IMG/VR virus record: IMGVR_UViG_3300029908_000007
Location: 1 to 64,000 of that record
Strand: one strand, 5' to 3'
Length of the DNA: 64,000 nucleotides
DNA from: a virus
Shown here: positions 1 through 64,000 of the stretch, one piece after another
Layout: each line of letters opens with the position of its first letter
Position numbering within the stretch: position 1 is the stretch's first letter
Position numbers and translations under genes: made by a program
Notes under the pieces: model-generated
Told to the model about the DNA's origin: nothing
The model's database searches: none
What the model saw: the letters and a program-made list of their open reading frames with translations, nothing else

Positions 1-103
1 CGTGCGATTCGAGCCAGGTTAGGGCGTGCGATTCGAGCCAGGTTACGGCGTATGGTTCGAGCCAGGTTAGGGCGTGCGATTCGAGCCAGGTTACGGCGTA
101 TGG
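1..103 (+). repeat. 24-nt coding tandem repeat (gcgt[gc/at]g[at/gt]tcgagccaggtta[g/c]g)
   Basis: About 4 adjacent units with no spacers, each encoding 8 aa. Confidence 0.95.
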
Positions 104-578
104 AAATTCTATGATAGCCGTACTATCTGCGCTTGTAATTTTGCACAAAATTAAACAATATGCAATTGTCGCGCTTGACGGCGTTAAGGTGAAATTGCCG
201 AAGAAAGATAAGACGGCTACGGTTATCAAGCGTAAATTGGTACTACACAACATTAAATCATTTGTTGACATCTACGATCTAAAGATAGAGGATGATTCGG
301 TTATTCTTTATAAATCGGTCAATCCTGATACGCTCTGCGATTTTCAAACAGGTAAGGTAAAGTATGAGGGTACCGTAGAGGCATTGGATTTTGATCCAAG
401 TAAGGAAAGGGAATGCGGAGGAGGATTGCATTTGTGTGCTACTCCGGAATTAACCCAAACTTTCAATGTAGGTAAGATATTGAAATGTAAAGTCAAGCTT
501 AAAGACATTGGAGTCTATGGCAAAAACATTATGAAAGTACGGTGTCGCAAGGTAGAGGTTTTGGGAGAGGTGGGGTAA
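3..578 (+). CDS. 8-aa repeat (beta-solenoid-like) protein with a C-terminal conserved phage domain; 5'-truncated
   Basis: The frame of ORF 111..578 is open back to position 3 (CDSSQVRA CDSSQVTA YGSSQVRA...). The C-terminal ECGGGLH...KVRCRKVEV domain is typical of such phage proteins. Confidence 0.8.
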   Translation, partial: CDSSQVRACDSSQVTAYGSSQVRACDSSQVTAYGNSMIAVLSALVILHKIKQYAIVALDGVKVKLPKKDKTATVIKRKLVLHNIKSFVDIYDLKIEDDSVILYKSVNPDTLCDFQTGKVKYEGTVEALDFDPSKERECGGGLHLCATPELTQTFNVGKILKCKVKLKDIGVYGKNIMKVRCRKVEVLGEVG

Positions 579-597
579 GGGTTGAAATTGATAACAA

Positions 598-630
598 ACT
601 TTTGGGTTATCCAAAAGTGTTTTTGAGGAG
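598..630 (+). promoter_or_regulatory. Intergenic repeat copy 1: ACTTTTGG-GTTAT-CCAAAAGT hairpin followed by GTTTTTGAGGAG (RBS)
   Basis: Perfect 8-bp inverted repeat; near-identical copy at 2330 and a degenerate copy at 1692. Confidence 0.75.
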
Positions 631-636
631 AACGGT

Positions 637-807
637 ATGGCACTTATATTTTGGGTTTGTTTGACTCTTGGTCTAACCGATACCTTGCTGGGGTTGGTCT
701 TCGCGAACACCGAGGCGCTTGTCTTGGGACTGCTGATGCTAGGCATAGACGTGGCGCTGGTATACCGGGGTAGAGTTAAAAATCGTAAGCAAGGAAATAA
801 GAATTGA
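637..807 (+). CDS. Small membrane protein (56 aa, 2 hydrophobic segments)
   Basis: GAGGAG RBS; MALIFWVCLTLGLTDTLLGLVFANTEALVLGLLMLGIDVALVYRGR...; below the ORF-track cutoff. Confidence 0.75.
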   Translation: MALIFWVCLTLGLTDTLLGLVFANTEALVLGLLMLGIDVALVYRGRVKNRKQGNKN

Positions 808-834
808 AAAGTGAATTTTAACAAAGGAGACTAT

Positions 835-1704
835 ATGAAGACTATGAAAACGCAGATTAAGGAAGCCGCTCTAGTGGTGTTGGGATTGGGATTGCTAGCT
901 ATTGCAGTAAGTGCGCTGACGGGTTGCGGACGCCAGGAGTTCTACCAAGGACTTCAAGGGCCTCAAGGAGCGCAGGGCAATACAGGAGCGCAGGGGCAAG
1001 GCGCTGGGGTTCAAGTAACCGAAGCTACTAGCTGTCCCGCTGGTGGTATTAACCTGGAAACATTTATCGATCCTTTCAATACGGGTATCTTTCAGACCGG
1101 CGATACAGTTACATCGTTGTCTACTATCTGTAATGGAAATAATGGCTCAAATGGTACGAATGGCCAAAACGGCGATAGCTTTCAGGTAACTCAGATCGCG
1201 GCTACAGTAGCACAATGTACTACGGGCGGTGTAGTTTATTCTACTACAGAAAAAGATGGCAACGGAAATGTGTTATCTACTAGTCAAGCCGTGGTTTGTA
1301 ATGGATTAGTTGGACAAACGGGAGCTACTGGAAATACTGGTGCTACGGGCGCGACTGGCCAAACAGGAGCTACAGGAGCCGCTGGCCAAAATGCACCGGC
1401 AATGCTTGGGGTTGAAAAGTTTATTGCTCCATGCGGAACTGCGAGCAGTCCTTGGAAGGAACAGCTTGTGTGTTTTTCAAACGGTACATTGCTTGCGGAC
1501 TTCAGTGCTACTATGTCCGGAGATGAGACTCGACTCAGCTTCATTCCAGCTGGGAGTTATGAAGATACCGATGCCAGCGGGTGTAACTTCAGTGTTGCGA
1601 TTGACAGTCATGGCAATAGTACGGTGAGCTACGCTGCGGGTAGCAACCAATACGCTACATGGGTGGCGGGTAGTCAAGTTTGTACTAATAGCTTGGGTAA
1701 CTAG
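835..1704 (+). CDS. Collagen-like repeat lipoprotein
   Basis: AAGGAG RBS before ATG 835; signal peptide with LTGC lipobox; G-x-x triplet runs alternating with CPAGG/CNG modules. Confidence 0.8.
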   Translation: MKTMKTQIKEAALVVLGLGLLAIAVSALTGCGRQEFYQGLQGPQGAQGNTGAQGQGAGVQVTEATSCPAGGINLETFIDPFNTGIFQTGDTVTSLSTICNGNNGSNGTNGQNGDSFQVTQIAATVAQCTTGGVVYSTTEKDGNGNVLSTSQAVVCNGLVGQTGATGNTGATGATGQTGATGAAGQNAPAMLGVEKFIAPCGTASSPWKEQLVCFSNGTLLADFSATMSGDETRLSFIPAGSYEDTDASGCNFSVAIDSHGNSTVSYAAGSNQYATWVAGSQVCTNSLGN

Positions 1705-1723
1705 AAAAGTGTTTTTGAGGAGG
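1692..1723 (+). promoter_or_regulatory. Intergenic repeat copy 2 (degenerate): CTTGGGTAACTAGAAAAGTGTTTTTGAGGAGG
   Basis: Shares AAAAGTGTTTTTGAGG with the copy at 598; precedes ATG 1728. Confidence 0.6.
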
Positions 1724-1727
1724 ACTT

Positions 1728-1898
1728 ATGGACGATGTTAAATTTATTAAAATAGTTTTCGCTTACGGAGTTGGTCAAAACAAGAGAACAGAATCTTTCG
1801 AAGTCGAGGAAGATATGTCTGACCAGGAATTAGATGAAATGCTCAATGACTGGATTTTAGAAAATGTCAATGGATACTGGAAAAAGGAAAATGTATGA
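1728..1898 (+). CDS. Small acidic hypothetical protein (56 aa)
   Basis: GAGGAGG RBS; MDDVKFIKIVFAYGVGQNKRTESFEVEED...; ATGA overlap with the next gene. Confidence 0.8.
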   Translation: MDDVKFIKIVFAYGVGQNKRTESFEVEEDMSDQELDEMLNDWILENVNGYWKKENV

Positions 1899-2326
1899 AA
1901 CTATTAATGATTGCGATGTTCTTGGTTCCCGGATTAGCTCTAGCAGATGGAAAGACTATGCCTAATGGACAGAAGTGTGCTGACGGCTGGCTCTGCGTGC
2001 CACCGGGCAAGCCTAAAATCCATAAGAAAATGGCACAGAAACCAAAACCGAAACCAGCACCTACAGTATGTCCTAAGCTGGTTGTGGTAGAGACCAAAGA
2101 AGTTGTGAAAGAAGTCCAGACAGTCCAGAACAACCACCTGAGACTCTTAGGTGGAGTTGGTCCTACCGGCTTAGGAGCGAGCGGAGTCAATCCAGTTGTC
2201 TTTACTACGAATCGAATGGCGGTATTTGGGCTGGGCTACGGCAGGAATGTCAGTGGACGATGGAGCCTGGAGGGTGAAGCCGAGACCAATGGAACGGTGA
2301 TGGTGGGTGTGGGTTATCAATGGTGA
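1895..2326 (+). CDS. Secreted/outer-membrane beta-strand protein
   Basis: Signal peptide (ALA-D), Lys/Pro linker, about 4 amphipathic beta-strands ending GVGYQW. Confidence 0.65.
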   Translation: MKLLMIAMFLVPGLALADGKTMPNGQKCADGWLCVPPGKPKIHKKMAQKPKPKPAPTVCPKLVVVETKEVVKEVQTVQNNHLRLLGGVGPTGLGASGVNPVVFTTNRMAVFGLGYGRNVSGRWSLEGEAETNGTVMVGVGYQW

Positions 2327-2329
2327 CAG

Positions 2330-2360
2330 CTTTTGGGTTATCCAAAAGTGTTTTTTGAGG
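2330..2360 (+). promoter_or_regulatory. Intergenic repeat copy 3: CTTTTGG-GTTAT-CCAAAAG-TGTTTTTTGAGG
   Basis: Near-identical to 598..630. Confidence 0.75.
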
Positions 2361-2373
2361 AAAAGGAGACCGA

Positions 2374-2625
2374 ATGAAATACCTAACATTGGCTTTACTG
2401 TTGCTTTCAGGATGTGTGAGGGATCTGCAAGTGGGCGAATGTATTATTATTCGACACAAAACCAAACCTGCTCAGGCTTTGAAAGTTGTTGAGGTAGGTG
2501 AGTATAGTGTTAAATTTATTGATACAATAGGCACTCACTTTATTATAACAAAAGAAGATTTGAATACTAATGGAATCGATAGACTAGATTGCTTCAACTT
2601 TTTTGATAAAGGCGGTGGCAAATGA
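2374..2625 (+). CDS. Small lipoprotein
   Basis: MKYLTLALLLLSGC lipobox; AAGGAG RBS. Confidence 0.75.
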   Translation: MKYLTLALLLLSGCVRDLQVGECIIIRHKTKPAQALKVVEVGEYSVKFIDTIGTHFIITKEDLNTNGIDRLDCFNFFDKGGGK

Positions 2626-2807
2626 ACAAAGCACAGAAAGTATTTTTGGAGTTACTGGTCTGGCTAGGGTATGTGCTGGTTACTATGGCCTCTCTGATAA
2701 ATGCTATGTTTGATAACAGTATGGGAGCCCAGCTATTGCCAGTAGTTCTAATAGGTTCTGGGATCGGTATGATATTCATCATCCTAGGCAAAGAGAGGAA
2801 CAAATGA
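2622..2807 (+). CDS. Small 2-TM membrane protein
   Basis: Two hydrophobic segments; ATGA overlaps at both ends. Confidence 0.7.
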   Translation: MNKAQKVFLELLVWLGYVLVTMASLINAMFDNSMGAQLLPVVLIGSGIGMIFIILGKERNK

Positions 2808-2992
2808 ACAATCAAGAAGTCAAAGATTACGCGCTCAAAGTCCTAACAAGTATTCGTATCTATTGTGAAACCAGTAGCGCCAGTGGATACAGCGAAGATA
2901 TGCTGGAATGTGTCAATAAAGAGCTTGAACCAATCCTGGAGATATGCAATAATTCGATTAGAAAGATTCGAGGACAAGATGAAAACATTTGA
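2804..2992 (+). CDS. Hypothetical protein
   Basis: GAGG RBS, translational coupling. Confidence 0.7.
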   Translation: MNNQEVKDYALKVLTSIRIYCETSSASGYSEDMLECVNKELEPILEICNNSIRKIRGQDENI

Positions 2993-3146
2993 AATCTTAT
3001 ACACTGCGACGGTAAAAACAGCTTATGTTGTCCAGGCCGAAACCAGTGAAGAGGCCGAGGCAAAGTTTGATAGAGGCGTCTATGGGCGTGAGAGAGAAAT
3101 AGACCTATACGATGTAGAAATTATTGCAACTAAGGAGATTCCATGA
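2979..3146 (+). CDS. Hypothetical protein (MKTFEILYT...)
   Basis: GAGGA RBS before ATG 2979, within ORF 2865..3146. Confidence 0.7.
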   Translation: MKTFEILYTATVKTAYVVQAETSEEAEAKFDRGVYGREREIDLYDVEIIATKEIP

Positions 3147-3397
3147 AAAACAAAGAACTCAAGCAATGGGATTTTGCCGCTGTCTTTGATGAACGCTATG
3201 GCCACCTCAACTTTGATTGCTACAACAAGCCACCACAAGAGAAGGGCTGGGCTCAAGTATTTGTTTGCGCGGAACAGCCTATTCCACAGGAATGGCGGGA
3301 TGCTTTTTTAGATGAGATTACCAGTGAAGACGTGGGTTATAAGAAGATGCTCGAAGAAGATCTAAGAACTTTTGGTGTAAGATGGCTGTCTTCGTAA
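3143..3397 (+). CDS. Hypothetical protein
   Basis: AAGGAG RBS, ATGA overlap. Confidence 0.7.
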   Translation: MKNKELKQWDFAAVFDERYGHLNFDCYNKPPQEKGWAQVFVCAEQPIPQEWRDAFLDEITSEDVGYKKMLEEDLRTFGVRWLSS

Positions 3398-3469
3398 GCG
3401 TTACGTTACTATCAATTGCTTGGTTTATGGTTGGATGGCACGTTGGTGAATTTTATAGAGGGAAATGAT

Positions 3470-3694
3470 ATGAAGTTTAAATTTAACGATAAGGTTAGGG
3501 TTACTCAAGAAGGTTTTTATGAAGGTTGTACGGGAAGAGTGAAGAGCTACGCAAAATTCGATGTCTCTCCAACGAAACAAATTTGTTACGATGTAGACTT
3601 CAAAGGCCAACAAGCTCAATTCTGGCAACACGAGTTGGAGTTGTTTGTAAAGCCACGACCAAAACCTACGCCTACGCCTTCTAAGGTACGATGA
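3470..3694 (+). CDS. Small KOW/SH3-like domain protein
   Basis: FKFNDKVRVTQEGFYEGCTGRV pattern; GAGGG RBS. Confidence 0.6.
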   Translation: MKFKFNDKVRVTQEGFYEGCTGRVKSYAKFDVSPTKQICYDVDFKGQQAQFWQHELELFVKPRPKPTPTPSKVR

Positions 3695-3695
3695 G

Positions 3696-4199
3696 GTGAC
3701 ACTTAAACGCGCCTTCAAATACAGCCTAGCCCTCCACGCCGTCTTGCTATTCCTCATGGCGGGCAGTCCCACCGGATGTGGTGGCGGTGGTAAAGGTGAC
3801 AGCGACAGCGATGGCAAAGATAAAAAGAATGGTGGCGGCGAAAAGAAACAGCGTATTGTGGAGAAGCCCCATGTAACCAAGATCGATCTCGTCGATCCTT
3901 CCGAGGTCGGTGAGGGTAAAAAGAAACCAAAGTATAAAGATCGAGACTGTGGAAAATATTCTTGGTTTGGGGGCGTGGGTTTAGAAGAAAGTACGTCGAT
4001 CACTGGCACCAAGGTAGTCGTCAATATTTATAAAGATTATCCCGCCTACAAAGCTGGCGTGCGTGTAGGAGATGTACTTGGTAATCCCGGTATGTTAAAG
4101 GGACCTCCTGGAACTCAGGTCAAGATCATGTATTCCAGAAATGGAAAATATTACGCCGTTGAAGTTATCAGAGAGAAGATCTGTGTTGAAGACAATTAA
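3696..4199 (+). CDS. Membrane-anchored PDZ-domain protein with TonB/TolA-like anchor
   Basis: N-terminal SLALHAVLL helix (SxxxH); C-terminal FGGVGL...YPAYKAGVRVGD...GPPGTQVKI PDZ signature. Confidence 0.7.
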   Translation: MTLKRAFKYSLALHAVLLFLMAGSPTGCGGGGKGDSDSDGKDKKNGGGEKKQRIVEKPHVTKIDLVDPSEVGEGKKKPKYKDRDCGKYSWFGGVGLEESTSITGTKVVVNIYKDYPAYKAGVRVGDVLGNPGMLKGPPGTQVKIMYSRNGKYYAVEVIREKICVEDN

Positions 4200-4512
4200 T
4201 TGTGAAATCCAGGGATGCTCGCGGAAGATAAGAGCAAGGAAGCTCTGTAGCACTCACTATAATCGCATGATGAAAAAGGGAAGACTTCAAAAACTCCATG
4301 TATTCGATGGCCGTTGCAAAGACTGCGAACAACCCAAGATTAGAATTAGAAGCGAACGCAGGAAGTCTAAGACCAGCTTTCATTACGTCGATGATCGTGG
4401 ACGTTTGTGGAATGGATTTGTCTGTCCTGATTGCAAGAACCCGAAACTATTGGTGAATAATAAGACAAAAAAACGCAAAGAAAGTGTTGACGATGATTTC
4501 ATTTATTGCTAA
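4141..4512 (+). CDS. Cys-rich zinc-finger protein (true start probably near 4183)
   Basis: CEIQGC...LCSTHY, CKDC, CPDC motifs. Confidence 0.6.
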   Translation: MENITPLKLSERRSVLKTINCEIQGCSRKIRARKLCSTHYNRMMKKGRLQKLHVFDGRCKDCEQPKIRIRSERRKSKTSFHYVDDRGRLWNGFVCPDCKNPKLLVNNKTKKRKESVDDDFIYC

Positions 4513-4531
4513 GTTGGTTATGAGGTGACCT

Positions 4532-5071
4532 ATGCTTGGATCTAGACCACTGGAAAATAAAGAAATCGAATTAATGCTAGCTGAAATGCGTTGTCTGCGC
4601 GACCAATGTCTCCTGGTTGTAGGGCTCAAAACTGGATTTAGAATCAGCGAGCTGCTCAGCTTAACCGTAGACAGCGTCATGCAATACGGAGAAATCAGGA
4701 ACTCTATTACCGTCAGTCGGGCCAATATGAAGGGTAAGATCAGCAGTAGAACCGTGGTACTTCACGACGACGCTAAGAAGATTCTCAAAGAATATTTGTC
4801 ACAAAAACAGCTACAAATTTGTGACAAACTCTTCCCTATTAGTAGGATGCAAGCCAGCAGAATCATTAGGAATGCAGCTAAGCGTGCGCGAGTAGGGGGT
4901 AAGGTGACCAGCCATAGCTGCCGCAAGACGTTTGCTAAGAAAGTTTATTACGCTTTGAAGAAAGATCTCATCTCTACACAGAAAGCGTTGGGCCATAAAA
5001 GCGTTAATAGTACGGTGAGCTATCTTAGTTTCGACCAGAACGAAATCGACGCAGCAATTAAGGGTGTATAG
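4532..5071 (+). CDS. Tyrosine recombinase (catalytic domain only)
   Basis: TGFRISELL (R), HSCRKT (HxxR), LGH, VSYL (Y nucleophile); only 179 aa. Confidence 0.93.
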   Translation: MLGSRPLENKEIELMLAEMRCLRDQCLLVVGLKTGFRISELLSLTVDSVMQYGEIRNSITVSRANMKGKISSRTVVLHDDAKKILKEYLSQKQLQICDKLFPISRMQASRIIRNAAKRARVGGKVTSHSCRKTFAKKVYYALKKDLISTQKALGHKSVNSTVSYLSFDQNEIDAAIKGV

Positions 5072-5140
5072 GTATTAGATAGTGACTACAAGTTCTACGG
5101 ATTTAAAAAGTTGGTGATTTGAAAACATTGGGAAATTAAT

Positions 5141-5156
5141 TGGCACGAAGATAGCA
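5141..5156 (+). promoter_or_regulatory. Sigma54-type (-24/-12) promoter TGGCACGAAGATAGCA
   Basis: Matches TGGCACG-N4-TTGCW with 1 mismatch and correct GG/GC spacing; intergenic, upstream of the AGGAG RBS of 5184. Confidence 0.7.
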
Positions 5157-5183
5157 ATAGATATAAAATAGGAGATTAACAAA

Positions 5184-5717
5184 ATGTCAAAATTTACAAA
5201 CGCATTAGTTCCTTCGGTTCAACGCTTGATCGATGCCCTGCAGGTAAGTGTTATGACTTTATCTGAGATCCAAGAAGATCCCGAACTTGCAAAGGCTTTC
5301 GAAAACGTTCCCAGCGATTATCAGGGATGCTATCATCCCGTAGAAGACGTCATCATGATTAGAGATGAATACCTGTACAACTCTACTGAGATCGTTCTTC
5401 ACGAACTCATTCACTGGGCTGGTGCTGAAGGCCGATTGAACCGTAAATGGATTTTAAATAGTCGAGCTGCGATGATGACGTCAGACGCAGACGTTATCAG
5501 CGATCTTATGGATACCAAAGATACCGAAGAAGCTACGGCTCAGATCGGGATGTTAAAGCTGGTAATCGTATTGGGACTAAATCCCGCGCTGTACAGCGAT
5601 CTTACCTTGGAATACCTGGAGAGTCTGCTTAGCTTTAATCTGGCCAAAGCGGATCGGGACAGTGATAAGGCCGTGGAACACTTGGTTAGCTTTCTAGGGA
5701 TGCGGAAGGTGGCGTGA
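5184..5717 (+). CDS. Zincin metallopeptidase, ArdC/polyvalent-protein (MPTase) type
   Basis: HELIHWAGAEGRLNR followed by EEATAQIG, resembling the ArdC C-terminal domain. Confidence 0.8.
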   Translation: MSKFTNALVPSVQRLIDALQVSVMTLSEIQEDPELAKAFENVPSDYQGCYHPVEDVIMIRDEYLYNSTEIVLHELIHWAGAEGRLNRKWILNSRAAMMTSDADVISDLMDTKDTEEATAQIGMLKLVIVLGLNPALYSDLTLEYLESLLSFNLAKADRDSDKAVEHLVSFLGMRKVA

Positions 5718-6022
5718 TGAAATACCTACTTGTGTTGATGGTGTTATTGAGTGGGTGCAACAGCAGTCCAAAGTTTAAAGTGGGGGACTTGGTTTGTAGC
5801 AATTCTGCTGTTGAGAGCGAGTTCTCGCGCACTTTGACGGCCAATGACATTACAATGGTTAGAATTGAAAAAGTAGGAAAGAAACACTATCTTTACGTAA
5901 TCTGGAACCATTACGATCAAGTCTGGATCAAAAGTGAGCCCTACGAGGATTCGTTTCGGCTACTAGATGACTACAGGCATATCTGTACTAATGACGAATT
6001 AATGGCTGTCAGCTTCGAATAA
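5714..6022 (+). CDS. Small lipoprotein
   Basis: MKYLLVLMVLLSGC lipobox. Confidence 0.75.
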   Translation: MMKYLLVLMVLLSGCNSSPKFKVGDLVCSNSAVESEFSRTLTANDITMVRIEKVGKKHYLYVIWNHYDQVWIKSEPYEDSFRLLDDYRHICTNDELMAVSFE

Positions 6023-6032
6023 AGGAGAACGC

Positions 6033-6224
6033 GTGTCAGAAGAATTGGTTTTGTTAAGAGAATATGCTAGTAGTTTGGGTTTAATAGGCAAAGAACTTGA
6101 TGACGAAGACTGGGCCATGCTAAGAGCTGAACTTAACGATGCCGGAGAGTTCGGTCTGTACGGATGGGTTCGGGGACTTAAGAGCGCAAAAGAATTAGAA
6201 GAGTACTTGGGAGAAGAAGAATGA
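6033..6224 (+). CDS. Hypothetical acidic protein
   Basis: AAGGAG RBS, GTG start. Confidence 0.65.
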   Translation: MSEELVLLREYASSLGLIGKELDDEDWAMLRAELNDAGEFGLYGWVRGLKSAKELEEYLGEEE

Positions 6225-6442
6225 TTCATGGTAAGAACTGTATCGTCTATGTTTGCACTTGTAAAAAGCTCGTTCCCTTCGAGAAACTTAAGAAACTAAT
6301 AGCCGAAGATCCAATTATAGAAGCCATTGTTTTGGATAGAATGAGATCTCTGTTAGCCGCAAACGCTCTTCTATTTGAAGATAAATATATCTCGCCAGAA
6401 GACGCGGCATTTTTGAGAAGCTTTAATAAAAAGAAAGACTAG
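6221..6442 (+). CDS. Hypothetical protein
   Basis: ATGA overlap; convergent with 6439..6930. Confidence 0.6.
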   Translation: MIHGKNCIVYVCTCKKLVPFEKLKKLIAEDPIIEAIVLDRMRSLLAANALLFEDKYISPEDAAFLRSFNKKKD

Positions 6443-6930
6443 CCTTCATTCTCCGAATTGTTCAATCTACGTATGGCTTCAAAATTAAGGCCCCCCTGGG
6501 AGGGCAATTTCTCGGCTTCGGGTTTCGTGTTTTCAGAAGTGGCTTCTTCAAAAGACTTAATAACCTTCTTTTCCAAGCTTTTATGGATGGACCGACCGGT
6601 CCTGACTCTATCCGCTTCGTCTTCCACGATCCTTCGCATTTCGTCGCGTATCGCCTGCTCTTTTTTCTGGTCGTAATCGGGATCCGAAAGATGGCCAAGC
6701 AAATCGCGTAAATCGTCGATACGCTCTTCTTTATCCCAATCCGAGAGTTGGTCGGCGTAAACCATCTTGATGACAAAAGCGGGATCCAACGCCATGACTT
6801 CGAGCAAGGGTGTATAGAACTTTTGAGAGTAGCGACGGCAATAGTCTTCGTAGACGGAGATCTCCGACGCCTGAAGCTTGTCGGCTAAAGCCAAAGCCTG
6901 GGCGGTCTGGAGGACGTCTATGAAGGACAT
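6439..6930 (-). CDS. Hypothetical protein, possibly tail-assembly related
   Basis: 163 aa ORF in an operon with 8387..8863. Confidence 0.55.
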   Translation of the reverse strand: MSFIDVLQTAQALALADKLQASEISVYEDYCRRYSQKFYTPLLEVMALDPAFVIKMVYADQLSDWDKEERIDDLRDLLGHLSDPDYDQKKEQAIRDEMRRIVEDEADRVRTGRSIHKSLEKKVIKSFEEATSENTKPEAEKLPSQGGLNFEAIRRLNNSENEG

Positions 6931-6931
6931 A

Positions 6932-7273
6932 TTAAGTCAGACGAGTTTTCAGCATAAAGGGTTCGGAGTCGGCATTACCGCTTCCTCCGGATTGGATTGA
7001 ACCCAGAGGAAGGCCTGGCCCTGTTAGAGTAATACTACCGCCGTTCGGACTCTCGGAAACGCTCACATTACCATAAGGGAATCCTGGGCCAGGGGGATAG
7101 GTTAAGCCAGGATACGCGGGATTGTACGGAGGTGTATAGGGTAGGGTCTGAACACTGGGAAGGAACGAAACAGCGGGAGCGTTGAGACGTTGGATTTCTT
7201 TTTCCAAAAGTCCAATGATCTTTTCTTTGTCGGCGATAGTGGCTTTGAGAGCGGTGATTAGTTCTTGTTCCAT
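6932..7273 (-). CDS. Coiled-coil, Pro-rich hypothetical protein
   Basis: GAGG RBS; tight packing. Confidence 0.6.
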   Translation of the reverse strand: MEQELITALKATIADKEKIIGLLEKEIQRLNAPAVSFLPSVQTLPYTPPYNPAYPGLTYPPGPGFPYGNVSVSESPNGGSITLTGPGLPLGSIQSGGSGNADSEPFMLKTRLT

Positions 7274-7274
7274 A

Positions 7275-8384
7275 TTATTCCTCTTTATCAGAAATTAAAG
7301 TTTTTAGATCAGTATTTACTTCGTTAATGAGAGATTCGATCTCCCCCAAAAAGTGTTGCTCTTCTTTTTTTGATTGCCATTTCTTTTCTTCTTCATATTG
7401 TCTCTTGAGTTTTTTATCAAGATATTCTTTCTGTTCTTTACAACTTTTAAGATACGCGTCTTGGCGCTCTTTTGCTTCGTGTTCAAAGATATTAACTTCT
7501 TCGATTTCATAAGTTTTACGAAGTTCGGAATTACCAATAGCTCCTTCGAGTGTTTCAGTTTTAAGACCAAAAAGTTTATTAAGAGCTTCTGGTTTGTATC
7601 CTTCTTCCCGCCATTTTTCTTTGCCCACTAATTTTTCAAGTCTTCGATCATCCAGAAATAAGAGACAACCCAATACATAAGAAAGTTCTCCGGAACCAGT
7701 TGTGTCCGCTAATTGGAGTTGAAAGGGCATCGCTAGATGGCCTACAATAAGTTTCCTACCAGATAAAATTTTAAGATCATTTGTAAGGATTTCAACAGCC
7801 TTATCACGATTAGATTCGTCAAAACTGAGAGATAGATAACGACAAGGGGTAACGCGACGCGTATAGCCCGCTATGGGCAGGAGTGGAATAGATTTGATAT
7901 TGCCACGGAGTGCCCATAGACCATCGTCTCCTAGTTTGTGGTCGGGCATCCCACCTAACTTTTCCCATTGATCTTTGGCCCATTTGGTATTGATTTTATT
8001 TACAATCCAATTATAGGGGATAGCAATGGGATTTAAAAGATATTTATACCATTCCGATCTGCAATTATATTGGTATAACATGCTTTTAATTTTTTGTTTC
8101 TCCAACTGTTTTTTTATCTCGGGGAAATTTTCTAACACATCTTTGGCTTCTTGAATCGCCAATACACCAATACCATAAGCATTGTTTACTTTTGGCATTT
8201 CAACGGCAACACTATTGTCACCAGTTTCTTTTTTGACGTATTCGACAACCATTTCCTCTACGGATTTATTGTCTGATAGGGCTTTGCCGAGTGTAACATA
8301 GTAATGTTTGATCTTATTCCCTTCAAGAATTCTAGCATAGGTTGTTGAAAGTCCAATAGTGGCTAAGCGTCTAAGTACAATCAT
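7275..8384 (-). CDS. Hypothetical protein (369 aa)
   Basis: Long ORF with AAGGA RBS. Confidence 0.75.
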   Translation of the reverse strand: MIVLRRLATIGLSTTYARILEGNKIKHYYVTLGKALSDNKSVEEMVVEYVKKETGDNSVAVEMPKVNNAYGIGVLAIQEAKDVLENFPEIKKQLEKQKIKSMLYQYNCRSEWYKYLLNPIAIPYNWIVNKINTKWAKDQWEKLGGMPDHKLGDDGLWALRGNIKSIPLLPIAGYTRRVTPCRYLSLSFDESNRDKAVEILTNDLKILSGRKLIVGHLAMPFQLQLADTTGSGELSYVLGCLLFLDDRRLEKLVGKEKWREEGYKPEALNKLFGLKTETLEGAIGNSELRKTYEIEEVNIFEHEAKERQDAYLKSCKEQKEYLDKKLKRQYEEEKKWQSKKEEQHFLGEIESLINEVNTDLKTLISDKEE

Positions 8385-8386
8385 TT

Positions 8387-8863
8387 TTATTCTTCCTTTG
8401 CTTCTAATTTAGGGTTCATGTTTTCTTGAATAGTTTTAATGGCTTCTGCGGCTTTCAATACGGCTTCGTCACGCTTCTTCTTCAATTCTTCTTTGTATAA
8501 ACTTTCGGAACTGATCGCTTTGTCAAGTACTAACGTCAGAATGTTTGTGTCGGGCAGGTTGCCTTCGATCATGCTTTCCGTTGTTTTCCAAAAAGATGGC
8601 GCTTTAATAATACGGAATTTTAATTGACTCAGACTAAAGGCCACAAAGCGCTCCAATTCGCTGGCATTCTGAATATCAGTGCCTAGGAGTTCGCGGTAGA
8701 GCTTACCAGCGGCGAGTTGGTCCAAAGGGTTGAGGAAGCATTTGAAAACGAAGACTCCGGCATAGGTGTGGCCAGTGGAGTCGCCTTCCTCGCGAAGCGC
8801 GAATGTGGAAGTCCCATCGGGGTTAAGAGTGAAAGAAGAATCAGAGGGTTTTTGGTCGGTCAT
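8387..8863 (-). CDS. Putative tail assembly chaperone-like protein
   Basis: YAGVFVFK...LKFRIIKAPSFW pattern reminiscent of myophage tail chaperones; weak. Confidence 0.4.
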   Translation of the reverse strand: MTDQKPSDSSFTLNPDGTSTFALREEGDSTGHTYAGVFVFKCFLNPLDQLAAGKLYRELLGTDIQNASELERFVAFSLSQLKFRIIKAPSFWKTTESMIEGNLPDTNILTLVLDKAISSESLYKEELKKKRDEAVLKAAEAIKTIQENMNPKLEAKEE

Positions 8864-9505
8864 GGTGGGTTTATATCATAAGTCTTATATACAGGATTTG
8901 AGGCTATACAAAAAAATAGTATAGCAGTCCGAGGTCCAAAACGAGTACAAAAATAGTGGTTGTAATCATTGATCTTTTTAGATCGATTTTGGGCTCCTTT
9001 GACCGTGGCGAGGCGATCGGCGTTGAGATAAGGGGGTAGGTAGTGTTTTTGGCGATCGTCGATCCTAGGGCATTTTAGGAATTCGGATTTCCCCGGCTAC
9101 TTTGTTGAAGATAGTCCGGCTGCGCCGGGGCCGTAGAGAAAACTCTTTTTCTATATTTAGTAATTATTTATAGAATAAACAACATAGTTGTATTCTTTTA
9201 TTCTTTAATTAGCAAAATCGGGACATACTCCCTAACAGAAATCCTAAATCCAAATCCCTGATCCATAACATGGTTAGTATTAAATTAAGGATTGCGTGGA
9301 GTATTGAAGAAGTATTGTGTGGAGTATTGCTTTCAATCTTCTCTAAACCCATATATTTGAGATAATCCAATCTTTTTTCTTGACTTTTAAAAATAGAGAT
9401 GGTAGTTTACGATATAAGCAAGTGGATAATATCCCAGCTTATAAATTCGGCTCCCTACCTGAATGGAGGTAGCCATTCATACACCCATAAGGGTAGGGAG
9501 TCTCT
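8864..9505. other. Largest non-coding region: divergent promoters, possible origin
   Basis: About 640 bp without an ORF; GATC cluster, AT-rich core, three RAGTATTG repeats (about 9299-9329); TTGACT-N17-TAGTTT promoter at 9380-9408. Confidence 0.45.
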
Positions 9506-10108
9506 ATGTCTGAAAAAAAACTGTCTAGCTTAAAACCCCTCGTTAAGAAAAATTTCACCGATTACGATACGCTAGTTATTCCATCGCTGTATAAATTATG
9601 CCAAGTAATCCCCGTGAAATATAACGAATCAGATCCTATCTTAAATCAAATCTATAAACTGTGTACGGCAAAAGGAAGAAACAATAAGAACGATATCGTT
9701 AAAAATCAAATAGGGCTTGTCGCTTTGGCCTGTCTTACTCAGGGGATAACTATTTTCATGTGCTCCCGCCGTATCATGGTCGAACTCTTTGATGTTAATC
9801 GAAAGGTGAATTCTTTTATTAAAAGAGGCTCTTTGAATAAGAATGAGGCCGACAGATTTCTAGCTTGGGCTACGGACAACGGATTCTTTGCGAGAGTTGA
9901 GCGCCCAGAAGACGTTCCGGAGATTAAGGGCGGTTTTAATTCTAAATTCTACAAATTAGCACCCCCAGATCTTGTTAATTGTATTGAGAAAGGCCTATTA
10001 GAAGATCTAGTCGAAGATCGTCTAGCAAAATTACATGAGGAGCAGAATGAAGCCGAAGAGAAGGACTCTTTTTCTTCTTGCTACGATGACGTGGGGAATT
10101 TGTTATGA
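9506..10108 (+). CDS. Hypothetical protein, possibly DNA-binding/replication
   Basis: 200 aa ORF with GGGAG RBS next to the large intergenic region. Confidence 0.6.
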   Translation: MSEKKLSSLKPLVKKNFTDYDTLVIPSLYKLCQVIPVKYNESDPILNQIYKLCTAKGRNNKNDIVKNQIGLVALACLTQGITIFMCSRRIMVELFDVNRKVNSFIKRGSLNKNEADRFLAWATDNGFFARVERPEDVPEIKGGFNSKFYKLAPPDLVNCIEKGLLEDLVEDRLAKLHEEQNEAEEKDSFSSCYDDVGNLL

Positions 10109-10452
10109 GATATGTTCGTCCAATTATAAAACAAAAATTACGTTTTGATGTTCTTAGCAGAGACTCTTTTAAATGCCAGTATTGCGGTATTGCGGATAGT
10201 ACGAATTCGCAACTAGTTATAGACCATATTGTTCCCGTATGCGATGGTGGAACAAATCATATTTTAAATCTATCCAGTGCTTGTATTGATTGCAACAGTG
10301 GGAAAGCAGGAAAAAGACTGAGTGTAAAAAATATGCCTGAAAAATTGCGAAAGCAATTAACGGTGGCTTTGGAAGAACGTGAATTTTGGAGAAAAATTAA
10401 CAGCCGTTCAAATTACATTTACGATGAAAGAGATGACTATGACAAAGCCTAA
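10105..10452 (+). CDS. HNH endonuclease
   Basis: RFDVLSRDSFKCQYCG...IDHIVP...GGTN...NL...CIDCN. Confidence 0.92.
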   Translation: MRYVRPIIKQKLRFDVLSRDSFKCQYCGIADSTNSQLVIDHIVPVCDGGTNHILNLSSACIDCNSGKAGKRLSVKNMPEKLRKQLTVALEEREFWRKINSRSNYIYDERDDYDKA

Positions 10453-10615
10453 CCTACGGATTGTTAAAACAAATACCGAACACTTTCAATGTCCTAATTG
10501 CAAGGGCCATGACTTCGTAATTGTTGGTCAATTGGGTAAGGCTTGTTTTAATTGTCACCAATATGTTCCGTCTGAGTTGGTTCGTGATATACAGAGTAAG
10601 AGGGAAAATCTATGA
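10439..10615 (+). CDS. Zinc-ribbon protein
   Basis: CPNC...CFNC. Confidence 0.6.
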   Translation: MTKPNLRIVKTNTEHFQCPNCKGHDFVIVGQLGKACFNCHQYVPSELVRDIQSKRENL

Positions 10616-10866
10616 ATATCAATTTACGTGTTTTGAAAGTTCAGCATTACGGAGAAACTCCAGCAGATGATCTATGGATTACCTTAGCGGGTCCGATCAT
10701 CAAGATGCTTACGGTTAGAGATGGGATGGTTCAGAATCGGCCTATCAAAGAAACCACGATCTTTTTTCACAATGACCCCGAGCCCGTGGAGCTTAATCTC
10801 AACGAAATTGATCTAGCTCAGGTTGAGCACGTAGTGGGAGCGTATGGAATGGCTGAGGAATACTGA
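10612..10866 (+). CDS. Hypothetical protein
   Basis: ATGA overlap, GAGGGG RBS. Confidence 0.7.
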   Translation: MNINLRVLKVQHYGETPADDLWITLAGPIIKMLTVRDGMVQNRPIKETTIFFHNDPEPVELNLNEIDLAQVEHVVGAYGMAEEY

Positions 10867-11232
10867 TTACTTGCCGACCAAGCGCGTCAAAAGTGATATG
10901 AGCTGTGAGTGCTGTTCATTGAGTTGGTCGCGTAGTTCGGATATCTTGGTTCCTAGAACTTTGATTTCTGAGTTATAGACTTCCCTGATGTGTTCGTGTT
11001 CGACAAGATCTGTGGCTTTGTGAGCTTCGAATTCAGTCTCAAGCTTCTGTATCTTGGTCTCTAGGGCTTCCTTGACAGCGTGGGCTTCTTTTTTGGCCTC
11101 GGCTAGGATCTCCAGCCTATGGCGCTCTCTCTTCATCTCTGTGAGGCTTACGACGCGTCTGATGCCACCGTATACAGTGCCTACGGCGGTAAGGGCTCCT
11201 GCTATAATGCCAATCGTGGTGTTTAAGTCCAT
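10867..11232 (-). CDS. Single-TM coiled-coil protein (holin/antiholin-like)
   Basis: N-terminal hydrophobic helix plus coiled coil; adjacent to lysis-like genes; AATCTTTA motif upstream. Confidence 0.55.
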   Translation of the reverse strand: MDLNTTIGIIAGALTAVGTVYGGIRRVVSLTEMKRERHRLEILAEAKKEAHAVKEALETKIQKLETEFEAHKATDLVEHEHIREVYNSEIKVLGTKISELRDQLNEQHSQLISLLTRLVGK

Positions 11233-11295
11233 GCAAAGTCCTCGAAATAAAGATTGTTTTTTGGGTTATGATATAAGAACGGGTAGGAGACGGTT

Positions 11296-11571
11296 ATGAT
11301 GGAACAAATCACACAATATTTAGTTAATTTCCTTAATGTTATTCAGGGATTGCGTAAGACCGCAGTTATGTTTGGTCTGATGGCTATTGCCGTCGTTTTG
11401 AGGATTAAAGGGTATATGGATGGAACCAATGTCAGTGATCTTTTAAAAGGAACCGCAGTTGCCTTCTTTGCTGCCAATGGTTTAGAGCATGTGACGACGA
11501 CCGTCAAAACCTATATCAATTCTAAAGGAAAAATTAAGGACGAGAGTATTGTCAACGTCGAGGAACGCTAA
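11296..11571 (+). CDS. Putative holin
   Basis: Two hydrophobic segments, GLRK before TM1, charged C-terminus. Confidence 0.55.
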   Translation: MMEQITQYLVNFLNVIQGLRKTAVMFGLMAIAVVLRIKGYMDGTNVSDLLKGTAVAFFAANGLEHVTTTVKTYINSKGKIKDESIVNVEER

Positions 11572-11687
11572 TGAATAAATCCAAACTCCTCGTCATCCTG
11601 GCTATCATCCTCTGCCTGCTTTCACAAAGCTATCGGGTTTACCGTTTCTCACAAAAACAACTGACAAGGAGTTCAAATGCTCGTTAA
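11571..11687 (+). CDS. Tiny TM peptide (38 aa)
   Basis: MNKSKLLVILAIILCLLSQSYRVYRFSQ...; TAATG overlap; GAGGA RBS. Confidence 0.5.
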   Translation: MNKSKLLVILAIILCLLSQSYRVYRFSQKQLTRSSNAR

Positions 11688-11991
11688 ATTAAAAGCTATT
11701 GCTGCAACGGTTTGGGCTGATGTTGTTGATACCTACAAACGTTGCAAAATTATTTTACTAGCCGTAGGAGCCTGTATAGTTTATTTAGAATTCAATAAAA
11801 TAAAAGAAGCCCTTTTAGTCTCTGGAGAGAAAAAAGAAATGGCTTCTGATAATAAACAGGATCAGGCCTTAGCCACTAAAGAGAAGACCGAGAATGATGC
11901 CGCCAATGTTCTTGTAGCAGATGCTAATAAGCTAGGCCAGCAATCTACCACCCCTGTGGATCCGGATTGGTACGAAAAGGATAAAAAATGA
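11677..11991 (+). CDS. Putative inner-membrane spanin-like protein
   Basis: One TM followed by a periplasmic coiled coil. Confidence 0.5.
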   Translation: MLVKLKAIAATVWADVVDTYKRCKIILLAVGACIVYLEFNKIKEALLVSGEKKEMASDNKQDQALATKEKTENDAANVLVADANKLGQQSTTPVDPDWYEKDKK

Positions 11992-12380
11992 AAAAACTTA
12001 TTTCTTTTGTTTTAGCCCTGTGTTTGTTTTCCAATATCGCTTTTGCTGATAGCTGTGACTGGAGCACAATTAAAAAATTGCCTGACGGCGGATTTGAGTA
12101 TTCCGCACAACTAAATCTTTGCGTAGGAGCTTTGGTTCAACAAGCGCCGACACAAACACAGCAGCTGTCTGATCTCACACAGGCTTTGAGTCTCAAGAAT
12201 GCCGCATTACTGACTTCGGATCAGCGCACAGAGATGTGGATTAAAAACGCACAGGATTCTCAAGACAGGCTGTCTAAGATCTCAGCGGACCAAAAGACCA
12301 ATGAGTGGTTGTTTTTTGGCCTTGGAGTTGCGACCACGTTCCTCGCTGGTTATATGGCTTCTAGACTATTACATCCTTAA
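11988..12380 (+). CDS. Putative spanin-like protein
   Basis: Signal peptide (AFA-D), coiled coil, C-terminal TM. Confidence 0.5.
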   Translation: MKKLISFVLALCLFSNIAFADSCDWSTIKKLPDGGFEYSAQLNLCVGALVQQAPTQTQQLSDLTQALSLKNAALLTSDQRTEMWIKNAQDSQDRLSKISADQKTNEWLFFGLGVATTFLAGYMASRLLHP

Positions 12381-12919
12381 AGTCTAACGGATTCTACTAA
12401 CTCAAAATATTCAGGATGGGCTATAAAAATACTTTGTAAGTCAGCAGGAGCAATTGCGCCGTCTCCGTACCCACTCAATACGCTTAACAAACCGCACGCT
12501 TTTAGGTAAGCAACACATAGTTGAGAGCAGATAATCCCACTATTTACTGCCCAGTTACTCTGATCCTTAATATCTTTACCAAAAGCTAAACAGATTCTGC
12601 GCCATACAAACCAAGCAAATTCCAGATATCCATACCCGACTTCTAGATCGTTTAGGATAGACACTATGGCTTTATCTTTAATAGACTGATCTATTTTTAT
12701 ATTCCAGACTTGATAGCCTTCTCCTAAGTTGTTCACGTATCCGGTGTCGAATCTAACATAGTCTACACCACCCCCTGCGGCCTCTATACACATTGGAATC
12801 CCTAATACGTCTGGTGTGGTAACAAAACTATGGCTAAACTGAGATTTGGTAATCCACTTTATAGAATTTGGAACAAAACCAGATTTGGTATCTGCTAAGA
12901 CAATGTATCCATGAGACAT
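12377..12919 (-). CDS. Permuted papain-like (YiiX/NlpC-P60) amidase
   Basis: FSHSFV near the N-terminus and ICSQL near the C-terminus (His before Cys). Confidence 0.75.
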   Translation of the reverse strand: MSHGYIVLADTKSGFVPNSIKWITKSQFSHSFVTTPDVLGIPMCIEAAGGGVDYVRFDTGYVNNLGEGYQVWNIKIDQSIKDKAIVSILNDLEVGYGYLEFAWFVWRRICLAFGKDIKDQSNWAVNSGIICSQLCVAYLKACGLLSVLSGYGDGAIAPADLQSIFIAHPEYFELVESVRL

Positions 12920-12920
12920 A

Positions 12921-13718
12921 TTAATTCAACCTCGCCCATTGAAAATTGATTCTAATTCCGCCAGTTGTGACACCGGATGGCCTGCAATACTGTATTTTTA
13001 AATAGAATCCACTTGGACAAAACGCATATCCGGCGATAGATTCTACTTCGGTTTCCCCTACAGCTGAAAGATTGTTGCCCTGAGCCACGGGCCAAAAGTA
13101 CCATCCCGAGTTTTCAGATGGGGTTTCATCGTCATAATAGGTTTTAATTATTGGATAATTAGGAAGAGCCATACCTATTGCTGCTATTACGCCCATCCCT
13201 TGAATAATGGCATCAGCAACTGGAGCAGTAGCAGCGGGATTCATGGCAAGAGCCACCATCATGGCTATATTTCTGTCATCATCCGAAATCCATACTAAGG
13301 CGTAATCGTCTTTGTTGTAGTCTTCGGTCGTTGCGTATCCGCCTTCTATGTATCTACCGTCTGCGCTTCCAAATGTACCGGGAACCCTCATGCTTATAGT
13401 AGCCTGACCCGTAGCAGGATCAACCTCTGCACAAGCTCTGGCCAACTTTAAGTCTTTATTGTTTAATTCAAATTGGGTAGTGACTAATAAGTTTTGCGGA
13501 ACTATTTTATTAATCGCATTCCATGCGTCTGATGGCGAAGAGATGTCATTCACTCCATCATTTAAAACAAAAGTTCCAGAACTAAGAAGGCCAAATGTTT
13601 GATTATCCGCTAACTGATTAAGATTTCCGAGTGCCAGCTGCGTATAAGAGTTTGCTATAAAGTTAATCCCGCTATTTTTATGAAGAATGTTTGAACTAGT
13701 CGTATTTTTCATCTGCAT
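12921..13718 (-). CDS. Hypothetical virion protein
   Basis: In the tail-fibre operon; beta-rich. Confidence 0.6.
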   Translation of the reverse strand: MQMKNTTSSNILHKNSGINFIANSYTQLALGNLNQLADNQTFGLLSSGTFVLNDGVNDISSPSDAWNAINKIVPQNLLVTTQFELNNKDLKLARACAEVDPATGQATISMRVPGTFGSADGRYIEGGYATTEDYNKDDYALVWISDDDRNIAMMVALAMNPAATAPVADAIIQGMGVIAAIGMALPNYPIIKTYYDDETPSENSGWYFWPVAQGNNLSAVGETEVESIAGYAFCPSGFYLKIQYCRPSGVTTGGIRINFQWARLN

Positions 13719-13719
13719 A

Positions 13720-14310
13720 TTAATATCCTAAATGAATTTGAAGTACTGGATTTCCCGGAGAGTCTCCAGATTGTAGATAGGCTGAAATCTCCGCACTTTC
13801 TTCTACTGATATAAAAGGAGAAAAGGTTATATTTGTAGAATAAGATCCAACTGGAATTGAGATAGACGCGCCCTCTATATCCACAAAAGTATTTACGTCG
13901 GTCCTTTCCTGCAACTGAAAGATCATAGGATTGGAAATCACAGTGTTAGTATTGGTAACTGACATCCCGATTATAAAATTTCTTCCCAGCACAGACTGGC
14001 CACTATTGCTACTAGACACAGATCCGCTATTCAAATAAGTGCCAGGGGTCATAGCAGGCGCATTTTTAGAAAAAAGTAAACAAATACTTCCATTTATAGT
14101 ATCCTCTTCAACGCCATCATCTGGGGACTGAAAAGATATTCCATCAAAGGTCCAGCCAACAGCAGGCCTGGGATATAAAAAATCTATCTGTAGGACAAAA
14201 TCGTATGGTTGACCTGTAGTGGGATCATTCAAGAAGAGATTCAAAATAGAGATATCATTGAGCAAAATAGTATTTTTTATTATACCATTTGCTATTTGAG
14301 CGAATACCAT
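13720..14310 (-). CDS. Tail fibre assembly/associated protein
   Basis: MVFAQIANGIIKN...GWTFDG..F.SP pattern. Confidence 0.55.
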   Translation of the reverse strand: MVFAQIANGIIKNTILLNDISILNLFLNDPTTGQPYDFVLQIDFLYPRPAVGWTFDGISFQSPDDGVEEDTINGSICLLFSKNAPAMTPGTYLNSGSVSSSNSGQSVLGRNFIIGMSVTNTNTVISNPMIFQLQERTDVNTFVDIEGASISIPVGSYSTNITFSPFISVEESAEISAYLQSGDSPGNPVLQIHLGY

Positions 14311-14795
14311 TAGAACCTTACCTTTCTCAAGGCGTCATAAAGTTTTTGTGCATCGTCCCACGTAATTTCAAATTTTCCATGAGTGGGTCCCGTTTTAAGC
14401 GCGGTAAAATAGGTCGTAGTTTGCTGTTTGTCAATTAAAAGTTTATGCAACGTATCTAACATTCCGACAGCGGAATATTTCTTACATCCGATTGTTATCA
14501 CACCATTTTCGTAAGAAACAGAATATTTCGATATTTGGAACGGCTTAAATCCATTTTCAGTCCCAGTATGAAGATGGGCAGAAGATAGGTCTACAGGAAT
14601 TCGATGGTCGGTTAAATGGTTGGCTACAAATGTCTTAGTATCGGGATAATAGCTATCTCCAGTTGCAGGTCTTAAGCCCTCACTTACATCGATGGCAAAA
14701 TCGTATTTGCCCCTTATATTTTCTAAGAAATCATCGTTTCCAACTATAACGGCCTCTACTAAGTTATTTTTAATTAAAGCGAAATGTTTTTCCAT
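14310..14795 (-). CDS. Tail fibre assembly chaperone-like protein
   Basis: FALIKNNLVEAVIV...GDSY...F pattern, downstream of the glycine-rich genes. Confidence 0.55.
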   Translation of the reverse strand: MEKHFALIKNNLVEAVIVGNDDFLENIRGKYDFAIDVSEGLRPATGDSYYPDTKTFVANHLTDHRIPVDLSSAHLHTGTENGFKPFQISKYSVSYENGVITIGCKKYSAVGMLDTLHKLLIDKQQTTTYFTALKTGPTHGKFEITWDDAQKLYDALRKVRF

Positions 14796-15656
14796 CTATT
14801 CCACCCATTGGACTATGATTTGTCCAGCACTTCCAGCACTACCATTGCCGCCACTTCCGCCAGTTCCGCTAGAACCGCCTCCGCCACCGCCTGATCCCCC
14901 GATCCCTCCACCGCCAGCACTAGTAGTCGATCCAGCAGTTCCATTGCTACCTGCGGAGCCCGAAGCTCCACCCGCTGCACCACTGGAACCTACAACGGAT
15001 GTTGCATCACCAGCACCACCAGAAGCAGAGCCTCCGCCACCTCCACCACCACTAGTACCGCCTCCAGAACCTCCAAAAGCTCCAGAATTTTCTAAAAAGA
15101 AAGGAGAGGCAGCACCAACATTTGCGGCGCCATCAGCGGCTTTTCCACCTGCCGCACCGGGATTACCAGCTCCGCCAGCACCACTGTTTCCAGGAGTAGT
15201 TGTAAATAGGCCTACACCGGGATTACCAGCAGCCCCACCATTTCCGTTAATCGTATTTCCGGCTCCGCCACCAGTTCCACCGGTAGTCCCTATGAAGTTT
15301 ACTATGGTTCCAAAAGAAGAATTGCCACCATCACCACCGGCAGTGCCTGCGTGACCATCACTAGTTAATGTCGAAACCGCTCCCCCGGTTCCAGCAGTAC
15401 CAGCGGCACCAATAGTTATGGTGTAAGAAGTTCCAGGAACTACCGTTGCAAGATACATCATAGATGGCGCTTGTCCACCTGATCCACCGGCTCCTCCGCC
15501 CCCGCCTCCACCATTGGCGCCATTTCCACCTGCTCCACCCCCGCCTCCGCCACCTCCGCCTGTTCCGCCTCTTCCCCAGAGAGTTATATTCGTAACCCCT
15601 GCAGGTGCAATCCAAGTTCCAGAAGACGTAAATATCTTTTTAACGTATTTTGCCAT
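14796..15656 (-). CDS. Glycine-rich adhesin-like protein, paralog 3
   Basis: FTSSGTWIAPAG start, polyglycine runs, GQIIVQWVE end. Confidence 0.8.
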   Translation of the reverse strand: MAKYVKKIFTSSGTWIAPAGVTNITLWGRGGTGGGGGGGGGAGGNGANGGGGGGGAGGSGGQAPSMMYLATVVPGTSYTITIGAAGTAGTGGAVSTLTSDGHAGTAGGDGGNSSFGTIVNFIGTTGGTGGGAGNTINGNGGAAGNPGVGLFTTTPGNSGAGGAGNPGAAGGKAADGAANVGAASPFFLENSGAFGGSGGGTSGGGGGGGSASGGAGDATSVVGSSGAAGGASGSAGSNGTAGSTTSAGGGGIGGSGGGGGGSSGTGGSGGNGSAGSAGQIIVQWVE

Positions 15657-16520
15657 CTATTCCACCCACTGAACTATGAGGTATCCATCTGTACCTGCTG
15701 CACCTGCACTACCATTCCCACCAGCAGTGCCAGTTGTAGCTAATGCTCCGCCTCCGCCACCTCCGCCGCCTCCAGATCCGCCTGTTCCAGCGGTTGTTGT
15801 TGCAGCGGCTGGTGCATTTCCTCCAGCAGAACCTGCGGCACCACCAGCTCCACCATTTGTACCATTCTGTCCAGCGGCATCTCCAGCTGGAGATGAAGCA
15901 CTAGCTCCACCTCCACCACCATTAGTAGTTCCGCTACCGCCAGCGGCTCCTCCTGTCCCAGGTGTTCCGCTCGAAAACCAAGGAGCGGTAGCTCCAACAG
16001 GAGCCGAACCGTTCTTTCCAACAAGACCTGCTGTTCCACCGTCACCACCAACTACAGCAATTATACCAAAAACACCTGTACCGCTGTTACCACCAATTCC
16101 GGTTGTTGAAATGCCACCAGCAGTTCCAGCCCCTCCACCGCTGCCACCTTGAAAGGACATAAGAGAGCTAAACGATGTATTTCCACCGTTTCCACCGTTT
16201 CCACCAGCAGTTCCCGTTGATCCTGCAGCAGCAGCGGTTCCTCCAGCTCCTGATGCACCAGCTGTTCCGCCCAATCCAATAGTTATGGTATAAGCAGTAC
16301 CAGGAACCACTGTGAGTTCATATGCGAGAGAAGGCACCGAACCACCGCTTTGACCTGAACCTCCACCTCTACCTCCAGCAGTAGTCGAACCACCACCGCC
16401 TCCACTACCACCACTTCCGCCACCAGATCCACCTCTTCCGAAGACTACAACCATGGTAATGCCTGCGGGGCAAGTCCAGGTTCCACTAGTAGTAAAAAGT
16501 TGTCGTACCGATTTTGACAT
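15657..16520 (-). CDS. Glycine-rich adhesin-like protein, paralog 2
   Basis: FTTSGTWTCPAG...GYLIVQWVE. Confidence 0.8.
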   Translation of the reverse strand: MSKSVRQLFTTSGTWTCPAGITMVVVFGRGGSGGGSGGSGGGGGSTTAGGRGGGSGQSGGSVPSLAYELTVVPGTAYTITIGLGGTAGASGAGGTAAAAGSTGTAGGNGGNGGNTSFSSLMSFQGGSGGGAGTAGGISTTGIGGNSGTGVFGIIAVVGGDGGTAGLVGKNGSAPVGATAPWFSSGTPGTGGAAGGSGTTNGGGGGASASSPAGDAAGQNGTNGGAGGAAGSAGGNAPAAATTTAGTGGSGGGGGGGGGALATTGTAGGNGSAGAAGTDGYLIVQWVE

Positions 16521-17389
16521 TATTCAATCCACACAATGACTATTTGCCCATTACTTCCTGTTGCACCAGTTGCACCAGCTCCGCCAGCAGATCCGGTTGT
16601 AACAGTGGCTGCTCCGCCTCCGCCACCTCCGCCGCCACTTCCACCGGCTCCCGCAGAAGAACTTGGAGGACTAGGAGCGGCACCACCAGCTCCACCGCTT
16701 GTACCTGTTGTTCCACCGATTCCGCCAGCTCCACCATTTGAACCCGTAGCATTGGCAGCAACAGGAGCAGCACTTCCGCCGCCGCCGCCGCCACCATGAG
16801 GAGGTGTACCAGCTGCGCCTCCAGATCCACCGGTTCCATTAGAAAAAAATGGAGAAATTGCTCCAACAGGAACAGCACCAGTAGTACCAGCGCTCCCTGC
16901 TGTTCCACCATTACCACTTGTTGGACCTTCATCATTAAACACTCCAAAGCCAGCCGTACCCCCAGTGCCTGTAGTGGTTAATGACGCCGCACCTCCAGCT
17001 GCGCCTCCAGAACCTGGTTGAAAAGCAAGAAGACTACCAAATGTAGAAGAAGTTCCTACAGATCCAGCTGTACCTGCTGAACCCGCTGCTCCACCTGCTG
17101 CAGCAGTTGCTCCAGCACCGCCAGCACCACCTGCTCCACCAGAACCAATAGTTATAGTGTATGTGGTTCCAGGAACAACAGTGATTTGATATGGTAATGA
17201 TGGAACCGATCCACCAACACCACCGGCCCCTCCGCCTCTAGCTCCCAAAGCAGTGCTTCCGCCTCCGCCTCCGCCACCTCCGCCGCCACCGCCAGCACCA
17301 CCCCTACCCCATACAACAACTGTGGTAATGCCCGCAGGGCAAGTCCAAGTTCCAGAAGAAGTAAATGTTACCTTAGTGTATTTGGACAT
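16520..17389 (-). CDS. Glycine-rich adhesin-like protein, paralog 1
   Basis: FTSSGTWTCPAG...GQIVIVWIE. Confidence 0.8.
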   Translation of the reverse strand: MSKYTKVTFTSSGTWTCPAGITTVVVWGRGGAGGGGGGGGGGGGSTALGARGGGAGGVGGSVPSLPYQITVVPGTTYTITIGSGGAGGAGGAGATAAAGGAAGSAGTAGSVGTSSTFGSLLAFQPGSGGAAGGAASLTTTGTGGTAGFGVFNDEGPTSGNGGTAGSAGTTGAVPVGAISPFFSNGTGGSGGAAGTPPHGGGGGGGSAAPVAANATGSNGGAGGIGGTTGTSGGAGGAAPSPPSSSAGAGGSGGGGGGGGAATVTTGSAGGAGATGATGSNGQIVIVWIE

Positions 17390-17390
17390 A

Positions 17391-20300
17391 TTATCCTATT
17401 GTCCACCAGTTTCCGGATACATCTGCCGTCAAGACCAAAGATCCGTAATTGGTTTGATATACTTTTGAAGCAGCCAGTCCCTCGATCAGCTCAGAAGCAT
17501 GTCTTGCAATGGTGATATTGTTTGTCTGAGCGTTTCCTGAAATATCAACAATTGTTAGCGTTCTTCCATTAGTAGGCGTAGGCAACGTAATAGTTATCCC
17601 AGCGCTTTGGTTGCAAAAAATAATATCATCCGTTGTGGTAGTATCTACTGTCAAACTACCCGTAATAGTTCTAGTAGTTCTAATCCAACCGCCATTGACG
17701 GTATGGAGATCAGTGCTTGCGCTTTGAGGACCAAGAGTTACGCCGGTTGCAGCCACTCTCATATGTTCCGCAGAAGTTACGGAACCGGTGGGGGTTGCCT
17801 GAAACTGTAGATAGGTCATGTTAGAAGTATTTGTAAAGTTTTCACCGGCAACAATGTTCATCACGCCAGTAGAAGCTGCAGCAAACTGAGAAGTTCCATA
17901 GCCTCTGCCAGAAATCACGCTCAGCGTATCTCCGCTCTGAGTAGCCGTTGGACTCAGTAAGGTACCTCTGGCAAATCTACCTCTATATCCGGTTGTCGAT
18001 CCGGTTCCATAACCAGTCATTTGAACTAGCTTAGAGGCACCAGAAGTATTAACCCCATCGATCATTACCGTAGTTGCAGGCTGAACTCCAATACCTAATG
18101 CGTTATTGACAGAATCATGCACAAAAGATGTACTATTAATAACTAAAGCCGATGTAGAAGCAGGAATGATATTTACTGTTCCAGTGAAGGTTTTATTGCC
18201 AGCAAAACTTTGCGTAGCAGTATTTACCATACCAGGATTAGAAACAGAGGCACTTTGAGTAGATAAAGTGTTCCCCGAGATAAATAGGCCATTGGAGTTA
18301 GCGTTGGTATCAATAGCGCCAATAGTGGTTACCGTACCAAGCATCGTGTTCACTTGAGAGACTGTTAAATCAGTAACATTAGCAGTAGAGCCAGTATTGT
18401 TCCCCTTCAATGTATCTGCAGGTGCTTGTGCCAACTTAGAGTTACTGACAACGTTGGCTTGGATTGTGGTTGCACCCGAGCTTGCAATATTAATATCACC
18501 CGACATCGTAACAGCGGCTGGCTGATTCGATCCATTACCAACATAAATATCGTTAGTAGGAAGAGCTAGCATATAAGGTGCAGTCAACGGAGTTCCGTTC
18601 CATACGCCAGAAGTAATAGTTCCAACAGAAGTTAAAGAGGAGGAGACGACAGTACTATTTAAAGTAGTACCCGTAAGAGTTCCTGCAGGAGCGACCACTA
18701 CACTAGTAGATGCGGCGGTTATCAGTCCTTTGGCATTGACAGTAAACGATGGAATAGCAGTAGAAGAGCCAAAAGATCCTACATTTGAATTTACAGTAGA
18801 TAATGTAAACGTAACCGAACCAGGACCTGTTGCCGTACCATCTCCAGTTAAAGCAGTGATTGCAGATCCAACAGTGGCACTAACCTGTGCTTGTAAGTTC
18901 TCAAAAGCAGTGAGAATAGAGTTTGTAGCAATAATAGGAGTATTGGTTCCGGTTGTATATCCGGTCAGCAATTTGCCGGTTACGGTAGTGGAAGCAATGG
19001 AAGTAGCACCTGAACTAACAATGCTAACATCTCCACTCATAGCTACTGCAGCGGGCTGGTTAGAGCCATTGCCTACATATATTTCATTAGTAGGAAGGGC
19101 GAGCATATATGGGGCAGTCAATGCGGTACCATTCCATACACCGGAAACGATTGTGCCAACAGAAGTTAAAGATGAATTTACAACATTAGATGCCAATGTG
19201 GTACCAGTAAGGGTCCCAGCGGGTGCTACTACTGCGTTACCACTCGCTGCAGTGATCAAACCTTTTGCATTCACAGTGAAACTAGGAATACTTGTAGAAC
19301 CACCAAAACTACCGACATTGGTATTCACTGTCGCAAGAGTAAAAATTGCTGAACCGGGGCCCGTTGCGGTGCCATCCCCGGTTAAAGCTGTTATAGCACT
19401 TCCGACTGTAGCTGAGATTTGCGCCTGTAAATTTTCGAATGCTGTTAAGATTGAGTTAGTCGCTAGTATAGGCGTATTTGTACCCGTGGTATAACCAGTG
19501 AGTAGTTTTCCAGTGACTGTGGTAGAAGATATAGAGGTAGCACTTTGAGTACCGGTTACATCACCAGACAAAGAACCTGTGAAATTAACAGCAGTCGTAG
19601 CATTGGTAGCTGTTCCAGTCAAGTTTGATGTAATGGTACCGGCGGAGAAATTACCAGAAGCATCTCTAAGAACTAAAGTAGAAGCCGTATTAGAAGATGT
19701 CGCTGCTTGAGTGGCAGCCACTGAGGTTGCCACAGCGGAAGCAGTTACACCGCCTACTGTGGAAACAACTGTTGCGGTCTGAGTTCCAGTTACGTCTCCG
19801 GATAAAGAACCTGTGAAATTAACAGCAGTAGTAGCATTTGTTGCGGTTCCCGTTAGATTTGCAGTAATTGTACCAGCAGAAAAGTTGCCAGAAGCATTTC
19901 TAAGAACTAATGTAGAAGCCGTATTTGAAGACGTTGCATTACCAACTATTACAACGGTGGCAGCAATTGCAGATGCGCTTTGTCCTCCCACAGAATTAAC
20001 TGTTGCCGTTGCCGATCCAGGACCCGTAGCTGAAACATCCCCGGTTAAAGCTGTTATAGCACTTCCAGTAGTTCCACTTACCTGTGCTTGAAGTTTTTCA
20101 AAAGCAATGAGTATGGAATCAGTTGATAGGATAGGAGTGTTTGTACCAGTTGTGTAGCCGGTAAGTAATTTACCCGTAACTGTGGCAGAAGATATAGAGG
20201 TAGCACTTTGAGTACCAGTTACGTCTCCAGATAAAGAGCCGGTGAAATTAACCGATGTAATTGCATTTGTTGCATTTGTAGCGGTACCGGTTAAGTTAGC

Positions 20301-21116
20301 CGTAATAGTGCCAGCAGAAAAGTTGCCAGAACCGTCTCTAAGAACTAATGTAGAAGCCGTATTTGAGGAAGTTGCTGCCGCTACAGCAATTGCTGCAGTT
20401 GCAACAGCAGTAGCACTTTGCCCACCAACTGTGGAAACAACCGTAGCGCTTTGAGTACCGGTTACATCACCAGATAAAGATCCGGTGAAATTAGTTGATG
20501 TCGTAGAAGTAGTTGCGTTACCACTTAAATTAGCGGTGACAATACCGGCGGAGAAATTACCAGAAGCATCTCTTTTTACGATCGTAGACGCCGTGTTAGA
20601 GGGAGTAGCTGCATTAGCTAAAAGTTCCGCAGAATGTACGCTTGCCGCAGAACTTCCGCCCACAAACGAAACAACTGTAGCACTTTGAGTACCGGTTACA
20701 TCACCTACCAAAGAACCCGTAAAGTTAACGGAAGTGGTTGCATTTGTAGCGGTACCGGTTAAGTTAGCCGTAATAGTGCCAGCAGAAAAGTTGCCAGAAC
20801 CGTCTCTAAGAACTAATGTGCTTGGGATATTAGCACTCGTTGCGGCGAAGTAAGCAGCAGTCGCAGAAGCAACGTTAGCGGCACTTTCACCGCCAACAAA
20901 ATTTACAGTAGTTACAGCAGACCCAGGTCCTACTGCACTTACATCACCTGTTAATGCAGTGATTGCATTGGTAGCACCAAAAGTAAATACGTTTCCAAAA
21001 GAATCTTCTATATTAACGGTGTTGTCTGTTTTAATATATAGAACATAAGACCCTGTTGGGGGTGGCGAAGGAGTGGTGGCTAATGCTGGAAACTGAATCG
21101 TACCTGGTATACTCAT
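17391..21116 (-). CDS. Long repetitive tail fibre protein (1241 aa)
   Basis: Thr/Ser/Ala/Gly-rich repeats (LSGDVTGTQSAT; LVLRDxSGNFSAGTITANL; ITALTGDxTATGPG); C-terminal ITITLP...IVD.SG...NNITI domain. Confidence 0.85.
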   Translation of the reverse strand: MSIPGTIQFPALATTPSPPPTGSYVLYIKTDNTVNIEDSFGNVFTFGATNAITALTGDVSAVGPGSAVTTVNFVGGESAANVASATAAYFAATSANIPSTLVLRDGSGNFSAGTITANLTGTATNATTSVNFTGSLVGDVTGTQSATVVSFVGGSSAASVHSAELLANAATPSNTASTIVKRDASGNFSAGIVTANLSGNATTSTTSTNFTGSLSGDVTGTQSATVVSTVGGQSATAVATAAIAVAAATSSNTASTLVLRDGSGNFSAGTITANLTGTATNATNAITSVNFTGSLSGDVTGTQSATSISSATVTGKLLTGYTTGTNTPILSTDSILIAFEKLQAQVSGTTGSAITALTGDVSATGPGSATATVNSVGGQSASAIAATVVIVGNATSSNTASTLVLRNASGNFSAGTITANLTGTATNATTAVNFTGSLSGDVTGTQTATVVSTVGGVTASAVATSVAATQAATSSNTASTLVLRDASGNFSAGTITSNLTGTATNATTAVNFTGSLSGDVTGTQSATSISSTTVTGKLLTGYTTGTNTPILATNSILTAFENLQAQISATVGSAITALTGDGTATGPGSAIFTLATVNTNVGSFGGSTSIPSFTVNAKGLITAASGNAVVAPAGTLTGTTLASNVVNSSLTSVGTIVSGVWNGTALTAPYMLALPTNEIYVGNGSNQPAAVAMSGDVSIVSSGATSIASTTVTGKLLTGYTTGTNTPIIATNSILTAFENLQAQVSATVGSAITALTGDGTATGPGSVTFTLSTVNSNVGSFGSSTAIPSFTVNAKGLITAASTSVVVAPAGTLTGTTLNSTVVSSSLTSVGTITSGVWNGTPLTAPYMLALPTNDIYVGNGSNQPAAVTMSGDINIASSGATTIQANVVSNSKLAQAPADTLKGNNTGSTANVTDLTVSQVNTMLGTVTTIGAIDTNANSNGLFISGNTLSTQSASVSNPGMVNTATQSFAGNKTFTGTVNIIPASTSALVINSTSFVHDSVNNALGIGVQPATTVMIDGVNTSGASKLVQMTGYGTGSTTGYRGRFARGTLLSPTATQSGDTLSVISGRGYGTSQFAAASTGVMNIVAGENFTNTSNMTYLQFQATPTGSVTSAEHMRVAATGVTLGPQSASTDLHTVNGGWIRTTRTITGSLTVDTTTTDDIIFCNQSAGITITLPTPTNGRTLTIVDISGNAQTNNITIARHASELIEGLAASKVYQTNYGSLVLTADVSGNWWTIG

Positions 21117-21124
21117 TTAAACTC

Positions 21125-21457
21125 CTAAACTATAATTATATCAGCGCCGCTATCGATTACTATTGAGCCAGCTAGAGAAATTTCTAAACTAGGTGCAATC
21201 CATGTTTCATCGGTATTAACGATCACATTACCTGTAACGCTTCTCATGGTAATAAAGCCCTGAGCTTCGATAGCCCCACTGTCTTGAACTGAAGTGCCGG
21301 GACTATTTTTAATAGTGGTACCCGTTGTATCAGCCCACCGCGTAATAGCGTCAATCGTAGTAGGCGAGATGCCAGTTACATTTCCAGATCCACTACTAGA
21401 AGTGTTAACCAGCTGTAATTCCCCAGTAAAATAGTTCAGTGCAACTTTGTAAGCCAT
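21125..21457 (-). CDS. Hypothetical virion protein
   Basis: MAYKVALNYFTGELQLV motif common in fibre-associated proteins. Confidence 0.6.
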   Translation of the reverse strand: MAYKVALNYFTGELQLVNTSSSGSGNVTGISPTTIDAITRWADTTGTTIKNSPGTSVQDSGAIEAQGFITMRSVTGNVIVNTDETWIAPSLEISLAGSIVIDSGADIIIV

Positions 21458-22152
21458 TATGTTCTCACCACACTAAGAAGATTAGCGGCCCCATCGTAAG
21501 TCAATGTGAGGGTAGCTACAGTCACCGTAGCTTGTTTATAGACCACAATTGTAGGGACGACTTGCCCACCAATAGTAGAATTAGTGAGATCGATTTCGTT
21601 GAACTTGTCGGGGACTAATTGAGCAAGATTAATAGTATTTATGCTACCGTCAGCGTTTACGTCGAGTTGATTCTTATCTGGAGCGGGCCCAACAATTCCT
21701 ACTTCTCCAATAGATATGGTTCCGTCAAACGTAACAGGTTTGGGGTTATTTGGACCGTAAGGATTTCCGTATGGGTCAATATCTATAACTCTATCAGCCA
21801 TGACAGGAGCTGGCAGATATACGGCGTTGTAATGGTCATCTCGTGGAATGGGAAAATTGTTTTGTTCGGGTGCAGAAATAGTCGCGTCATCAGCAACCAA
21901 ATAAGCACTAATATCGCTGTGATTTGTGGGAGAAGCCTTGAGACTATTATTATTTGGACCCACTATCAATTGGGTGGGGCTAAGAATGTTTTTGATTTGA
22001 AATAATGCTTGTTGGAGCGCGTTGGATTGGAGATTGATTTGCTGTTTTATATAGAAACCAGCGGTACTGTCAATGGTAACAACGCCCAAAGACGTACCAT
22101 TAGATGTGAAAGCCTGCGGGGGTACCGCAGCCAATTTCTGTTCAAAAGCCAT
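21457..22152 (-). CDS. Hypothetical virion protein (first gene of the fibre operon)
   Basis: ATG 22152 with AAGGA RBS; ends VATLTLTYD...L.SV.RT. Confidence 0.65.
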   Translation of the reverse strand: MAFEQKLAAVPPQAFTSNGTSLGVVTIDSTAGFYIKQQINLQSNALQQALFQIKNILSPTQLIVGPNNNSLKASPTNHSDISAYLVADDATISAPEQNNFPIPRDDHYNAVYLPAPVMADRVIDIDPYGNPYGPNNPKPVTFDGTISIGEVGIVGPAPDKNQLDVNADGSINTINLAQLVPDKFNEIDLTNSTIGGQVVPTIVVYKQATVTVATLTLTYDGAANLLSVVRT

Positions 22153-22375
22153 TTTATCCAATCCTTACATTAAGTTAGGAGTTAGTGCCACCACTAACAA
22201 TACTTTTAGCCCACGCTGAAAGCCCCTGTATTGCTACAGGGTATATGGTAAAGATTGGTTTGGAAGGTCACTATTGTGTAATTCTTAAAAATTCCAAACA
22301 CTTTTGTATACAAGATTAACACTCTACAATTAAAAAGTCAACATATTTTATATTATAGAGATAACTTATTGATAT

Positions 22376-24142
22376 TTAAGGTCTATTATTTGCTTCATTT
22401 GTTAATTGATTGGGATCGGCACAAATTTTTTGATATTCTGCGTCAGCCCGTGCTTCACTTCTTTCGAACTCATTGTCCCTAGGTGAAACCACAATCCCCC
22501 CTAGGGTACCTAACACCCCAGCAATGCTCACAGCGTTCACCAGACTCTCTTCCACGGCTTTGGTGGCATCAAACAACCCCAACTCTATGGCATCTCCATA
22601 CGTCTCATTTTCTACGTCGTAAACCAATTCAGGATTACCGATGAGCTTTGAAATGACTTCGGCGATTTCCTCGACGTTATGGCCAGCATTGTCTAGAAGC
22701 GTTTTGGGTAGACTCAAGAGAGCTTCCATGAGGACTTCTCTGGCGGGATCTCCTTCGGGAAGAGTTTCCGCGAGTTTAATAGCCATGTCAATGGCAATCC
22801 TGGTGCCACCAGGCAAACAGCCATATTTAATAGCTGACCGCATAGCCATAGTTGCGTCTTCGATACGATCGTGTTTTTCTTTGAGATCAGCTCCAGAGCC
22901 AGCAAAAACTGTGAACTTGGCGATACCACAGGTCAGTAGGGCTACTCTTTCTTGAAGCCAAAGCTTTTCAGCCTTGGTTTCAGAATTTGCAATCATTTTA
23001 GTTAAGTCACCAGCTCTAACCTCGACATTCATGGGTTCTGGGTCTCCAACTACCGTGGATCTAAACCGATAACTCTCGAAATATTCCATGCCGCCGCCGA
23101 GATCGTTGATATTAGCTCCAGACAGCTGATCTTTGATGCCGAATACCTTGGCTCCAGTGAAAGCGGCTAGATCGTATAAAAAAGCTTGTTGGGAATTGGT
23201 GAAGCCTCGCATAGGGGTCTTCAAGGGCATAATATTGATAGTGCTAGTGTTGACGAAATTGAACGTCAACGTGGTGAGTACGTTATCCGAAAATCCATGA
23301 GCAACTACGACGGTGTTTTTGAAATCTTCGTCGCCAGCCGCATATCTTTCGCCGACCTCGTTTAGAATAGGGGTGATTTGGATGAGATCGTTGATCATAC
23401 CATCGAATAAGATGAAGCGGGGTTTCTCAAGATAGGCCCTTTGGTTTCCCTGATCATTGATAAAAACATTGTTAAACTTTCCCAGATCTTCGAGTCCGGA
23501 ATAAATGGGCAATCCGTCGATTCTTTCAATTTTATAATCCTCGGGTCCTGATAATTCTTTGATAGTGATATGAGAGCCTTCGCCGAATCCAATGAGTTCG
23601 AAACATTCATAGACTTTATTGGCCATTTCAAGATCGCCGTTGGCACTAATCTTGCCTACCTGTCTGAGAAGGTCTTTGTTGTCTTCGCTGATCGTGATAG
23701 CACGGCTTTGAATATAGGGTACCAGAATGTCGGAGACCGCTTTTTTGATTTTACGAACGGCTTTCTGAGGACTATATTTGGGATTATTTTGGCAAAATTC
23801 GAAAAGATTTTTGATAAGTTGGTGGGCTAGGATAGTGGTGGTTGTGGTGCCGTCGCCCGCGCCTTCGCCGACGCGCTGAGCACTGTCTCTAGAGGTTTCG
23901 ATGATGACGTGATCGATGGAATCGATGGAACCAAGACTGGTGTAAACGCTGACGCCGTCTTTGCTGATGCGATTACTAATACCGGGAAGGTCGCTCTCAA
24001 TTAAAACGGTTTTTCCACCGGGCCCGAGGGTACCCCCAACTATGTCCGCGATTCTACTGGTAATATTGAGGACTTTCCGCTTAATAAGCTCGCGGTCGCT
24101 GATGAACATTTTTGGGGTGGTCTTGGCTTTACGATGGGACAT
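22376..24142 (-). CDS. groEL: Phage chaperonin GroEL (Cpn60)
   Basis: TLGPGG, KDGVSV, GDGTTT, ISANGD, EKHDRIEDA, LPGG motifs; no GGM tail. Confidence 0.93.
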   Translation of the reverse strand: MSHRKAKTTPKMFISDRELIKRKVLNITSRIADIVGGTLGPGGKTVLIESDLPGISNRISKDGVSVYTSLGSIDSIDHVIIETSRDSAQRVGEGAGDGTTTTTILAHQLIKNLFEFCQNNPKYSPQKAVRKIKKAVSDILVPYIQSRAITISEDNKDLLRQVGKISANGDLEMANKVYECFELIGFGEGSHITIKELSGPEDYKIERIDGLPIYSGLEDLGKFNNVFINDQGNQRAYLEKPRFILFDGMINDLIQITPILNEVGERYAAGDEDFKNTVVVAHGFSDNVLTTLTFNFVNTSTINIMPLKTPMRGFTNSQQAFLYDLAAFTGAKVFGIKDQLSGANINDLGGGMEYFESYRFRSTVVGDPEPMNVEVRAGDLTKMIANSETKAEKLWLQERVALLTCGIAKFTVFAGSGADLKEKHDRIEDATMAMRSAIKYGCLPGGTRIAIDMAIKLAETLPEGDPAREVLMEALLSLPKTLLDNAGHNVEEIAEVISKLIGNPELVYDVENETYGDAIELGLFDATKAVEESLVNAVSIAGVLGTLGGIVVSPRDNEFERSEARADAEYQKICADPNQLTNEANNRP

Positions 24143-24172
24143 AGGGCTCCTTTGATATCTGAGCCTGTTATA

Positions 24173-25570
24173 TCATAAGTCTATGATCCATCGTTTCTTT
24201 CCACAATCCCAGATTCGAACGTAGCCAAGTGATTGAGCCATTTCTTTCTCAGTTTCTCCTATAGCACCCTTTTCAAGAAGATGCTTTTTTTGACAAGATT
24301 GTTTTGAAATTCTCTTATTTCGATATACATAGGAATAGTCAGGTTTTAAATTCTCTTCCATGACGAATCCCGTTTTTTCATAAACCCCTCCAATAGACCA
24401 ACGATTGTCGGACCAGGAAACAAGTTTTTTATAACTATTTTTCTTAGCATAATCTATAAGAGAAGTCAGCAATTTAGAAGAACCTCCGGAAACAGAAATT
24501 CCTCTTTTAAAAACCAATCTATTAAGCGCTAAAATCTCTCCATCTCCTTGACGATGATGATTGTTTCCCGTTACTAAACCGACTAGCTCTTCGTTATAGT
24601 ACAATCCAAAAGCTATTTTGATTGGAGCAGATCCTTGGATATGATGTTCGTCTAAAAAAACTCTAGCTACTTCCTTAGGAACTTCTTGAATTTGAGTCTT
24701 CCTTCCCATAATTTTTGTAGGATTTTTACCAATAGTAGACAGCAAAAAGTTTTTAATTTGATCCTTTCTTTCGGACCATTCGTCGCCAAAGATAGTTATC
24801 AAGCGTATTCCGTCATTTTGAGCCTTAATCATTTTATTAAAGTGGTACATTTCTTCTCTTGGAGTAGGACTTTCTTCGTTATGCCAGTATAGTCCACAAT
24901 ATTCTATGCCTATATTAAGTTCTGGTAAGTGTATGTCTATTTCGCTTCCACCAGCTCTATGTTTAAACTTATATTTTTCTACCTTCAAACCCAGACTTTC
25001 CATCCATTCTTTTATTTCTATTTCAAAACTAGAAGTTCTATTGCATCCAGAACAGTGCATGCACGAATTTTTAATGACGGTATGGATTTTACTAGTTTCT
25101 CTAGTATTTAGACATTTAAGGCATTTAATAATAAAAGATTTTGTTTTGCTTTGAAACCCAGAAACATACTCAAATCCTCTTTCGTTGAGCATTAGTTTTA
25201 TTTGCTCTAGCGCTTCTGGAGATCCAGCCTGTTCCTTATAAGCATTCCTCATATTTTCCATAGCAAGCGGATCTTTAGCTAATTTTGCTTTATAGGCATG
25301 CTTTTGACGTTCTTCTGGAGAAAGGAGGACGTTTTTTTCTTTATTAATTTCTTTTACTTTACTAAGTTTTACACCGCTTAACGCCACTATTTCTTTGTTG
25401 GTTTTACCTTGTTTTTTTAAGGAAACCACGAAATCAATCTGCTCTTCGGTATATTTTATCTTGCTTTTAGCAACGATAGCGGCAGTACACTCTTTCGAAC
25501 AAGAGTTTCCTCTGCCTATCCATTTATATTCAAATTCTTTACTGCAGTTTTTGCAATTCGCAACTTTCAT
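24173..25570 (-). CDS. Hef-like homing endonuclease (Vsr/PD-(D/E)xK domain plus GNAT/Mom-like C-terminal domain)
   Basis: EIDIHLPELNIGIEYCGLYWH; HIQG...LNRL...SWSDNRWS..VYEKTGF...IWDCG; own TTGACA-N17-TATGCT promoter. Confidence 0.8.
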   Translation of the reverse strand: MKVANCKNCSKEFEYKWIGRGNSCSKECTAAIVAKSKIKYTEEQIDFVVSLKKQGKTNKEIVALSGVKLSKVKEINKEKNVLLSPEERQKHAYKAKLAKDPLAMENMRNAYKEQAGSPEALEQIKLMLNERGFEYVSGFQSKTKSFIIKCLKCLNTRETSKIHTVIKNSCMHCSGCNRTSSFEIEIKEWMESLGLKVEKYKFKHRAGGSEIDIHLPELNIGIEYCGLYWHNEESPTPREEMYHFNKMIKAQNDGIRLITIFGDEWSERKDQIKNFLLSTIGKNPTKIMGRKTQIQEVPKEVARVFLDEHHIQGSAPIKIAFGLYYNEELVGLVTGNNHHRQGDGEILALNRLVFKRGISVSGGSSKLLTSLIDYAKKNSYKKLVSWSDNRWSIGGVYEKTGFVMEENLKPDYSYVYRNKRISKQSCQKKHLLEKGAIGETEKEMAQSLGYVRIWDCGKKRWIIDL

Positions 25571-25614
25571 ATCTAATAGCATATAATAAAGATTGCGGCT
25601 TGTCAACCACGAAA

Positions 25615-25649
25615 TAAAAAAGGCTCCCTATTTTTTAATAGGGAGCCTT
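25615..25649 (-). terminator. Intrinsic terminator after the major capsid gene
   Basis: AGGCTCCCTATT-loop-AATAGGGAGCCT hairpin followed by a U-tract on the minus strand. Confidence 0.85.
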
Positions 25650-25675
25650 AAATAATTGATTTTAAACGATTTCTA

Positions 25676-27061
25676 TTAGCTGAGCTGGCCAGTAATATTG
25701 TCGATTAACACGTTTTTTCTTGGCTGGTAAGCTGCCAATGACAGAAACCTAAAATGCGCCTCGGGGAGGCTGAGGTCGCTCACAGCAAGTTTAAGTTTGC
25801 TATAAGGAGCAAGCTGAGCGATACCGAGTGTATTGCCCTGGATCAGGAATCCCGTCACAGAACCTGGCTGTTTGTTGCCCAAGTCGGTGAATACAGGGTT
25901 GCCCGAACTCTGCTTGATCTTACCAATGAACTTGGCTTGTGCAGCGGTTCCGCCAACACCTGAGCGATATACGTTGTAGTATGAAGCTCCGGATACAGCG
26001 GTAATCGTCACAGTCACTTTGTCCCCAGCAGCGGTAACCGTTGCCGTTTGTGGAGCGCCTGGAAGAGATTCGCCCAAGATCGACACGCCCGTCGCGTAGT
26101 ACACATAGGTACCGGCTTGGAGCAATGACCCAGCAGCACCGGCATCAGCAACAGTAATTGCTGGAGCCGAAGGCGTGCCTTGGCGTGAACGAGCAGGCTG
26201 CGTTTTTCCAGAGAGGAAGCGTGAAGCTTCGAGGGAAACAACAGCGCTAGAAGTCCACTGCGTGCGAAGGTGAGCGCCAGTAGCTTCCTGGGCAGACCCA
26301 GCGAGCATAATGCGTTCTTTGGCATGCGCGATTTTGTTATAAGCACTCAGAGAGATCGGATCAAGGATTAAGCGATCAGCAGCGCCCATGTTCATGGCCG
26401 AGCGAACCGAAGAATCTTCGATGATTGACTGAGTCAGTGTTCCGCCCGAAGACAGTACAACCGTTTGGTTGGATCCGAATTCAGCGAACATCAAGTCTTG
26501 CGTGTTAGCTTGCCCATCAGACTGGCGAACCTGTTGGTCGACACCGATCATATTAGGAAGCTGAGCAACAACCGTTGGATTGCCGTCGAAAACACCGGCG
26601 TTCGAGAAATCAGCTTGTCCACGGAACAAGTCGAATTCGATATCGCCAGCGAGTTTCATCGCAGCATCGGCAGAAGAGCGGTCTTCAGCCTTAACGCCGT
26701 CGAAGGCGCCAATCATGTTTGCAGCAACGGTCACACGACGGATCGTGCTGTAGTATGCCATAGGCACAACAGCGCGAATGAAGTTCGACACGTCTTCTTC
26801 GCCGACGCCGCCTTCAAATTGAGCGGATCCACCGAAGATACCGTAGTCTAGCTGACGGTTGAATTGATGAAGTTGCGATTTAACTTCCTTGGAAGGAAGG
26901 ATTTTCTGCAATTTGATGTGGGAATCGTCGAACGTGACGTTTTGCATCACAGGCGACAAATCTTCCATCATAAGGGCGGCGCCCTGTTCCAGGTTCTGTG
27001 GGGAGGCCATGTAACTGCCCGCTTCGAGAGCCTTCATTAGTGACTGAAGTTGTTCGATCAT
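25676..27061 (-). CDS. Major capsid protein (SPO1/K/A511-like) with an Ig/FN3-like insertion
   Basis: MKALEAG...GAALMMEDLS N-terminus; biased codon usage; follows the scaffold; strong terminator; GTYVYYATGV...YYNVYRS insertion. Confidence 0.88.
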   Translation of the reverse strand: MIEQLQSLMKALEAGSYMASPQNLEQGAALMMEDLSPVMQNVTFDDSHIKLQKILPSKEVKSQLHQFNRQLDYGIFGGSAQFEGGVGEEDVSNFIRAVVPMAYYSTIRRVTVAANMIGAFDGVKAEDRSSADAAMKLAGDIEFDLFRGQADFSNAGVFDGNPTVVAQLPNMIGVDQQVRQSDGQANTQDLMFAEFGSNQTVVLSSGGTLTQSIIEDSSVRSAMNMGAADRLILDPISLSAYNKIAHAKERIMLAGSAQEATGAHLRTQWTSSAVVSLEASRFLSGKTQPARSRQGTPSAPAITVADAGAAGSLLQAGTYVYYATGVSILGESLPGAPQTATVTAAGDKVTVTITAVSGASYYNVYRSGVGGTAAQAKFIGKIKQSSGNPVFTDLGNKQPGSVTGFLIQGNTLGIAQLAPYSKLKLAVSDLSLPEAHFRFLSLAAYQPRKNVLIDNITGQLS

Positions 27062-27090
27062 ATTTTCATTCTCCTTTAATTAAAGACACC

Positions 27091-27930
27091 TTATTTGAGC
27101 AGGTGGCTAATACTGTTAATGTTTACCTGCCCATTGAGGTAAAACGAATTGATTGCGTCTCTATCGGACTTCTCAAGCTTGGACGGATCCTTCGCCATAA
27201 GAATTTTGTGAATCTCGCTCTTAGTAGGAGTCTTCACTTCAACTGGCGTTTCGCTTTTGGCGATAACGTCAAGGGAAGTAATTGCCTTACCTTGAGGAAC
27301 GGTTTTCTTAGCAAGAGCCGTCAAGAATTCCTTAATCGCTGCCTTTTCAGCTTTTTCAGCTGCAAGTTCGTTTTTAAGAAGTTCGACTTCTGTGTTTTCT
27401 GATTTTTCCATCTGCTCTCCATCTGCTTTGCTGGCGGGCGATTTAGCGCCTGGGGTCTTAGAAGGAGCATCGGCAGACATTTCTCCGCCGCTTTTGTGTC
27501 CTTCAGTACCTAGGTCTTTTGCCTTTTCGTGTTTTTCCATCTCGGCTGGTTTGGCTTCAGTTTTACCCATACACTTTTGAAGACAGCTATGATGAGCGCT
27601 TTGCTCTGCCGGAGACATTGAGCGATACATTTTGTCCATGTGCGCCATGTCTTCTTCGTCATAGTCATGACCCTGTTCATGGCCTTCTTTGGCTTCATGT
27701 TCGGGTTTTTCTTCGTGATGCTCTTCTTTGCCTTCTTCCTTAGCTTCTGGCTTCTCGCCTTCAGCAGGAGCGGCTTCTTTGTGTTCGGGCTTCTCTTCAT
27801 GCTTGTCTTCAGCTGGCTTTTCGCCATCTTCGGACTTCGCAAGAGTTGACTTTTTATTAGCCAATTCAGCAGTAAATGCTAGTTCCACATCGGCTACGAG
27901 TTTTGCAACGGCTTCTGGTGTGTACTTCAT
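27091..27930 (-). CDS. Capsid scaffold-like protein
   Basis: Acidic, His-rich, low-complexity; directly upstream of the capsid gene; multiple KSE motifs. Confidence 0.7.
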   Translation of the reverse strand: MKYTPEAVAKLVADVELAFTAELANKKSTLAKSEDGEKPAEDKHEEKPEHKEAAPAEGEKPEAKEEGKEEHHEEKPEHEAKEGHEQGHDYDEEDMAHMDKMYRSMSPAEQSAHHSCLQKCMGKTEAKPAEMEKHEKAKDLGTEGHKSGGEMSADAPSKTPGAKSPASKADGEQMEKSENTEVELLKNELAAEKAEKAAIKEFLTALAKKTVPQGKAITSLDVIAKSETPVEVKTPTKSEIHKILMAKDPSKLEKSDRDAINSFYLNGQVNINSISHLLK

Positions 27931-27971
27931 ATTTACTCCTTTCATTATTATATTGGTTAAAAAGTCTATAA

Positions 27972-28442
27972 TTATACGCCCTTAGTAGGCCAGTACAATT
28001 GGTCAAGGCTAGCCGTAGGAGCAGCAAGCGAAGCCAAAGCAGCAGCAGGAGTAACGGCAGTTCCGTTAGCAATTGGAGCTAGGTTGTATGCGATACCGAA
28101 TGGGAAAAGTTCCCATTTGATCGTGTCGAGATCGGCAGCGGCGGGAATTGGATATCCGCCAGAAGTCAGCTCATAAGAGAGTGAAGACGTCGAAGGCGTA
28201 TAAGCAAGTTCTGCGTTTCCGAAAATGTCGTTGCTAACCATTGGAATTTGTTGCAAATATACAAGAGCAACAGGGCTACCTTCCGTAACGGTTCCGTTAT
28301 GGGACAAAGTAAGAATCTGTCCACCTTGCGAATCCGAAGCATAGGTGACAGTGTTAAGTCCAGAGTTGTTTTGTAAACGAATTGCAAGTCTGTTGCCAAG
28401 ATCGCGGGCGACGGCTTGAATTTTTTGTGGTGATAGGATCAT
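27972..28442 (-). CDS. Hypothetical head-associated protein
   Basis: AAGGAG RBS; first gene of the capsid operon. Confidence 0.6.
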   Translation of the reverse strand: MILSPQKIQAVARDLGNRLAIRLQNNSGLNTVTYASDSQGGQILTLSHNGTVTEGSPVALVYLQQIPMVSNDIFGNAELAYTPSTSSLSYELTSGGYPIPAAADLDTIKWELFPFGIAYNLAPIANGTAVTPAAALASLAAPTASLDQLYWPTKGV

Positions 28443-28642
28443 AATAAATCTCCTTTAAAAAAGTTAGCCCACATGGGGGCATAAATACGCGTATCTACAG
28501 TTAAACATTGTTCTTAATATAGAAAACACTGCAATTTCAATAAGTTAATTAAAATAAAAAGCTTGACTTCTTTAATAGTTATGATATAACTTACATAGAA
28601 CGGTAATCTTTAATTAGGATTACCAGAAAATAGGAGCTATGT

Positions 28643-29269
28643 ATGAGAGGCCACAATTTATTAGGCAAAACGTTTGGAAAGCTAACAGCAGTAGAAAGAA
28701 TTGTGCGCGAAAATCCCGAAAAGGGGGAGCAAAGAAGTCGATGGCTTTTTAATTGTGAATGCGGGAGTACTAGAATATCCAAAGCAAGTGCTGTGGTTAA
28801 GGGCTTTATTAAAAGTTGTAAAGAATGTACCGCTAAAGAATACAAAAGTGCTCAAGGAGCACGCGGAAGAAATAAGAAATTTGAACCAAAAGAAGCTTCA
28901 TTCAGAGCAAAGGCTTCTAACGTCAAAGCTCACGCTAAAATTAGAAACATCCCATGGGCTTTGACTTTAGAGCAAACTTCCGAAATATTAAAAATGGATT
29001 GTCATTATTGTGGATGTGGGCCCTCCAATCCTTACAATACTTTTAAAAATAGGAGTTGGAAACAGTCTCTTAAATATCCCAAAGAAAATGTTTTGGAGAA
29101 AGGTGAAATATTGTATAACGGTGTTGATAGGTTAGATAGTGATATTGGTTACACACCCGAAAATTCGGTCCCATGTTGTACTTTTTGCAATGTCGCTAAA
29201 AATGATAGACCTGTAGAAGAATTTCTAATTTGGCTGGATAAATTAGTTAAATTTAGGAGCAAAATATGA
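28643..29269 (+). CDS. HNH-type homing endonuclease
   Basis: GKTFGKLTAVER/CECG N-terminal module; CHYCG...NGVDRLDSDIGY...N.VPCCTFCN. Confidence 0.85.
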   Translation: MRGHNLLGKTFGKLTAVERIVRENPEKGEQRSRWLFNCECGSTRISKASAVVKGFIKSCKECTAKEYKSAQGARGRNKKFEPKEASFRAKASNVKAHAKIRNIPWALTLEQTSEILKMDCHYCGCGPSNPYNTFKNRSWKQSLKYPKENVLEKGEILYNGVDRLDSDIGYTPENSVPCCTFCNVAKNDRPVEEFLIWLDKLVKFRSKI

Positions 29270-29928
29270 AACTGACTCTTATTTCCGACACCCACTGCCG
29301 CTTAAGAAAAATTATCGTACCCGAAAGCGATCTTCTTTTGCATGCCGGAGATCTCACCTTCCAGGGCAACGTTCAAGAGATCTCCCAAGAACTTCGAGAA
29401 CTTGGCCGTATCGCCAAGAATTTTAAACACGGCTGTATCCTAACTCCAGGTAATCATGACCGACTTTTTGAAAACAACTGGGCTCTTGCAAAACAAATGT
29501 GCGAGGATGAGGGCATAAAAGTTCTTCATCAAGAAGGAATTGAGGTAGAAGGCCTGAAAATATGGGCATCGGCTAACTCTCCGGCGTTCTGTAATTGGGC
29601 TTTTAATGTCGATCGTCTAGAGATAGCCAAGTATTGGGCGGAAATTCCCGACGACACCCACGTCCTTATAACACACGGACCCCCAATGGGTATTCTAGAT
29701 GGAGTCGAACGTTTTAATGGGAAATTATGCGAATTCGAAATCGAACATGTCGGTTGTTATGCCCTAAAAGAAAGGATTTCGGAGTTAAAACAACTTAAGC
29801 TCCACGTCTTTGGCCATATTCACGGAGGATATGGAAAACTCCAAGTAGGCGATATTACTTATGTAAACGCATCAAATTGCACAGAACAATATAGACCAAC
29901 CAATCCTCCAATCATAGTAGAGTTATAA
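29266..29928 (+). CDS. Calcineurin-like metallophosphoesterase (MPPED/239FB-like)
   Basis: ISDTH, HAGD, GNHD, THGPP, FGHIH motifs. Confidence 0.9.
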   Translation: MKLTLISDTHCRLRKIIVPESDLLLHAGDLTFQGNVQEISQELRELGRIAKNFKHGCILTPGNHDRLFENNWALAKQMCEDEGIKVLHQEGIEVEGLKIWASANSPAFCNWAFNVDRLEIAKYWAEIPDDTHVLITHGPPMGILDGVERFNGKLCEFEIEHVGCYALKERISELKQLKLHVFGHIHGGYGKLQVGDITYVNASNCTEQYRPTNPPIIVEL

Positions 29929-29996
29929 GCGAATTAATCTTTACATTGAATATTCCCCAACCAACGTTGGGTTCAACTTTAAAGGAGATTTTTAAA

Positions 29997-30473
29997 ATGG
30001 CAACTCAACAGACGCCTTCACTTTCGCAAAATACCAAAACCAGGATCGTAGAAGCTGTTACCGCTGTACAACAGGGTAATGAAATCATCGGATCTCTCGG
30101 CCTTATGGGCGGAGCTAGAATTAATGCCAGTGCTGACACCGTAGCTTATTCTACTGGAGACGTATCGATCGCATTGGATTCCGGTGGCGCCCCATGTACC
30201 TACAGAATCACCTTCCCAGCTACCAATTCACAGATTACCGGCATCAATTGGTTCGAAGTAAAAGGATTCACTCCTCGTGCGCCAAGTGCAGTCGAAACCC
30301 TTGATACGCTGGTTTGTGGATATAACTATGATACCACGCTTAATCAATGGTACATTACGGTTCAAATCGTAACCTATGGAACCGGAGCCGCAGTGTCGAC
30401 CGTAACCTCAGCGGGTTATGTTATCGGTGTACGCGCCGCTGTTTCTTTGAACGCTAACGCAAATCGCCCGTAA
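29997..30473 (+). CDS. Hypothetical virion (decoration-like) protein
   Basis: AAGGAG RBS, AATCTTTA motif upstream, terminator downstream. Confidence 0.65.
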   Translation: MATQQTPSLSQNTKTRIVEAVTAVQQGNEIIGSLGLMGGARINASADTVAYSTGDVSIALDSGGAPCTYRITFPATNSQITGINWFEVKGFTPRAPSAVETLDTLVCGYNYDTTLNQWYITVQIVTYGTGAAVSTVTSAGYVIGVRAAVSLNANANRP

Positions 30474-30497
30474 TTAGTTCTACAAGCTAAAATTTGA

Positions 30498-30529
30498 GGG
30501 GTGTCCGATTTATTTCGGGCACCCTTTTT
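30498..30529 (+). terminator. Intrinsic terminator
   Basis: GGGTGTCCGA-loop-TCGGGCACCC followed by TTTTT. Confidence 0.8.
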
Positions 30530-31211
30530 ATTTTTCGTAAGTCGCAGGAATAGAATCTAGCAAAGCGTAAAAATCTTCTATAGTTCCTTTATTGGGAATG
30601 GACAAGTCATGCGGGAAATCTACGAGATCGAGTTCTGAAGGATCCGAAGAAGGCGAGCTGTCGAATCTATTGATCCTGGCCGTCGTTAGTTTGGATCCAA
30701 ACGCCTCTCTTAGCTGATTTACCTCGCTTTTGTAGCGCATATCAGTAATGACGACATTCTTGGTTTGCAGACCCGCTTTTACCAAAGCCTGCTTTACCCA
30801 ATGCGCGGAATCCACACTGCGCATCGTAGATCCATGCAAGATGGCAAGGGCGCGGGGTGTCCAAAAAAGGTCTTCGTAGATCGGCTTTCCATTGGCGTCT
30901 TGAACCAAACCTTGATTTACGGTGGTAAAGAAAACCTGTGAGGTCTTTCCTTCTTTGGTTCGGAATTCCTTAACCAGGAAATTAGCGATCATCTTGGAGT
31001 AAGCGTCTTGGGGTTTGACTGGATAGTTTAAGAGAGGCGCTTCTTTGAAATTGGGATCATCTAAACTGTCTCTGGGAATGCCAAACATCTCCGCCGCGAT
31101 ATCTTTCAGGGGATCGGCGAATGCGACACGGACGAAATCGTGGTTTTTGACCAGGTAATCTGCGGCCAAATCTTTTCCGCTTCCCTTGAAAGCGCTGAGA
31201 GCTAAAATCAT
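30528..31211 (-). CDS. Deoxynucleoside monophosphate kinase
   Basis: GSGKD P-loop, FADPLK, TPR, ITDMRY.SE, SE. Confidence 0.9.
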   Translation of the reverse strand: MILALSAFKGSGKDLAADYLVKNHDFVRVAFADPLKDIAAEMFGIPRDSLDDPNFKEAPLLNYPVKPQDAYSKMIANFLVKEFRTKEGKTSQVFFTTVNQGLVQDANGKPIYEDLFWTPRALAILHGSTMRSVDSAHWVKQALVKAGLQTKNVVITDMRYKSEVNQLREAFGSKLTTARINRFDSSPSSDPSELDLVDFPHDLSIPNKGTIEDFYALLDSIPATYEK

Positions 31212-31387
31212 ACTATCTCCTTTTTAAGATTTACTGCGGTTTCAATTTGTACGTAGATCTTCTCTACGAGTTCTTTATTTCGAGCTTCGCATCCAACACA
31301 GCAGGTTAGATCGGGTAACATCTTAAAAGCCAGGAATGAGGATTCAATAATCTGCTCTAATTTTGCGATTTTCTCTTGATCAGTCAT
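31208..31387 (-). CDS. Small hypothetical protein (59 aa)
   Basis: MTDQEKIAKLEQ...CCVGC...; ATGA overlaps at both ends. Confidence 0.6.
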   Translation of the reverse strand: MTDQEKIAKLEQIIESSFLAFKMLPDLTCCVGCEARNKELVEKIYVQIETAVNLKKEIV

Positions 31388-31587
31388 TTGCGCCTGAGTC
31401 CGAAGATTTTCATAAGGCCGTCAACCCAACTGGGATGATTTTCTTTTTTAGCCTGCTCAATGATTTCTTGCTCAAGGGCTGTGTACTCTTTTATGATATT
31501 TTCATAGGTTAAACCAATGAGGCTATCTGGTTTCGCCTTCTTTTTCCCCTTCTTATGGCTTTTCTTCGTTTTCTTCTTAGTTTTCAT
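31384..31587 (-). CDS. Small basic protein
   Basis: Lys-rich N-terminus. Confidence 0.55.
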   Translation of the reverse strand: MKTKKKTKKSHKKGKKKAKPDSLIGLTYENIIKEYTALEQEIIEQAKKENHPSWVDGLMKIFGLRRK

Positions 31588-31679
31588 GTAGTTACCCCAA
31601 TTCTGGCTTAAAAGATCAATCTTTACATCAAAAGCTTATCCTATTTGGGAGGCTTTGTCAAGACAATTAAGGGGAACTT

Positions 31680-32108
31680 ATGCCCAGGCTGAGTGCAAAA
31701 CCAATCATAAACTTTCAGAATATTAACAGTTTTAAATACGCCAATCAATGGACAGTTCAGGCAGGAAACTCTAGTACTCTCTATTTCCAACTCGTGGATT
31801 TGGATCAATGCAATCTCAGGTACTTAGCCGGAATCGGAACCAGCAATCAACCCGCTGCGGTTAGGGTGTTCTTTCCGTCAATTGACTGTAGTCAGGTTTT
31901 AATGCTTCTGGCCGTACAGAACCCAAACGATGAGAGTGTTTGGAGTGTTGTGATCCCCAGCACGAATACGCCCCAAACCGGGGCTGTGAAGTTTGTACTA
32001 TTTGAGGGTAACACCCAGACCAATTTCCAGGTGCAACAGATGTTGGTTGTAGAATACTTGGCTGATGGTTCTGATCCAAACCTGCCAGATAATACGTTTT
32101 TCTTTTAA
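31680..32108 (+). CDS. Hypothetical virion protein
   Basis: AAGGGG RBS; AATCTTTA motif upstream. Confidence 0.65.
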   Translation: MPRLSAKPIINFQNINSFKYANQWTVQAGNSSTLYFQLVDLDQCNLRYLAGIGTSNQPAAVRVFFPSIDCSQVLMLLAVQNPNDESVWSVVIPSTNTPQTGAVKFVLFEGNTQTNFQVQQMLVVEYLADGSDPNLPDNTFFF

Positions 32109-32152
32109 ATTTAGTTGACAAAACAAAAGGTTATGTGATATATTAAGGGTGT

Positions 32153-33160
32153 ATGAGGAAGAATTGGGACTATCCAGACGAAATAATTCAACTAGCCCTG
32201 AAACACGGGAGTATGACGGATTTTATCAAAAATAGCGCCGGAGCATGGCAGGCCGCGAAACGCTTTGGCATAGACAAAAAGATCAAATCTCTTATGCCTG
32301 TAAAAAAGAGAGGCGCTTACACTTACGAAGAATTAAAAGAATTTGCTCTTTCGTGCGGAACTAGAGGAGAATTTAAAAAGAAATCTCCGTCTAAGTATAA
32401 CGCAGCTCGTGATATGGAAATTTTAGACGAAATTTGTTCTCACATGCCTCCTCCAAAAACGGAGGCTTACACGTATGAGGAATTAGAAGCTCTAGTAAAA
32501 ACTTGCTCTTCTAATCAGGAATTTAGAGATAAATATCCTGGGGCCTATACTGTTGCTTGTAGCAGAAAAGTGTTAAAAAAACTGTGTAAAGATTTTCCAG
32601 AAGCTAAAAATAAGAAACATACAAGAGAAGAAGTGGTAGCATTTTTTGGTAAAGATGGATACGAAGTAGTTAGCGAAAAATATGTAAACGCCAACACTCG
32701 TCTAGAAACCATTTGTCCGGCTGGCCACACTTATTTTGTTAGATATGGCGATTTCTATACTGGTTATAGATGCGCCGATTGCGTACTTAATAATGTCTCT
32801 AAAATGGAGTTGGAACTTCTAGAAGCTCTTAGAAAATACGTTCCAGAATTAAAAAGAAAAAAGTTTAAGGTTACCGTTCTGAATAAATCCCATATTAAAG
32901 CTTTTGAAGTTGATATGTATGACTCAGAAAAGAAAATTGGAATTGAATTTGATGGAGAATACTATCATTCTTTTGAGTACATGAGAAGCGATAAAAAGAA
33001 AAAGAAATGGTCCGATGAAGATATTCGAAATTATCATGAAATTAAGGATAGCGCTTTAATGGACTGTCACGGTATTTTGGTATTACACATTAAAGAAGAA
33101 GAGTGGAAAGTCGACAAACAAGCTTGTATCAACAAAGCTTTAAGGTTTCTAGGAGTATAA
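32153..33160 (+). CDS. PD-(D/E)xK/Vsr-like homing endonuclease with N-terminal helical repeats
   Basis: YTYEEL..A...EF...P..Y repeats, CPAGH/CADC, FEVDMY...IGIEFDGEYYH; own TTGACA promoter at 32115. Confidence 0.8.
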   Translation: MRKNWDYPDEIIQLALKHGSMTDFIKNSAGAWQAAKRFGIDKKIKSLMPVKKRGAYTYEELKEFALSCGTRGEFKKKSPSKYNAARDMEILDEICSHMPPPKTEAYTYEELEALVKTCSSNQEFRDKYPGAYTVACSRKVLKKLCKDFPEAKNKKHTREEVVAFFGKDGYEVVSEKYVNANTRLETICPAGHTYFVRYGDFYTGYRCADCVLNNVSKMELELLEALRKYVPELKRKKFKVTVLNKSHIKAFEVDMYDSEKKIGIEFDGEYYHSFEYMRSDKKKKKWSDEDIRNYHEIKDSALMDCHGILVLHIKEEEWKVDKQACINKALRFLGV

Positions 33161-33161
33161 A

Positions 33162-34016
33162 ATGGCAGATTTCTCAGCCTCAAGGACATTTCAAACCGCG
33201 CAATACCCCGTACACGCATCCCAAACTTCTGGATTGCTTAAGCGCGTAGAACCATTTCTAACTCCCGAACTTTTTATAAACAGATTTCTTTTGGGAGTCC
33301 CTCTTAAATTTGCAAACGGACAGTCATTTACCGATGAGATTATAAAAGATCGTATCATGCTCGCAATGAACGAATCAGAAGCGCAAATCGGAACCACAAT
33401 CACAAGAGAAGAGTTTAAGGATAAACTAGGATTTGACGCCAATTTATACCGCAGCTTTATACATTTAAAGCCACGGCATTCTCCAATTATAAGCATTGAA
33501 AGTTTAGCTATTGTTGCGAGCAATGACGAAGTTATTTTTGTTGTACCTAGTATGTGGATAGAGCTATCTTCTTTATCAATGGGTTACATTAACGTCGTCC
33601 CACTTTTAGCTGCTTTTGGAAGTTTTTCTGTCACCGGTTCACCAATCACAGCAACGAATCAGGGGGCGGGCGTTGCTTTCCTGGCCCTGTGGGGACAAAA
33701 TGGCTCATCGCAACACGTCCCAGGATATTGGCAACTTAATTACAGTGCAGGTCTTTCAAATCGCGAAGGACACGTTCCGACTATCGTCAATCAACTCATC
33801 GGAACAAATGCGGCCATCAACATTCTCAGCCAAATAGCACAATCTTTTACAACTACTTCTCAAACATTGAGTCAAGATGGAATTTCACAAAGCAGTTCGG
33901 GTTTGGGTCCTCGCACCTACGCACTTCGCCTCGAAGAACTCACAAAGAACAGGGATGAACTTATAAAGAAAATCAAGGGAATCTTCGCTAAATCCTATGT
34001 AATCGGAGAATACTAA
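33162..34016 (+). CDS. Head-tail adaptor/neck protein
   Basis: AMNESEAQIG...PIISIESL...LNYSAG...SQDGISQS pattern of myophage adaptors. Confidence 0.6.
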   Translation: MADFSASRTFQTAQYPVHASQTSGLLKRVEPFLTPELFINRFLLGVPLKFANGQSFTDEIIKDRIMLAMNESEAQIGTTITREEFKDKLGFDANLYRSFIHLKPRHSPIISIESLAIVASNDEVIFVVPSMWIELSSLSMGYINVVPLLAAFGSFSVTGSPITATNQGAGVAFLALWGQNGSSQHVPGYWQLNYSAGLSNREGHVPTIVNQLIGTNAAINILSQIAQSFTTTSQTLSQDGISQSSSGLGPRTYALRLEELTKNRDELIKKIKGIFAKSYVIGEY

Positions 34017-35243
34017 ATGTCCTTGCTTAAGCATCTCCGCAAAGCTCTTACCGAAGAGTACTCGCTGAAGAAAGCTGAGGATCCCGTTGCCTACGCTAAG
34101 ACCGCTTCCACTGGTTTCATTCTTGCTCACCCTGTAAAGATCAACGGCGAAAGTCACAGAAAAGATAATGGTATCGATTACCATTCCACTGTAAAATTCT
34201 TCGATAAAGAAAAAGACAACCACGACGACGCCCACAAAACCGCTTCCCAATTAGACCTCACCCCACCCGATCCCAAAGAAACCCATATCGGCACCAATGT
34301 GATTAAAGATCGCATGGGTAACGACGTATACGCGATAACTTTGCATGGCAAGCACGCCGACAAGCTCAAAGAGAATCATAAAAAGTTCGATCACATGGGT
34401 CACAAAGAAAACTATGACTGGAACGCCCACATCAGTGTGCCTAAAGCCGTACACGATGAAATCAAAGCCAGCGGCCATAAGACCGCGCATGAAGCCGGAA
34501 TTGAATTCGGGCCAGCACAGCTGAAGCGTGGCAAAGAAGTTATTCATACTTATAAATTAAAAGAGCCGATGAAAAAGTCCGAAGGCGACGCTCCCTCAAC
34601 CGTCAAGCCTCCTGTCAAAATCAATCCCGAACACGGTAAGGCCATAGCAGATGCCTACGAGGGTATGAAACACGAGCCCAATAGCCCACACGTCAAAGCC
34701 GCCTACGATGCTTTGACCAACGAGACCGGCAAACAATTCAAAGACATCATGGGATCCGGACTTAAGATCTCGCAAATCAAACCCGGTCAAGCCAATCCCT
34801 ACAAAAGTTCCAAAGAAATGCATAACGACATCAAGAATAACAAACATCTGTGGTACTTCCCAACCGAACAGGGCTTTGGTAGTGGTGGGCAAGCTTCGGA
34901 CCACCCAATGTTGGGCCCCAGCGGTTTCAAACACGACGGCAAGTCTTTGGTACACAACGACATCTTTAGAATCGTTCACGACATCAACGGCCATCACGCC
35001 GGTGGAGAAACCGGATTTGGGCCAACCGGGGAGCACCAAGCCTATCTCACCCATAAGAAAATGTATAGCCCTCTAGCGGGAAAAGCATTGGCTACAGAAA
35101 CTATGGGACAAAATAATTGGGTGAATTTTGGTCCTCACGGAGAAAACAATAGAAAAAATCCAGCCCAGACAAAGTTTGCGGATCAAAAAGCGGGATTGTT
35201 ACCAGAACACATTACCAATGGAGACTGGCACAATGCATCATAA
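34017..35243 (+). CDS. Two-domain protein: Acb1-like 2H phosphodiesterase plus HDxxGH (zincin-like) domain
   Basis: YHSTV (H56) and AHISV (H138) 2H motifs; after MKKSE, NDIFRIVHDINGH...GEHQAY...TETMGQN. Confidence 0.7.
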   Translation: MSLLKHLRKALTEEYSLKKAEDPVAYAKTASTGFILAHPVKINGESHRKDNGIDYHSTVKFFDKEKDNHDDAHKTASQLDLTPPDPKETHIGTNVIKDRMGNDVYAITLHGKHADKLKENHKKFDHMGHKENYDWNAHISVPKAVHDEIKASGHKTAHEAGIEFGPAQLKRGKEVIHTYKLKEPMKKSEGDAPSTVKPPVKINPEHGKAIADAYEGMKHEPNSPHVKAAYDALTNETGKQFKDIMGSGLKISQIKPGQANPYKSSKEMHNDIKNNKHLWYFPTEQGFGSGGQASDHPMLGPSGFKHDGKSLVHNDIFRIVHDINGHHAGGETGFGPTGEHQAYLTHKKMYSPLAGKALATETMGQNNWVNFGPHGENNRKNPAQTKFADQKAGLLPEHITNGDWHNAS

Positions 35244-36426
35244 TCAGTGGAAGAAAGAATTTGAAGATTCCGTGGAACCATCTTTACGTAAAGCCGAAGA
35301 TCTCCATCTAGTCCACTATTCCCCCCAAGCCGGTCTCAAATACATCGACCCAAAGTTCAGCGGAACCGGCGTCGACAGCAGAACCAAAGGCCGCAGCACC
35401 GAACACCCACACTCCTTCTATTATAGGCATGGAACCGAACCCGAAGAAGTGGTAACCGGTAGAGCTGCTAACAAATACCACGTTAAAATCGGCGCCGACA
35501 AACCCATTTACGATATTGGTAAAGATCCTAAGGGCTTGGTCAGACAAGCCATCGAGGAAAATCAAGGTATTACTAATATGGATACCGTACACTCCAAAAT
35601 CAAAGAACACGGCTTCCATGGATTCCATAATAGCGGGCACCCCAGTCTTTCCAATGTAGTGGCTATGTATCACCCGCAGCCGGTTCAGAACGACAGCATG
35701 CAGAAATCCGAAATCCAACCCCTTCTAAAACCCTGGTCCAGCCAAGCTCAAGCCGCATGGGGTCATTCACCTGAAGGTAAAGCCGCGCTTGGTGGAGAAG
35801 CCGCTGTGAAGGAATGGGATAACGCTACCAAAGGCAAGCATCTGCCAAAGCATGTTAAAAAGAACGAATCCCTCGAAAAAGGCGCACTCAAAAATCTCCT
35901 AACCGCTGGAACCATGGGCGCTGCTTTGGCCTCCGCTGTTCCCTCAGAAGCCCACGCGCCCAATCACGAACCCCTACATCCCCAAGCCGGTGCTCACCCA
36001 ACTACGGGCTACGATCGAAAAAAGATGTTAGACGCTATTTCACAAGTTGAGAGTAGCGGCGGAAAAAATACCGTGCACAAGCCAACCTCCATGGGCCGAG
36101 CATATGGCCGATTTGCCGAAATGCCCGACATGATCCACGACACTATTCGCCTCAACCCCGATCTGAAACGCCAGCATCAAAAAGCCCTAAATCTTCAGGG
36201 TGACGATCTCCACCGTTACATGCAGGACAACCCAAAGTTAGAAGAGCAGATCGCCGATAAACATCTTTCCAGACTCGAACACCATTTCGGCCAGAATCCC
36301 AGCCTAATAGCGTTTTCTTGGAACCAAGGTGTCACAGGTACGAATCGCGCCTTAAATCAAAAACACGACATTTCCTCGCACCCATATGTGCAGAAATTTA
36401 AACACGCCTACGAAGGCAAGGAGTAA
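35233..36426 (+). CDS. Multidomain protein: ART-like domain, small PWSSQAQ module and lytic transglycosylase (SLT/lysozyme-like)
   Basis: GGAG RBS before ATG 35233; LVHYS...SFYY...GFHG; ISQVESSGG...AYG...SWNQG. Confidence 0.65.
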   Translation: MHHNQWKKEFEDSVEPSLRKAEDLHLVHYSPQAGLKYIDPKFSGTGVDSRTKGRSTEHPHSFYYRHGTEPEEVVTGRAANKYHVKIGADKPIYDIGKDPKGLVRQAIEENQGITNMDTVHSKIKEHGFHGFHNSGHPSLSNVVAMYHPQPVQNDSMQKSEIQPLLKPWSSQAQAAWGHSPEGKAALGGEAAVKEWDNATKGKHLPKHVKKNESLEKGALKNLLTAGTMGAALASAVPSEAHAPNHEPLHPQAGAHPTTGYDRKKMLDAISQVESSGGKNTVHKPTSMGRAYGRFAEMPDMIHDTIRLNPDLKRQHQKALNLQGDDLHRYMQDNPKLEEQIADKHLSRLEHHFGQNPSLIAFSWNQGVTGTNRALNQKHDISSHPYVQKFKHAYEGKE

Positions 36427-36428
36427 TT

Positions 36429-36920
36429 ATGTCAATGAATATTCGCCCCGAAGATATTGATACCATTGAAGACGCAGGTATTTTAGATGGACAACCGGTT
36501 AAACTCATCAGAACCCGTGGTGGATTTTGGATGAGCATTATCAACGGCAAAGTCGTTGCAGGCGGATCTCACCCAGCGATCGTTAAGCACAGTGTGTCTA
36601 AGATGTTCCCTAACTTCCAAGCCGCTCTCTGCAAAAGTGAAAACGCTGGCATGGACGCCATCGTTGACAAACACTCACACTTCTTATCTGACGATCTGCG
36701 TAAAAGTGGTCACGACATCTACAGTATCCAAGAAAACGACGCCATCGAATTCCAAGTCACCAAGCACAACATCAAAGTTGCTGGTATTAACGGTTCCATG
36801 GTTGAGGGCTCCCTATCTTTGGAAGCCATCGACTTCCCCGAAGAGTTCAAAAAATCTCTAGCTGCGGCTACAACCGAAAAAGCTCTCTCTGTTAAAGCTA
36901 AAACCATCCGGATCAAATAA
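36429..36920 (+). CDS. Hypothetical head-associated protein
   Basis: AAGGAG RBS; LCKSE motif splits it into two halves. Confidence 0.65.
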   Translation: MSMNIRPEDIDTIEDAGILDGQPVKLIRTRGGFWMSIINGKVVAGGSHPAIVKHSVSKMFPNFQAALCKSENAGMDAIVDKHSHFLSDDLRKSGHDIYSIQENDAIEFQVTKHNIKVAGINGSMVEGSLSLEAIDFPEEFKKSLAAATTEKALSVKAKTIRIK

Positions 36921-36921
36921 T

Positions 36922-37269
36922 ATGTGCGTAGAACTTGTTAAGAGTGAAACCCAAGTCAGTTTTAAACCCGAACTTCCTCTAGAAGAGCAAATCTGTGGAT
37001 GCCAGGAAGCTATTATTGACTGCGAACCCGATTGCCCGAAGGTACTGAAGTTCTTGGCCGAAGTCGAAAAGGCCTGCCAATATGGGAAATCGTTGGGAAT
37101 CAAACTTAGCCTAGTTGATACACACAACTTCGGATTGTTTAAAAAAGTTAAGGATTTAAACCAAGCCATCGCTACTTCTGATATAATACATCAGATAGTT
37201 TTGTTTCACGACAAAGCCGATCGTAGACTAGAAGAGATTGCTAACATGTGTAGGAAACCGAATGAATAA
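36922..37269 (+). CDS. Hypothetical protein
   Basis: Operon packing. Confidence 0.6.
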   Translation: MCVELVKSETQVSFKPELPLEEQICGCQEAIIDCEPDCPKVLKFLAEVEKACQYGKSLGIKLSLVDTHNFGLFKKVKDLNQAIATSDIIHQIVLFHDKADRRLEEIANMCRKPNE

Positions 37270-38254
37270 AAAGCCCGAAGGCGAACAGATCGAAACTATT
37301 TCTTCTGAAGCACCTTATATTCAGGAATCTTTCGATTTAAATCGAATGGACGCTTTTGTAAAGAGTTTAGGTGTTCTCCTAACTCATTGGAAAGCCACGC
37401 CTTCACCAATTGGCTTAAACGATAAAGGCGACTATCGTAGAAATACCGGGCAAGTCGATGTTATGACTAGCAACGGCTATATATATAGTTTGGCAGGACT
37501 ATTCGTTGGTGTTATGACTGGAAACAGCAAAGACCAGCGGCGCCCTGTTGAAGGCGGATTGCTAGACTCAGCGCAGGCCAACCTAATACTACCCAGGTAT
37601 TACGAGCGCAAACAGACCAACGACGTGGCTTGCGGCGAAGACGGCTGTGTTGTTGATACCGATAAAAACGAAAGAATCTATCTCACCCCCGGAGATAGGT
37701 TATACTACGGTGATCCACAAGCCGACGACTTAGTGGTTGGCAAAGAATTGATGAATTTTGAGATCGACAAAGACACCGTTCCCATGTACCCCATTATTAA
37801 GATGGACGCACCTATCGTTGATTCTCGCGGAATTTCATATCAACAGAACATCGATTTCGTCATCACTAATTGCGGCGACATTCGGTGGATAGAAGGAAGG
37901 CCAAATCCGGGTATTGATCCAAGTACTGGAGAAGGCAGGACATTTTCGGCCCGCTACCTTTATAAAGCGTTTTACTACGTCACCTCTATCTTAAGAGAAG
38001 TTAGGATCACCAACACCAGCAAGTTTGGCGAGCCGAGCTGCGACAACCAGGGCCTGAGAAGCGCGGAACGCATGCCGATGTTTGTGCAACTAACCCGTGA
38101 ATACCTCTATCACAACATCAACAAGGGTTCGGAGACCAATAAAGCACCTCAAAAAGGTGCGGAACTCAGACAGACCGTTGAACCCCCTAGTACGGTTCCA
38201 ATACAGACTGGAATTGTTAGGGTAGAAACCACGGACCTCGATTTTGATGAATAA
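37262..38254 (+). CDS. Neck/head-closure-like structural protein
   Basis: Position among neck genes; Y...DF.I...G.I.W...P...FSARY pattern. Confidence 0.5.
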   Translation: MNKKPEGEQIETISSEAPYIQESFDLNRMDAFVKSLGVLLTHWKATPSPIGLNDKGDYRRNTGQVDVMTSNGYIYSLAGLFVGVMTGNSKDQRRPVEGGLLDSAQANLILPRYYERKQTNDVACGEDGCVVDTDKNERIYLTPGDRLYYGDPQADDLVVGKELMNFEIDKDTVPMYPIIKMDAPIVDSRGISYQQNIDFVITNCGDIRWIEGRPNPGIDPSTGEGRTFSARYLYKAFYYVTSILREVRITNTSKFGEPSCDNQGLRSAERMPMFVQLTREYLYHNINKGSETNKAPQKGAELRQTVEPPSTVPIQTGIVRVETTDLDFDE

Positions 38255-38336
38255 TTTAAAAAGCTTAAGGAAATCGGTATCCTGCAGGCTTTAAAATAAA
38301 GCAATGAATCTTTAATTAGTAAAGGAAAACAATAAC

Positions 38337-38807
38337 ATGGCCAACGTTTCAAAGCGCAATATTCCAGGTAATCAAGTTCAGGACCCCTCAGCCATTGGTA
38401 TCTTGACATACTCAGACCAAGCGGGCTCAGTAAAGACATCAGAAGTCGGCAGAAGTCTAGCGCCTCTTGGCGATGGCGCTGGTGGATTTACCACCGATGC
38501 TTCAACGGCGCGTATTTTACCCGGTGCTGGCCAAAATCTTGCCATTTATAATAAAAGCGGAACCGTACAATCGGTTACGGTTAGTTCTAGTGGCTCGACA
38601 ACGGCTTTGTCAATTGGAGCAACCAATGCAGCTGGCAATGTCGGCGTCGCGTGTACTCCTAATTCCTGGACTTACGTTGCTTGTAATCAATCCAACTGGG
38701 TCGTCACGGATTCCTCTAATCTGGTCGTATATTTAATCAATGATTATTCCAGCATCCAAGCCGTGGCACCGGTTTTGGTCAGCCAACCCAACTATCCTCA
38801 GCTCTAA
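38337..38807 (+). CDS. Hypothetical virion protein
   Basis: AATCTTTA motif plus AAGGA RBS. Confidence 0.65.
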   Translation: MANVSKRNIPGNQVQDPSAIGILTYSDQAGSVKTSEVGRSLAPLGDGAGGFTTDASTARILPGAGQNLAIYNKSGTVQSVTVSSSGSTTALSIGATNAAGNVGVACTPNSWTYVACNQSNWVVTDSSNLVVYLINDYSSIQAVAPVLVSQPNYPQL

Positions 38808-38811
38808 TTAG

Positions 38812-39738
38812 ATGAAACCGAACGCCGAGTACTTTCTCAGAAAGACACTTGGAGAAGACCTTAAAGAGTCGTTAGGCGAAGTCCTATCTAAGTCCGAAGT
38901 CTATAAGCAAGGTACTCGTACTATTACCGATACCGACGATCTTTTTCAAGGTCTTCAAATCGTTCCACGAGCACTACTAAGTCTTTTGGTTAGAGAGTTG
39001 TCTCCCATGCAAATCGGAGAAAATAAAGAAATTCGCATTCCAGGAAAAGAAGACACCACGGTTCAGGTTACCAAGCATGAGCGTGATTCCTATAGTGGTC
39101 AAATAATTCAAAACAACGTTAAAATCAACGACTTTATGCACCGCTCATTACCGGGTTTAGGTTTGGTTTTGATGACAATGCTAGAACTATACGACTTCGA
39201 AGATCTCAAAGAAACTCCTTCCGCCGACCACTCCCATATCAACAAGCTCATCGACGAACGCATGCATCTTCACTCCCTCATCAACCAAGTCGTAGATGGC
39301 AAGCTCATGCACCGCGACGCCGTTGAACAGCTTCTCATGACCAAGCTAAATCAGATGGGCACCGAACATAAAGAGATTAAAGAAGAACACAAAGAAATCA
39401 TGAAGCCCGAAGAACCTAAGGCAACAGTGGTTATTAACATCGAAACCGCTAAAAAACGTCGTCCGTTATCGGAATTCGTGGAAAATCGTAAAAAGAAACT
39501 TGCCAAGAAAGAGCATTTTATAGAAATGAAAAAATCCGAAGAAATTTCATGCCCGGATTGCGGGAACGTTATTTTTTCTGAGGGTGCTTACAGCGGCTGT
39601 ATTTGTTTTGGTGATAGCGATAAAAAGCTTTATGTTAAAAAATCTGAAAACGGCTATATGGTGCGCCCTGGTCGTGGGTGGGATGAAGAGAATCTGGAAA
39701 TGCTTTTGGAAGCTTTGAGGGGTAATAAAAATGGGTAG
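38812..39738 (+). CDS. Hypothetical protein with C-terminal zinc finger
   Basis: CPDC...CIC; LSKSE, MKKSE, VKKSE motifs. Confidence 0.7.
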   Translation: MKPNAEYFLRKTLGEDLKESLGEVLSKSEVYKQGTRTITDTDDLFQGLQIVPRALLSLLVRELSPMQIGENKEIRIPGKEDTTVQVTKHERDSYSGQIIQNNVKINDFMHRSLPGLGLVLMTMLELYDFEDLKETPSADHSHINKLIDERMHLHSLINQVVDGKLMHRDAVEQLLMTKLNQMGTEHKEIKEEHKEIMKPEEPKATVVINIETAKKRRPLSEFVENRKKKLAKKEHFIEMKKSEEISCPDCGNVIFSEGAYSGCICFGDSDKKLYVKKSENGYMVRPGRGWDEENLEMLLEALRGNKNG

Positions 39739-40480
39739 CGGCGGCAAGAACAGACTATCCGTTGAAGAAGTTGAGCGGAGGGTTCAACTTGCTCATGGTG
39801 GCATGGTTACAATGGTCGGATCTACCTACAAAGGTATGCTTAAAAAAGCATTGTTCGTCGACAAGGATCATGGGGAATGGTGGACAAAACCGGGTGACGT
39901 AACATTTAAGAAATCGGGCCATCCCTTAAGATCTTTAGAAAAATCAAGAAATACCTTTACGAGTAAATACGGTATTGGTATCATTAATGCCAGTCAAGTA
40001 GAAGAAATAAAAGAAAAAAAGAAAGCAACTACATTCAAAAACCATGGTGTTAAGCATCCTTCTCAGAGTAAGGCGATCAGAGAAAAGGCTCAAAACACGA
40101 CCCTAGAAAGGCATGGGGCTTTATTCCCGTATCAATGTTCAGACATTGCTCTCAAGGCCGCAAAAAAAGTAAACAATCCCAGTACAAAAATTCATTGGAA
40201 AACCGGAGAAGAACTATTTTGTCAAGGCGGATATGAAGCCAAAACTGTTGACTATCTTAATGCCAACCAAATTAACTTCGAATGGCAGCCCAAGACATTC
40301 AAAATGCCTGATGGTAAAACATATCGTCCTGACCTATACCTGTCTGACACAGGCATTTGGGTTGAAATAAAAGGCTGGATGAGAAAAGATGCTGAGTTAA
40401 AGTGGGACTGGCTCAAATCTGAATACCCTAACGCAGAACTTTGGAATCAAAAGAAACTAGAAGAAATGGGGATATTGTAA
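39731..40480 (+). CDS. PD-(D/E)xK homing endonuclease
   Basis: T..K.HGV.HPSQ repeats; YRPDLY...WVEIKG. Confidence 0.8.
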   Translation: MGSGGKNRLSVEEVERRVQLAHGGMVTMVGSTYKGMLKKALFVDKDHGEWWTKPGDVTFKKSGHPLRSLEKSRNTFTSKYGIGIINASQVEEIKEKKKATTFKNHGVKHPSQSKAIREKAQNTTLERHGALFPYQCSDIALKAAKKVNNPSTKIHWKTGEELFCQGGYEAKTVDYLNANQINFEWQPKTFKMPDGKTYRPDLYLSDTGIWVEIKGWMRKDAELKWDWLKSEYPNAELWNQKKLEEMGIL

Positions 40481-42150
40481 TGGATACTAATACGTCCCAG
40501 CACTTAGTCTTCGCCGGAGATGGCGATAACATTGGTCAAAGACACGCTCGGGCCATTTTGTCCGATGACATCGCTCAAGTAAGAGAAGTTTCGGAACATA
40601 TCACCGAAGGAAATAATTTTGTAAGAGACTTTGTTGAATCCCATGGGGGCGAATGGATTAGTGGCGGCGGCGACGAATTCTCATTTATGGCTCCTCCTGA
40701 GTTTGTGGAGCTTCTCGATCAGCTCCGAAAAGATTATGAATATATAGTTCAAGCCACACTATCCGTTGGATATGGAGATACTATCTCTCAAGCCGGTAAA
40801 GCACTTTTGGTTGCTAAAAGTCGCGGAAAAGATCAAGTCGTACAGTACGAAGATTCGATGGAAGACGAGCTTCAGCGTATCGGTGAAGAAGAAAATTCTC
40901 CCGACGCAGAAGCAAAAAAAATAAAAGGTGTACTTACTAGCGATAACGGCACGCAAGCACAAGAACCTGGAAACGCGCCTCCAGAATCTGACAAGGTATT
41001 GCCAGAAGGATCTGACGCTGCTGTTAACGAACCCACTTCTTGTGAGCCACCAGTTGAAGATAATAATAACGGATATGATTCGGGTTATAAAAATAGCAAT
41101 CCCACCACTAGAAAAGACTCTTATAGAGCCGAGGATATGACTCCTCCTACGATTGCAAAACCTAACCTAAAACAGCAAACGCCGGTCAAAGAAGCGGTTT
41201 CTACCGATATTCAAGAGACCAACCGTCAAATGAATGAAGAACCCGCCAATCCAGATGAAGAGGCTCCTATGATTGAAAAACCAGCACCAAAAGCATACCA
41301 TGGACAAGCTGAGGGCGACGAAGAAGTCCCACAAAGCAATGTTCCACAAAGTGAGGCTCAGCCTAGAGATAACGATAAACCCGGTGATCTTAAATATGGA
41401 CCCGGCGAAGGCGAACAGATTCAGCCCGAAGCCGATGTTCCCGTTGAAAACGCTACCACAGATGAAGCCGAAGCCACTGAAGACCAGGACATGGAAACCA
41501 AACATTGTGAGAGCTGTACTTGCGCAGATCACAAAGACGCAGAAACTACTTTGGACGAACACGTTGACAATGCTCAGGATTTTGAAAATACCTTAGATGA
41601 CGGCCAACCTGAAGGCGCGGAAGAAACTTTAGACCAGCACATCGATAATGCCACCGATATGCAAGATAACATGGATCAAGATGGAATTAGTCGTCCCGAA
41701 GACTATGACGATAAACGCGAAGACATGGGACTTAGCGAAGAAGACTCCGGCGAACCCGACCTAGACGGCGTTCTTCGCGATGGACTTGATGAGCACGCAG
41801 AAAATATCCAGAAAGAAAAAGTTGTCAACATGGTTGGAGAAGCCCTGGAAGGATTCAAGAGTCAGAAAGCAATTCTCGATAAAGCGAAGGAACAAGCGCC
41901 AGAATTGTACGCAAGTTGCATTTCCATGTTACGCGCTATGATCGAACTCTGCTCATTGGCTGGAATCAACGATGGTGAAGCCGAACAAGAAGTTAATGAA
42001 ATCGAAGGTCAGAGTACTGCTCCAGAAGAAACTCCTGGAGAAGAGGGTACGCCAGCTGAAGCCCCTGCTGAAAGCGCATGTCCTAGTTGTGGAAAACCTC
42101 ACGATGAAGCGGCTCCCCAGGAGGGGCCGCCTGGAGCCCCACAGCAGTAA
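40480..42150 (+). CDS. mCpol (minimal CRISPR polymerase/GGDEF-like nucleotide cyclase) domain fused to a long acidic region
   Basis: FAGDGDNIG...GGEWISGGGDEF...TLSVGYG...AGKALLVAKSRGK in the first ~120 aa; TAATG coupling to the upstream gene. Confidence 0.85.
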   Translation: MDTNTSQHLVFAGDGDNIGQRHARAILSDDIAQVREVSEHITEGNNFVRDFVESHGGEWISGGGDEFSFMAPPEFVELLDQLRKDYEYIVQATLSVGYGDTISQAGKALLVAKSRGKDQVVQYEDSMEDELQRIGEEENSPDAEAKKIKGVLTSDNGTQAQEPGNAPPESDKVLPEGSDAAVNEPTSCEPPVEDNNNGYDSGYKNSNPTTRKDSYRAEDMTPPTIAKPNLKQQTPVKEAVSTDIQETNRQMNEEPANPDEEAPMIEKPAPKAYHGQAEGDEEVPQSNVPQSEAQPRDNDKPGDLKYGPGEGEQIQPEADVPVENATTDEAEATEDQDMETKHCESCTCADHKDAETTLDEHVDNAQDFENTLDDGQPEGAEETLDQHIDNATDMQDNMDQDGISRPEDYDDKREDMGLSEEDSGEPDLDGVLRDGLDEHAENIQKEKVVNMVGEALEGFKSQKAILDKAKEQAPELYASCISMLRAMIELCSLAGINDGEAEQEVNEIEGQSTAPEETPGEEGTPAEAPAESACPSCGKPHDEAAPQEGPPGAPQQ

Positions 42151-42364
42151 GCCCGAAGCTCAGGCCGAGGGCGCCGTAGGATCGGTTAAGAAATTGCCGA
42201 CTAAACATTCTACACCACATATTCCCAAAGAGACCACTCCGGTTGGAGGCGTCAATGCTAAAGGCCAGAAACGCTATATCGATCCCTCTACGGGAAAAGA
42301 TGCTTACATCGACATGAAAACCCCTAGAGTTAAGGGACCAAGAGGTCTTCCCGTAAAAGGCTAG
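42104..42364 (+). CDS. Small basic protein overlapping the end of the mCpol gene (start uncertain)
   Basis: Fills the gap to 42366; +1 frame relative to 40480..42150; weak RBS. Confidence 0.5.
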   Translation: MKRLPRRGRLEPHSSKPEAQAEGAVGSVKKLPTKHSTPHIPKETTPVGGVNAKGQKRYIDPSTGKDAYIDMKTPRVKGPRGLPVKG

Positions 42365-42365
42365 C

Positions 42366-43214
42366 ATGCTAAAATTCAATATTGACCCCAAAGATATATT
42401 GGCTGCATGTAAGGATTCCCAAGAAGAGGTTAAAAAAGCCTTAACTAAAGGTGTAAAAGATCTCGCAGTTGCGGCTCAAGGACATATTGTCGAACTTGCT
42501 AAAGGCGAACTGAGTCCGGCTTTGTTTAAGATCTTTAAGGGTGACCAAAAAGAACCCACACTTCGCATAGATACTATTGACGCCAATACCCATGTTATAA
42601 CCTTATCGGGCTCTGCTTACTGGATTGAAGAAGGCATTGAGCCGGGCAGTGATATGAAAACGGACAAGTGGCTTTTTAAATCTAAAAAGACCAGAACTTC
42701 TAAAGAAGGTTACCGCTATTTATTTGTACCATTTGAACATTCAGCACCTCCTAGCACCCAGACCGGCTATGAAAAAGGCCTAACCGACCGCGTTAAGTTC
42801 GAACTCAAGGCTAAAAACAAACAACGTAAACAGAATGGCCTATCTCAGATTCCTTGGATGGGGATAGAAAGAGATGAGCATGGTAAACCCAAAGAGGGTT
42901 TGATCCATGAATTTGATTTCAAAGGCACCAAAGCAAAAGATAGTTGGACATCTAATCCATTAGAACGTTTGAGGGTCTATCAAGCCGTTGAAAGAGATAA
43001 AGAAGGAAAAGCTAAGCTCACTAAAGGCGGCAAAGAAAAAGTAACCCGATCGTGGATGACGTTCCGTACTGCTTCCGAAAATCCAAAAAGTAAAGATAAG
43101 TTTATACACCCCGGTTATACCGGCAACAAGTTTATGGATAAAACTAAAGAATGGGCTGAAACCGAATTCTACGGCAAAATCCTACCTGACATTTTTGCGA
43201 AGTGGAAGGACTAA
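42366..43214 (+). CDS. Neck/tail-completion protein (HK97 gp10-like)
   Basis: AYWIEEG...DMK...RYLFVPF...FRT.S...FIHPG. Confidence 0.6.
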   Translation: MLKFNIDPKDILAACKDSQEEVKKALTKGVKDLAVAAQGHIVELAKGELSPALFKIFKGDQKEPTLRIDTIDANTHVITLSGSAYWIEEGIEPGSDMKTDKWLFKSKKTRTSKEGYRYLFVPFEHSAPPSTQTGYEKGLTDRVKFELKAKNKQRKQNGLSQIPWMGIERDEHGKPKEGLIHEFDFKGTKAKDSWTSNPLERLRVYQAVERDKEGKAKLTKGGKEKVTRSWMTFRTASENPKSKDKFIHPGYTGNKFMDKTKEWAETEFYGKILPDIFAKWKD

Positions 43215-43215
43215 T

Positions 43216-44229
43216 ATGGGTGGAATATTTCAAACCGACGCACTGCTTAAGACCATACTTGAAGAATCTCTGCAGGATGTTAAGAATAATCTGTGGCTTG
43301 TCGAATACATATTAGAAGATTTCACTCAAAACAAGTTCTTGCGCACAAAATTTGGACAAAAGCAAATCGCTGCTGCCAAAGAATTCTTTTTAAATAACAA
43401 TGTCAATGTTCAGTTACAGTTCTCCAAAGATAAAGAGAAATTCCCAGCTATCTTCTTAACGATGGGCAGTAGTAATGAATTTCAAGAAAATCGCACCATG
43501 GGCGACGTTGGAGAAAGAAATATCATTTTACAGCCGTCACAGGTTGGTTTAAAAATACCTTATGTGGTACCACCCTTTATTCCCACAAGTTTTGATGTCG
43601 CCACAGGAACTATCGGGGTCCCTGAAGGAATTGATCTCATGCCAGTTTCTCCAGGCATGGTCGTACTGAATCCTGAAAATGGTAACGGCTACCCAGTAAT
43701 CAGTATTAACGGTCAAAGTATTATGGTTCAAGCCGGGATCGAATTAGACGCGTCCCAACTCGGGGTTGTTCCTCAATATCGTTATTTCCAATCCCGTCTG
43801 GGACGTTCATTCTTCGAAGAAACCTGGGCCATGACTATTGCAACGAATGATCCTCAGACGTTGCTTTGGCTTCATAGTTTGGTAGTTTACACACTTCTCA
43901 GATATCGTGAGTTTTTTGAACACAATGGCTTTTTGGAAACCAAACTGAATAGTACCGACATTTTTACTCCCGAGTTTAGCAATGCCGGTGGCGAAGAAAT
44001 CTACTGTAGACAAGTTACCATGAGCGGTCGCGTAGTCCAGAGCTGGATTCGTGGTCTTCATAAGAAAATCGAATCCGTTCTTATTAGAGATATTAATCCT
44101 GCCGCTGTTACTTTAGCCGATCCTTCAGGCTATGTCGGCGGCATACGCATCGTTAGTAACCTAACAACTCCTCCTCTTCAACAGAATGATACGACCTATT
44201 TTACCGAAAATCCGGAAGACGAAGAGTAA
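43216..44229 (+). CDS. Tail terminator/completion-like protein
   Basis: Upstream of the sheath; FPAIFL motif; AAGGA RBS. Confidence 0.5.
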   Translation: MGGIFQTDALLKTILEESLQDVKNNLWLVEYILEDFTQNKFLRTKFGQKQIAAAKEFFLNNNVNVQLQFSKDKEKFPAIFLTMGSSNEFQENRTMGDVGERNIILQPSQVGLKIPYVVPPFIPTSFDVATGTIGVPEGIDLMPVSPGMVVLNPENGNGYPVISINGQSIMVQAGIELDASQLGVVPQYRYFQSRLGRSFFEETWAMTIATNDPQTLLWLHSLVVYTLLRYREFFEHNGFLETKLNSTDIFTPEFSNAGGEEIYCRQVTMSGRVVQSWIRGLHKKIESVLIRDINPAAVTLADPSGYVGGIRIVSNLTTPPLQQNDTTYFTENPEDEE

Positions 44230-44501
44230 TGAAACTACCCAAAACCCCCAAACTCGGTGCTACTTTGGGCTCGACTCTGGGTACAACTTTAGGTACGCCC
44301 GCCGCTAGTGCTCCTAAAGACATAACCAAAATTGGTAAGCAAGGTGTGGCTGCGAAAATGCCAAAGCCAAAAGCGCCACGCGATGCATTTGCGCCGCCAA
44401 GCGTGTTTTTTGGGAAAAGTGAAGATAAGCCAAAACATCTAAGTGTCTGTAAATTAAAGGATTTTATTGAACATAAAATGAAAAAACGGGCTCAAAAATG
44501 A
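44229..44501 (+). CDS. Small basic low-complexity protein
   Basis: TLG repeats; FGKSE motif. Confidence 0.6.
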   Translation: MKLPKTPKLGATLGSTLGTTLGTPAASAPKDITKIGKQGVAAKMPKPKAPRDAFAPPSVFFGKSEDKPKHLSVCKLKDFIEHKMKKRAQK

Positions 44502-44537
44502 TTAGGGAATCAATCTTTATGTGTATAAGGGGCAACT

Positions 44538-45224
44538 ATGGCCGAAAACAATAAAACAGTTTCAGCACGCGATGCAATTCTAGCCGTTCTCGCCAAGGCC
44601 AAACAAGTCCTTGAAACTTCCGATCTTGTTAAATCCGAATACAAGACTGAAAATTCCCCTAAGCCCGGCGTTAAGTATGGCAAAATTGAAACCGCTCAAA
44701 AAGCGACCGAACGCGATTATAAAGAATATGAAGTGAAATCAGGTGGTTCCAAGGATTCTACCGGCCCTCGTGTTGCTAAGCAAATTTCTCCAAGTGGTAA
44801 TCCAAAAGAAGAAGCTGAAGGCAACAATAAGCCCGATGGCATGGAACCCCACTACGAGTTTAAAGACAAGGTTGCCGGAGAATTGGCTAAAGAAAAGAAA
44901 GCTTTAGGCAAGGCTGAAAATCCAGATAAAGAGCAAGACGCTGCGCTTGGTGAAAAAGTCGAGAACGACGTCGAAGAACATTTTAAAGAAAATGCAGGCG
45001 CTGAACGACAAGAAGGACATTCTATGGCTAATCCTGAAGATAAGACCGACAAAGCAACAACGATTCCAAGGCTGATTTTGTCGGCTAAACTATCGAAATT
45101 TATGGAATTTCGCCACGCAAAGAAAAAAGCTCAAGAATCCGCCGCCGCCGTAGGATCTCCAGCCGCTTCTGCTCCAGCCCCAAGATCGACCCAGGATAGT
45201 CAACCGGACACAAAGAAGATATAA
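44538..45224 (+). CDS. Charged low-complexity (internal head-like) protein
   Basis: LVKSE, LGKAE motifs; AATCTTTA upstream. Confidence 0.65.
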   Translation: MAENNKTVSARDAILAVLAKAKQVLETSDLVKSEYKTENSPKPGVKYGKIETAQKATERDYKEYEVKSGGSKDSTGPRVAKQISPSGNPKEEAEGNNKPDGMEPHYEFKDKVAGELAKEKKALGKAENPDKEQDAALGEKVENDVEEHFKENAGAERQEGHSMANPEDKTDKATTIPRLILSAKLSKFMEFRHAKKKAQESAAAVGSPAASAPAPRSTQDSQPDTKKI

Positions 45225-45226
45225 TA

Positions 45227-45823
45227 ATGAAAACCTGTTCGAAGTGCGAAATCACAAAAGACCTTGAATGTTTTGGGAAAGCTCCCCAAAACAAAGACGG
45301 TCTTAATGGGCAATGCAAAGAGTGTAGAGCCGCTTATTTACTAGATTATAATGAAAAAAACAAAGAAAAGGTTATGGCGGGTCAAAGAAGATATTATAAA
45401 GAAAACAGGGTAGAGATTATAGAAGAAAAAAAGATCTATCGTGCTTTGAATTTAGAAACTATCAAACCCAAAACCAATGCTAGACTCAGGGCTAGAAGAA
45501 AAAATGATCCTCAATTTAAATTGGCAGCTAATTTAAGAGGACGTCTTAATATGGCTATTAAAAGAGGGTACAAGGCAGGTTCGGCGGTAGATGATTTGGG
45601 ATGTTCTGTAGAATCTTTTAAATCTTATATAGAAGGTCTACTCCAGCCGGGCATGACATGGGCTAACTATAGCCCAAGAGGATGGCATTTGGATCATAAA
45701 GTCCCCTTGGCTAGCTTTGATTTAACAGATAGAGAACAGTTTTTGAAGGCTTGTCATTACACCAATTTACAGCCTTTGTGGGCCGTAGACAATATTAAGA
45801 AAGGTGACAAAATTTATGGCTAA
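45227..45823 (+). CDS. HNH homing endonuclease
   Basis: CSKC...CKEC; GMTWANY..WHLDHKVP...HYTNLQPLWAVDN. Confidence 0.9.
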   Translation: MKTCSKCEITKDLECFGKAPQNKDGLNGQCKECRAAYLLDYNEKNKEKVMAGQRRYYKENRVEIIEEKKIYRALNLETIKPKTNARLRARRKNDPQFKLAANLRGRLNMAIKRGYKAGSAVDDLGCSVESFKSYIEGLLQPGMTWANYSPRGWHLDHKVPLASFDLTDREQFLKACHYTNLQPLWAVDNIKKGDKIYG

Positions 45824-46082
45824 GAAACAAACTCAAGCCGCAGAGATGACTCTAGAAGAAGCGAAGGCTTTTCGAGCTGCTTTAGCTCGTCCCCAAGAAA
45901 AAACTTTGTCCGGTAAACAAAGACGCGAAGCTTTTAAAGCCTTTTGGGCCCAAAATAAAAAAGCCTACGGCATGACCAATAAGCTAGAAGAAATTCTTTG
46001 GCTTCATATGGTTGCCACTAAGAACGATGAACCCGCTAATTTCGAAGCCGGTTTAAAACATTTTGGAATCAAGAAAGTTTAA
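45816..46082 (+). CDS. Small conserved pre-sheath protein
   Basis: Immediately upstream of the sheath. Confidence 0.6.
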   Translation: MAKKQTQAAEMTLEEAKAFRAALARPQEKTLSGKQRREAFKAFWAQNKKAYGMTNKLEEILWLHMVATKNDEPANFEAGLKHFGIKKV

Positions 46083-46097
46083 TAGGGAGAAATACAA

Positions 46098-48236
46098 ATG
46101 AATCAGCAATTAGTCACTCCAAATGTGTCGACAAACATTCCAGGCACTTATGTTAATTATACCGTACTAAGTCAGCCAATCGGCGTAACTTCCAGCGGTA
46201 TTCTTTTGATCATGGGCGAAGCCGCAGGCGGCCCTAGCTACGAACAAGTCGCGCTTAAAAACAGCGTTTACACACCCGATCAGCTTCAAAAGGTCATCCA
46301 GACCTACACCAGCGGTCAGATCGTCGACGCTTTCCAGGCCATTACCGCTCCTTCTAACGACGCCAACATCTCGGGTACCGCTACCCAAATCTACGTCGTT
46401 AAGACCAACACGGGAACCAAAGCTAATGCGACACTTCCTAGTTCTTATGGAACGCTAACCGATATCAACTGGGGAGTTCTTGGAAATCAAGACCAATATC
46501 AAACTTTAGCTGTTCAAGCCGAAGTCGCTCCCACTGTGACCGGTGGAACCATTCCTTCTTTCAGTGCAACTCCCAACGCTACTTTTACCGTTCGCTTGAA
46601 CGGTGGCGCTGCTATGGTTGCAACGGTTGGATCCGGTCCCTATACTACGGGCGCTCAAGTCGCTGCTTCCATCACCGGGCTCCCATCTGGTATCACCGCT
46701 AGCGGTAACGCTACTTCTATCACTTTAACTGTCACTGCAGACGCTTCTGCTTGGGGTAAAGGTTGGGGTAAGAGCTTCGAGCTTATCGACAGCACTCCAG
46801 GCGATCTGGCAGCTTTAGGTCTTGCTCCTGGTTTGACCGTTTCTTCGGAAGAACCTGAAATCGAACTCCAAGATTCCAATGCTTCTCGCGGTGTCAGCGA
46901 AACCTTAACTGCCAACGCAGCGGTAGCTCTTGCTGTTGGTTATGCTGGAACCACAGCTACTCTCACTATTGCCTTGGTTTCTGGCGTCTATACCTTAACC
47001 ACAACGGTTACCGGCGGCAGCGGTGGAAATCTGAGCATTAACTTAAGCCAGTATTCCACAATCGGCGCTTTGGCGACATTCATTGCAAGTCAAATCGGCT
47101 ACTCCGCCACTGTCATTCCTGCCGCTAATTCTCTTCCTACTTCGGCATTGGACGCGGTTTCTGCAATAGGTATTTGCGCAACTGGCGCTGGAGACGAACC
47201 CGGTCGTATTAAAATGGGACTTTATCAGTTCGAACAAGCGATGGCCACCAGCAAACAGTTGGTTTTCACGCCAATCGCAACCGCAGGGCTTCCCGCTCCT
47301 ATGACCGCCCCCGCTTATCTGACTGGCGGAACCATCGGCGCCACTCTGGCTGCTGATATCGTTAATGTCGTCGACACCCTGGGCGGTGTAAACGTTGACA
47401 TTATCGTTCCATTGTTCTCGCAAAACGCTAGCGCCGATATCATCGCTGGTTTGACGGATCCTGCTTCGACTTATACGATTGCCGCTATCAATGCATTGCT
47501 TAAGAGTCATTGTATTGAGGAAAGCAATCCGAGCCTTAACAGAAACCGTATTTGTATCTTGTCTATGAACAGTACGTTTGCAATTGCCGCAGCCGCCGCT
47601 CAAGGCCTTGCAAGCGCTCTGTGTTCTTTGACCTTCCAGAATGTAACACAGGTTAATAGCCTTGGTGTTATCACTCAGTTCCAACCTTGGTACGCCTCGG
47701 TTGTCGCTGCTGGCATGCAGTTGGGCGGATTTTACAAAGCCATTGTAAACAAATACGCAAACCTGATCAGTATCATCGATCCATCGGACTACGATAGTGG
47801 GTCTCCTGGCGATACCTCAGAAGCTTTGTCTGCTGGTTTGCTTCCTCTATATACCGATATCGGTGGACCTAAATGGGTTAGCGATCAAACAACCTACGGA
47901 ATCGATTCCAACTTTGTGTGGAATTCAATCCAGGCCGTGTACGACGCCAACTTGATCGCAAAAGATCTGAAAGTCAGTTTCACCAATGCTTTTGTTGGTC
48001 AAAGTTTGGCCGACGTTTCCGCAGCATCAGCTTCTGCTTTCTTAACGCAGAAGATGGCTGGCTACATGCAGCTTAAACTGATTGCGCCTAGCAATGGTGC
48101 CCCACTTGGTTTCAACAATGCGAAGATCACAATTGTCGCACCTACAATGACCGTGGCCGTGAACATCTATCTCGCAACGGCGATTTATTTTATTCCAATC
48201 AGCTTCAGTATCTCAGCTGTGGAACAATCGGCTTAA
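46098..48236 (+). CDS. Tail sheath protein
   Basis: IPGTY, IMGEAAGGP, YLTGG, FVGQ motifs; 712 aa; followed by the tube gene. Confidence 0.9.
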   Translation: MNQQLVTPNVSTNIPGTYVNYTVLSQPIGVTSSGILLIMGEAAGGPSYEQVALKNSVYTPDQLQKVIQTYTSGQIVDAFQAITAPSNDANISGTATQIYVVKTNTGTKANATLPSSYGTLTDINWGVLGNQDQYQTLAVQAEVAPTVTGGTIPSFSATPNATFTVRLNGGAAMVATVGSGPYTTGAQVAASITGLPSGITASGNATSITLTVTADASAWGKGWGKSFELIDSTPGDLAALGLAPGLTVSSEEPEIELQDSNASRGVSETLTANAAVALAVGYAGTTATLTIALVSGVYTLTTTVTGGSGGNLSINLSQYSTIGALATFIASQIGYSATVIPAANSLPTSALDAVSAIGICATGAGDEPGRIKMGLYQFEQAMATSKQLVFTPIATAGLPAPMTAPAYLTGGTIGATLAADIVNVVDTLGGVNVDIIVPLFSQNASADIIAGLTDPASTYTIAAINALLKSHCIEESNPSLNRNRICILSMNSTFAIAAAAAQGLASALCSLTFQNVTQVNSLGVITQFQPWYASVVAAGMQLGGFYKAIVNKYANLISIIDPSDYDSGSPGDTSEALSAGLLPLYTDIGGPKWVSDQTTYGIDSNFVWNSIQAVYDANLIAKDLKVSFTNAFVGQSLADVSAASASAFLTQKMAGYMQLKLIAPSNGAPLGFNNAKITIVAPTMTVAVNIYLATAIYFIPISFSISAVEQSA

Positions 48237-48258
48237 TTTAGTATAAGGAGAATGAAAA

Positions 48259-48789
48259 ATGGCTGGAGCACAACTACCTAATTTAAATCCCACCAATGGT
48301 GGAACAGGTCAAAGCTACACCGTAACTGGTGGAAGAGCTTTGCTTTATTTACCTAATCAATCTGGGCAACTGGTGTTGGCTGGGACCTTTGATACCGTTA
48401 GCAGAGGCCGAGGACTTGGGACTGAAGCAATTCATACCCTCGGTCAATATTCGGCCCGCGAAATTGCAATTACTTCTTACAACGAAGTTACTGTAAATTG
48501 TAGCGGATTCCGTGTAGTCGGAGCTGGAACTACGGTTCTTGGTCATTTCCCCACACTTGCTGAGATCTTAAACTATTCATCTGTCACAATCAAAGTTGTT
48601 GACAGGCAGACTGGCGATACGATTTTAGTCGTAACCGGCGCTGTTCCTACTACAGACAATGAGAACTATTCGAGCCGAGCCACCACCAAGACATCGATTT
48701 CTTATACGGGAATCGCGGCTTTCGATGAATCGACCACTGATTCTTCGGGTAATCCGACAGATGGTGAAGGCACGCCAAGTTGGCCATAA
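48259..48789 (+). CDS. Tail tube protein
   Basis: Follows the sheath; IHTLG...EIAIT.Y..VT.NCSGFRV. Confidence 0.8.
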   Translation: MAGAQLPNLNPTNGGTGQSYTVTGGRALLYLPNQSGQLVLAGTFDTVSRGRGLGTEAIHTLGQYSAREIAITSYNEVTVNCSGFRVVGAGTTVLGHFPTLAEILNYSSVTIKVVDRQTGDTILVVTGAVPTTDNENYSSRATTKTSISYTGIAAFDESTTDSSGNPTDGEGTPSWP

Positions 48790-48822
48790 GTATTTGACAC
48801 TACATAGTTAAATTATTATTTG

Positions 48823-48855
48823 AGGCCGTCAAAATAAAAACTTGACGGCCTTTTT
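48823..48855 (+). terminator. Intrinsic terminator after the tail tube gene
   Basis: AGGCCGTCAA-loop-TTGACGGCCT followed by TTTT. Confidence 0.85.
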
Positions 48856-48875
48856 ATATATGATATAGTGGGTAT

Positions 48876-50210
48876 ATGAATAGAACTTGGACTTTAGAAA
48901 AATTACAGAACGAAGCTATAAAATACACAAAAAGATCTGCTTTCCAAAAGGGAAGTAAGACGGCCTACAATACGGCTCAGCGCAAAAACCTACTGGACAT
49001 TATCTGTAAGCACATGGAAGCCTTTAACATCAATGGCGACAGAAATCCTAATTTTAAATGGTCCCTGGATATTTTAAAACAAGAAGCTCTGAAGTACAAT
49101 TCAAAAAGCGAATTTAAAGATAAAAATCCAAAAGCTTACCACGCAGCTTGGTACAGCGATGTGCTAGATGAAATCTGCTCCCATATGAAAAACCTTCTCC
49201 ATTATTGGACGGACGAAGAATTGGCCAAAGAAGCTTTAAAACATAAAAGCAGAACCAAATTTGAAGAAAAAAGCGGAAGTGCCTATCTAACCGCTTGTAG
49301 ACGAGGTCTTATAGATGAAATCTGCGTACATGCTCCAAAAAATGAGAAGAAAAGCTATGTACAAAAAGAAATATTTGATTTCATTAACTCTTTTTATCCT
49401 GATACCGTATACGATACTAGAAAAGTAATATCTCCGTTGGAACTAGATATTTACATACCATCATTGAAGCTAGCCATTGAATATTGTGGCCTATATTGGC
49501 ACTCAGAAGAATATAAAGAAAATAGCTACCATTATGATAAAATGAAATTTTGCAATGAAAAAGGTATAAGACTGATTACAATATTTGAAGATGAATGGCT
49601 AAAAAGGCAGGATCAAGTAAAGAACCTTCTTAAGTCGGTTATCAATAAAAATGAGTTCAAAATAATGGGAAGGAAAACTAAAATTAAAGAAGTGCCCAAA
49701 AAAGAAGCTAAAGAATTCTTAGAACAAAATCATATTCAAGGGTCTTCTGTATTTGAAATATCGTTTGGTTTGTATTATTTTAACGAACTACAAGCAGTAA
49801 TTACCGGCAACAAACATCATAGACAAGGCCATTCCGACACGCTAGTTTTAAATAGATTGGCTTTTAAGACCGATGTGTCTATTGCTGGAGGCCCTTCTAA
49901 ACTTTTCAATCGTTTAGTGAGCTATGCGAAAGAAAGGGGATACAAGAGGTTAATTTCCTGGTCCGACAATAGGTGGTCTGAAGGAAATGTTTACAAAAAG
50001 TTAGAATTTGAATTAACTGAAAATTTACCTGCCGACTATTCTTATTTTAGCAATCAGTCTAGAATATCCAAACAATCTTGTCAGAAAAAGATGTTAATTA
50101 AAAAAGGTGCTAAAGGAGATATGTCTATGACCGAAAAAGAATTGGCTTTAAGTCTAGGTCTATATAGAATTTATGACTGCGGTAAGAAACAGTGGTCCAT
50201 TAATTTATAG
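48876..50210 (+). CDS. Hef-like homing endonuclease with N-terminal helical repeats
   Basis: WT.E.L..EA.KY repeats; ELDIYIP...IEYCGLYWH; C-terminal half closely similar to 24173..25570. Confidence 0.82.
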   Translation: MNRTWTLEKLQNEAIKYTKRSAFQKGSKTAYNTAQRKNLLDIICKHMEAFNINGDRNPNFKWSLDILKQEALKYNSKSEFKDKNPKAYHAAWYSDVLDEICSHMKNLLHYWTDEELAKEALKHKSRTKFEEKSGSAYLTACRRGLIDEICVHAPKNEKKSYVQKEIFDFINSFYPDTVYDTRKVISPLELDIYIPSLKLAIEYCGLYWHSEEYKENSYHYDKMKFCNEKGIRLITIFEDEWLKRQDQVKNLLKSVINKNEFKIMGRKTKIKEVPKKEAKEFLEQNHIQGSSVFEISFGLYYFNELQAVITGNKHHRQGHSDTLVLNRLAFKTDVSIAGGPSKLFNRLVSYAKERGYKRLISWSDNRWSEGNVYKKLEFELTENLPADYSYFSNQSRISKQSCQKKMLIKKGAKGDMSMTEKELALSLGLYRIYDCGKKQWSINL

Positions 50211-50276
50211 CACCCACAACCTCTTGTTTTACCTACTCTTTTTGGATTCAGACCCCCTAAAAACAATCTTTACCTT

Positions 50277-52130
50277 ATGGCGACAGAAACTCCTAAAACC
50301 GGCCCAACATATATCCATGGTGTTGGATCTAGCACTGCAATTGATACTGCCGGAGAAATTGTGGATTTGGCCGGTATCGACTGTTCTGCACTTCTGCAAG
50401 GCCCATTTTCCTGGGAACATCAAAATACTCAACCAAATCAACTAGTTGGAAAAATATTAGAATACAAAAAGATCTTTTCTGAAGCTGATTGCGAAAACGA
50501 ACATCACAAACGCTTTTGGGAAAAATGCCAAAATCCGTTCCTTTATGTAATGGGACGTCTTTTTGATGATAAAAAGGACTCTTCAAAAGAAGTCGCTGCC
50601 TTATTCATAGACGATGCGGAACATCCTGATGAGCCCCCAATGGTTGGATTCAGCATCGAGGGCAGCAAAGTCGACAAAAAGGGTATTATAGTGACAAAAT
50701 CTATTGCTCGCAAAGTAACCGTGACAAATGCTCCCGCCAATAAACAGTGCGTCGCCGAACTCATTCCCGGCCCTGAAGTCAAACAAAAATCCGAAGACTC
50801 CATCTTTAAATCCGAATTCACCCATACCATCGATCTTGTAAAAACCGAACTTAAAAAAGACGGCAACATGCCCGCTCCTGCGGCCTCACCAAAACCTGAT
50901 CTGGGTTGGACCGCTAATCCTACCCCTTTTGGTAATCCTATGAGCAATCTAATGTCAGGACTTGGAATGGGTAAAAAAGAAATGAAAAAATCCCAGGTTC
51001 CTGGTAGCAAATATCCGCCGAAGTCTGATGTTAAGCCTGGAACTCCTCCCCAAGAAAAAGTTGGAGGCATTCCTAAGTTTGGACCCATTGCTAAACCAAC
51101 ACCCAAACCTTTAGAAAAAGCCCGTGTTGATGAAGGCAAGACTCCGGAACGAAAAGCTTGGGATAGATCTGCTAGAAATGATAGAACTGGCACCACAACT
51201 ACAACTTGGATTAAACGTCCTAGTGCGGTTGGAGAATTGCTGGGTGCAAAACCTAAAAAAGAAACTCAAACCAATACTCGTTCCCATGCAGCCGCCGGTA
51301 ACATCGATATGAGAATCGGAACTGCCGCAACCCCAGGACATGCGCCCAGAACATCGTCTACACATGGCGGTGGGACCGTTACGTCGAGTAGAAAAGTAAT
51401 AGGTACACCTGCTAAATCAATGCAAAAAGCAATGACCGCTGGATCCGGTATGGCTGGACCCGGTACCCTTAGTGGTGGTGCCGCGCTTAGTAAGGAAAGT
51501 CTTGACAAGAAGATGAAAAAGGCCGAACTTTTGAAACGCGCCAAAGAAGCCTACCAGACCTGGGAAAAGAGAGAAGCTTTTGAGAATTTTATGGCAAAAA
51601 GTATGCCAGAACTTACGAAGCATGAAATTATTGCTATTGGTCAAACGATTGCTTTGTCTAAGTCCTTAAAAGCTGAAGCCAAATTAGCCAAGATGCTAAC
51701 TTCTAAAGAAGCTATTGATGAGAACGAAATCGGGACCAAGTTCGACAAGAACATGGCAGGCGACAATATCAGTTCTTATGTTTCGCCTGCAACTGGCAAT
51801 CTAGGTGCTTCTGAAGATTTTAAGAAAGCTGAAAAGAAAGCCCCTGGTGAATATGGTAATGTTGAGCCACATACTAGCCATAAAGGTATGATGGGTTTAG
51901 GTTTCGACTTTCACATGAAACAGAGTGGGATCCATAAGGAACACGCCGAAAAAGCCCATACTAGCGGAAATAAAGATTTGGGCCAGAAGCACCGTGAAAT
52001 GGCCGAAATGCATCGCATGTATACTCACGCTCTTCCTCATGAAAAAGATGAGCCGGGTCGTGATTATTCTTCCGCTGAAAAAAGCGCTAAAAAATTAAGG
52101 ATTGCCTTAACAAAATCTGAATCTGAATAG
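50277..52130 (+). CDS. Prohead protease with a long C-terminal extension
   Basis: SSTAIDTAGE, WEH (His), GFSIEG (Ser), PAN; the extension contains many K[SA] motifs. Confidence 0.85.
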   Translation: MATETPKTGPTYIHGVGSSTAIDTAGEIVDLAGIDCSALLQGPFSWEHQNTQPNQLVGKILEYKKIFSEADCENEHHKRFWEKCQNPFLYVMGRLFDDKKDSSKEVAALFIDDAEHPDEPPMVGFSIEGSKVDKKGIIVTKSIARKVTVTNAPANKQCVAELIPGPEVKQKSEDSIFKSEFTHTIDLVKTELKKDGNMPAPAASPKPDLGWTANPTPFGNPMSNLMSGLGMGKKEMKKSQVPGSKYPPKSDVKPGTPPQEKVGGIPKFGPIAKPTPKPLEKARVDEGKTPERKAWDRSARNDRTGTTTTTWIKRPSAVGELLGAKPKKETQTNTRSHAAAGNIDMRIGTAATPGHAPRTSSTHGGGTVTSSRKVIGTPAKSMQKAMTAGSGMAGPGTLSGGAALSKESLDKKMKKAELLKRAKEAYQTWEKREAFENFMAKSMPELTKHEIIAIGQTIALSKSLKAEAKLAKMLTSKEAIDENEIGTKFDKNMAGDNISSYVSPATGNLGASEDFKKAEKKAPGEYGNVEPHTSHKGMMGLGFDFHMKQSGIHKEHAEKAHTSGNKDLGQKHREMAEMHRMYTHALPHEKDEPGRDYSSAEKSAKKLRIALTKSESE

Positions 52131-52190
52131 ATCTTAATTTCCCCTTGACAAATTCTATCTCTTATAATAACCTCTGTACTGGGAGGCATT

Positions 52191-52553
52191 ATGGGCACAA
52201 AAGTGTTTTGTTACAGGAATTTACACCAAAAAGGCGTCGTTTGGTCAGTAAAAAATGTTAAAACCGGATTAGTAATAGATAGATCTAAAACCGTATACAT
52301 TTCAATGGCCGATCTCATAGTTTCTCAAGCCGGACGCGATAGAGTGATAAGAGAGAAGAGAAAGCATGTCCACGCCGGTATCAGGGGTAAAAGGATCAAA
52401 GCAGCCCCTAAGAATGTGGTTTGGATTAAAGCTACTTACAATCCATACTTATATAACTCTTTTGTTACTTCCGAAGATGAAATTCCTATTCATTCTGCCA
52501 GATATGCTAAATTAAATAGGTTTGGTTTGTGGATTGGAAACCTTAAGCGTTGA
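52191..52553 (+). CDS. Conserved phage hypothetical protein
   Basis: YRNLH..WSV...AGR.RV.RE.RK.VHA...TYNPY...SFV; TTGACA/TATAAT promoter upstream. Confidence 0.75.
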   Translation: MGTKVFCYRNLHQKGVVWSVKNVKTGLVIDRSKTVYISMADLIVSQAGRDRVIREKRKHVHAGIRGKRIKAAPKNVVWIKATYNPYLYNSFVTSEDEIPIHSARYAKLNRFGLWIGNLKR

Positions 52554-53145
52554 AATATCTAGCATTCCCAACAGGATGTAGGTCGATATGAATCCATGTT
52601 GGAGTATTGCGTTCCATCCTAATCCCGTACTTCTCTAAAAATGGTTCCAAGATCCCATGCGTTTGTTCTATTGTAAGTTTAGGACTGCAATCGAAATCGC
52701 AAGCCAAAAACTGGGCATGGACATCGTTTGGAATTGCCTTGACTACTTGAGCGTTATACTCCGGAGAACGATACATACAATGCACGGATATAGGGCACCC
52801 CAGCAACGTCCTAATTTCTTCCATCTTATTGCAAAGTACTACTAGTTTTGCTTTCCCATCATCAGTTAAGCCGTCTGCTGCCGTAGCCAGTCGATTCCAA
52901 CTATGTAAAGTAACGGCATCTCCCACAGTGAAATGGGGGGTAATGGAGTAGTCCTTGTTGGTCCAGTCGATCGCCCCCACAGGGGTGATCCCAGCAGCAG
53001 GCGAGGAAGACTCAGGAGCCACCGCAGGTTCTTCCTTAGGCGCCCCAATAGGGATATCTACCGAGATCTCTGTCTTTCCATCAGCCTTATTACTAAGAAA
53101 ACTTAACAGTATCTTACCCAATGTAGCCCAAATCGAATCGCCCAT
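52543..53145 (-). CDS. Peptidase M15A-family endolysin
   Basis: HF...YRSPEYN...H....ACD...WIHID. Confidence 0.85.
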   Translation of the reverse strand: MGDSIWATLGKILLSFLSNKADGKTEISVDIPIGAPKEEPAVAPESSSPAAGITPVGAIDWTNKDYSITPHFTVGDAVTLHSWNRLATAADGLTDDGKAKLVVLCNKMEEIRTLLGCPISVHCMYRSPEYNAQVVKAIPNDVHAQFLACDFDCSPKLTIEQTHGILEPFLEKYGIRMERNTPTWIHIDLHPVGNARYFNA

Positions 53146-53207
53146 ATTATCTCCTTGACATCGGAATCTTTAACTGGTAACCTTATAAAGATTGTCGTGG
53201 TAAATAC

Positions 53208-53522
53208 ATGAGATTAGACATAGTTTTTGGGTCGGATGGGACAAAAAAGAGAGTAGTTTGGGATCAATCTCTTGAGTCCTTCCCAAAGCTCATGTTGTAC
53301 CAGGGCAAGAAATGGGAATGGGCAATGTATAAGGAAACACCATACGCGGATTACGAACTCATTTATTCCCAACTCCCTACCTATGACCCCAATTTCTACG
53401 TGAACGACTACACGGTTTTCGAAGACAGATTTGAGAAAAGCATTGGCTGCGAATGCGGAGCACATTGGACCAGCTTTCCAAATTTTCACATGTTTTATTG
53501 TAAAAAATGGGTAGCCTGGTAA
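53208..53522 (+). CDS. Hypothetical protein with C-terminal CECG..H..C motif
   Basis: ORF track; promoter motif upstream. Confidence 0.6.
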   Translation: MRLDIVFGSDGTKKRVVWDQSLESFPKLMLYQGKKWEWAMYKETPYADYELIYSQLPTYDPNFYVNDYTVFEDRFEKSIGCECGAHWTSFPNFHMFYCKKWVAW

Positions 53523-53890
53523 TGGGTTACAAAAGCCTCTACACAGAACTCGCCTCTGCTTTAGATCACCTAGGTGTAGCGGTTTGCGATCACGACTACA
53601 TGGGCTATTGCTTTCAAACCCTGGGTCTCAGAGGTTTTATCTATATCAAAAGTCGCCTGACCTACAAGGAGAAGTACATGGCACTCTGTCATGAAACCGG
53701 CCACCTGTTTTACATGAAAAAGGGTAAAACGTTGAACTGGTCGAAAAAGCCCAGAACCGAAGAACAAGCCAATTGGTTCGCCATGCAACTGCTTAGACGC
53801 AACGGAATCGACGTCGAAGAATACAAAGAATTTTACAACAAAGCATTAGTAGCTGTTAAAAAAAGAAAGAAATCGTGGTTTGAAATATGA
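53522..53890 (+). CDS. ImmA/IrrE-family metallopeptidase
   Basis: LCHETGH...EEQANWFAMQLL. Confidence 0.8.
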   Translation: MGYKSLYTELASALDHLGVAVCDHDYMGYCFQTLGLRGFIYIKSRLTYKEKYMALCHETGHLFYMKKGKTLNWSKKPRTEEQANWFAMQLLRRNGIDVEEYKEFYNKALVAVKKRKKSWFEI

Positions 53891-53918
53891 ATGGTGACGA
53901 CTTAATCAATTTGCTGGA

Positions 53919-54680
53919 TTAATCGCGCTGTTTGGCGAGTTCGTCGTGGTCGGCATTGATGTAGGTGATGTGGCCGCTTTTGTTGAACCCATAACCCTGT
54001 GGAACATAAATCATAGTACAGCGGCAGTGTGGGTGCAAAAGCAGGATGGAAGGAAAATCTTCTCCCCTTACGTGATAGCCACCGGAAAGCTCTGACAGTT
54101 TAAATAAACGGGGTTGTCCGGAAGGAGTTAGGTGGACTTTTACACACTCCTTGCAGGTCACATTGTCTCTAATAACGATGAATGCCACGGTTGGATCTTT
54201 ATCGCCGGTTTCCGCAGCTTTCCTTGAGATATCCATCAAAGCGCCGAGATTACGAGTTTTCGTGGCTTCTGAGGCCGCAATCCTCTCCATACCGCTCTTG
54301 GCCTTACCCAGTTCTTCTTGTACAACCTGGTTCAGGGCTTCCTCTGGTATGGGTTGATTGGCGATCCTAGCCTCTCTGGCGAGCCCGTCAAGGCGCTCCG
54401 AGATGGCTGTGGTGGTCTTAGCCTTCAAAGACTCGATATACCCAAAGGCACCCCCTAGGATGCCTTTAATGACGTCGTTTTCGGTATGATTGAGGTATCG
54501 ATTGTTCATTGCCTGGATGAACAGCGTGGCCAGGGTAACGCCCTCGGCGAAGCCTATTAGGGTGATTTTCTTATGGTGGAGTTTGGGAATAGGGCCTAAA
54601 AGGCGCAGGGCGGTCTTATCGAAAAGGTCTTCGACTACTCTGTTGATTTGCTCTTTGGACTGAGAAGAGATGCCATACAT
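53919..54680 (-). CDS. Phage head morphogenesis protein (Mu gpF/SPP1 gp7-like)
   Basis: RIA.SE, TCKEC, HPHCRC. Confidence 0.8.
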   Translation of the reverse strand: MYGISSQSKEQINRVVEDLFDKTALRLLGPIPKLHHKKITLIGFAEGVTLATLFIQAMNNRYLNHTENDVIKGILGGAFGYIESLKAKTTTAISERLDGLAREARIANQPIPEEALNQVVQEELGKAKSGMERIAASEATKTRNLGALMDISRKAAETGDKDPTVAFIVIRDNVTCKECVKVHLTPSGQPRLFKLSELSGGYHVRGEDFPSILLLHPHCRCTMIYVPQGYGFNKSGHITYINADHDELAKQRD

Positions 54681-54690
54681 GAAACACTAC

Positions 54691-54888
54691 TTAGTTTTTA
54701 ATAATATTAAACAGAAGAGGAAATTTCTTTTTGAGTTCTGAATTGGTCATAATTTTATTGGGCTCTTTTTCAAGCATTCCCATACCCTTTTTAAATTCTT
54801 TAGATTCCAATTTGAACTTTTTCTTTTCCTTTTCAAAGTCCTTAAGAAATTTATCTACTTCTTTTTCTAATTGTTTTACAGTTTTCAT
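54691..54888 (-). CDS. Small basic protein
   Basis: AAGGA RBS. Confidence 0.5.
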   Translation of the reverse strand: MKTVKQLEKEVDKFLKDFEKEKKKFKLESKEFKKGMGMLEKEPNKIMTNSELKKKFPLLFNIIKN

Positions 54889-54891
54889 AAA

Positions 54892-55530
54892 TCAATCCTT
54901 CTTAACGACTCCATCCACATTGAGAATATTAGAAATGTCTGAAGCCGCTTTTGATTCTTCTTGAGCCCACTTTGCGAAGACGTCGCCGACGATTTTTTCC
55001 TGCATACTGAGAGCTTTCTTGGCGGGTTCCGGCAGGTTGGCCTGGAGTCGTGGGGTGAAGTTAAGAGCAGCCTTAGGGGCTTTACCCATTTTGGTGTTCT
55101 TGATGGCGTCCATGGATTTGGTAAGGTTGATCTGAATTTGAAGTGATTTAATATCTGAAAGCGTCTTCTTGAGATCGCCGAGTTCCATGGAAGTGATTTC
55201 GGATTTGCCAAGCATCCCCTCAAGTTTGGAAATGTGTTGATCGAGTTCGTCGCCATTGGGGTTCTGAGAAACGGGTTGACCCGGCTGTTCCGGGGCTCCG
55301 GCTTCTTCGCCAGGTGCGGCTTCTTCGCCGGGTTGGCCGGGTTGGCCGGGCTGTTGGCCGCCCGCTGCGGCTTGTGCCATAGCGTTGGCATCTTGAACCT
55401 GTTGTGCGGCTTGATCGAGTTGAGATTGCTGGAGACCGGCTTCCACTCCCAACCTGAAAGCCAGGTCAACGGTGCTCTGAAACTTTGTCTTAAGATCTTT
55501 GTATTTTGCTTTGTAGTCGGTTAATGACAT
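54892..55530 (-). CDS. Hypothetical head-associated protein
   Basis: Gln/Pro-rich linker; LGKSE, LTKSM motifs; portal operon. Confidence 0.7.
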   Translation of the reverse strand: MSLTDYKAKYKDLKTKFQSTVDLAFRLGVEAGLQQSQLDQAAQQVQDANAMAQAAAGGQQPGQPGQPGEEAAPGEEAGAPEQPGQPVSQNPNGDELDQHISKLEGMLGKSEITSMELGDLKKTLSDIKSLQIQINLTKSMDAIKNTKMGKAPKAALNFTPRLQANLPEPAKKALSMQEKIVGDVFAKWAQEESKAASDISNILNVDGVVKKD

Positions 55531-55531
55531 A

Positions 55532-56587
55532 TTAGGCTACCTCTTTGAGTGAAACTTCTAAAAATTTAAGGCATTGGTCGACACATGCTTGTCGATCTAG
55601 ATCCCAATCGGTTTCTTTGATATGAAGAATTTCTATCCCTTTATTAGCAAACCAGAAATCCTTGATTTTCTGATAGTTGATCAGATCTTCGTCAGGCCAA
55701 TTAGGCCTACCTCTTTTAAGTCCTTCAAAGCTATGATGATATCTTCCATCAAATTCAATACCTTTACGAAGTTCTGGAATATAGATGTCTAACTCAAAAC
55801 CGTGAATATGAGGTTTTCCTTCTATTTTAACTTTTCGATCCCAAAATTTCTGAGCCTTTGGGTAAAGAGCTTTTATTACATTAAAAAGGTCTATTTCAGC
55901 CAATGAAGAGCCAGTATAGTTACTGTTTGGGAAAACTATTTTATCTAAGAGCTTCCTTTTCCATGCAACCCTGTACAGGTTAGGATTTTCCTTAAGAAAT
56001 TCACCCTGACTCCTATATTTAGAACCCTCTTTTATAACGTAAGAATTGGTATAAAGCGCAAGAGGATGGTTTTCTCCTATAGAATCTGTCATATGACCAC
56101 AAAGATCCTCTAATAGTCCTCTTCTATAGATAGCCATATAAGAATCAAAATCGTGTTCCCTAAAAAGAGATATTTTATCATAAAGAAGGGCTATTTTCTT
56201 TAACTTTTTGTGCGTGTGCTTTTTATTGGAATGCTCGTCTCCCGCCGGATTTGCCTCAACAACATGATCTGTAATTTTGTTAAAAATGCCTCTATTGTGA
56301 GCAAGCACATACTCACTAGGGTATTTTTTTCTGAATTCTTTTTTTGTTTTACAACTTCTGGCTTTTTTCTCAATAGCTGCGTCAGTATGCCTAAATTTAG
56401 GATGATTTTCTCCAAACAAAGTTCCGCTGATCATATGAGAACAAGCTTCTTTAAGAATTCGTCTTTTGTGACATAAAGTGTAAGCACTTCTATCCCCCTT
56501 AGAAAAAGCTCCAGGTGTTTCAAAGGATAGCGCTCTTTTAAACAATTCTTCATTAGAAACTGGTTTGTTGCTTTTCCTTTTCTTCAT
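55532..56587 (-). CDS. PD-(D/E)xK/Vsr-like homing endonuclease with helical repeats
   Basis: GENHP repeats; FELDIYIPELRKGIEFDGRYHH; nuclease domain similar to that of 32153..33160. Confidence 0.8.
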   Translation of the reverse strand: MKKRKSNKPVSNEELFKRALSFETPGAFSKGDRSAYTLCHKRRILKEACSHMISGTLFGENHPKFRHTDAAIEKKARSCKTKKEFRKKYPSEYVLAHNRGIFNKITDHVVEANPAGDEHSNKKHTHKKLKKIALLYDKISLFREHDFDSYMAIYRRGLLEDLCGHMTDSIGENHPLALYTNSYVIKEGSKYRSQGEFLKENPNLYRVAWKRKLLDKIVFPNSNYTGSSLAEIDLFNVIKALYPKAQKFWDRKVKIEGKPHIHGFELDIYIPELRKGIEFDGRYHHSFEGLKRGRPNWPDEDLINYQKIKDFWFANKGIEILHIKETDWDLDRQACVDQCLKFLEVSLKEVA

Positions 56588-56588
56588 T

Positions 56589-58448
56589 TTAGGCGCCTTC
56601 TTCCTCATCAAGAAGCATATCTTCTATTTCCATGGAAAGCAAATCTTTTATTAGTTCGGGTGGTCTAGGAGCATATAAGGCCTTGATAGCGTTAGGATTT
56701 GCTTGCATTAAAAGTTGAAAATTTTGAAGCCAGAAGGCATCACGTTTGAATTTAAGTAAAGGATCAAAAATTGCGCCAGGGTCTCCAAAGAACCTAGTTC
56801 TGACTTCGCCGACGTTCGAATAAAAATCGAGTACCTGTCTATAACGCTCATTAAACGGAACCGCTCCGCCCATTGCCTTACCAACCGGATCTAGATCAAC
56901 TTCTCTTTGTAGCGTATCGTAGTCGTAGAAAAGTGCGGAGTCCTGTTGAAGACGTGCGGCTTCCTGCTCCTTTGATTCGGAATCGAGGCCGGAAAGTTTT
57001 ATTTCTACGATTTGTGCGAGTTCGGCGTCGATGATTGGAAGCAGTCGTTGATTTAAAAATACCTGCCAGCCTAAGATCAAAGGGCGCAAGCCGGAATCAC
57101 GAGCGGCGGTCATTTTAAATTCGTTATTACTTTCGCTGAGAGTTTGAGAATTTGTTCCCTTAGACAGATGTCCATACCCAGGAATTTCATCAGGCGACAC
57201 ACCGAATGCCGCCAAAATATTTCTGGCTATTTGATCGTAAGTATAAGAGAATTCGGAATCGCCAAGTTTGTCCGCCGTACCAATCCACGCGACGTCATCT
57301 TCTTTCGCGATCCCAAAGATCGGGGTTCTAAAAGCGTTGGAGACAGAATTGATAGATGCGTTGAATTGCATTTTAATTGCATCAAGCATCTGTTGATCAA
57401 CCTCGTCGCTCTTGATAACTAACATCCCTTTGGCTGATTTACCGTTACTGAAATATGTTTTCCAGTAGGCTTCGATAGAAATATGCGTGGTGATGCAATT
57501 CATACAGGTATCTAGTGGTGAAACCGGATAGCCGTTGTGCTCGATGTCGGTGCTTGGGAAGAGATTGTAGACAAGCATTTCATTCGACGTAAACGCCTGT
57601 CGTGGCTGCATTTCAATAACTTGTAGCCAGGTATACTCGTCTTCCTTGAGTTTTTGCATGTCGATGTTAAACGACGCGCCTTCCATTTGCTCCAATGCTT
57701 TTAGCGCAAGTTCTCTTAGATTATTTCCAACGCTTTCGCCTTTACGAACGGCACGAAAAATTGTAGCAATATCTACGGGACGAAATCTATGAAAAGGATA
57801 ATTACCGTCTTTGTCGGGATCCTTAGATCTGTCGTAGATAATTTCAGTGCCATGCGATCCAAAAGCAAGTCCGTTTTGAGTTTGAATGCTCAAGTAATCC
57901 GATAACACCATTTGGTCTTGGTGTTCCAAACCCTCGGTGTGTCCGCAATTAAGCAAAATCTTTTCCAGACGTTTGATTCTTTCCACGACTTTTGTGTACT
58001 GCTCAGGAGTCAATAGTTTTAAAAACTCCGGTCTGATATCAACTTCAACACCAACGTCGAAACGGTCCTTTTTGAGGTGACCGTAGAGTTTCATGATGTT
58101 GCCGCGAGTTCTTAGAATGGCGGCGACAAGATGGTCGGTGACACGGATGGCCTTGATGAGTTCGGGAGGAAGCAGACGGGTACGGGCTTTGAACAAGCCT
58201 AAAAAATTTGATTGCGGTGCTGGGAGTTCGGAAAATGCAAGAGAGGGAGCTTTTTTCTTAGCAGCGGTTCCAGACAGAACTCTAATAGCTTCTGATAATG
58301 GTTTGGTTTCGCCCTTGCGTAGATCAGTTCCTGGAACTGCCAAAGCTTCTAACGCTTTGGCCAAAGACGTTAGGCTATGCTCTTGGCTTCCTTCTTCAGG
58401 ACTATCACCAAAGGTAATGCTGACGGTTTTTTTATCTTTGACGTCCAT
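56589..58448 (-). CDS. Portal protein
   Basis: GYPVSPL, YFSNG..AKGML, AAFGVSPDEI, GLRPL motifs. Confidence 0.9.
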   Translation of the reverse strand: MDVKDKKTVSITFGDSPEEGSQEHSLTSLAKALEALAVPGTDLRKGETKPLSEAIRVLSGTAAKKKAPSLAFSELPAPQSNFLGLFKARTRLLPPELIKAIRVTDHLVAAILRTRGNIMKLYGHLKKDRFDVGVEVDIRPEFLKLLTPEQYTKVVERIKRLEKILLNCGHTEGLEHQDQMVLSDYLSIQTQNGLAFGSHGTEIIYDRSKDPDKDGNYPFHRFRPVDIATIFRAVRKGESVGNNLRELALKALEQMEGASFNIDMQKLKEDEYTWLQVIEMQPRQAFTSNEMLVYNLFPSTDIEHNGYPVSPLDTCMNCITTHISIEAYWKTYFSNGKSAKGMLVIKSDEVDQQMLDAIKMQFNASINSVSNAFRTPIFGIAKEDDVAWIGTADKLGDSEFSYTYDQIARNILAAFGVSPDEIPGYGHLSKGTNSQTLSESNNEFKMTAARDSGLRPLILGWQVFLNQRLLPIIDAELAQIVEIKLSGLDSESKEQEAARLQQDSALFYDYDTLQREVDLDPVGKAMGGAVPFNERYRQVLDFYSNVGEVRTRFFGDPGAIFDPLLKFKRDAFWLQNFQLLMQANPNAIKALYAPRPPELIKDLLSMEIEDMLLDEEEGA

Positions 58449-58470
58449 ATAGACCCTTATATATCACAAC

Positions 58471-59424
58471 TTACTCAGTACTAAGCAAGGTAATGTTGGA
58501 CAGGTTGATCGAGGTATTGGTAACCGCGAGGCTATAGACAGTTGCATTGAGCAAGAATAAACCGGGATTGACTAGACCGTTACTCACGAGCGGAGTAATG
58601 GTTGGACCAGGAGTTCCGCCGTTAATAATCAATTGCGTGTCCTGATCGACTTCCATATAGACCATGGTTTTGGCCATACTGTAAATGGCGACTTCTGTGG
58701 TAATAGGTCCTTCGGTTGGAAGATCCCCGGTATAACTAAACTGAACCCAATAATCGGTTACCAGGGTAATCTGATATGCGTTTTGAGAAACCGGAGAAAA
58801 GCCCGACGTGATCGCCAGAGTATCGCCGATTTGAACACCAGCAGCACTAAAAATCCTAACTTGATTAGCATAATCAGACCCCAAGGTGATAGGACCTTCG
58901 ATATAACCGCTTGGATTTACTACTGTAAAGCTATTACTTGTTTTGGAAATAATCTGCCAAATACCAGTAGTTCCCTGGTTTAGGGGATTGAAATTACTGC
59001 CGATTAATACGTCGTCGCCGGGCTGAACCGAGGTGAGTGTCGGGAGAGTCCCGCCAGTGAAGGTGTAGGTTAGAAGAGGGCCATTTACAGAAGTTGTGAC
59101 CTGAGTCGTAGCGTCGCTGCCGATAGTTCTTAGAGTTCGAAAAGTAGGAGCGGTGCCACCGGTATTGATGAGCTGGTAGATGCTGGTTTGAAACGGAGCG
59201 AGTGCTAGGCTGTATTGAGTGGTTCCATCTTGGGTGAGTGTTCTGGCACCACTAAAGAGCGTCTGTGTGGCGCCTGCGGCAACCTGGAACGTTTCAGAGA
59301 GCGCATTTTCAATAGTGGCGTTACTGATTTCGCGTGTCCATCTAAAATTTTGGGCGCGAGGCTGGTTTGAGGGACAACTGTCTTCGTAAGCATTAAGAAA
59401 AATGAGAGTTTTAAGAGTGGCCAT
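58471..59424 (-). CDS. Hypothetical virion structural protein
   Basis: Beta-rich; between terminase and portal; AATCTTTA upstream. Confidence 0.65.
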   Translation of the reverse strand: MATLKTLIFLNAYEDSCPSNQPRAQNFRWTREISNATIENALSETFQVAAGATQTLFSGARTLTQDGTTQYSLALAPFQTSIYQLINTGGTAPTFRTLRTIGSDATTQVTTSVNGPLLTYTFTGGTLPTLTSVQPGDDVLIGSNFNPLNQGTTGIWQIISKTSNSFTVVNPSGYIEGPITLGSDYANQVRIFSAAGVQIGDTLAITSGFSPVSQNAYQITLVTDYWVQFSYTGDLPTEGPITTEVAIYSMAKTMVYMEVDQDTQLIINGGTPGPTITPLVSNGLVNPGLFLLNATVYSLAVTNTSINLSNITLLSTE

Positions 59425-59494
59425 CGTTTTACGCTCCTGGTAAGATAAAGATTCATCTTTTGGAACGGGATAGATAAATAATGGTAATTATTGA

Positions 59495-61351
59495 TTAATT
59501 TGTAAAATGAAAGCCGCCTTTTTTCTTGGCCGTGCCGATATAAGTAGATGTACCGGCGATGCGCTTTGCGATTTCCTGTTGCATTTGCTCATTCACCGTG
59601 TAATTGGGTTTTGGAGGAACTCCGGCCTTTCCAGGATCGTCCGTATATCTCACATCAGGTTTGTAAGTTCCTTTAACGGACCAAAGATTCTGTCCTATAT
59701 ATCTCAAAGAATCGCAGATATCGGCAATACCCATTTCATCTGCTGGTTGTGTCGTTACGTTACCTTGGCCATCTAACTGAAAACGATGCTTGGAGATAGC
59801 GTTAATAGATCTCTTATTACTGTCCACATCAAGTATTCTAAGTGCCCTTTTCCCAACGGAATTGGTAATTTTAGAACGAACAGCGGAAATACCTCCAAGT
59901 ACGTCCTTTTTGTATTCGGCGCAACGCATGGCGTTTTTGTTAAAACTCTTAATGTAAGCTGGCATTGCGGTATCACAAAACCATTTCATTGGATTGTACT
60001 TGTCCCTAAATGTTTTTGCGGTTTCCAGCATATCGTCGAATTCCAAGCCAGGACATGCGTAGGTTTCCATTAACCACCAGTCGCCATTAGGAATTCTTGC
60101 CACTACCAAAATTACAAAATCGTGTGTGAATCCCCAATCAACACCGCAATAGAATTCTAGCCCCAATTTTTGCATTTCAATAAGAAGTGTTGTTTCATTG
60201 ATATTTTGAAGTCTAGTTGGCCCCATCAGGGTTTCATAGGCTTCTTTGATCGATATAGCATTTCCGTGTTTGCTGAATCTGGGATAAACCAATCCCTCAC
60301 TACCTGGTCTACGACACAGAAGCTGGGATTCAGAAATTTCTGGATCATTTTCTCGAAATTTCTGAATAACTGATGAAATAGGTTTATAGAAACCACCGGT
60401 GGCCGAGACATCTTTTGTGGCTAATTTTTTCTTACATAGTGGAAGTAATGGACATTTGATACAACCCGTGTGGGCCTGTGATACTAAATCGTATTTATTC
60501 TTCTCAATATCGGGCAAACCCACGTATTCCACCACAGTCAAATTTTTAAGAGGTAGAACTTTCGATACATACATGTCTTGTTTAGGCCCATCAGGTAGAT
60601 GGCGCTCGGTAGGACATCTTTCGGTTAGGTCCATTAAATTCCATCGTAGAACTTTGTAGTTCATGTCCGGAGCTTTTTCTAATGCTTCTGCGACATTACC
60701 AAAAGAATATTTATATGAACTTACATAAATTTGCATCCCATAAACACCACGAGAAAATCCTACGATATTCCGACCCTCTTTTAGTGCGGCTTTATCTGCG
60801 AGATCGAGTTCATCCAAAAAAAGTGCAGAGACATGCAAACCATTCATACCCTTTGACGAACAAATTACCACCTTCAAAAAAGGCGTTTTTCCTTGTGGGG
60901 TTTTGTATTTAATAACGCGCTTATTAGTTGAATGAGGTCTCCACCCAGCAGCCTCTAAAAGAGGTCCTATCTTAAATAAAAAACCTTCGATGTAACCTAA
61001 GGCAATAGAAGACTGCGACTCAATGGCGGCAGCATGCCCAACCTCTAACTGGAAATGCAGCAAAAGAAGAAGTTCAAGAATGGTTACAATAATTGTCTTT
61101 AGACCTTCTCGACAACTAATCATGATAGCGCCTGGTCGCTCATTACCTAGATTGTACTTAAAGGTTTCGTAAATATACCATGCACTGTGTAATGGATTCG
61201 ATGTACTATCAGGATCCGTGTTTTCGGTCGGAATCTCTAAGTCAAGAAAGAACTTCGCCCAATCCTTGATTTCCAGGGCGGAACTCAGGGGTGCTAGCAT
61301 AAATCGTGCCAATTCTTGCTTTCTCTCTTCGGGTAAGGTTGCAAAGTCCAT
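59495..61351 (-). CDS. terL: Terminase large subunit
   Basis: SCREGLKT (Walker A variant), LFLDE, GLVYPRF, GVDWG, DICDSLRY. Confidence 0.9.
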   Translation of the reverse strand: MDFATLPEERKQELARFMLAPLSSALEIKDWAKFFLDLEIPTENTDPDSTSNPLHSAWYIYETFKYNLGNERPGAIMISCREGLKTIIVTILELLLLLHFQLEVGHAAAIESQSSIALGYIEGFLFKIGPLLEAAGWRPHSTNKRVIKYKTPQGKTPFLKVVICSSKGMNGLHVSALFLDELDLADKAALKEGRNIVGFSRGVYGMQIYVSSYKYSFGNVAEALEKAPDMNYKVLRWNLMDLTERCPTERHLPDGPKQDMYVSKVLPLKNLTVVEYVGLPDIEKNKYDLVSQAHTGCIKCPLLPLCKKKLATKDVSATGGFYKPISSVIQKFRENDPEISESQLLCRRPGSEGLVYPRFSKHGNAISIKEAYETLMGPTRLQNINETTLLIEMQKLGLEFYCGVDWGFTHDFVILVVARIPNGDWWLMETYACPGLEFDDMLETAKTFRDKYNPMKWFCDTAMPAYIKSFNKNAMRCAEYKKDVLGGISAVRSKITNSVGKRALRILDVDSNKRSINAISKHRFQLDGQGNVTTQPADEMGIADICDSLRYIGQNLWSVKGTYKPDVRYTDDPGKAGVPPKPNYTVNEQMQQEIAKRIAGTSTYIGTAKKKGGFHFTN

Positions 61352-61429
61352 ACCCCCTATATATCATAAATGAAAATAGTGCTTGACAATTGCCAAAAAT
61401 CAGGTATTGTGGGCTATAAGAGGAATAGT

Positions 61430-61897
61430 ATGGGCGATTACACACTTTGCAACCTACATTTTACCTTAAAAGAGGAAACCCCCGAGGAAGTACTGGATTT
61501 TGTTAGTAGAAAACTTACGCATAAACCAGGCCTGCCATCTGATCCCACCTTTCTTGATAATTTTTATCCCTGCTCTTCTGCCTATCACCACATAGAATCT
61601 TTTGTGGAGCAAAAAGATATGTGCAGTGAATTTTATGGAGACTATGAAGGAACAAAATTTAACACCATTTTTCAAGCTAAGTATGGCCGAGGTATTAGCG
61701 AATTTGAGGCCTATATTGGTCCATGGGTTATTGTAAATGAATGGAATCGCGGGTGCATTGGTTGGATTTTAAGTGAATATTGTAATGTTCCAACTTATTT
61801 GTTTGTTAAATCCCAAGAAGAAGATCCCAAAGATAAGTACATACATGAATTAGAAAGTAAATGTCAGGAATTGGTAGAAAAATTGAAAATTAAATGA
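61430..61897 (+). CDS. Hypothetical protein
   Basis: GAGGA RBS; TTGACA promoter at 61383. Confidence 0.65.
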   Translation: MGDYTLCNLHFTLKEETPEEVLDFVSRKLTHKPGLPSDPTFLDNFYPCSSAYHHIESFVEQKDMCSEFYGDYEGTKFNTIFQAKYGRGISEFEAYIGPWVIVNEWNRGCIGWILSEYCNVPTYLFVKSQEEDPKDKYIHELESKCQELVEKLKIK

Positions 61898-63399
61898 AAC
61901 TTAGAATCCTATCCCCCACACGCGCCTACATTGCCGACCATACCGAGTTGGAGATGGAAAGCCTTGTAAAACAGATGAGTTATGTAGATCTTACTGCGAA
62001 ACATGAACTTAAGAGAGTTTCTAAGAATCATTGGTTTAAAACACAAAATCCCGTAAAATGGCAGTTGACGTGTGATCTGCTCAAAGAACAAATCAATCAA
62101 TGTTTGATATTTACCGACAAGACCGGATTCAAATACATTCGTCCCGGCTCCATACCCTATCTTGAGGGCCTCTCACTGGAAATCGAAGATTTTCTAGTAT
62201 ATCCCACACCCAAGAGGATTCCATGGGTAAAACCGATTCCCTACACTTTGTACGATTATCAAACCCTATCCGTTACTAAACTAATAGAAGCAAAACACGG
62301 GAATGTTTCCATAACCACAGGCGGTGGTAAATCCAATATCATTCTATCCATCTGCCGTGAAACCGGATTTAGATGTGCCATCGTTGCCCCCTCCAAGGCC
62401 ATTTTCAACGAATTGGTCGAGAAATTCGAATACCATCTCGGCAAGGGCAATATTGGCAAGTTTGGCGCCGGTAAGAAAAAACTCGGCAAAAGAATTACGA
62501 TCTGTATCGGAGATAGTCTTTGTAACGTGGCAAAGGGCAGCGAGGAGTGGAAGTTCTTTTCTGGTCTGGAAATGCTCGTTATTGATGAAAGCCACACCTG
62601 GGGATCTGAAACCCTGGAAGAAGTATGCCATGGAATTTTCTCCGAGGTTCCCTATAGATTCTTCCTTTCCGCCACCCAGACTCGTGGCGATGGCGGTGTA
62701 AAGCTCTTACAATCTATTATCGGCAAAACCGTACACACCCTAACTACACGGGAAGCTGTCGAAGGTGGCTATATCATTCCCCACGATTACCGCATCGTAC
62801 AGATCGATGGCAGCGATCTCAGCCAGTTGGGCACCGATCCTCTGATGATTAAAAGAGAGCTATTCCTTAGAAATCCAAAGATTGCTAGGTTTTATGCAAA
62901 ATTAGCTAGCGCTCTCGCAAGTAGAGGAGAGCAGACTCTTATTCTAGTAGAGGAATTGGGTCAAATCGCCATGCTAACCAAGCTATTGACGGCCTCCTTT
63001 GGGTACGCACACTCAGAGTCCAATAAGGAGCGTCTGGCTTCTTTGGGATTAGAAAAAGTTGATGTAGCCGAGCAAATTGATCGGTTTAATAAAAATGAGT
63101 TTAAAATACTTATTGTAACTTCTTGCGGGCACGTAGGCGTTAATATCTATCCCATGACCAATACCCTTAACTGGGTGGGCGGAGCTTCAGAAATTAAGAC
63201 CAGGCAGGCCGCCATTGGCCGCTCGATTAGGCTACCGCAAGCCAACCCTTACAAGAGTAAGTGCGGAAATAAGAGCAAATGTACGATCTGGGATTTCGAT
63301 ATAACCGGAAATTATGTCCTTGAGCGCCATTTGGAATCTCGTATTCGATGCTATGCAGATTCTGGACCAAATCTCATCAAGTATATACGCTTGAAATAG
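61894..63399 (+). CDS. Superfamily 2 DNA helicase (UvsW-like)
   Basis: TGGGKS, DESH, SAT, QAAIGRSIR motifs. Confidence 0.9.
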   Translation: MKLRILSPTRAYIADHTELEMESLVKQMSYVDLTAKHELKRVSKNHWFKTQNPVKWQLTCDLLKEQINQCLIFTDKTGFKYIRPGSIPYLEGLSLEIEDFLVYPTPKRIPWVKPIPYTLYDYQTLSVTKLIEAKHGNVSITTGGGKSNIILSICRETGFRCAIVAPSKAIFNELVEKFEYHLGKGNIGKFGAGKKKLGKRITICIGDSLCNVAKGSEEWKFFSGLEMLVIDESHTWGSETLEEVCHGIFSEVPYRFFLSATQTRGDGGVKLLQSIIGKTVHTLTTREAVEGGYIIPHDYRIVQIDGSDLSQLGTDPLMIKRELFLRNPKIARFYAKLASALASRGEQTLILVEELGQIAMLTKLLTASFGYAHSESNKERLASLGLEKVDVAEQIDRFNKNEFKILIVTSCGHVGVNIYPMTNTLNWVGGASEIKTRQAAIGRSIRLPQANPYKSKCGNKSKCTIWDFDITGNYVLERHLESRIRCYADSGPNLIKYIRLK

Positions 63400-63420
63400 T
63401 TATGATATATAAGAGTTGTA

Positions 63421-64000
63421 ATGGCAAAAACAACTCCGAAAAAGAAATTCGAAACCTTCAGCAATGACTTTTATTGGCTGGCTACGGCTATCTCCCATAT
63501 ATTGGCTAAGAATAAGGAAGACGATACCAGTCAAAAAGAACAGGTAGAAGAGCTGATTTTAAGTGAACACCTCTTTAAAGAAGAAATTCTCAAGTATAAG
63601 TATTCCAGTCAGGTTTACAAGAAATTCATCCAAAAGATCCGCGTTACCGATCACAATATCCTATACGCCAAAGTCTATTTCCGTGAGTCCTCTGACGTTT
63701 TCTCTCAAAAGATCACCCCCTGTCTAAAAAGCGATGATACCGAGGGTCTAAAGAAGTTCAATATTAACTACAATTTGATCCAATTCATTAAAAAAAATTG
63801 GAGGGGGCCTCTAGGCGCTAGAGCTGAAAAACTCTATCTCAGAGTCGAAAGAGCCCGTCGTGTCCTCCAGGAAAACAACCTCCCCTTAGTTATCAACGCC
63901 GCCAAGCTCTTCTATCGAAAAGTCCCTAAAAGCTCCATCACCCTCCTAGACATGATCAACGTAAGCGCTATGGGTTTGAGTTCCGCTATAGACAAATATA
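63421..64000 (+). CDS. Phage sigma70-family RNA polymerase sigma factor (3'-truncated)
   Basis: Open frame from ATG 63421 to the window end; ENNLPLVINAAK...LLDMINVSAMGLSSAIDKY matches sigma region 2. Confidence 0.85.
   Translation, partial: MAKTTPKKKFETFSNDFYWLATAISHILAKNKEDDTSQKEQVEELILSEHLFKEEILKYKYSSQVYKKFIQKIRVTDHNILYAKVYFRESSDVFSQKITPCLKSDDTEGLKKFNINYNLIQFIKKNWRGPLGARAEKLYLRVERARRVLQENNLPLVINAAKLFYRKVPKSSITLLDMINVSAMGLSSAIDKY

Follow-up and report, generated by a model that had tools for sequence, protein, structure and literature searches.

A short peptide motif, [LMFIV]-x-K-[SA]-E, recurs at about ten times the chance rate in the head proteins of a large, Mx1-like phage, and sequence comparison and structure prediction make it likely that the head-maturation (prohead) serine protease encoded by the phage itself recognises this motif in its substrates. 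In the code that we propose, P3 is hydrophobic, P2 is free, P1 is Lys, the cut (↓) follows, P1' is Ser, Ala or more rarely Gly, and Glu is preferred at P2'; the capsid and the scaffold are predicted substrates, as are the portal, the tail of the protease itself and about seven more late proteins. We infer that the sites are cut, that the enzyme encoded at 50277 cuts them and, by analogy with the internal proteins and Alt of T4, that the phage packages the additional carriers and ejects them. A prohead-protease cleavage code had been suggested by an earlier sequence-only reading of this DNA; that suggestion is supported to the limit of sequence and structure prediction, and the interpretation given there as a whole is partly supported.

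A lysine-centred motif is enriched in the head block

The window, the 64,000-nucleotide stretch of IMG/VR record IMGVR_UViG_3300029908_000007 that was analysed, belongs to a genome of 162,308 bp, and the proteins encoded at 27-55.6 kb (27,091-55,530) are referred to here as the head block. Measured against composition-preserving shuffles of the proteins, the strict motif occurs 20 times in ten head-block proteins, where 2.1-2.3 ± 1.5 occurrences are expected (z ~12, 11.7), and by expectation about 2 of the 20 sites are attributable to chance. No strict site lies in the window outside 27,091-55,530, and elsewhere in the genome the count stays at the background level (7 sites against 6.2 expected). 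Every instance that the sequence-only reading had listed was found in the gene it named, and the enrichment of head proteins over the rest that it anticipated is plain in these counts. Its remark that tail proteins lack the motif is correct but carries little weight, since Lys makes up only 0.7-3% of the tail-fibre and baseplate proteins; the rest of the genome, rather than the tail proteins, serves as the informative control.

Within the head block, enrichment is absent when P3 is not hydrophobic (8 against 8.2 expected), when P1' is other than Ser, Ala or Gly (15 against 13.0) and when Arg stands in place of Lys (0 against 1.0); Gly is tolerated at P1' (7 against 1.8). Relaxed forms without Glu at +2 are enriched less strongly (45 against 26.6), and Glu at P2' is thus a preference and not a requirement. 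These forms are LMKAL in the capsid, LAKAL in the portal and, in the protease, scaffold and other proteins, MQKAM, LEKAR, LEKSD, LTKSM and LEKGA; single instances of them are less certain because their enrichment is smaller. The sites are encoded by synonymous codons, both Ser codon boxes included, and in-frame occurrences of the corresponding DNA words number 27, compared with 5, 1 and 3 in the two other frames and on the antisense strand. The constraint is on the peptide, not the DNA.

Small and modular carriers

Besides the capsid, scaffold, protease and portal, the following proteins carry the motif:

34017-35243, + strand: modular predicted substrate with a leader, a 2H phosphoesterase and a 'hub' module; LRKAL (34035-34049), LKKAE (34065-34079), MKKSE (34569-34583)
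35128-36426, + strand: predicted substrate with a weak SLT-like C-terminal domain, true start probably 35218 or 35233; LRKAE (35284-35298), MQKSE (35698-35712)
36429-36920, + strand: conserved 163-aa protein; mid-protein LCKSE (36627-36641)
36922-37269, + strand: 115-aa protein with a 7-residue leader, MCVELVK↓SE (site 36934-36948)
38812-39738, + strand: conserved 308-aa protein with a C-terminal Cys-rich domain; LSKSE (38884-38898), MKKSE (39526-39540), VKKSE (39634-39648)
44229-44501, + strand: small variable protein; FGKSE (44409-44423)
44538-45224, + strand: small variable protein; LVKSE (44625-44639), LGKAE (44904-44918)
54892-55530, - strand: 212-aa Gln/Pro/Gly-rich protein near the portal gene; LGKSE (55198-55212), LTKSM (55111-55125)

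The sequence-only reading had described the carriers as a protein family, which they are not: the proteins are unrelated and have the site alone in common. The AF2 model of the 34017 protein has low confidence over longer stretches only at residues 7-24 and 181-191, and the sites lie inside these, both strict ones in disordered linkers that flank the 2H phosphodiesterase. Residues 31-182 match 2H phosphoesterases with Z-scores of 9.0-5.8 in 20 entries, the next falling to 3.9. The hub module, which has invariant His/Asp residues, was found with exchanged partner domains in at least 119 proteins, and sites occur at its borders in 36 of 58 and 17 of 22 proteins, compared with rates of 12% and 5% for random windows. 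Unrelated domains follow a short N-terminal leader, with the motif at its end, in 27 of 120 proteins. The 34017 model and the module borders in the homologues therefore agree with the earlier claim that the motifs fall at domain junctions, but a crude flank-hydrophobicity proxy gave no linker signal, the sites being no different (p 0.61), and VKKSE sits within the Cys-rich domain of the 38812 protein; this site is unconserved and is probably a chance match. The C-terminal domain of the 35128 protein scores just under the Pfam cut-off for SLT (20.4 against 21.3 bits), and the family members P0178, P0182 and P0204 have SLT (PF01464) among their recorded partner domains. Phage Mx1 encodes a 1479-aa carrier with GNAT, ART-PolyVal and NUDIX domains and sites between the domains.

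Retention of the sites varies among these carriers. LCKSE of the 36429 protein is kept in 3/3 orthologues (30-46% identity) and LGKSE of the 54892 protein in 4/4, with Ser, Ala or Gly after the Lys; in the 38812 protein LSKSE is kept in 2/4 orthologues, MKKSE in 3/4 and VKKSE in 0/4. The site of the 36922 protein is absent from the one alignable orthologue, and full-length orthologues of the 44229 and 44538 proteins were not found in five compared genomes.

The putative protease and its extension

50277-52130, + strand: head-maturation protease, by PHROG, BLAST and predicted fold
50277-50780: catalytic domain (residues ~1-165), followed by a C-terminal extension of 450 aa
50802-50816 IFKSE, 51513-51527 MKKAE, 51819-51833 FKKAE, 52107-52121 LTKSE: strict sites
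51111-51125 LEKAR, 51420-51434 MQKAM: relaxed sites
51414-51524, + strand: copy of the capsid N-terminus in the extension, including the K/A site SMQK↓AMTAGS

The gene at 50277, already named as the protease in the sequence-only reading, is predicted to encode a protease domain of assemblin fold. Its assignment to the family is based on a weak match to PHROG 1028 'head maturation protease' (E 1e-9), a weak BLAST match to SPO1 gp3.2 (28% identity, E 5e-7) and the predicted fold, the domain having no Pfam match and no sequence-level PDB match. Its AF2 model (pLDDT 91.4) is closest to T4 gp21 (5jbl, Z 9.5) and to herpesvirus assemblins (Z 9.3, 7.3 and 6.0; Foldseek probability up to 1.0); neither H48 nor S126 varies among 33 sequences. 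Among 148 diverse representatives of the protease family, the catalytic domain is depleted in sites (1 against 7.8 expected) and the C-terminal extension enriched (231 against 23). The capsid-like copy in the extension shares 46% identity with capsid residues 6-42 across a 37-residue stretch (E 4e-8), and the SPO1, A511 and K proteases each have an equivalent mimic of their own capsid site.

These features bear on the possibility, which we regard as unlikely, that the sites are cut by another protease, either a host enzyme or a phage peptidase such as the hub module. For polyvalent proteins, Iyer et al. (2017) suggested embedded zincin-like peptidases as the processing enzymes (PMC5512222); the hub recurs beside swapped domains much like the zincin-like hub described there and faintly resembles minigluzincin zymogens, but with Z-scores (2.2-2.5) at noise level and no HExxH. 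Against such an enzyme, SPO1, K and A511 use the same code although the annotated genes of their compared head regions lack the hub module, the capsid site is a classical prohead-protease site, and the depletion of the assemblin-fold domain beside the ten-fold enrichment of its own tail links that enzyme to the code.

The cut probably falls after lysine

25676-27061, - strand: major capsid protein of the SPO1 gp6.1 / A511 Cps type (PHROG 752, E 1e-41); predicted maturation cut K10↓A11 in LMKAL (27026-27040)
27091-27945, - strand: Lys/Glu-rich scaffold-like protein, gene immediately upstream of the capsid gene; LAKSE (27829-27843), MEKSE (27397-27411), IAKSE (27250-27264), LEKSD (27163-27177)
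56589-58448, - strand: portal protein (PHROG portal families); candidate N-terminal propeptide site LAKAL (58350-58364) ahead of the conserved core

The capsid matches SPO1 Gp6.1 (PDB 9vel, E 7e-20), and L-x-K-A-L-E-A/V-G is near-invariant in capsids recovered from related loci (LRKAMEAG in Mx1, LNKALEAG in SPO1). According to the RefSeq mat_peptide annotation, mature Cps of Listeria phage A511 begins at Ser24 (EDALK↓SFTTGYG), and because this K23↓S24 bond aligns exactly with K10↓A11 (SLMK↓ALEAG) of the capsid here, cleavage is probably after Lys and before Ser or Ala, in keeping with the Lys-Ser bond invoked by the sequence-only reading. A scaffold gene directly upstream of the capsid gene is also found in SPO1, A511, K and Mx1; the 52 unique scaffold orthologues have 8.7 core sites each, Glu is present in 73% of scaffold sites, and sites are kept at 5-6 alignment positions. 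The portal has a core site at the equivalent N-terminal position in 5/6 phages (LAKAL, FSKSE, LEKAG, IMKSS and, in Mx1, LAKSE). The earlier idea that the motif tags internal cargo is too narrow: the motif would mark substrates of the protease at large, the capsid, scaffold, protease and portal included, and is not specific to cargo.

The same protease and substrates might be combined with a cut after Glu (K-S-E↓), the register of T4 gp21, which is the structurally closest solved phage protease, and of the phiKZ/SPN3US enzymes, and the Glu content of the scaffold sites would fit this. We think it quite improbable: the capsid, portal and protease-mimic sites carry Leu or Met two residues past the Lys, Glu-less sites are still enriched, the annotated A511 K↓S cut aligns with K↓A here, and the scaffold sites of SPO1 and K retain Φ-x-K-S while the following residue varies. 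Such a cut would also put the hydrophobic residue at P5 and Lys at P3, unlike the assemblin-fold motifs cited here.

Comparably slim is the chance that the motif is an uncleaved binding or targeting tag, for instance for docking to scaffold or portal. The portable, motif-ended leader before unrelated domains is what a targeting signal would look like, and the 10-residue leader of T4 has separable targeting and processing determinants (PMC9026906). The homologous site of A511 Cps is nevertheless annotated as cleaved, the number of sites per scaffold suits scaffold degradation and not docking, internal module borders carry sites besides the N-termini, and depletion of the catalytic domain would be hard to account for.

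Conservation in other genomes

In orthologue comparisons the sites are kept in 22/36 cases (61%), against 38/445 (8.5%) for other Lys of the same proteins. VKKSE of the 38812 protein, LVKSE of the 36922 protein and three protease-tail sites are not conserved, and orthologues from two relatives have Phe at P1'. The head block of Myxococcus phage Mx1 contains 16 strict sites against 1.5 expected, with background levels in other regions (1 against 0.5 and 1 against 1.5), and 66 uncultured IMG/VR relatives have 618 sites against 83.5. In SPO1, A511 and K, where the scan covered the portal, protease, scaffold and capsid proteins only, Φ-x-K-S with a variable P2' is abundant in the scaffolds of SPO1 (11 against 0.7) and K (7 against 0.7). 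That the motif has no specific function and arises incidentally from a helical composition rich in Lys and Glu or from the carriers' shared ancestry is hardly credible and is disfavoured by the controls, for although many carriers are rich in Lys and Glu and helical periodicity is lost in shuffles, permuted and near-miss patterns are unenriched in the same proteins, other Lys-rich head-block proteins are motif-free, site flanks are unrelated, sites lie in disordered linkers, positions are kept across phages at 30-50% identity and the rest of the genome is at background.

Comparison with known systems

Processing of head proteins at one motif is already known from T4 and phiKZ-like phages, in which gp21 and the phiKZ/SPN3US proteases cleave many head proteins at a single short motif (PMC9026906, PMC10052503). 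T4 combines the gp21 code [L/I]-x-E with a capsid-targeting sequence (CTS), the internal proteins IPI-III and an injected ADP-ribosyltransferase, Alt (PMC9026906). The phage analysed here resembles it in the assemblin-fold protease, in a single motif common to capsid, scaffold or core, protease and extra proteins, in N-terminal leaders of 7-10 residues ending in the site, and in having enzymes among the substrates. It differs in P1 (Lys here, Glu in T4), in its sequence families and in substrates that include multi-domain proteins with predicted cuts at internal linkers; packaging and ejection, shown for T4, are inferred for this phage. The phiKZ gp175 and SPN3US gp245 codes, [S/A/G]-x-E or A-x-E, likewise mark many cleaved head and ejection proteins (PMC10052503, PMC5694885, PMC7411985), with several sites per propeptide and a motif that predicts substrates, but those enzymes cut after Glu, the capsid lineage differs, and their cleavages were mapped by mass spectrometry.

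The SPO1-like phages (Herelleviridae), whose head module in SPO1 comprises gp3.2 protease, gp3.3 scaffold and gp6.1 capsid, share a homologous capsid and protease, an aligned cut site, scaffolds full of Φ-x-K-S and a protease that mimics the capsid site. Their proteases, of ~260 aa, lack the long extension, and a strong P2' Glu preference is confined to the Mx1-like group. Our literature search found no paper describing an SPO1-like code beyond the capsid. Maturation and release sites of herpesvirus assemblin are (V/L)-x-A↓S. The fold is the same, the sites again have a hydrophobic P3, free P2, specific P1 and small P1', and the protease bears a scaffold-like extension at its C-terminus and cuts it (the cut being a prediction here); P1 is Ala there and Lys here, the host is eukaryotic, and there is no sequence similarity. 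Herpesvirus assemblin is named (ref. 56) in the study of polyvalent proteins by Iyer et al. (2017), which covers phages and conjugative elements, attributes processing for the most part to embedded zincin-like peptidases and offers no cleavage motif (PMC5512222). Polyvalent proteins resemble the carriers in being shuffled-domain, multi-enzyme polypeptides predicted to travel with DNA; we propose instead a head protease of assemblin fold with an explicit code, and the carriers encoded in the window are small proteins of 90-430 aa.

Implications for head maturation

Inside the assembled prohead, the protease would remove the first 10 residues of the capsid protein, cut the scaffold into short peptides able to exit the shell, trim its own C-terminal extension and take an N-terminal segment off the portal. 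About seven more late proteins would be cut at short N-terminal leaders and interdomain linkers, so that modular enzyme carriers, such as the 2H phosphodiesterase with its hub, would be freed as separate domains within the capsid and might reach the host together with the DNA. If the motif is indeed the protease site, it would predict which proteins are loaded into the capsid, multi-domain enzyme carriers included.

A five-residue motif is concentrated in the head-gene block

The virus record is 162,308 bp long, and the window covers its first 64 kb. The encoded capsid protein shares 53% identity with the capsid of Myxococcus phage Mx1 and ~27% with SPO1-, A511- and K-type capsids; at the nucleotide level no match to the window was found in the phage collection. 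The head genes considered here, with starts taken from the longest ORFs, are as follows.

25676-27061, minus strand: major capsid protein, SPO1 gp6.1/A511 Cps type
27091-27945, minus strand: Lys/Glu-rich scaffold-like gene, directly upstream of the capsid gene
50277-52130, plus strand: proposed head-maturation protease (50277 protein)
56589-58448, minus strand: portal

Of the SPO1/A511-type gene order portal, protease, scaffold, capsid, the window has scaffold and capsid side by side (27945-25676, minus strand); inserted late genes and a distance of 22-30 kb separate them from the protease (50277) and the portal (58448). In Mx1 the order portal, protease, scaffold-capsid is contained within 12 kb.

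The sequence-only reading had proposed that a recurrent motif built around lysine marks a family of head proteins and likely serves as a prohead-protease cleavage code. Every instance it listed is present in the window, and the head-cluster enrichment that it implied was borne out when each protein was shuffled: there are 20 strict sites, [LMFIV]-x-K-[SA]-E, against 2.1-2.3 ± 1.5, so that about 2 of the 20 are expected by chance. All of them fall in the products of ten genes located at 27.1-55.5 kb, with 0 elsewhere in the window, and the rest of the genome (42,000 residues) holds 7 with 6.2 expected. The constraint acts on the peptide: a DNA-level motif, such as a promoter or repeat, is ruled out by the use of synonymous codons for the Lys, Ser, Ala and Glu of the sites, including both the TCN and AGY serine boxes, and by the enrichment of the matching DNA words in the coding frame only (27, against 5, 1 and 3 in the other two frames and the antisense strand). 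An artefact of composition is excluded by the shuffles and by near-miss patterns. KSE alone occurs 20 times with 4.3 expected, while its permutations (ESK, SEK, KES and others) stay at expectation; a non-hydrophobic residue at -2 (8 vs 8.2 expected), a residue other than S/A/G at +1 (15 vs 13.0) or Arg replacing Lys (0 vs 1.0) abolishes the excess. Gly is tolerated at +1 (7 vs 1.8), and Glu at +2 is favoured, not obligatory, since sites lacking it number 45 with 26.6 expected. One strict site, VKKSE at 39634-39648, is likely a chance match, lying inside a Cys-rich domain and being conserved in 0 of 4 orthologues.

Several other genes of the region were noted alongside these.

24173-25606, minus strand, and 48876-50210, plus strand: Lys-rich paralogous pair with Mom-like/GNAT C-terminal domains
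40441-42150, plus strand: protein of 569 aa whose N-terminus is an mCpol (minimal CRISPR polymerase) domain by Pfam (E 6e-16)
45227-45823, plus strand, and 55532-56611, minus strand: HNH/endonuclease VII-like genes

Neither Mom-like/GNAT paralogue contains a strict site; they show 48% and 60% identity to one and the same 539-aa protein in a relative (G004). The mCpol-domain protein sits within the late structural block and is kept in all four relatives; the window copy has 0 strict sites, and a weak Mx1 counterpart (33963-35369, E 5e-4) carries VQKSE and IPKAE. Of the HNH/endonuclease VII-like genes, one precedes the sheath gene and the other abuts the portal gene at its 3' end; most relatives lack a counterpart at these places, and the genes probably encode mobile homing endonucleases.

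The capsid N-terminus suggests a cut after lysine

The window capsid belongs to the SPO1/A511 type, as judged by its matches to PHROG 752 (E 1e-41), to the SPO1 gp6.1 capsid structure (PDB 9vel, E 7e-20) and, by tblastn, to Herelleviridae capsids. Its N-terminus reads M-I-E-Q-L-Q-S-L-M-K-A-L-E-A-G, within which L-x-K-A-L-E-A/V-G is near-invariant among capsids from related loci; the equivalent stretch is LRKAMEAG in Mx1 and LNKALEAG (residues 21-28) in SPO1 gp6.1. In the A511 RefSeq record the mature major head protein is annotated (mat_peptide) from codon 24, EDALK↓SFTTGYG, where the arrow, here and below, marks a bond annotated or predicted to be cut. The annotation reportedly derives from N-terminal sequencing by Loessner and Scherer in 1995. 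A five-way alignment brings A511 ALK↓SF, K VVK↓SF, SPO1 LNK↓AL, Mx1 LRK↓AM and window LMK↓AL into one column, so that the A511 Lys↓Ser bond aligns with K10↓A11 of the window capsid and Phi-x-K↓[S/A], Phi being hydrophobic, stands at the A511 cut position.

The related scaffolds display the same pattern. SPO1 scaffold gp3.3 contains 11 Phi-x-K-S sites and the scaffold-like protein of phage K contains 7, each against 0.7 expected, with variable residues after the Ser. In A511 gp85 the enrichment is not significant (2 vs 0.8), and the scaffold pattern is accordingly not universal in Herelleviridae. Because the constant part of the signal straddles the Lys-Ser/Ala bond, the cut is most likely made after Lys, with P3 hydrophobic, P2 free, P1 Lys and P1' small. 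Cleavage after the Glu is disfavoured by the A511 annotation and alignment and by the enrichment of sites that lack Glu. The herpesvirus assemblin site, V/L-x-A↓S, has the same architecture as the site proposed here and a different P1. This is also true of the T4 gp21 site, L/I-x-E↓ (PMC9026906); the code described here differs from the T4 specificity in needing Lys followed by S/A/G.

The 50277 protein is a candidate assemblin-type protease that mimics the capsid

Assignment of the 50277 protein as the protease draws on weak sequence matches and a predicted fold. Over residues 89-161 the protein hits PHROG 1028 'head maturation protease' (E 1e-9), and BLAST pairs residues 13-158 with SPO1 gp3.2 (28% identity, E 5e-7). 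No Pfam family was found at E <= 1 for six members of the family, a profile of the domain had no match among PDB sequences, and the protein does not fall within the curated sequence model of the assemblin-fold prohead protease family. The AF2 model of the domain (33 sequences, pLDDT 91.4) points to an assemblin-type fold, as in herpesvirus assemblin, T4 gp21 and HK97 gp4: the top ~30 Foldseek matches are all herpesvirus proteases (probability 0.9-1.0, TM 0.4-0.49), and VIA-align ranks T4 gp21 first (5jbl; Z 9.5, 120 aa, rmsd 3.9), followed by the proteases of VZV (9.3), HCMV (7.3) and KSHV (6.0) and then by unrelated MCE domains at Z < 5.7. H48 (W-E-H) and S126 (F-S-I-E-G-S), candidates for the catalytic His and Ser, are invariant in the 33 sequences.

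A word-indexed search returned only 10 close relatives of the protease, and a single-sequence locus search one locus; an exhaustive profile search returned 1469 cluster representatives, and among the best 150 of these the domain is nearly always N-terminal, in proteins of 165-1444 aa. Across 148 diverse representatives the catalytic domain contains 1 strict site with 7.8 expected, while the C-terminal extensions contain 231 with 23 expected, a distribution suggesting that the enzyme leaves its catalytic fold intact and cleaves its C-terminal tail. In the window protease this tail includes a 37-residue copy of the capsid N-terminus with its K↓A site (51414-51524, plus strand; 46% identity, E 4e-8), and the SPO1, A511 and K proteases each mimic their own capsid's site just after the catalytic domain. 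A K-[AS]-[LMIV]-[ETQD]-[AST]-G element is found in the extension of 51 of the 148 family members. This mimicry may be a way for the protease to dock where the capsid N-arms dock.

Sites are conserved in position among relatives

In Mx1, the region from the portal to just ahead of the tail sheath gene holds 16 strict sites against 1.5 expected, with 1 vs 0.5 in the first 8.6 kb and 1 vs 1.5 between 42 and 91 kb. Over 66 IMG/VR loci whose capsids are 56-95% identical, 618 sites were counted and 83.5 expected. The scaffold orthologues (52 unique) average 8.7 core sites each; around their lysines, with no condition imposed, Leu at -2 is enriched 3.2-fold, Ser at +1 2.3-fold and Glu at +2 2.2-fold.

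We aligned the window proteins with those of four whole relatives and Mx1. A core site occupies the position of a strict site in 22/36 comparisons, against 38/445 for the other lysines of the same proteins, the alignments being approximate in the low-complexity scaffolds. The site of the 36429 protein, whose orthologues are 30-46% identical, reads LCKSE, MMKSE, LQKSE and LCKSE in different phages; that of the 54892 protein reads LGKSE, LSKSE, VQKAE and VQKGE; the scaffold retains five or six conserved site positions, and the portal has a site ~30-50 residues in for 5 of 6 phages. Not all sites are conserved among orthologues. At 27500-27560 (minus strand) the window scaffold has S-M-S-P-A-E-Q where four relatives keep S-M-S-K-[AS]-E, the window having lost the site by substitution of Pro for Lys. 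In orthologues of the protein encoded at 38812-39738, the conserved N-terminal site has Phe in place of Ser/Ala following the Lys in two relatives (LNKFE, LAKFE; G001 101273-102205 and G002 20731-21618), and there either the site has been lost or the P1' tolerance is wider than S/A/G.

Leaders and shuffled modules in the carrier proteins

Besides the scaffold and protease, strict sites occur in the late proteins 34017, 35128, 36429, 36922, 38812, 44229 and 44538 (named by gene start) and in the 54892 protein; the true start of the 35128 gene is probably 35218 or 35233. Sites lie in linkers and at module borders; a flank-hydrophobicity proxy for linker location gave no signal (p 0.61). In several late proteins the first site is 7-32 residues from the N-terminus, leaving a short leader that, as in T4-type targeting of cargo such as IPI-III and Alt, ends in the proposed head protease site.

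36922 protein: leader of 7 aa
34017 protein: leaders of 9 and 19 aa
35128 gene, 35233 start: leader of ~20 aa
38812 protein: leader of 27 aa
44538 protein: leader of 32 aa

Their role may resemble that of the capsid-targeting sequence of T4 (PMC9026906).

The 34017 protein illustrates how sites and domains are arranged.

34107-34562, plus strand: predicted 2H phosphoesterase fold, residues 31-182 of the 34017 protein
34599-35240, plus strand: C-terminal module, residues ~195-408 (pLDDT ~96), which recurs with swapped partner domains and is termed the hub

The model of this protein (49 sequences) has two long low-confidence segments only, residues 7-24 and 181-191, within which lie K9↓A, K19↓A and K187↓S; the stretch bounded by the second and third of these predicted cuts is an entire 2H phosphoesterase domain. 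All 20 structural matches over model residues 31-182 are 2H enzymes, the next entry scoring Z 3.9, and they include rotavirus VP3 phosphodiesterase (Z 9.0), YjcG (8.6), a Burkholderia phage phosphodiesterase (6.9), poxvirus cGAMP phosphodiesterase (6.8) and the phage anti-CBASS nuclease Acb1 (6.5). On the strength of this predicted fold, the domain may break down cyclic-nucleotide or 2'-5' signals.

The hub has invariant His/Asp residues and no Pfam family, PDB relative or Foldseek match; its ESM Atlas neighbours are unnamed viral proteins, and VIA-align returned only minigluzincin zymogens at Z 2.2-2.5. The homologues listed are 224-710 aa long and 55-80% identical over the hub; some consist of a short leader and the hub, and in others SLT, GNAT, NUDIX, ParB-like or further domains are joined to one end of the hub or the other. 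Sites flank it: a core site falls within 30 residues upstream in 36 of the 58 proteins with upstream sequence (12% in random windows) and between -3 and +15 of the hub end in 17 of the 22 with downstream sequence (5% in random windows). Of 120 family members, 27 open with a similar leader of 10-11 residues, M-Y-K-K-[V/I/L]-[L/I]-K-x-L-[K/R]-K↓[S/A]-E; the hub comes next in 15 of these, and unrelated sequence in the other 12. In Mx1, a 1479-aa protein annotated as a NUDIX hydrolase consists of GNAT (156-271), ART-PolyVal (649-896, E 2.8e-16) and NUDIX (923-1033) domains, with sites at residues 131, 608 and 1253 and ALKSE at 309, between the domains, and is a polyvalent protein.

Discussion

The signal is peptide-level, specific to the head block, conserved in position and common to the SPO1-type head module. 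We favour the reading that it is the cut site of the phage's own prohead protease, Phi-x-K↓[S/A]-E. Inside the prohead, the protease would cut after Phi-x-K, removing the 10-residue capsid propeptide, fragmenting the scaffold so that the pieces can leave, trimming itself and the portal, and releasing the domains of the extra proteins.

That one protease motif marks many head proteins, injected ones included, has been described for T4 (PMC9026906) and for phiKZ/SPN3US (PMC10052503). Delivery of polyvalent proteins with the DNA was proposed by Iyer et al. 2017 (PMC5512222), who assigned processing mainly to zincin-like peptidases, gave no cleavage motif and recorded assemblin-like peptidases only as rare C-terminal domains. 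The 34017 protein, the hub family and the Mx1 1479-aa protein resemble the polyvalent class in combining at least two unrelated effector-type domains and in having architectures shuffled among relatives; of the signature domains, among them zincin-like MPTase and ART-PolyVal, the latter occurs in Mx1, and Pfam finds none in the window's carriers. Beyond the A511 capsid, the literature searched, including that on prohead proteases and Herelleviridae cleavage, contains no description of a Lys-specific code filling the SPO1 and K scaffolds, of its Glu-extended form in the Mx1-like clade, of its placement at shuffled-module junctions or of a portable leader, and neither a virion proteome nor infection data for Mx1 or for this phage were found there. 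A cut after Lys resembles tryptic cleavage and could be missed by standard trypsin-based virion proteomics, which may be why, in that literature, the code has gone undescribed beyond the A511 capsid for the well-studied phages SPO1, K and A511. Since Mx1 can be cultivated on Myxococcus xanthus, every prediction is directly testable.

More tentatively, and with the balance leaning somewhat against it, the Lys↓Ser code could, in combination with the portable leader of ~10 residues, form a general capsid-loading system in the very large uncultured Mx1-like clade (1469 protease clusters). Whatever domain followed the leader, or sat beside the hub with a site on each side, would be packed into the prohead, cut free and injected with the DNA. 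Exchangeable enzymes against host defence (Acb1-like 2H phosphodiesterase, lytic transglycosylase, GNAT, NUDIX, ADP-ribosyltransferase) would in this way be pre-loaded. If so, the head protease, in place of embedded zincin peptidases, would be the mechanistic partner of the polyvalent class.

If the code itself is right, a five-residue pattern would yield, from raw genomes, a testable list of capsid-internal proteins for a huge and mostly uncultured group, and some of these proteins look like enzymes that would disarm host defences at DNA entry, for example those with a phosphodiesterase fold of the cyclic-nucleotide or 2'-5' kind. A concrete processing mechanism would then be at hand for the polyvalent proteins of the group, with their modules shuffled exactly at the cut sites.

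Follow-up and report, generated by a model that had tools for sequence, protein, structure and literature searches.

The internal proteins and Alt of phage T4 carry a capsid-targeting leader that is removed by the prohead protease gp21, and the inner-body proteins of phage phiKZ are cut by gp175. Both IPI*, which acts against host defences, and Alt, which acts on host enzymes, are delivered with the T4 DNA. The cleavage consensus is L/I-x-E for the T4 protease and S/A/G-x-E for that of phiKZ.

For the 2H modules of injected polyvalent proteins, Iyer et al. already predicted that they degrade defence nucleotides or act as RNases (PMC5512222, section 20). Viral 2H phosphodiesterases (PDEs) show diverse messenger specificity (bioRxiv 10.1101/2025.08.21.671373). 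For example, PDE-9 of Burkholderia phage BCSR5 (PDB 9Q2G/9Q2Y), which is related to Acb1, cleaves CBASS messengers (bioRxiv 10.1101/2025.08.21.671373). The viral 2H domains of two 2',5'-phosphodiesterases, the rotavirus VP3 C-terminus and coronavirus ns2, and of the poxvirus cGAMP PDE also destroy immune nucleotide messengers.

Here we analyse one gene in a window of 64,000 nucleotides (positions 1 to 64,000 of IMG/VR virus record IMGVR_UViG_3300029908_000007). Like the 2H proteins described by Iyer et al. in 2017 (PMC5512222), its product, P0001, joins a 2H module to an unrelated effector domain in one chain, and is encoded among virion genes without an RNA ligase partner. Unlike those proteins, P0001 has two modules only, and lacks MuF, portal, and zincin MPTase domains; its partner domain lies outside the Pfam LPD families; and its module borders carry a motif, K-[AS]-E, that is common to the head scaffold-like and protease-like proteins.

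This motif invites comparison with the T4 internal proteins, Alt, and the phiKZ proteins, which likewise have short leaders ending in a Glu motif that recurs in scaffold proteins; for P0001 the likeness is one of sequence. In contrast to those systems, the P0001 motif reads hydrophobic-x-K-[AS]-E and also separates enzymatic modules, which would let a single gene supply several effectors.

With Acb1 (T4 gp57B, FBB1; PF23474) and PDE-9, P0001 shares a phage-encoded 2H fold and an H-x-T/S dyad. Acb1, which like PDE-9 cleaves CBASS messengers, stands alone as an early or cytoplasmic protein; the 2H module described here resides in a late, probably virion, protein. One of the best structural matches (Z 9.5) is to rotavirus VP3, a large multidomain protein that is packaged in the virion and contains a 2H module. 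The 2H PDEs of eukaryotic viruses nevertheless differ in having unrelated hosts and messengers, and only 12-13% sequence identity.

The gene and its product

The gene is a single reading frame of 408 codons, open throughout (Table 1). Its ribosome-binding site, GGAG, lies 8 nt upstream, its start abuts the stop codon of the preceding gene, and the two genes are predicted to be translationally coupled. One full-length homologue, P0002, is 73% identical. Searches with the whole protein were otherwise sparing: Pfam returned no family at E<=1; the sole PHROGs match was phrog_3170 (function not assigned), on the C domain; and phmmer against PDB sequences gave chance matches only. A 4-kb megablast query found no match among 50,697 isolated phages.

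An earlier note on this DNA described an apparent polyprotein with two 2H motifs and putative protease sites, and much of that description stands. The motifs YHSTV (H56), AHISV (H138), LKKAE (aa 17-21), and MKKSE (aa 185-189) are all present, as is the C-domain stretch NDIFRIVHDINGH, at aa 314-326. The build is indeed modular and polyprotein-like: LKKAE and MKKSE fall in low-confidence linkers at module borders, and recur there in many homologues. The linker between the modules has low pLDDT both where it closes the N-domain model and where it opens the C-domain model.

Table 1. Features of the P0001 gene and of related loci (positions in the window)
Feature	Position	Strand	Evidence
Scaffold-like protein adjoining the major capsid gene	27091..27945	-	five K-[AS]-E, 1.3 expected
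Conserved 284-aa structural gene, upstream edge of the variable slot	33162..34016	+	phrog_772 'tail fiber protein'
Whole gene, two-module polyvalent-type protein P0001	34017..35243	+	open frame, RBS, predicted translational coupling, homologue P0002
N-terminal leader, aa 1-21, ends L-K-K-A-E; putative cut E21/D22	34017..34079	+	low pLDDT ahead of domain
2H phosphoesterase domain, aa ~22-180	34080..34556	+	AF2 pLDDT 90; structural matches; family profile on 34071-34556
First 2H motif, H56-S-T-V	34182..34193	+	H in 68/68; +2 T/S in 68/68
Second 2H motif, H138-I-S-V	34428..34439	+	H in 68/68; +2 S/T in 67/68
Flexible linker, aa ~181-202, with M-K-K-S-E (K187-E189); putative cut E189/G190	34557..34622	+	
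Conserved viral C domain, aa ~203-408	34623..35240	+	homologues, AF2 model, viral-only matches
Next gene, 397 aa: leader ending L-R-K-A-E, uncharacterised domain, M-Q-K-S-E, SLT-like C-terminus	35233..36426	+	
Candidate prohead protease with C-terminal extension, 617 aa	50277..52130	+	phrog_1028 (weak match)

A divergent 2H phosphodiesterase

The alignment of the N-terminal domain comprises 68 homologues, taken from clusters at <=50% identity; the sets of homologues are not fully independent. Only two columns are invariant, H56 and H138. The first motif reads H-x-[TS]-[IVL] (T in 54, S in 14), and the second H-[IV]-[ST]-[VIL] (S in 36, T in 31). These are two H-x-[T/S]-x motifs with hydrophobic neighbours, roughly 80 residues apart, as is characteristic of the 2H superfamily.

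Structural comparison gives the same answer, the bilobed alpha+beta fold of 2H enzymes. Top matches to the AlphaFold2 (AF2) model are all 2H enzymes, with Foldseek E values of 4e-4 to 1e-2; the best (E 4e-4) is 9q2g, a cGAMP-cleaving phage PDE of the Acb1 group. VIA-align returned Z scores of 7.0-9.6 over 113-145 residues for CPDase, VP3, YjcG, LigT, Usb1, AKAP18, Acb1, and a penguinpox PDE. The 2H-family profile gave weak matches to PDB sequences (E 0.011-0.85), four of the top five being 2H enzymes. The 2H fold that the earlier note assigned to this domain is thereby upheld, and residues ~22-180 almost certainly constitute a 2H enzyme.

Placement within the superfamily is another matter. The earlier note called the domain Acb1-like and proposed a comparison with Acb1 and LigT; in that comparison the fold held, and the nearest structure depends on the method, since Foldseek places the Acb1-group enzyme 9q2g first and VIA-align does not. 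VIA-align Z scores were 8.9-9.6 for LigT, rotavirus VP3, and plant CPDase versus 7.2-7.8 for the Acb1 group (1jh6, 9.6; 6o3v, 9.5; Acb1 7t26/7t27, 7.6), a spread of about 2 Z units. Curated 2H family models, among them Pfam Acb1 (PF23474), gave no match to P0001 above threshold, the Acb1 model none at all; hhalign against T4 Acb1 (57B) gave a probability of 7.6%, with an alignment of 47 columns confined to the region of the second motif. Among the 68 homologues, Pfam matches were below threshold and divided: 2_5_RNA_ligase2 in seven, Acb1 in six, and LigT_PEase in four. We therefore reject membership in the Acb1 family: the module represents a divergent 2H phosphodiesterase subfamily, not specifically Acb1. 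Its tblastn search against the 50,697 isolated phages found no match at E<=0.01, so the subfamily is so far known from metagenomes only.

What does such an enzyme cleave? The 2H fold alone does not set the substrate, because Z scores are tied across LigT, CPDase, VP3, Usb1, and Acb1, and because, among phage 2H PDEs, the members of two structural groups left all 18 messengers assayed uncleaved (bioRxiv 10.1101/2025.08.21.671373). One alternative to an immune messenger is RNA, on which the module could act either as a 3' exoribonuclease of the Usb1 type or, by remodelling the ends of host RNA or tRNA, as a 2',3'-cyclic phosphodiesterase. Where it is part of a larger fusion, it might work jointly with NUDIX (5' pyrophosphate removal) and VTC/CYTH (triphosphatase) domains, for example in host shut-off. 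Usb1, LigT, YjcG, and CPDase fit the 2H model no worse than Acb1, or better; NUDIX and VTC/CYTH, which recur as partners, are RNA-end enzymes as well; and Iyer et al. name the RNase option first (PMC5512222). Against this, the top Foldseek match, 9q2g, cleaves cGAMP (bioRxiv 10.1101/2025.08.21.671373), and P0001 has no fused RNA-binding domain. Classic RNA repair in particular is unlikely, since neither an Rnl2-type ligase nor RtcB was matched in the genome (the Rnl1 model was silent too, but also on its control). Overall, we regard action on RNA as unlikely, yet the most credible of the alternatives considered here.

Module shuffling in a late gene slot

The genome resembles that of Myxococcus phage Mx1, a myovirus, and the gene is late and near the head and neck genes. 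The conserved 284-aa gene immediately upstream is syntenic in the genomes L003, L004, and L010 and in Mx1, and the slot that follows it is highly variable: L003 has a 241-aa gene with the C domain only; L010, a 2H-VTC-NUDIX fusion; and Mx1, a GNAT-ART-NUDIX polyvalent protein. In mycobacteriophage Rizal, gp102 sits between head genes.

Both P0001 modules are widely shuffled. The 2H module occurs in 83 clusters, in proteins of 113-1668 aa and at varied positions in the chain, with SLT, NUDIX plus VTC, and GNAT as partners. Fusions to SLT are found in P0045, P0211, P0222, P0226, and P0236; P0126, P0045, and others join it directly to an SLT part of the kind seen in the next gene. No member of this 2H subfamily was seen fused to a MuF or portal domain. 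The C domain is found alone or with SLT, GNAT, NUDIX, ParB, VTC, MuF, or ART, and also within a 2772-aa 'large polyvalent protein' of phage Pag-Yong1. Taken together, the modules shuffled with the 2H and C domains are SLT, NUDIX, VTC/CYTH, GNAT, ParB, and a SAM-lyase-like domain. As for the usual partners, NUDIX and VTC/CYTH fit the chemistry of RNA ends as well as of nucleotide messengers, and SLT is a virion-associated cell-wall enzyme.

Polyvalent proteins combine at least two domains of disparate activity per polypeptide, in many architectures, and are encoded among late or virion genes of phages with a portal-terminase system. Both features are found here, the genes in question being those for capsid, scaffold-like, portal, terminase, sheath, and protease-like proteins. 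The product of the gene is thus very probably a module of the polyvalent slot. The next gene, which has its own ribosome-binding site and an 11-nt overlap with the P0001 gene, behaves, to judge from its sequence, like one more part of this polyvalent locus; its SLT match scores 20.3 bits, under the cut-off of 21.3. A single BLASTP comparison of its N-terminal part with the ART segment of the polyvalent protein in Mx1 gave no support for an ART-like character.

The same neighbourhood raises the question of a partner for the 2H module. An mCpol domain (PF18182, E 6e-16) is encoded 5 kb downstream in the same co-oriented late block, and the mCpol-based Panoptes system is triggered by broad 2H PDEs (bioRxiv 10.1101/2025.08.21.671373). 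The phage might therefore pair a signal destroyer with a maker, for example by breaking down host messengers and at the same time supplying a repressing nucleotide of the Panoptes type. However, L003 keeps the mCpol gene with a slot that lacks the 2H module, and L010 carries its 2H module in another fusion with no mCpol called within 8 kb downstream. The two are consequently not obligatorily linked, and we consider such a pairing quite improbable.

A boundary motif and a candidate head protease

Of 52 homologues, 23 carry the K-[AS]-E motif where the 2H domain starts, and 25 of 41 have it no more than 45 aa past the domain's end; inside the domains it was found a single time. Compared with each permutation of its residues, the ordered motif is 4 to 58 times as frequent at the boundaries, which rules out residue composition as the source of the enrichment. 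Leaders ending in K-[AS]-E are present in four neighbouring genes, and in stand-alone homologues of both modules.

The motif also marks proteins of the head. In the Mx1 counterpart of the scaffold-like protein there are four copies, at similar positions, and in the Mx1 polyvalent protein the motif falls at domain borders; the K-A-E of this phage's capsid protein is missing from that of Mx1. The candidate prohead protease has six copies, starting just past the protease-like domain, and over its first 165 aa it shares 34% identity (E 8e-29) with the Mx1 protein annotated as 'putative prohead protease'. (A 1241-aa reading frame at 17391-21116 was considered as the Mx1 protease counterpart and set aside: it is repeat-rich and fibre-like, and the 617-aa frame is the counterpart.) Genome-wide, all proteins with at least two copies are encoded at 27-52 kb, the head block. 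A literature search found no virion proteomics for Mx1.

These conserved motifs at module boundaries look like head-protease cut sites. That scaffold-like and protease-like proteins of the head share them points to the prohead protease, and not an in-built MPTase, as the processing enzyme.

Alternatively, P0001 could be an ordinary late cytoplasmic protein that is never packaged, in which K-[AS]-E is a linker or leader feature serving folding or interaction. Consistent with this, homologues such as P0127 begin at the 2H domain itself, without a leader; the motif fits neither the T4 nor the phiKZ protease consensus; and the protease assignment comes from a weak PHROG match plus homology to a protein itself annotated as 'putative'. 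It is harder to reconcile with the enrichment of the ordered motif over its permutations and its near absence inside domains; with its concentration in scaffold-like, protease-like, and neighbouring late proteins, at positions kept in Mx1; and with the SLT fusions and structural-gene context, which point to the virion. We judge a cytoplasmic role rather improbable.

The conserved viral C domain

The C domain has 313 homologues, 55-78% identical and exclusively viral, and on sequence comparison ranks among the most conserved phage-only domains in this analysis. Invariant residues include N314, R318, H321, D322, E339, and H346. The AF2 model (pLDDT 94) is helical with small sheets.

Searches for relatives led back to viruses. 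Foldseek against the PDB gave E>1 only; an exhaustive VIA-align search reached a best Z of 2.6, which is noise level; and the C-domain profile against PDB sequences yielded only chance matches, to ribosomal uL23. Pfam scans of all 49 C-domain members revealed no consistent family, and the Pfam LPD families were not among the matches. Atlas searches, by features and by shape, returned unnamed viral clusters only, and BFVD matches are exclusively viral polyvalent, MuF, ART, or NAT fusion proteins. As modelled, then, the domain is an orphan fold, without a match to any solved or Atlas structure. Another candidate was the InPase domain that Iyer et al. described, which has NUDIX and GNAT fusions as well; it was rejected because it has an OB fold, as opposed to the helices and small sheets of the C domain.

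The earlier note described this domain as zincin-like, and that description is unproven: the domain lacks HExxH, and its best structural Z is that same 2.6. One could nonetheless imagine a divergent zincin-like metallopeptidase that processes polyvalent proteins at K-[AS]-E, much as Iyer et al. proposed for MPTase domains (PMC5512222). The invariant H321-D322...H326...E339 lie on two consecutive helices that come after a small sheet, and the top structural matches, weak as they are, comprise minigluzincins (Z 2.6 and 2.4), ArdC (Z 2.2), and the M78 ImmA/IrrE cluster (TM 0.32/0.41). But every one of these scores is at noise level, and the motif H321-D322-I-N-G-H326 (H-D-x-x-G-H) is one residue longer than HExxH, with Asp replacing Glu. 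Moreover, Mx1 keeps K-[AS]-E at its scaffold and polyvalent-protein boundaries and has no C domain. The shared head protease is hence the likelier cutter, and a peptidase role for the C domain is disfavoured, to the point of being very unlikely.

A model for P0001

The account that we favour, with about even confidence in the whole, is that P0001 is a late polyvalent effector of an Mx1-like phage, composed of leader, 2H module, and viral domain, that would be packaged, cut, injected, and active in degrading a messenger. P0001 would enter the prohead, where the prohead protease would cut after E21 and E189 to free both modules; these would reach the cell together with the phage DNA. Packaging, cleavage, and injection are suggested by the shuffling of modules, the variable slot among structural genes, and the presence of K-[AS]-E both at borders and in head proteins. 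That P0001 is packaged and processed is slightly more probable than not.

Once in the cell, the 2H module would hydrolyse the phosphodiester of a small nucleotide, passing through a 2',3'-cyclic phosphate as 2H enzymes usually do. The likeliest substrate would be a defence second messenger: a CBASS or type III CRISPR cyclic oligonucleotide, or a 2'-5'-linked one. An immune nucleotide messenger is a plausible substrate, a little short of a probable one.

A broader model is more tentative still. In Mx1-like phages and their relatives, interchangeable modules would occupy a hypervariable late slot as a cassette, each flanked by hydrophobic-x-K-[AS]-E, and the prohead protease would free the enzymes within the capsid, ready to be injected together; the C domain might then be a new enzyme of the injected arsenal. 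The modules in question are 2H PDE, NUDIX, VTC/CYTH, GNAT, ART, SAM-lyase-like, SLT, and the orphan C domain.

Implications

The idea of 2H modules in polyvalent proteins is itself already published; what is new beyond Iyer et al. 2017 is a testable cleavage motif and a partner domain of orphan fold. The K-[AS]-E rule predicts N-termini at D22 and G190 in P0001, and similar sites in many other proteins.

If P0001 is packaged, freed by a protease, and active on a messenger, then a signal-destroying enzyme would be in the cell at time zero, solving the timing problem of anti-CBASS and anti-CRISPR nucleases that must be transcribed. It would also provide the first experimental handle on the 2017 prediction for 2H modules in polyvalent proteins. 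Finally, the activity of the C domain, once found, would allow hundreds of virion proteins to be annotated, among them proteins of cluster C mycobacteriophages and the polyvalent proteins of cyanophages.

Domain architecture

The gene under study encodes a 408-aa protein in one uninterrupted open frame. A GGAG lies 8 nt ahead of its ATG, and the ATG comes straight after the stop codon that ends the 284-aa gene upstream; the downstream gene also has a GGAG and shares 11 nt with this one. The virus is a myovirus. The IMG/VR source record is 162,308 bp long and estimated to be 98% complete, the window being its first 64 kb, and the closest isolate is Myxococcus phage Mx1 (capsid identity 54%).

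An earlier note had proposed an Acb1-like 2H phosphodiesterase in an apparent polyprotein bounded by putative protease sites, with a zincin-like second domain. Every string it quoted is present: YHSTV (H56), AHISV (H138), LKKAE (17-21), MKKSE (185-189), and NDIFRIVHDINGH (314-326). Its observation is confirmed; its interpretation is supported in part.

The N-terminal domain is a 2H (two-histidine) phosphoesterase. When residues 1-195 were searched exhaustively with HMMER, 83 representative clusters emerged; their proteins, of 113-1668 aa, have the domain at varied positions. H56 and H138 are the sole invariant columns in an alignment of 68 of these clusters, and the family motifs are H-x-[T/S]-[IVL]-K and H-[IV]-[S/T]-[VIL]. 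Matches of the family profile to PDB sequences are weak, four of the best five being 2H enzymes (LigT-like 2fyh and 1vdx; Acb1 7t26; YjcG 2d4g). The AlphaFold model has a pLDDT of 90.1 and a pTM of 0.83. Its top Foldseek matches are all 2H enzymes: first the Burkholderia phage BCSR5 phosphodiesterase (9q2g, E 4.4e-4), then Usb1, YjcG, penguinpox cGAMP PDE, CPDase, AKAP18, and Acb1. In VIA-align, plant CPDase (1jh6) scores Z 9.6, rotavirus VP3 9.5, YjcG 9.0, LigT 8.9, 9q2y 7.8, and Acb1 7.6.

The Acb1-like assignment itself could not be demonstrated: the Pfam Acb1 model matches neither this protein nor anything else in the genome. Sub-threshold Pfam matches among 68 homologues are sparse (Acb1, 6; 2_5_RNA_ligase2, 7; LigT_PEase, 4), and aligning the family profile with T4 gp57B by hhalign gave a probability of 7.6%, restricted to the region of the second His motif. 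On this evidence the domain represents a divergent 2H subfamily of its own, for which 50,697 genomes of isolated phages contain no member at E<=0.01.

The C-terminal domain (residues ~200-408; C domain) is conserved to a degree unusual for a phage protein. A near-length search returned 313 homologues at E<=1e-3, mostly 55-78% identical. The domain may stand alone (~230 aa); among 106 proteins examined, 50 have it at the C-terminus after a variable part and 15 have it at the N-terminus, ahead of SLT and others. Large polyvalent proteins contain it as well (that of Planktothrix phage Pag-Yong1, 2772 aa, with LPD38; Octadecabacter BD1 gp16, with ART-PolyVal), as do BFVD proteins annotated MuF, ART-PolyVal, NAT, or LPD and cluster C mycobacteriophages, where Rizal gp102 is flanked by head genes. 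Its AlphaFold model (pLDDT 94, pTM 0.91) matched the PDB at E>1 only in Foldseek, reached a top Z of 2.6 in an exhaustive VIA-align search, and matched only unnamed viral clusters in the Atlas. The invariant polar residues, which include H219, Y230, E236, Y262, N314, R318, H321, D322, E339, H346, Q365, and N366, form a pattern that suggests a candidate enzyme. Small zincins (jannalysin, abylysin, ArdC, M78 cluster) are its weak top structural matches; since these scores are at noise level and the motif is H-D-x-x-G-H instead of HExxH, the predicted zincin likeness is only a lead.

A motif at domain boundaries

The 2H domain is flanked by two stretches of low model confidence, one holding K19-A20-E21 and the other K187-S188-E189. 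In 23 of 52 homologues a strict K-[AS]-E ends within 4 residues of the 2H domain start, against a chance expectation of about 2 of 52 estimated from overall motif density in the same proteins. The motif follows within 45 aa of the domain's end in 25 of 41, and occurs inside 2H domains once only. Likewise, its end falls 3-35 aa before the C domain in 41 of 105 homologues, and it is never inside that domain; many stand-alone C-domain proteins have leaders like MYKKV.K.LKK[AS]E. Composition was ruled out as the cause, because K[AS]E was counted 58 and 42 times in the boundary segments and each permutation of the same residues 1-14 times.

Every protein of the genome with at least two motifs lies at 27-52 kb: the scaffold-like protein, with 5 against an expected 1.3; the protease-like protein, with 6 against an expected 1.0, in a long C-terminal extension, the first two directly after the protease-like domain; the 408-aa and 397-aa gene products; and late proteins of 308 and 228 aa. 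A 115-aa late protein carries a single motif, in its 9-aa N-terminal leader. The Mx1 scaffold-like protein has four, positioned much as in its window counterpart, and four of five in the Mx1 polyvalent protein fall between Pfam domains. As Mx1 has no C domain, the reader of the motif would more likely be a shared head protease. A candidate is the 617-aa protein, whose N-terminal 165 aa share 34% identity (E 8e-29) with the Mx1 protein annotated 'putative prohead protease'. The pattern may be likened to that of T4's internal proteins and Alt or of the phiKZ inner-body proteins; K-[AS]-E differs from the consensus sites of both systems.

A hypervariable locus

Features of the window and slot regions of related phages (aa, amino acids)
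Feature	Position	Strand	Details
Three consecutive ORFs	14796-17389	-	286-289 aa
Fibre-like protein	17391-21116	-	1241 aa, repeat-rich
GroEL-like chaperonin	22376-24142	-	phrog_5725, E 7e-75
Major capsid protein	25676-27061	-	
Scaffold-like protein	27091-27945	-	284 aa; adjoins capsid gene
408-aa protein	34017-35243	+	leader-2H-C domain
397-aa protein	35233-36426	+	leader ending LRKAE, ~135-aa domain, MQKSE linker, SLT-like C-terminus
115-aa late protein	36922-37269		
mCpol (minimal CRISPR polymerase) protein	40441-42150	+	569 aa, late block; PF18182 at aa 24-136, E 6e-16
Tail sheath	46098-48236	+	
Protease-like protein	50277-52130	+	617 aa
Portal	56589-58448	-	
Terminase	59495-61351	-	
Seven HNH/homing-endonuclease/endonuclease VII-like ORFs	24173-25606, 28643-29269, 32153-33160, 39731-40480, 45227-45823, 48876-50210, 55532-56611	-, +, +, +, +, +, -	dispersed in structural gene block
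Slot, window	33162-36426		408-aa, then 397-aa protein
Slot, contig L003 (150 kb)	5143-7669		241-aa gene (leader and C domain only), then 325-aa gene
Slot, contig L004 (41 kb)			as L003
Slot, contig L010 (116 kb)	7055-10802		933-aa 2H-VTC-NUDIX protein
Slot, Mx1 (L006)	15834-22993		1479-aa GNAT/ART-PolyVal/NUDIX polyvalent protein, then 619-aa kinase-like protein

The GroEL-like gene is near the capsid gene, with a homing-endonuclease gene between them; the endonuclease-type ORF at 39731-40480 is missing from the syntenic contig L003. G+C is raised around the fibre-like ORF (0.49-0.52 at 14-18 kb), which contains many SGNFSAGTIT.NLTGTATNAT copies.

Directly 3' of a conserved structural gene (284-311 aa across relatives) is a slot whose contents are wholly different among related phages. 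L003 and L004 share the flanking genes of the window, with an mCpol gene downstream. In further relatives (P0055, P0056, and P0058, on 144-172 kb contigs) the part ahead of the C domain matches PF23780, the family of S-adenosylmethionine (SAM) lyases, below threshold (E 1e-4 to 2e-5); in phage T3 this enzyme serves as an anti-restriction activity. Several proteins are direct 2H-SLT fusions, and one homologue (P0126) joins the 2H module to a counterpart of the C-terminal half of the 397-aa protein. These varied contents and fusions make the 2H module an accessory cassette of a polyvalent-protein locus. The SLT-like end of the 397-aa protein scores 20.3 bits, just under the Pfam cut-off of 21.3; ART likeness of its middle part found no support in one BLASTP against the ART region of Mx1.

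The mCpol protein has an additional weak Cas10 palm match, and the same gene (559 aa) is in L003 and L004. L003 retains it without a 2H module, which shows that coupling of the two is not obligatory. In Mx1, a 'nucleotide cyclase' is annotated at another genome location.

Substrate and outlook

Sequence leaves the substrate of the 2H module unsettled. An immune nucleotide messenger is a tentative choice, somewhat short of an even chance: the best Foldseek match is a phage PDE that cleaves cGAMP, no Rnl2-type RNA ligase or RtcB was found in the genome, and the case made by Iyer et al. (PMC5512222, section 20) leads the same way. Against certainty, VIA-align Z scores are tied across 2H subfamilies, two structural groups of phage 2H PDEs cleaved none of 18 messengers (bioRxiv 10.1101/2025.08.21.671373), and the frequent partners NUDIX and VTC/CYTH are equally compatible with RNA-end chemistry. 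Action on RNA or RNA ends is less likely. The remaining probability falls to other small phosphodiesters.

The prediction of 2H modules in injected polyvalent proteins dates from 2017 (PMC5512222). A 2025 survey of phage 2H PDE diversity includes 13 multidomain cases and makes no mention of virions, capsids, or polyvalent proteins (bioRxiv 10.1101/2025.08.21.671373). A virion ejection protein has been reported to block CBASS through a different mechanism (bioRxiv 10.1101/2025.07.23.666291). New here are a highly conserved partner domain without known fold; an account of the hypervariable slot that Mx1-like phages carry; and a motif at module boundaries, specific and testable, that would link polyvalent modules to the head protease.

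Follow-up and report, generated by a model that had tools for sequence, protein, structure and literature searches.

Two enzymes are encoded in the virion-gene block of an uncultured large phage, a 2H phosphoesterase module and a minimal CRISPR polymerase (mCpol) domain, and the two are independent modules that share the block by descent and do not form an obligate two-part system. Since an mCpol that looks functional and a 2H module of a nucleotide-cutting kind lie among genes for the particle, the phage may tamper with bacterial alarm molecules, and we give about even chances to the reading as a whole, namely that two independent enzymes of the virion block act on cyclic-oligonucleotide immune signalling of the host. 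How would they do so? The 2H module would be packed into the head, freed by the head protease and enter the host together with the DNA, and the mCpol is the N-terminal head of a separate, older carrier with an acidic linker followed by a helical anchor. Host signalling would then be altered by a 2H module that cuts nucleotides and an mCpol that makes them.

The window analysed comprises 64,000 nucleotides (positions 1 to 64,000 of IMG/VR record IMGVR_UViG_3300029908_000007, which is 162,308 bp long and 98% complete). The phage is a 162-kb myovirus whose closest cultured phage is Myxococcus phage Mx1 (sheath 39% identical), a distant relative of a clade of 150–177 kb phages across which the co-oriented virion-gene block is kept. 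The genes for the sheath (46098–48236), the major head protein, the portal and the terminase flank the stretch, confirming the late virion block of the initial annotation, and within it enzymes stand beside structural proteins. The gene order is repeated in related IMG/VR loci and partly in Mx1. Both genes of interest are, as had been reported, co-oriented, the mCpol gene starting 5.2 kb past the end of the 2H gene. The features of the block are the following:

34017–34601, + strand: 2H phosphoesterase domain (residues 1–195 of gene 34017–35243), from catalytic HxT/S motifs and fold
34602–35243, + strand: mobile domain without recognised fold (residues 196–408), highly conserved, with invariant HDxxGH...GE...H
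35233–36426, + strand: second cargo gene, with a possible ART-like domain (about 35233–35712), a small module and an SLT lytic transglycosylase domain, from Pfam and Atlas
36429–36920, 36922–37269, 37238–38254, 38337–38807 and 38812–39738, + strand: five conserved module genes, with syntenic orthologues in related IMG/VR loci
39731–40480, + strand: inserted homing-endonuclease-like gene, from DUF7487 (E 7e-13) and endonuclease PHROGs
40480–40890, + strand: mCpol domain (residues 1–137 of the carrier), from Pfam, NCBIfam and PDB matches
40891–42150, + strand: acidic proline-rich linker with CxxC knuckles and helical C-terminal segment, from conservation
42104–42364, + strand: small basic conserved ORF overlapping the 3' end of the mCpol gene
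42366–43214 and 43195–44229, + strand: two conserved module genes that separate the carrier gene from the sheath gene

Two of the five module genes at 36429–39738 have orthologues in Mx1, and searches of all five against Pfam, PHROG, NCBIfam and PADLOC returned nothing informative. The two genes downstream of the carrier have orthologues in almost all related loci and in Mx1 and match phrog_16819 and phrog_1000, PHROGs without assigned function.

The N-terminal domain of gene 34017–35243 is, as judged from its AlphaFold2 model (pLDDT 91.9), of the 2H phosphoesterase fold. The motifs YHSTV (H56) and AHISV (H138) supply the HxT/S signature on both lobes, both histidines are invariant in an alignment of 50 homologues, and all of the best 50 VIA matches and of the best 30 Foldseek matches listed are 2H phosphoesterases. 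A Pfam search with the gene gave no match, and a profile search gave weak matches to the LigT-like structures 2fyh and 1vdx, to Acb1 (7t26) and to YjcG, that to Acb1 being marginal (E 0.098 across 50 residues). Of the "Acb1-like 2H" in the initial annotation, the 2H fold stands, and a kinship closer with Acb1 than with other 2H clades is not supported, as the VIA Z score is 7.3 for Acb1 7t26 versus 9.0–9.3 for plant CPDase, rotavirus VP3 and LigT; the top structural matches also include Usb1 and YjcG, and the differences in Z are small and do not separate subfamilies. The label was dropped as too specific, LigT, plant CPDase and rotavirus VP3 being equally close or closer. With Acb1 and other viral 2H phosphodiesterases (PDB 7t26, 7t27, 9q2g; Doherty et al., bioRxiv 10.1101/2025.08.21.671373) the module shares the 2H fold, the two HxT/S motifs, a core of about 165 residues and the phage origin, but Acb1 is a small stand-alone gene, whereas the 2H here is one module of a late multidomain protein with marginal sequence similarity to it.

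2H enzymes also process RNA ends, and that this one scores no better to Acb1 than to the RNA-processing members of the fold counts against a role in signalling. The module could be imagined to act on RNA, as an RNase like Usb1 or in the trimming of 2',3'-cyclic phosphate ends produced by host anticodon nucleases or toxins, and to have nothing to do with the mCpol. We regard this as unlikely. Usb1, LigT, YjcG and plant CPDase are among the best structural matches, with Z scores at least as high as that of Acb1, and relatives join 2H to NUDIX and VTC/triphosphate-tunnel domains, which likewise act on RNA ends. RNase activity is moreover one of two likely roles given for the 2H domains of polyvalent proteins by Iyer and colleagues, who also predicted that these 2H domains and the GGDEF domains counter or mimic nucleotide signals of the host, 2H by degrading its signal nucleotides and GGDEF by producing ones that interfere (Iyer et al., 2017; PMC5512222). 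However, Pfam and PHROG searches revealed no RNA ligase partner in the block, the viral 2H enzymes characterised to date cleave immune oligonucleotides, and structure scores do not tell the subfamilies apart.

The 2H domain is one swappable module of a "polyvalent" cargo set that is split over genes 34017–35243 and 35233–36426. Its partner in the first gene, the domain at 34602–35243, is modelled with a pLDDT of 93.9, has no match in the PDB (Foldseek E at least 1.1; best VIA Z 2.6) and matches phrog_3170. It has 313 relatives, the best 120 of which are mostly 55–80% identical across the domain, and in these relatives it is fused to SLT, GNAT, VTC, ParB or NUDIX domains, indicating mobility among phage multidomain proteins. 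In the second gene a transglycosylase and an ART-like domain had been noted. The transglycosylase has weak support from a Pfam SLT match at 36169–36366 that lies under the cut-off (E 3.9e-4) and from homologues bearing PF01464. The name ART-like for 35233–35712 comes from Atlas leads only, with ART-PolyVal first (features score 0.90; TM 0.58) followed by RES (0.53) and PARP (0.50), for a model of pLDDT 0.65; this segment had no Pfam match even at E 1, ART-PolyVal (PF18760) included, and a BLASTP comparison with the ART region of the polyvalent protein in Mx1 was negative.

In sister phages 2H and SLT are found side by side in one reading frame, the 2H domain turns up together with GNAT, NUDIX and VTC domains in proteins as long as 1668 residues, and the order of 2H relative to SLT, to the ART-like domain and to the domain without fold match differs. 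Mx1 has a 1479-residue GNAT/ART-PolyVal/NUDIX protein at the equivalent position. Unrelated enzymatic domains in one chain that are shuffled among relatives, here 2H with an unassigned domain and an ART-like domain with SLT, define polyvalent proteins, in which 2H, ART, SLT, NUDIX, GNAT and ParB domains are likewise strung together and shuffled among morphogenesis genes (PMC5512222). Unlike in those proteins, the set is spread over two genes, with a protease-like motif between its parts, and the cyclase, an mCpol and so of a type unmentioned there, has its own carrier, with the exception of one homologue in which mCpol is fused to an ART-like domain.

Phage T4 packs internal proteins with enzymatic or anti-defence roles, IPI–III and Alt, into its head: they are late products, the prohead protease trims them at a short motif that has Glu at its end, and they are injected together with the DNA. 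In the phage studied here, a motif [LM]xK[AGS]E resembling a phage head-protease cutting site separates the cargo modules. LKKAE (residue 17) and MKKSE (residue 185) bracket the 2H domain, and LRKAE, MQKSE and LEKGA lie between the segments of gene 35233–36426. The strict motif occurs 14 times versus 2.4 expected and the loose one 32 times versus 13, and the sites cluster in a protease-scaffold-like protein, a scaffold-like protein, the N-terminus of the portal and both cargo genes. Going by motifs and gene position, the modules probably enter the head, are split from one another by the protease and reach the host along with the DNA. They would resemble IPI–III and Alt in this head packaging, to which motif enrichment points, but have no sequence relationship to them. 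A scan of the mCpol carrier for the motif found none, and delivery of the mCpol is thus less well supported than that of the 2H module.

Judging by its intact motifs, the second enzyme very probably works as a nucleotide cyclase in dimeric form. The domain matches Pfam PF18182 (E 6.4e-16; 59.2 bits, cut-off 26.4), NCBIfam NF033576 (41.5 bits, cut-off 40) and the solved Panoptes chains 9nwn (E 1.5e-5) and 9mnr (E 6.2e-5). Its GDGD and GGGDEF motifs are intact, in agreement with the initial annotation, and D14, D16 and G63-G64-D65-E66 are invariant among 17 homologues, down to 33% identity; the motifs are also intact in five further orthologues. The start was set at ATG 40480, where the 17 homologues begin; a start at TTG 40441 was considered and dropped for the same reason. 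A homodimer model reaches an ipSAE of 0.52 versus 0.00 for the best control, a mark that 20 of 30 proteins solved as pairs of one chain and 1 of 23 proteins solved as single chains attain, and since solved mCpol entries exist the score may merely reproduce those structures. None of the papers searched contains a description of a phage mCpol.

Could the protein carrying this domain chiefly serve structure or assembly in the head-to-tail region, any cyclase activity being used for late-stage signalling of the phage, such as timing or phage exclusion, and not counter-defence? In close relatives some 400 residues of the carrier are conserved, in distant ones and in Mx1 its C-terminal segment alone (residues 405–515; 41692–42024), a family search with linker and C-terminal part gave no match, and in every relative its position between conserved module genes is fixed. 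The mCpol domain diverges at roughly the rate of its structural neighbours, which is unusual for accessory counter-defence genes. In the Mx1 orthologue the fold is kept and the catalytic residues are lost, so that the carrier must have some role independent of catalysis, and one lineage has replaced the mCpol domain and retained the carrier. The missing protease-like motifs also fit a structural protein. Still, we consider a mainly structural role quite unlikely, because the strict conservation of the metal-binding aspartates and of GGDE in the 17 sequences and the five orthologues argues for selection on catalysis. A search of the genome for a signal sensor or effector found none, which speaks weakly against phage-own signalling as the controls were silent too.

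Do the 2H module and the mCpol work together? The initial annotation had proposed a coupled pair, in which the 2H enzyme destroys CBASS-type signals and the mCpol restores the inhibitory nucleotide watched by Panoptes-type guards, so that the phage would evade both layers of defence, the two genes being kept together for this reason. Its premise agrees with published work, according to which Acb1-type phosphodiesterases, as well as sponges, trigger Panoptes by depleting the mCpol product (PMC12657230; bioRxiv 10.1101/2025.08.21.671373). Furthermore, the phage mCpol resembles Panoptes OptS with its catalytic motifs kept, 2H and mCpol occur together in 16 related loci on 14 distinct contigs, and Mx1, the sole relative with a dead mCpol, has no 2H either. 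However, all these loci belong to one syntenic clade, and a tree built from a core protein encoded nearby places 2H in a single ingroup and mCpol in the outgroup as well; 2H was gained once, in a lineage already possessing mCpol, and the co-occurrence thus goes back to one coincidence of history. Genomes depart from the pairing both ways, as a 100%-complete relative of 166 kb has kept 2H and lost mCpol, with none anywhere in the genome, and a 121-kb relative has an intact-looking mCpol and no 2H. In addition, the 2H scores no closer to Acb1 than to other 2H enzymes, a promiscuous 2H would degrade the decoy as well, and another published route to avoid Panoptes is through substrate-selective 2H enzymes (bioRxiv 10.1101/2025.08.21.671373). 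Given one ancestry and discordant genomes, a "destroyer plus decoy-maker" is conceivable but unsupported as a coupled system, and we hold it to be very unlikely.

Two independent enzymes thus being the preferred reading, comparison with Panoptes indicates what the mCpol might make. Like OptS/mCpol of Panoptes types I and II (PF18182; PDB 9mnr, 9pd0, 9nwn; PMC12657218, PMC12657230, PMC13577387), the phage domain is a small Cas10-palm-like unit (some 125 residues) that has a GGDEF-like loop and aspartates for metal binding, is predicted to form a homodimer and would be expected to produce a cyclic di- or tri-adenylate constitutively. Unlike OptS, which has AADG, it has a canonical GGGDEF and is joined to an acidic carrier about 420 residues long within a block of virion genes, and unlike Panoptes, which is bacterial, it is encoded by a phage, next to virion-module genes without matches to defence families and without an adjacent 2TM-beta or CARF-TM effector. 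That the phage excludes competing phages by a Panoptes-like guard or toxin-antitoxin pair of its own, consisting of mCpol and an effector, would accord with mCpol having been studied to date solely as the Panoptes synthase. The chances of this are nevertheless close to negligible, as the flanking genes encode conserved virion-module proteins with orthologues in Mx1 and PADLOC matches nothing but the mCpol domain itself; Cap15/2TM-beta-type or SAVED domains were not found in the 162-kb genome in a search whose controls were silent. A very doubtful extension is that the phage, delivering or making its own mCpol, keeps up the supply of the inhibitory "all-clear" nucleotide of Panoptes-type guards, or of a ligand competing for CBASS or type III effectors, and that the co-delivered 2H enzyme strips activating signals. 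If true, a host safety signal forged by a phage would be a third layer of the cyclic-nucleotide arms race.

The mCpol gene has two further neighbours. The homing-endonuclease-like gene lies immediately 5' of it and is missing or at another site in most relatives. The small ORF at 42104–42364 has an ATG at 42104, and its portion beyond the mCpol stop codon is 42–59% identical across 13 loci; its frame relative to the carrier gene varies among relatives (+1, 0 or -1).

The 2H gene and the mCpol gene both lie among virion genes within the first 64 kb of a virus record of 162,308 bp that is rated 98% complete, and this observation of the initial annotation was confirmed by domain matches, intact motifs and virion neighbours. 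The surrounding virion region also includes the portal and large terminase genes, and the features needed in the following are:

22376-24142 (-): GroEL-like chaperonin (phrog_5725, E 7e-75), adjoining the head genes
25676-27061 (-): major head protein
34017-35243 (+): first cargo gene, the 2H gene
35233-36426 (+): second cargo gene
40480-42150 (+): mCpol gene, its product here called the carrier
46098-48236: tail sheath
24173-25606 (-), 28643-29269, 32153-33160, 39731-40480, 45227-45823 and 48876-50210: six homing-endonuclease or HNH-like genes, dispersed across the structural region

The homing-endonuclease-like gene 39731-40480 is located directly upstream of the mCpol gene and is positioned elsewhere in relatives. 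Neither cultured relatives at the DNA level (megablast of an 8-kb stretch against 50,697 phage records) nor cultured phages with an mCpol or 2H domain (tblastn of both domains against 50,697 phage records) were found, and the only cultured match of the sheath protein is Myxococcus phage Mx1 (169.6 kb) with 39% identity. Promoter and terminator scans yielded site numbers not above those of shuffled sequence; a sigma-70-like near-consensus promoter at 32115-32144 (+; 11/12 positions, extended -10 TG), one of a class of sites whose total does not exceed chance, immediately precedes the HNH gene at 32153.

The start of the mCpol gene is placed at the ATG at 40480 instead of the listed TTG at 40441, because 17 homologues begin there. 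Residues 1-137 of the carrier match the mCpol models of Pfam (E 6.4e-16, 59.2 bits, cut-off 26.4) and NCBIfam (41.5 bits, cut-off 40), the PADLOC model CARF_HEPN_mCpol and two Panoptes mCpol chains of solved structure, 9nwn and 9mnr. The domain has an intact metal-binding GDGD and an intact GGGDEF loop, both aspartates and G-G-D-E are invariant across 17 mCpol homologues down to 33% identity, and the catalytic motifs are intact in five further orthologues. Judged by its sequence, the mCpol domain of the carrier is probably an active cyclase. Modeled in two copies, it reached an ipSAE of 0.52 versus 0.00 for the best control, a pass that may reflect the predictor's exposure to solved mCpol entries; contacts agreed to at least 96% between runs, partner pLDDT was at least 87, and among proteins of known structure the mark is passed by 20 of 30 same-chain pairs and 1 of 23 single chains. 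Beyond mCpol the carrier continues for about 420 residues, acidic, proline-rich and with CxxC knuckles, and ends with a conserved helical segment (residues 405-515), which distant relatives still recognisably share. Only two shorter mCpol relatives were found, one of them with 130 residues and 49% identity. Carrier orthologues of related loci (L039:15750-17132; L035, L041, L042, L043) contain repeated CPYC-type knuckles and LHK[AS]E motifs, and the carriers of L039 and L040 have a basic, low-complexity N-terminus in place of the mCpol domain.

The gene 34017-35243 has no Pfam match, and its 2H domain (residues 1-195), its second domain (residues 196-408) and the five module genes between cargo and carrier retrieved nothing from Pfam, NCBIfam or PADLOC. 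A full HMMER search with residues 1-195 yielded 83 cluster representatives, hosted by proteins of up to 1668 residues, and only H56 (YHSTV) and H138 (AHISV) are invariant when 50 of these are aligned. Matches of the 2H profile in the PDB are weak and all to 2H proteins (LigT-like 2fyh and 1vdx, Acb1 7t26, YjcG). Moreover, for the AlphaFold2 model (pLDDT 91.9) all of the first 50 VIA rows and the first 30 Foldseek rows are 2H enzymes; plant CPDase (VIA Z 9.3), rotavirus VP3 (9.2) and LigT (9.0) score higher than Acb1 and the Burkholderia phage BCSR5 phosphodiesterase (7.3 each). Residues 1-195 are a 2H phosphoesterase; the fold assigned initially stood, given the invariant histidines and the model matches, whereas the label Acb1-like is not established, the Z value for Acb1 lying below the 9.0-9.3 of other 2H proteins. 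As modeled, the fold would be as compatible with RNA-end chemistry as with cyclic-nucleotide cleavage.

Do the two enzymes form a paired system, a signal destroyer and a signal maker directed against CBASS and Panoptes, as was originally proposed? IMG/VR pattern scans seeded with mCpol, carrier and 2H alignments (20 rows for 2H; a single mCpol protein gave no match, an alignment seed being needed) recovered about 25 distinct contigs, all but one sharing the order fibre-like gene, 2H cargo, five module genes, carrier, two module genes and sheath. 2H and mCpol are found together at 16 loci on 14 distinct contigs. A 166-kb relative, 100% complete, encodes a 2H-SLT gene and a carrier with a non-mCpol N-terminal domain, and no mCpol was found anywhere else in this genome; a 2H domain without mCpol occurs in a 153-kb phage that does not belong to the syntenic group, and an intact-looking mCpol without 2H in a 121-kb record (74% complete). 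Mx1 lacks 2H and encodes a syntenic carrier orthologue (hhalign probability 98%, E 8e-14) whose mCpol is degenerate, the first aspartate and the GGDEF-loop D-E being gone. In a maximum-likelihood tree of the core protein, the product of a neighbouring gene, Mx1 and the mCpol-only record constitute the outgroup, on long branches and with unsure placement, 2H is restricted to a 19-row ingroup (support 100/99), and the 2H-only genome is nested within genomes with both domains (95/90). Most simply, the mCpol carrier would be old, 2H would have been acquired once at a later point, and mCpol would have been lost one or more times. On this history the frequent co-occurrence reduces to one event plus inheritance. 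Co-occurrence, set beforehand as a check, therefore gives coupling no statistical support, the 16 joint loci tracing to a single 2H gain and discordant genomes being present, and either module persists without the other. The proposed paired system is thus supported in part: its components are present and its reasoning is plausible, whereas obligate pairing is contradicted by the 2H-only and mCpol-only genomes.

Nucleotide cyclases seem to be recurrent in this phage group. Mx1 encodes a separate 243-residue protein with intact GGDEF (Pfam, 38.4 bits; L046:1180-1911, corresponding to OR576727 17173-17904), and the mCpol-only relative of 121 kb also encodes a GGDEF protein (locus L048; G002:C1:47066-47428); GGDEF is absent from the genome of the present phage according to a genome-wide search with working controls. 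That a stand-alone GGDEF protein replaces a lost mCpol would fit Mx1 and was rejected as a general explanation, as GGDEF is missing from the complete genome that lacks mCpol and is present in the relative whose mCpol looks intact. Genome-wide searches for Cap15/2TM-beta-type, SAVED and Phage_gp49_66 (the last of which we take to cover Acb2) gave no matches, with controls that were silent too, so that they show little.

The second domain of the 2H gene (34602-35243, +) is among the best conserved of the block, with an invariant HDxxGH...GE...H. It has 313 relatives, the best 120 of which are mostly 55-80% identical over the domain, and occurs stand-alone or fused to SLT, GNAT, VTC, ParB or NUDIX. 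Its AlphaFold2 model is confident (pLDDT 93.9, pTM 0.90), and no PDB counterpart was found for it (Foldseek E of 1.1 or higher; best VIA Z 2.6 over 48,161 chains); the domain may have a new fold that is common among the cargo proteins of phages. Minimal-zincin rows with Z 2.0-2.6 are too weak to constitute evidence. The gene 35233-36426 contains a putative C-terminal SLT transglycosylase (Pfam SLT, E 3.9e-4, below the cut-off), and for its first 160 residues the only leads, to ART folds, come from the Atlas. In sister phages the order of cargo domains differs: SLT directly after 2H and in one frame with it, the HDxxGH domain before 2H, or ART-like, 2H and SLT in that order. At the same position Mx1 encodes a 1479-residue protein with GNAT, ART-PolyVal and NUDIX (Pfam), and by eye SLT-like and ParB-like stretches are seen in its translation too. 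Such shuffled cargo domains match the pattern of the polyvalent proteins (Iyer et al., 2017; PMC5512222), whose 2H domains were proposed to degrade host signalling nucleotides and whose GGDEF domains were suggested to interfere by making nucleotides. P0141, a metagenomic mCpol homologue of 661 residues, combines in one polypeptide mCpol and a domain resembling the ART-like N-terminal part encoded by gene 35233-36426, a fusion that on sequence grounds ties the cyclase directly to the polyvalent domain pool.

In the predicted proteome the motif [LM][KRQE]K[AGS][EA] occurs at 14 sites as compared to 2.4 expected from composition, and the looser [LMIF]xK[ASGTH]E at 32 as compared to 13. The looser motif is a candidate prohead-protease cutting site, and 19 of its 32 sites fall in six proteins, with one site more in the portal:

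50277-52130 (+): protease-scaffold-like protein, 6 sites
Acidic scaffold-like protein adjoining the head protein: 5 sites
Two module proteins: 2 sites each
34017-36426 (+): two cargo genes, 2 sites each
Portal N-terminus: 1 site more
Coordinates of these head-module and cargo proteins: 27091-27945 (-), 50277-52130 (+), 56589-58448 (-), 38812-39738 (+), 44538-45224 (+), 34017-36426 (+)

The sites in the cargo genes coincide with domain boundaries, LKKAE and MKKSE flanking the 2H domain. Since this is the pattern expected of a prohead-protease site, it suggests that the cargo is packaged in the head and processed. The carrier of this phage contains no protease-like motif; in some distant carrier orthologues such motifs are found on both sides of the mCpol domain.

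On the preferred reading, the conserved virion block houses two independent enzyme modules, a polyvalent cargo set including 2H and punctuated by the protease-like motif, and a carrier older than the 2H gain that bears a probably active mCpol cyclase at its N-terminus. Host cyclic-oligonucleotide immunity is a plausible target of both; to this reading as a whole we give an even chance. Panoptes, a guard system, detects when phages interfere with cyclic-nucleotide signals and is activated by Acb1 via degradation of 2'3'-c-di-AMP (PMC12657230; bioRxiv 10.1101/2025.08.21.671373), and a known phage counter is a substrate-selective 2H enzyme sparing 2'3'-c-di-AMP (bioRxiv 10.1101/2025.08.21.671373). 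Studies of mCpol have dealt with it only as the bacterial synthase of Panoptes, and the Panoptes papers found by full-text searches do not mention any phage-encoded mCpol. If an active mCpol is indeed kept in the virion block across this clade of large phages, phages would write immune-type nucleotides besides erasing or sequestering them; the pairing with the 2H esterase is the less solid part, as the pattern of gain and loss shows that the modules are separable. Mx1 resists a Myxococcus island of CBASS and type III-B CRISPR that blocks phage Mx4 (PMC11506125), which fits a clade well equipped against nucleotide signalling and proves nothing about the 2H and mCpol genes.

The 3' end of the mCpol gene is overlapped by a conserved basic small ORF (42104-42364, +); across 13 loci, the portion of this ORF lying beyond the mCpol stop shows 42-59% identity. 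A programmed frameshift extending the carrier was rejected: depending on the relative, the frame of the downstream peptide with respect to the carrier gene is +1, 0 or -1, and an ATG of its own is present. A separate small gene is therefore the simpler reading, and 42104-42364 is probably a gene of its own.
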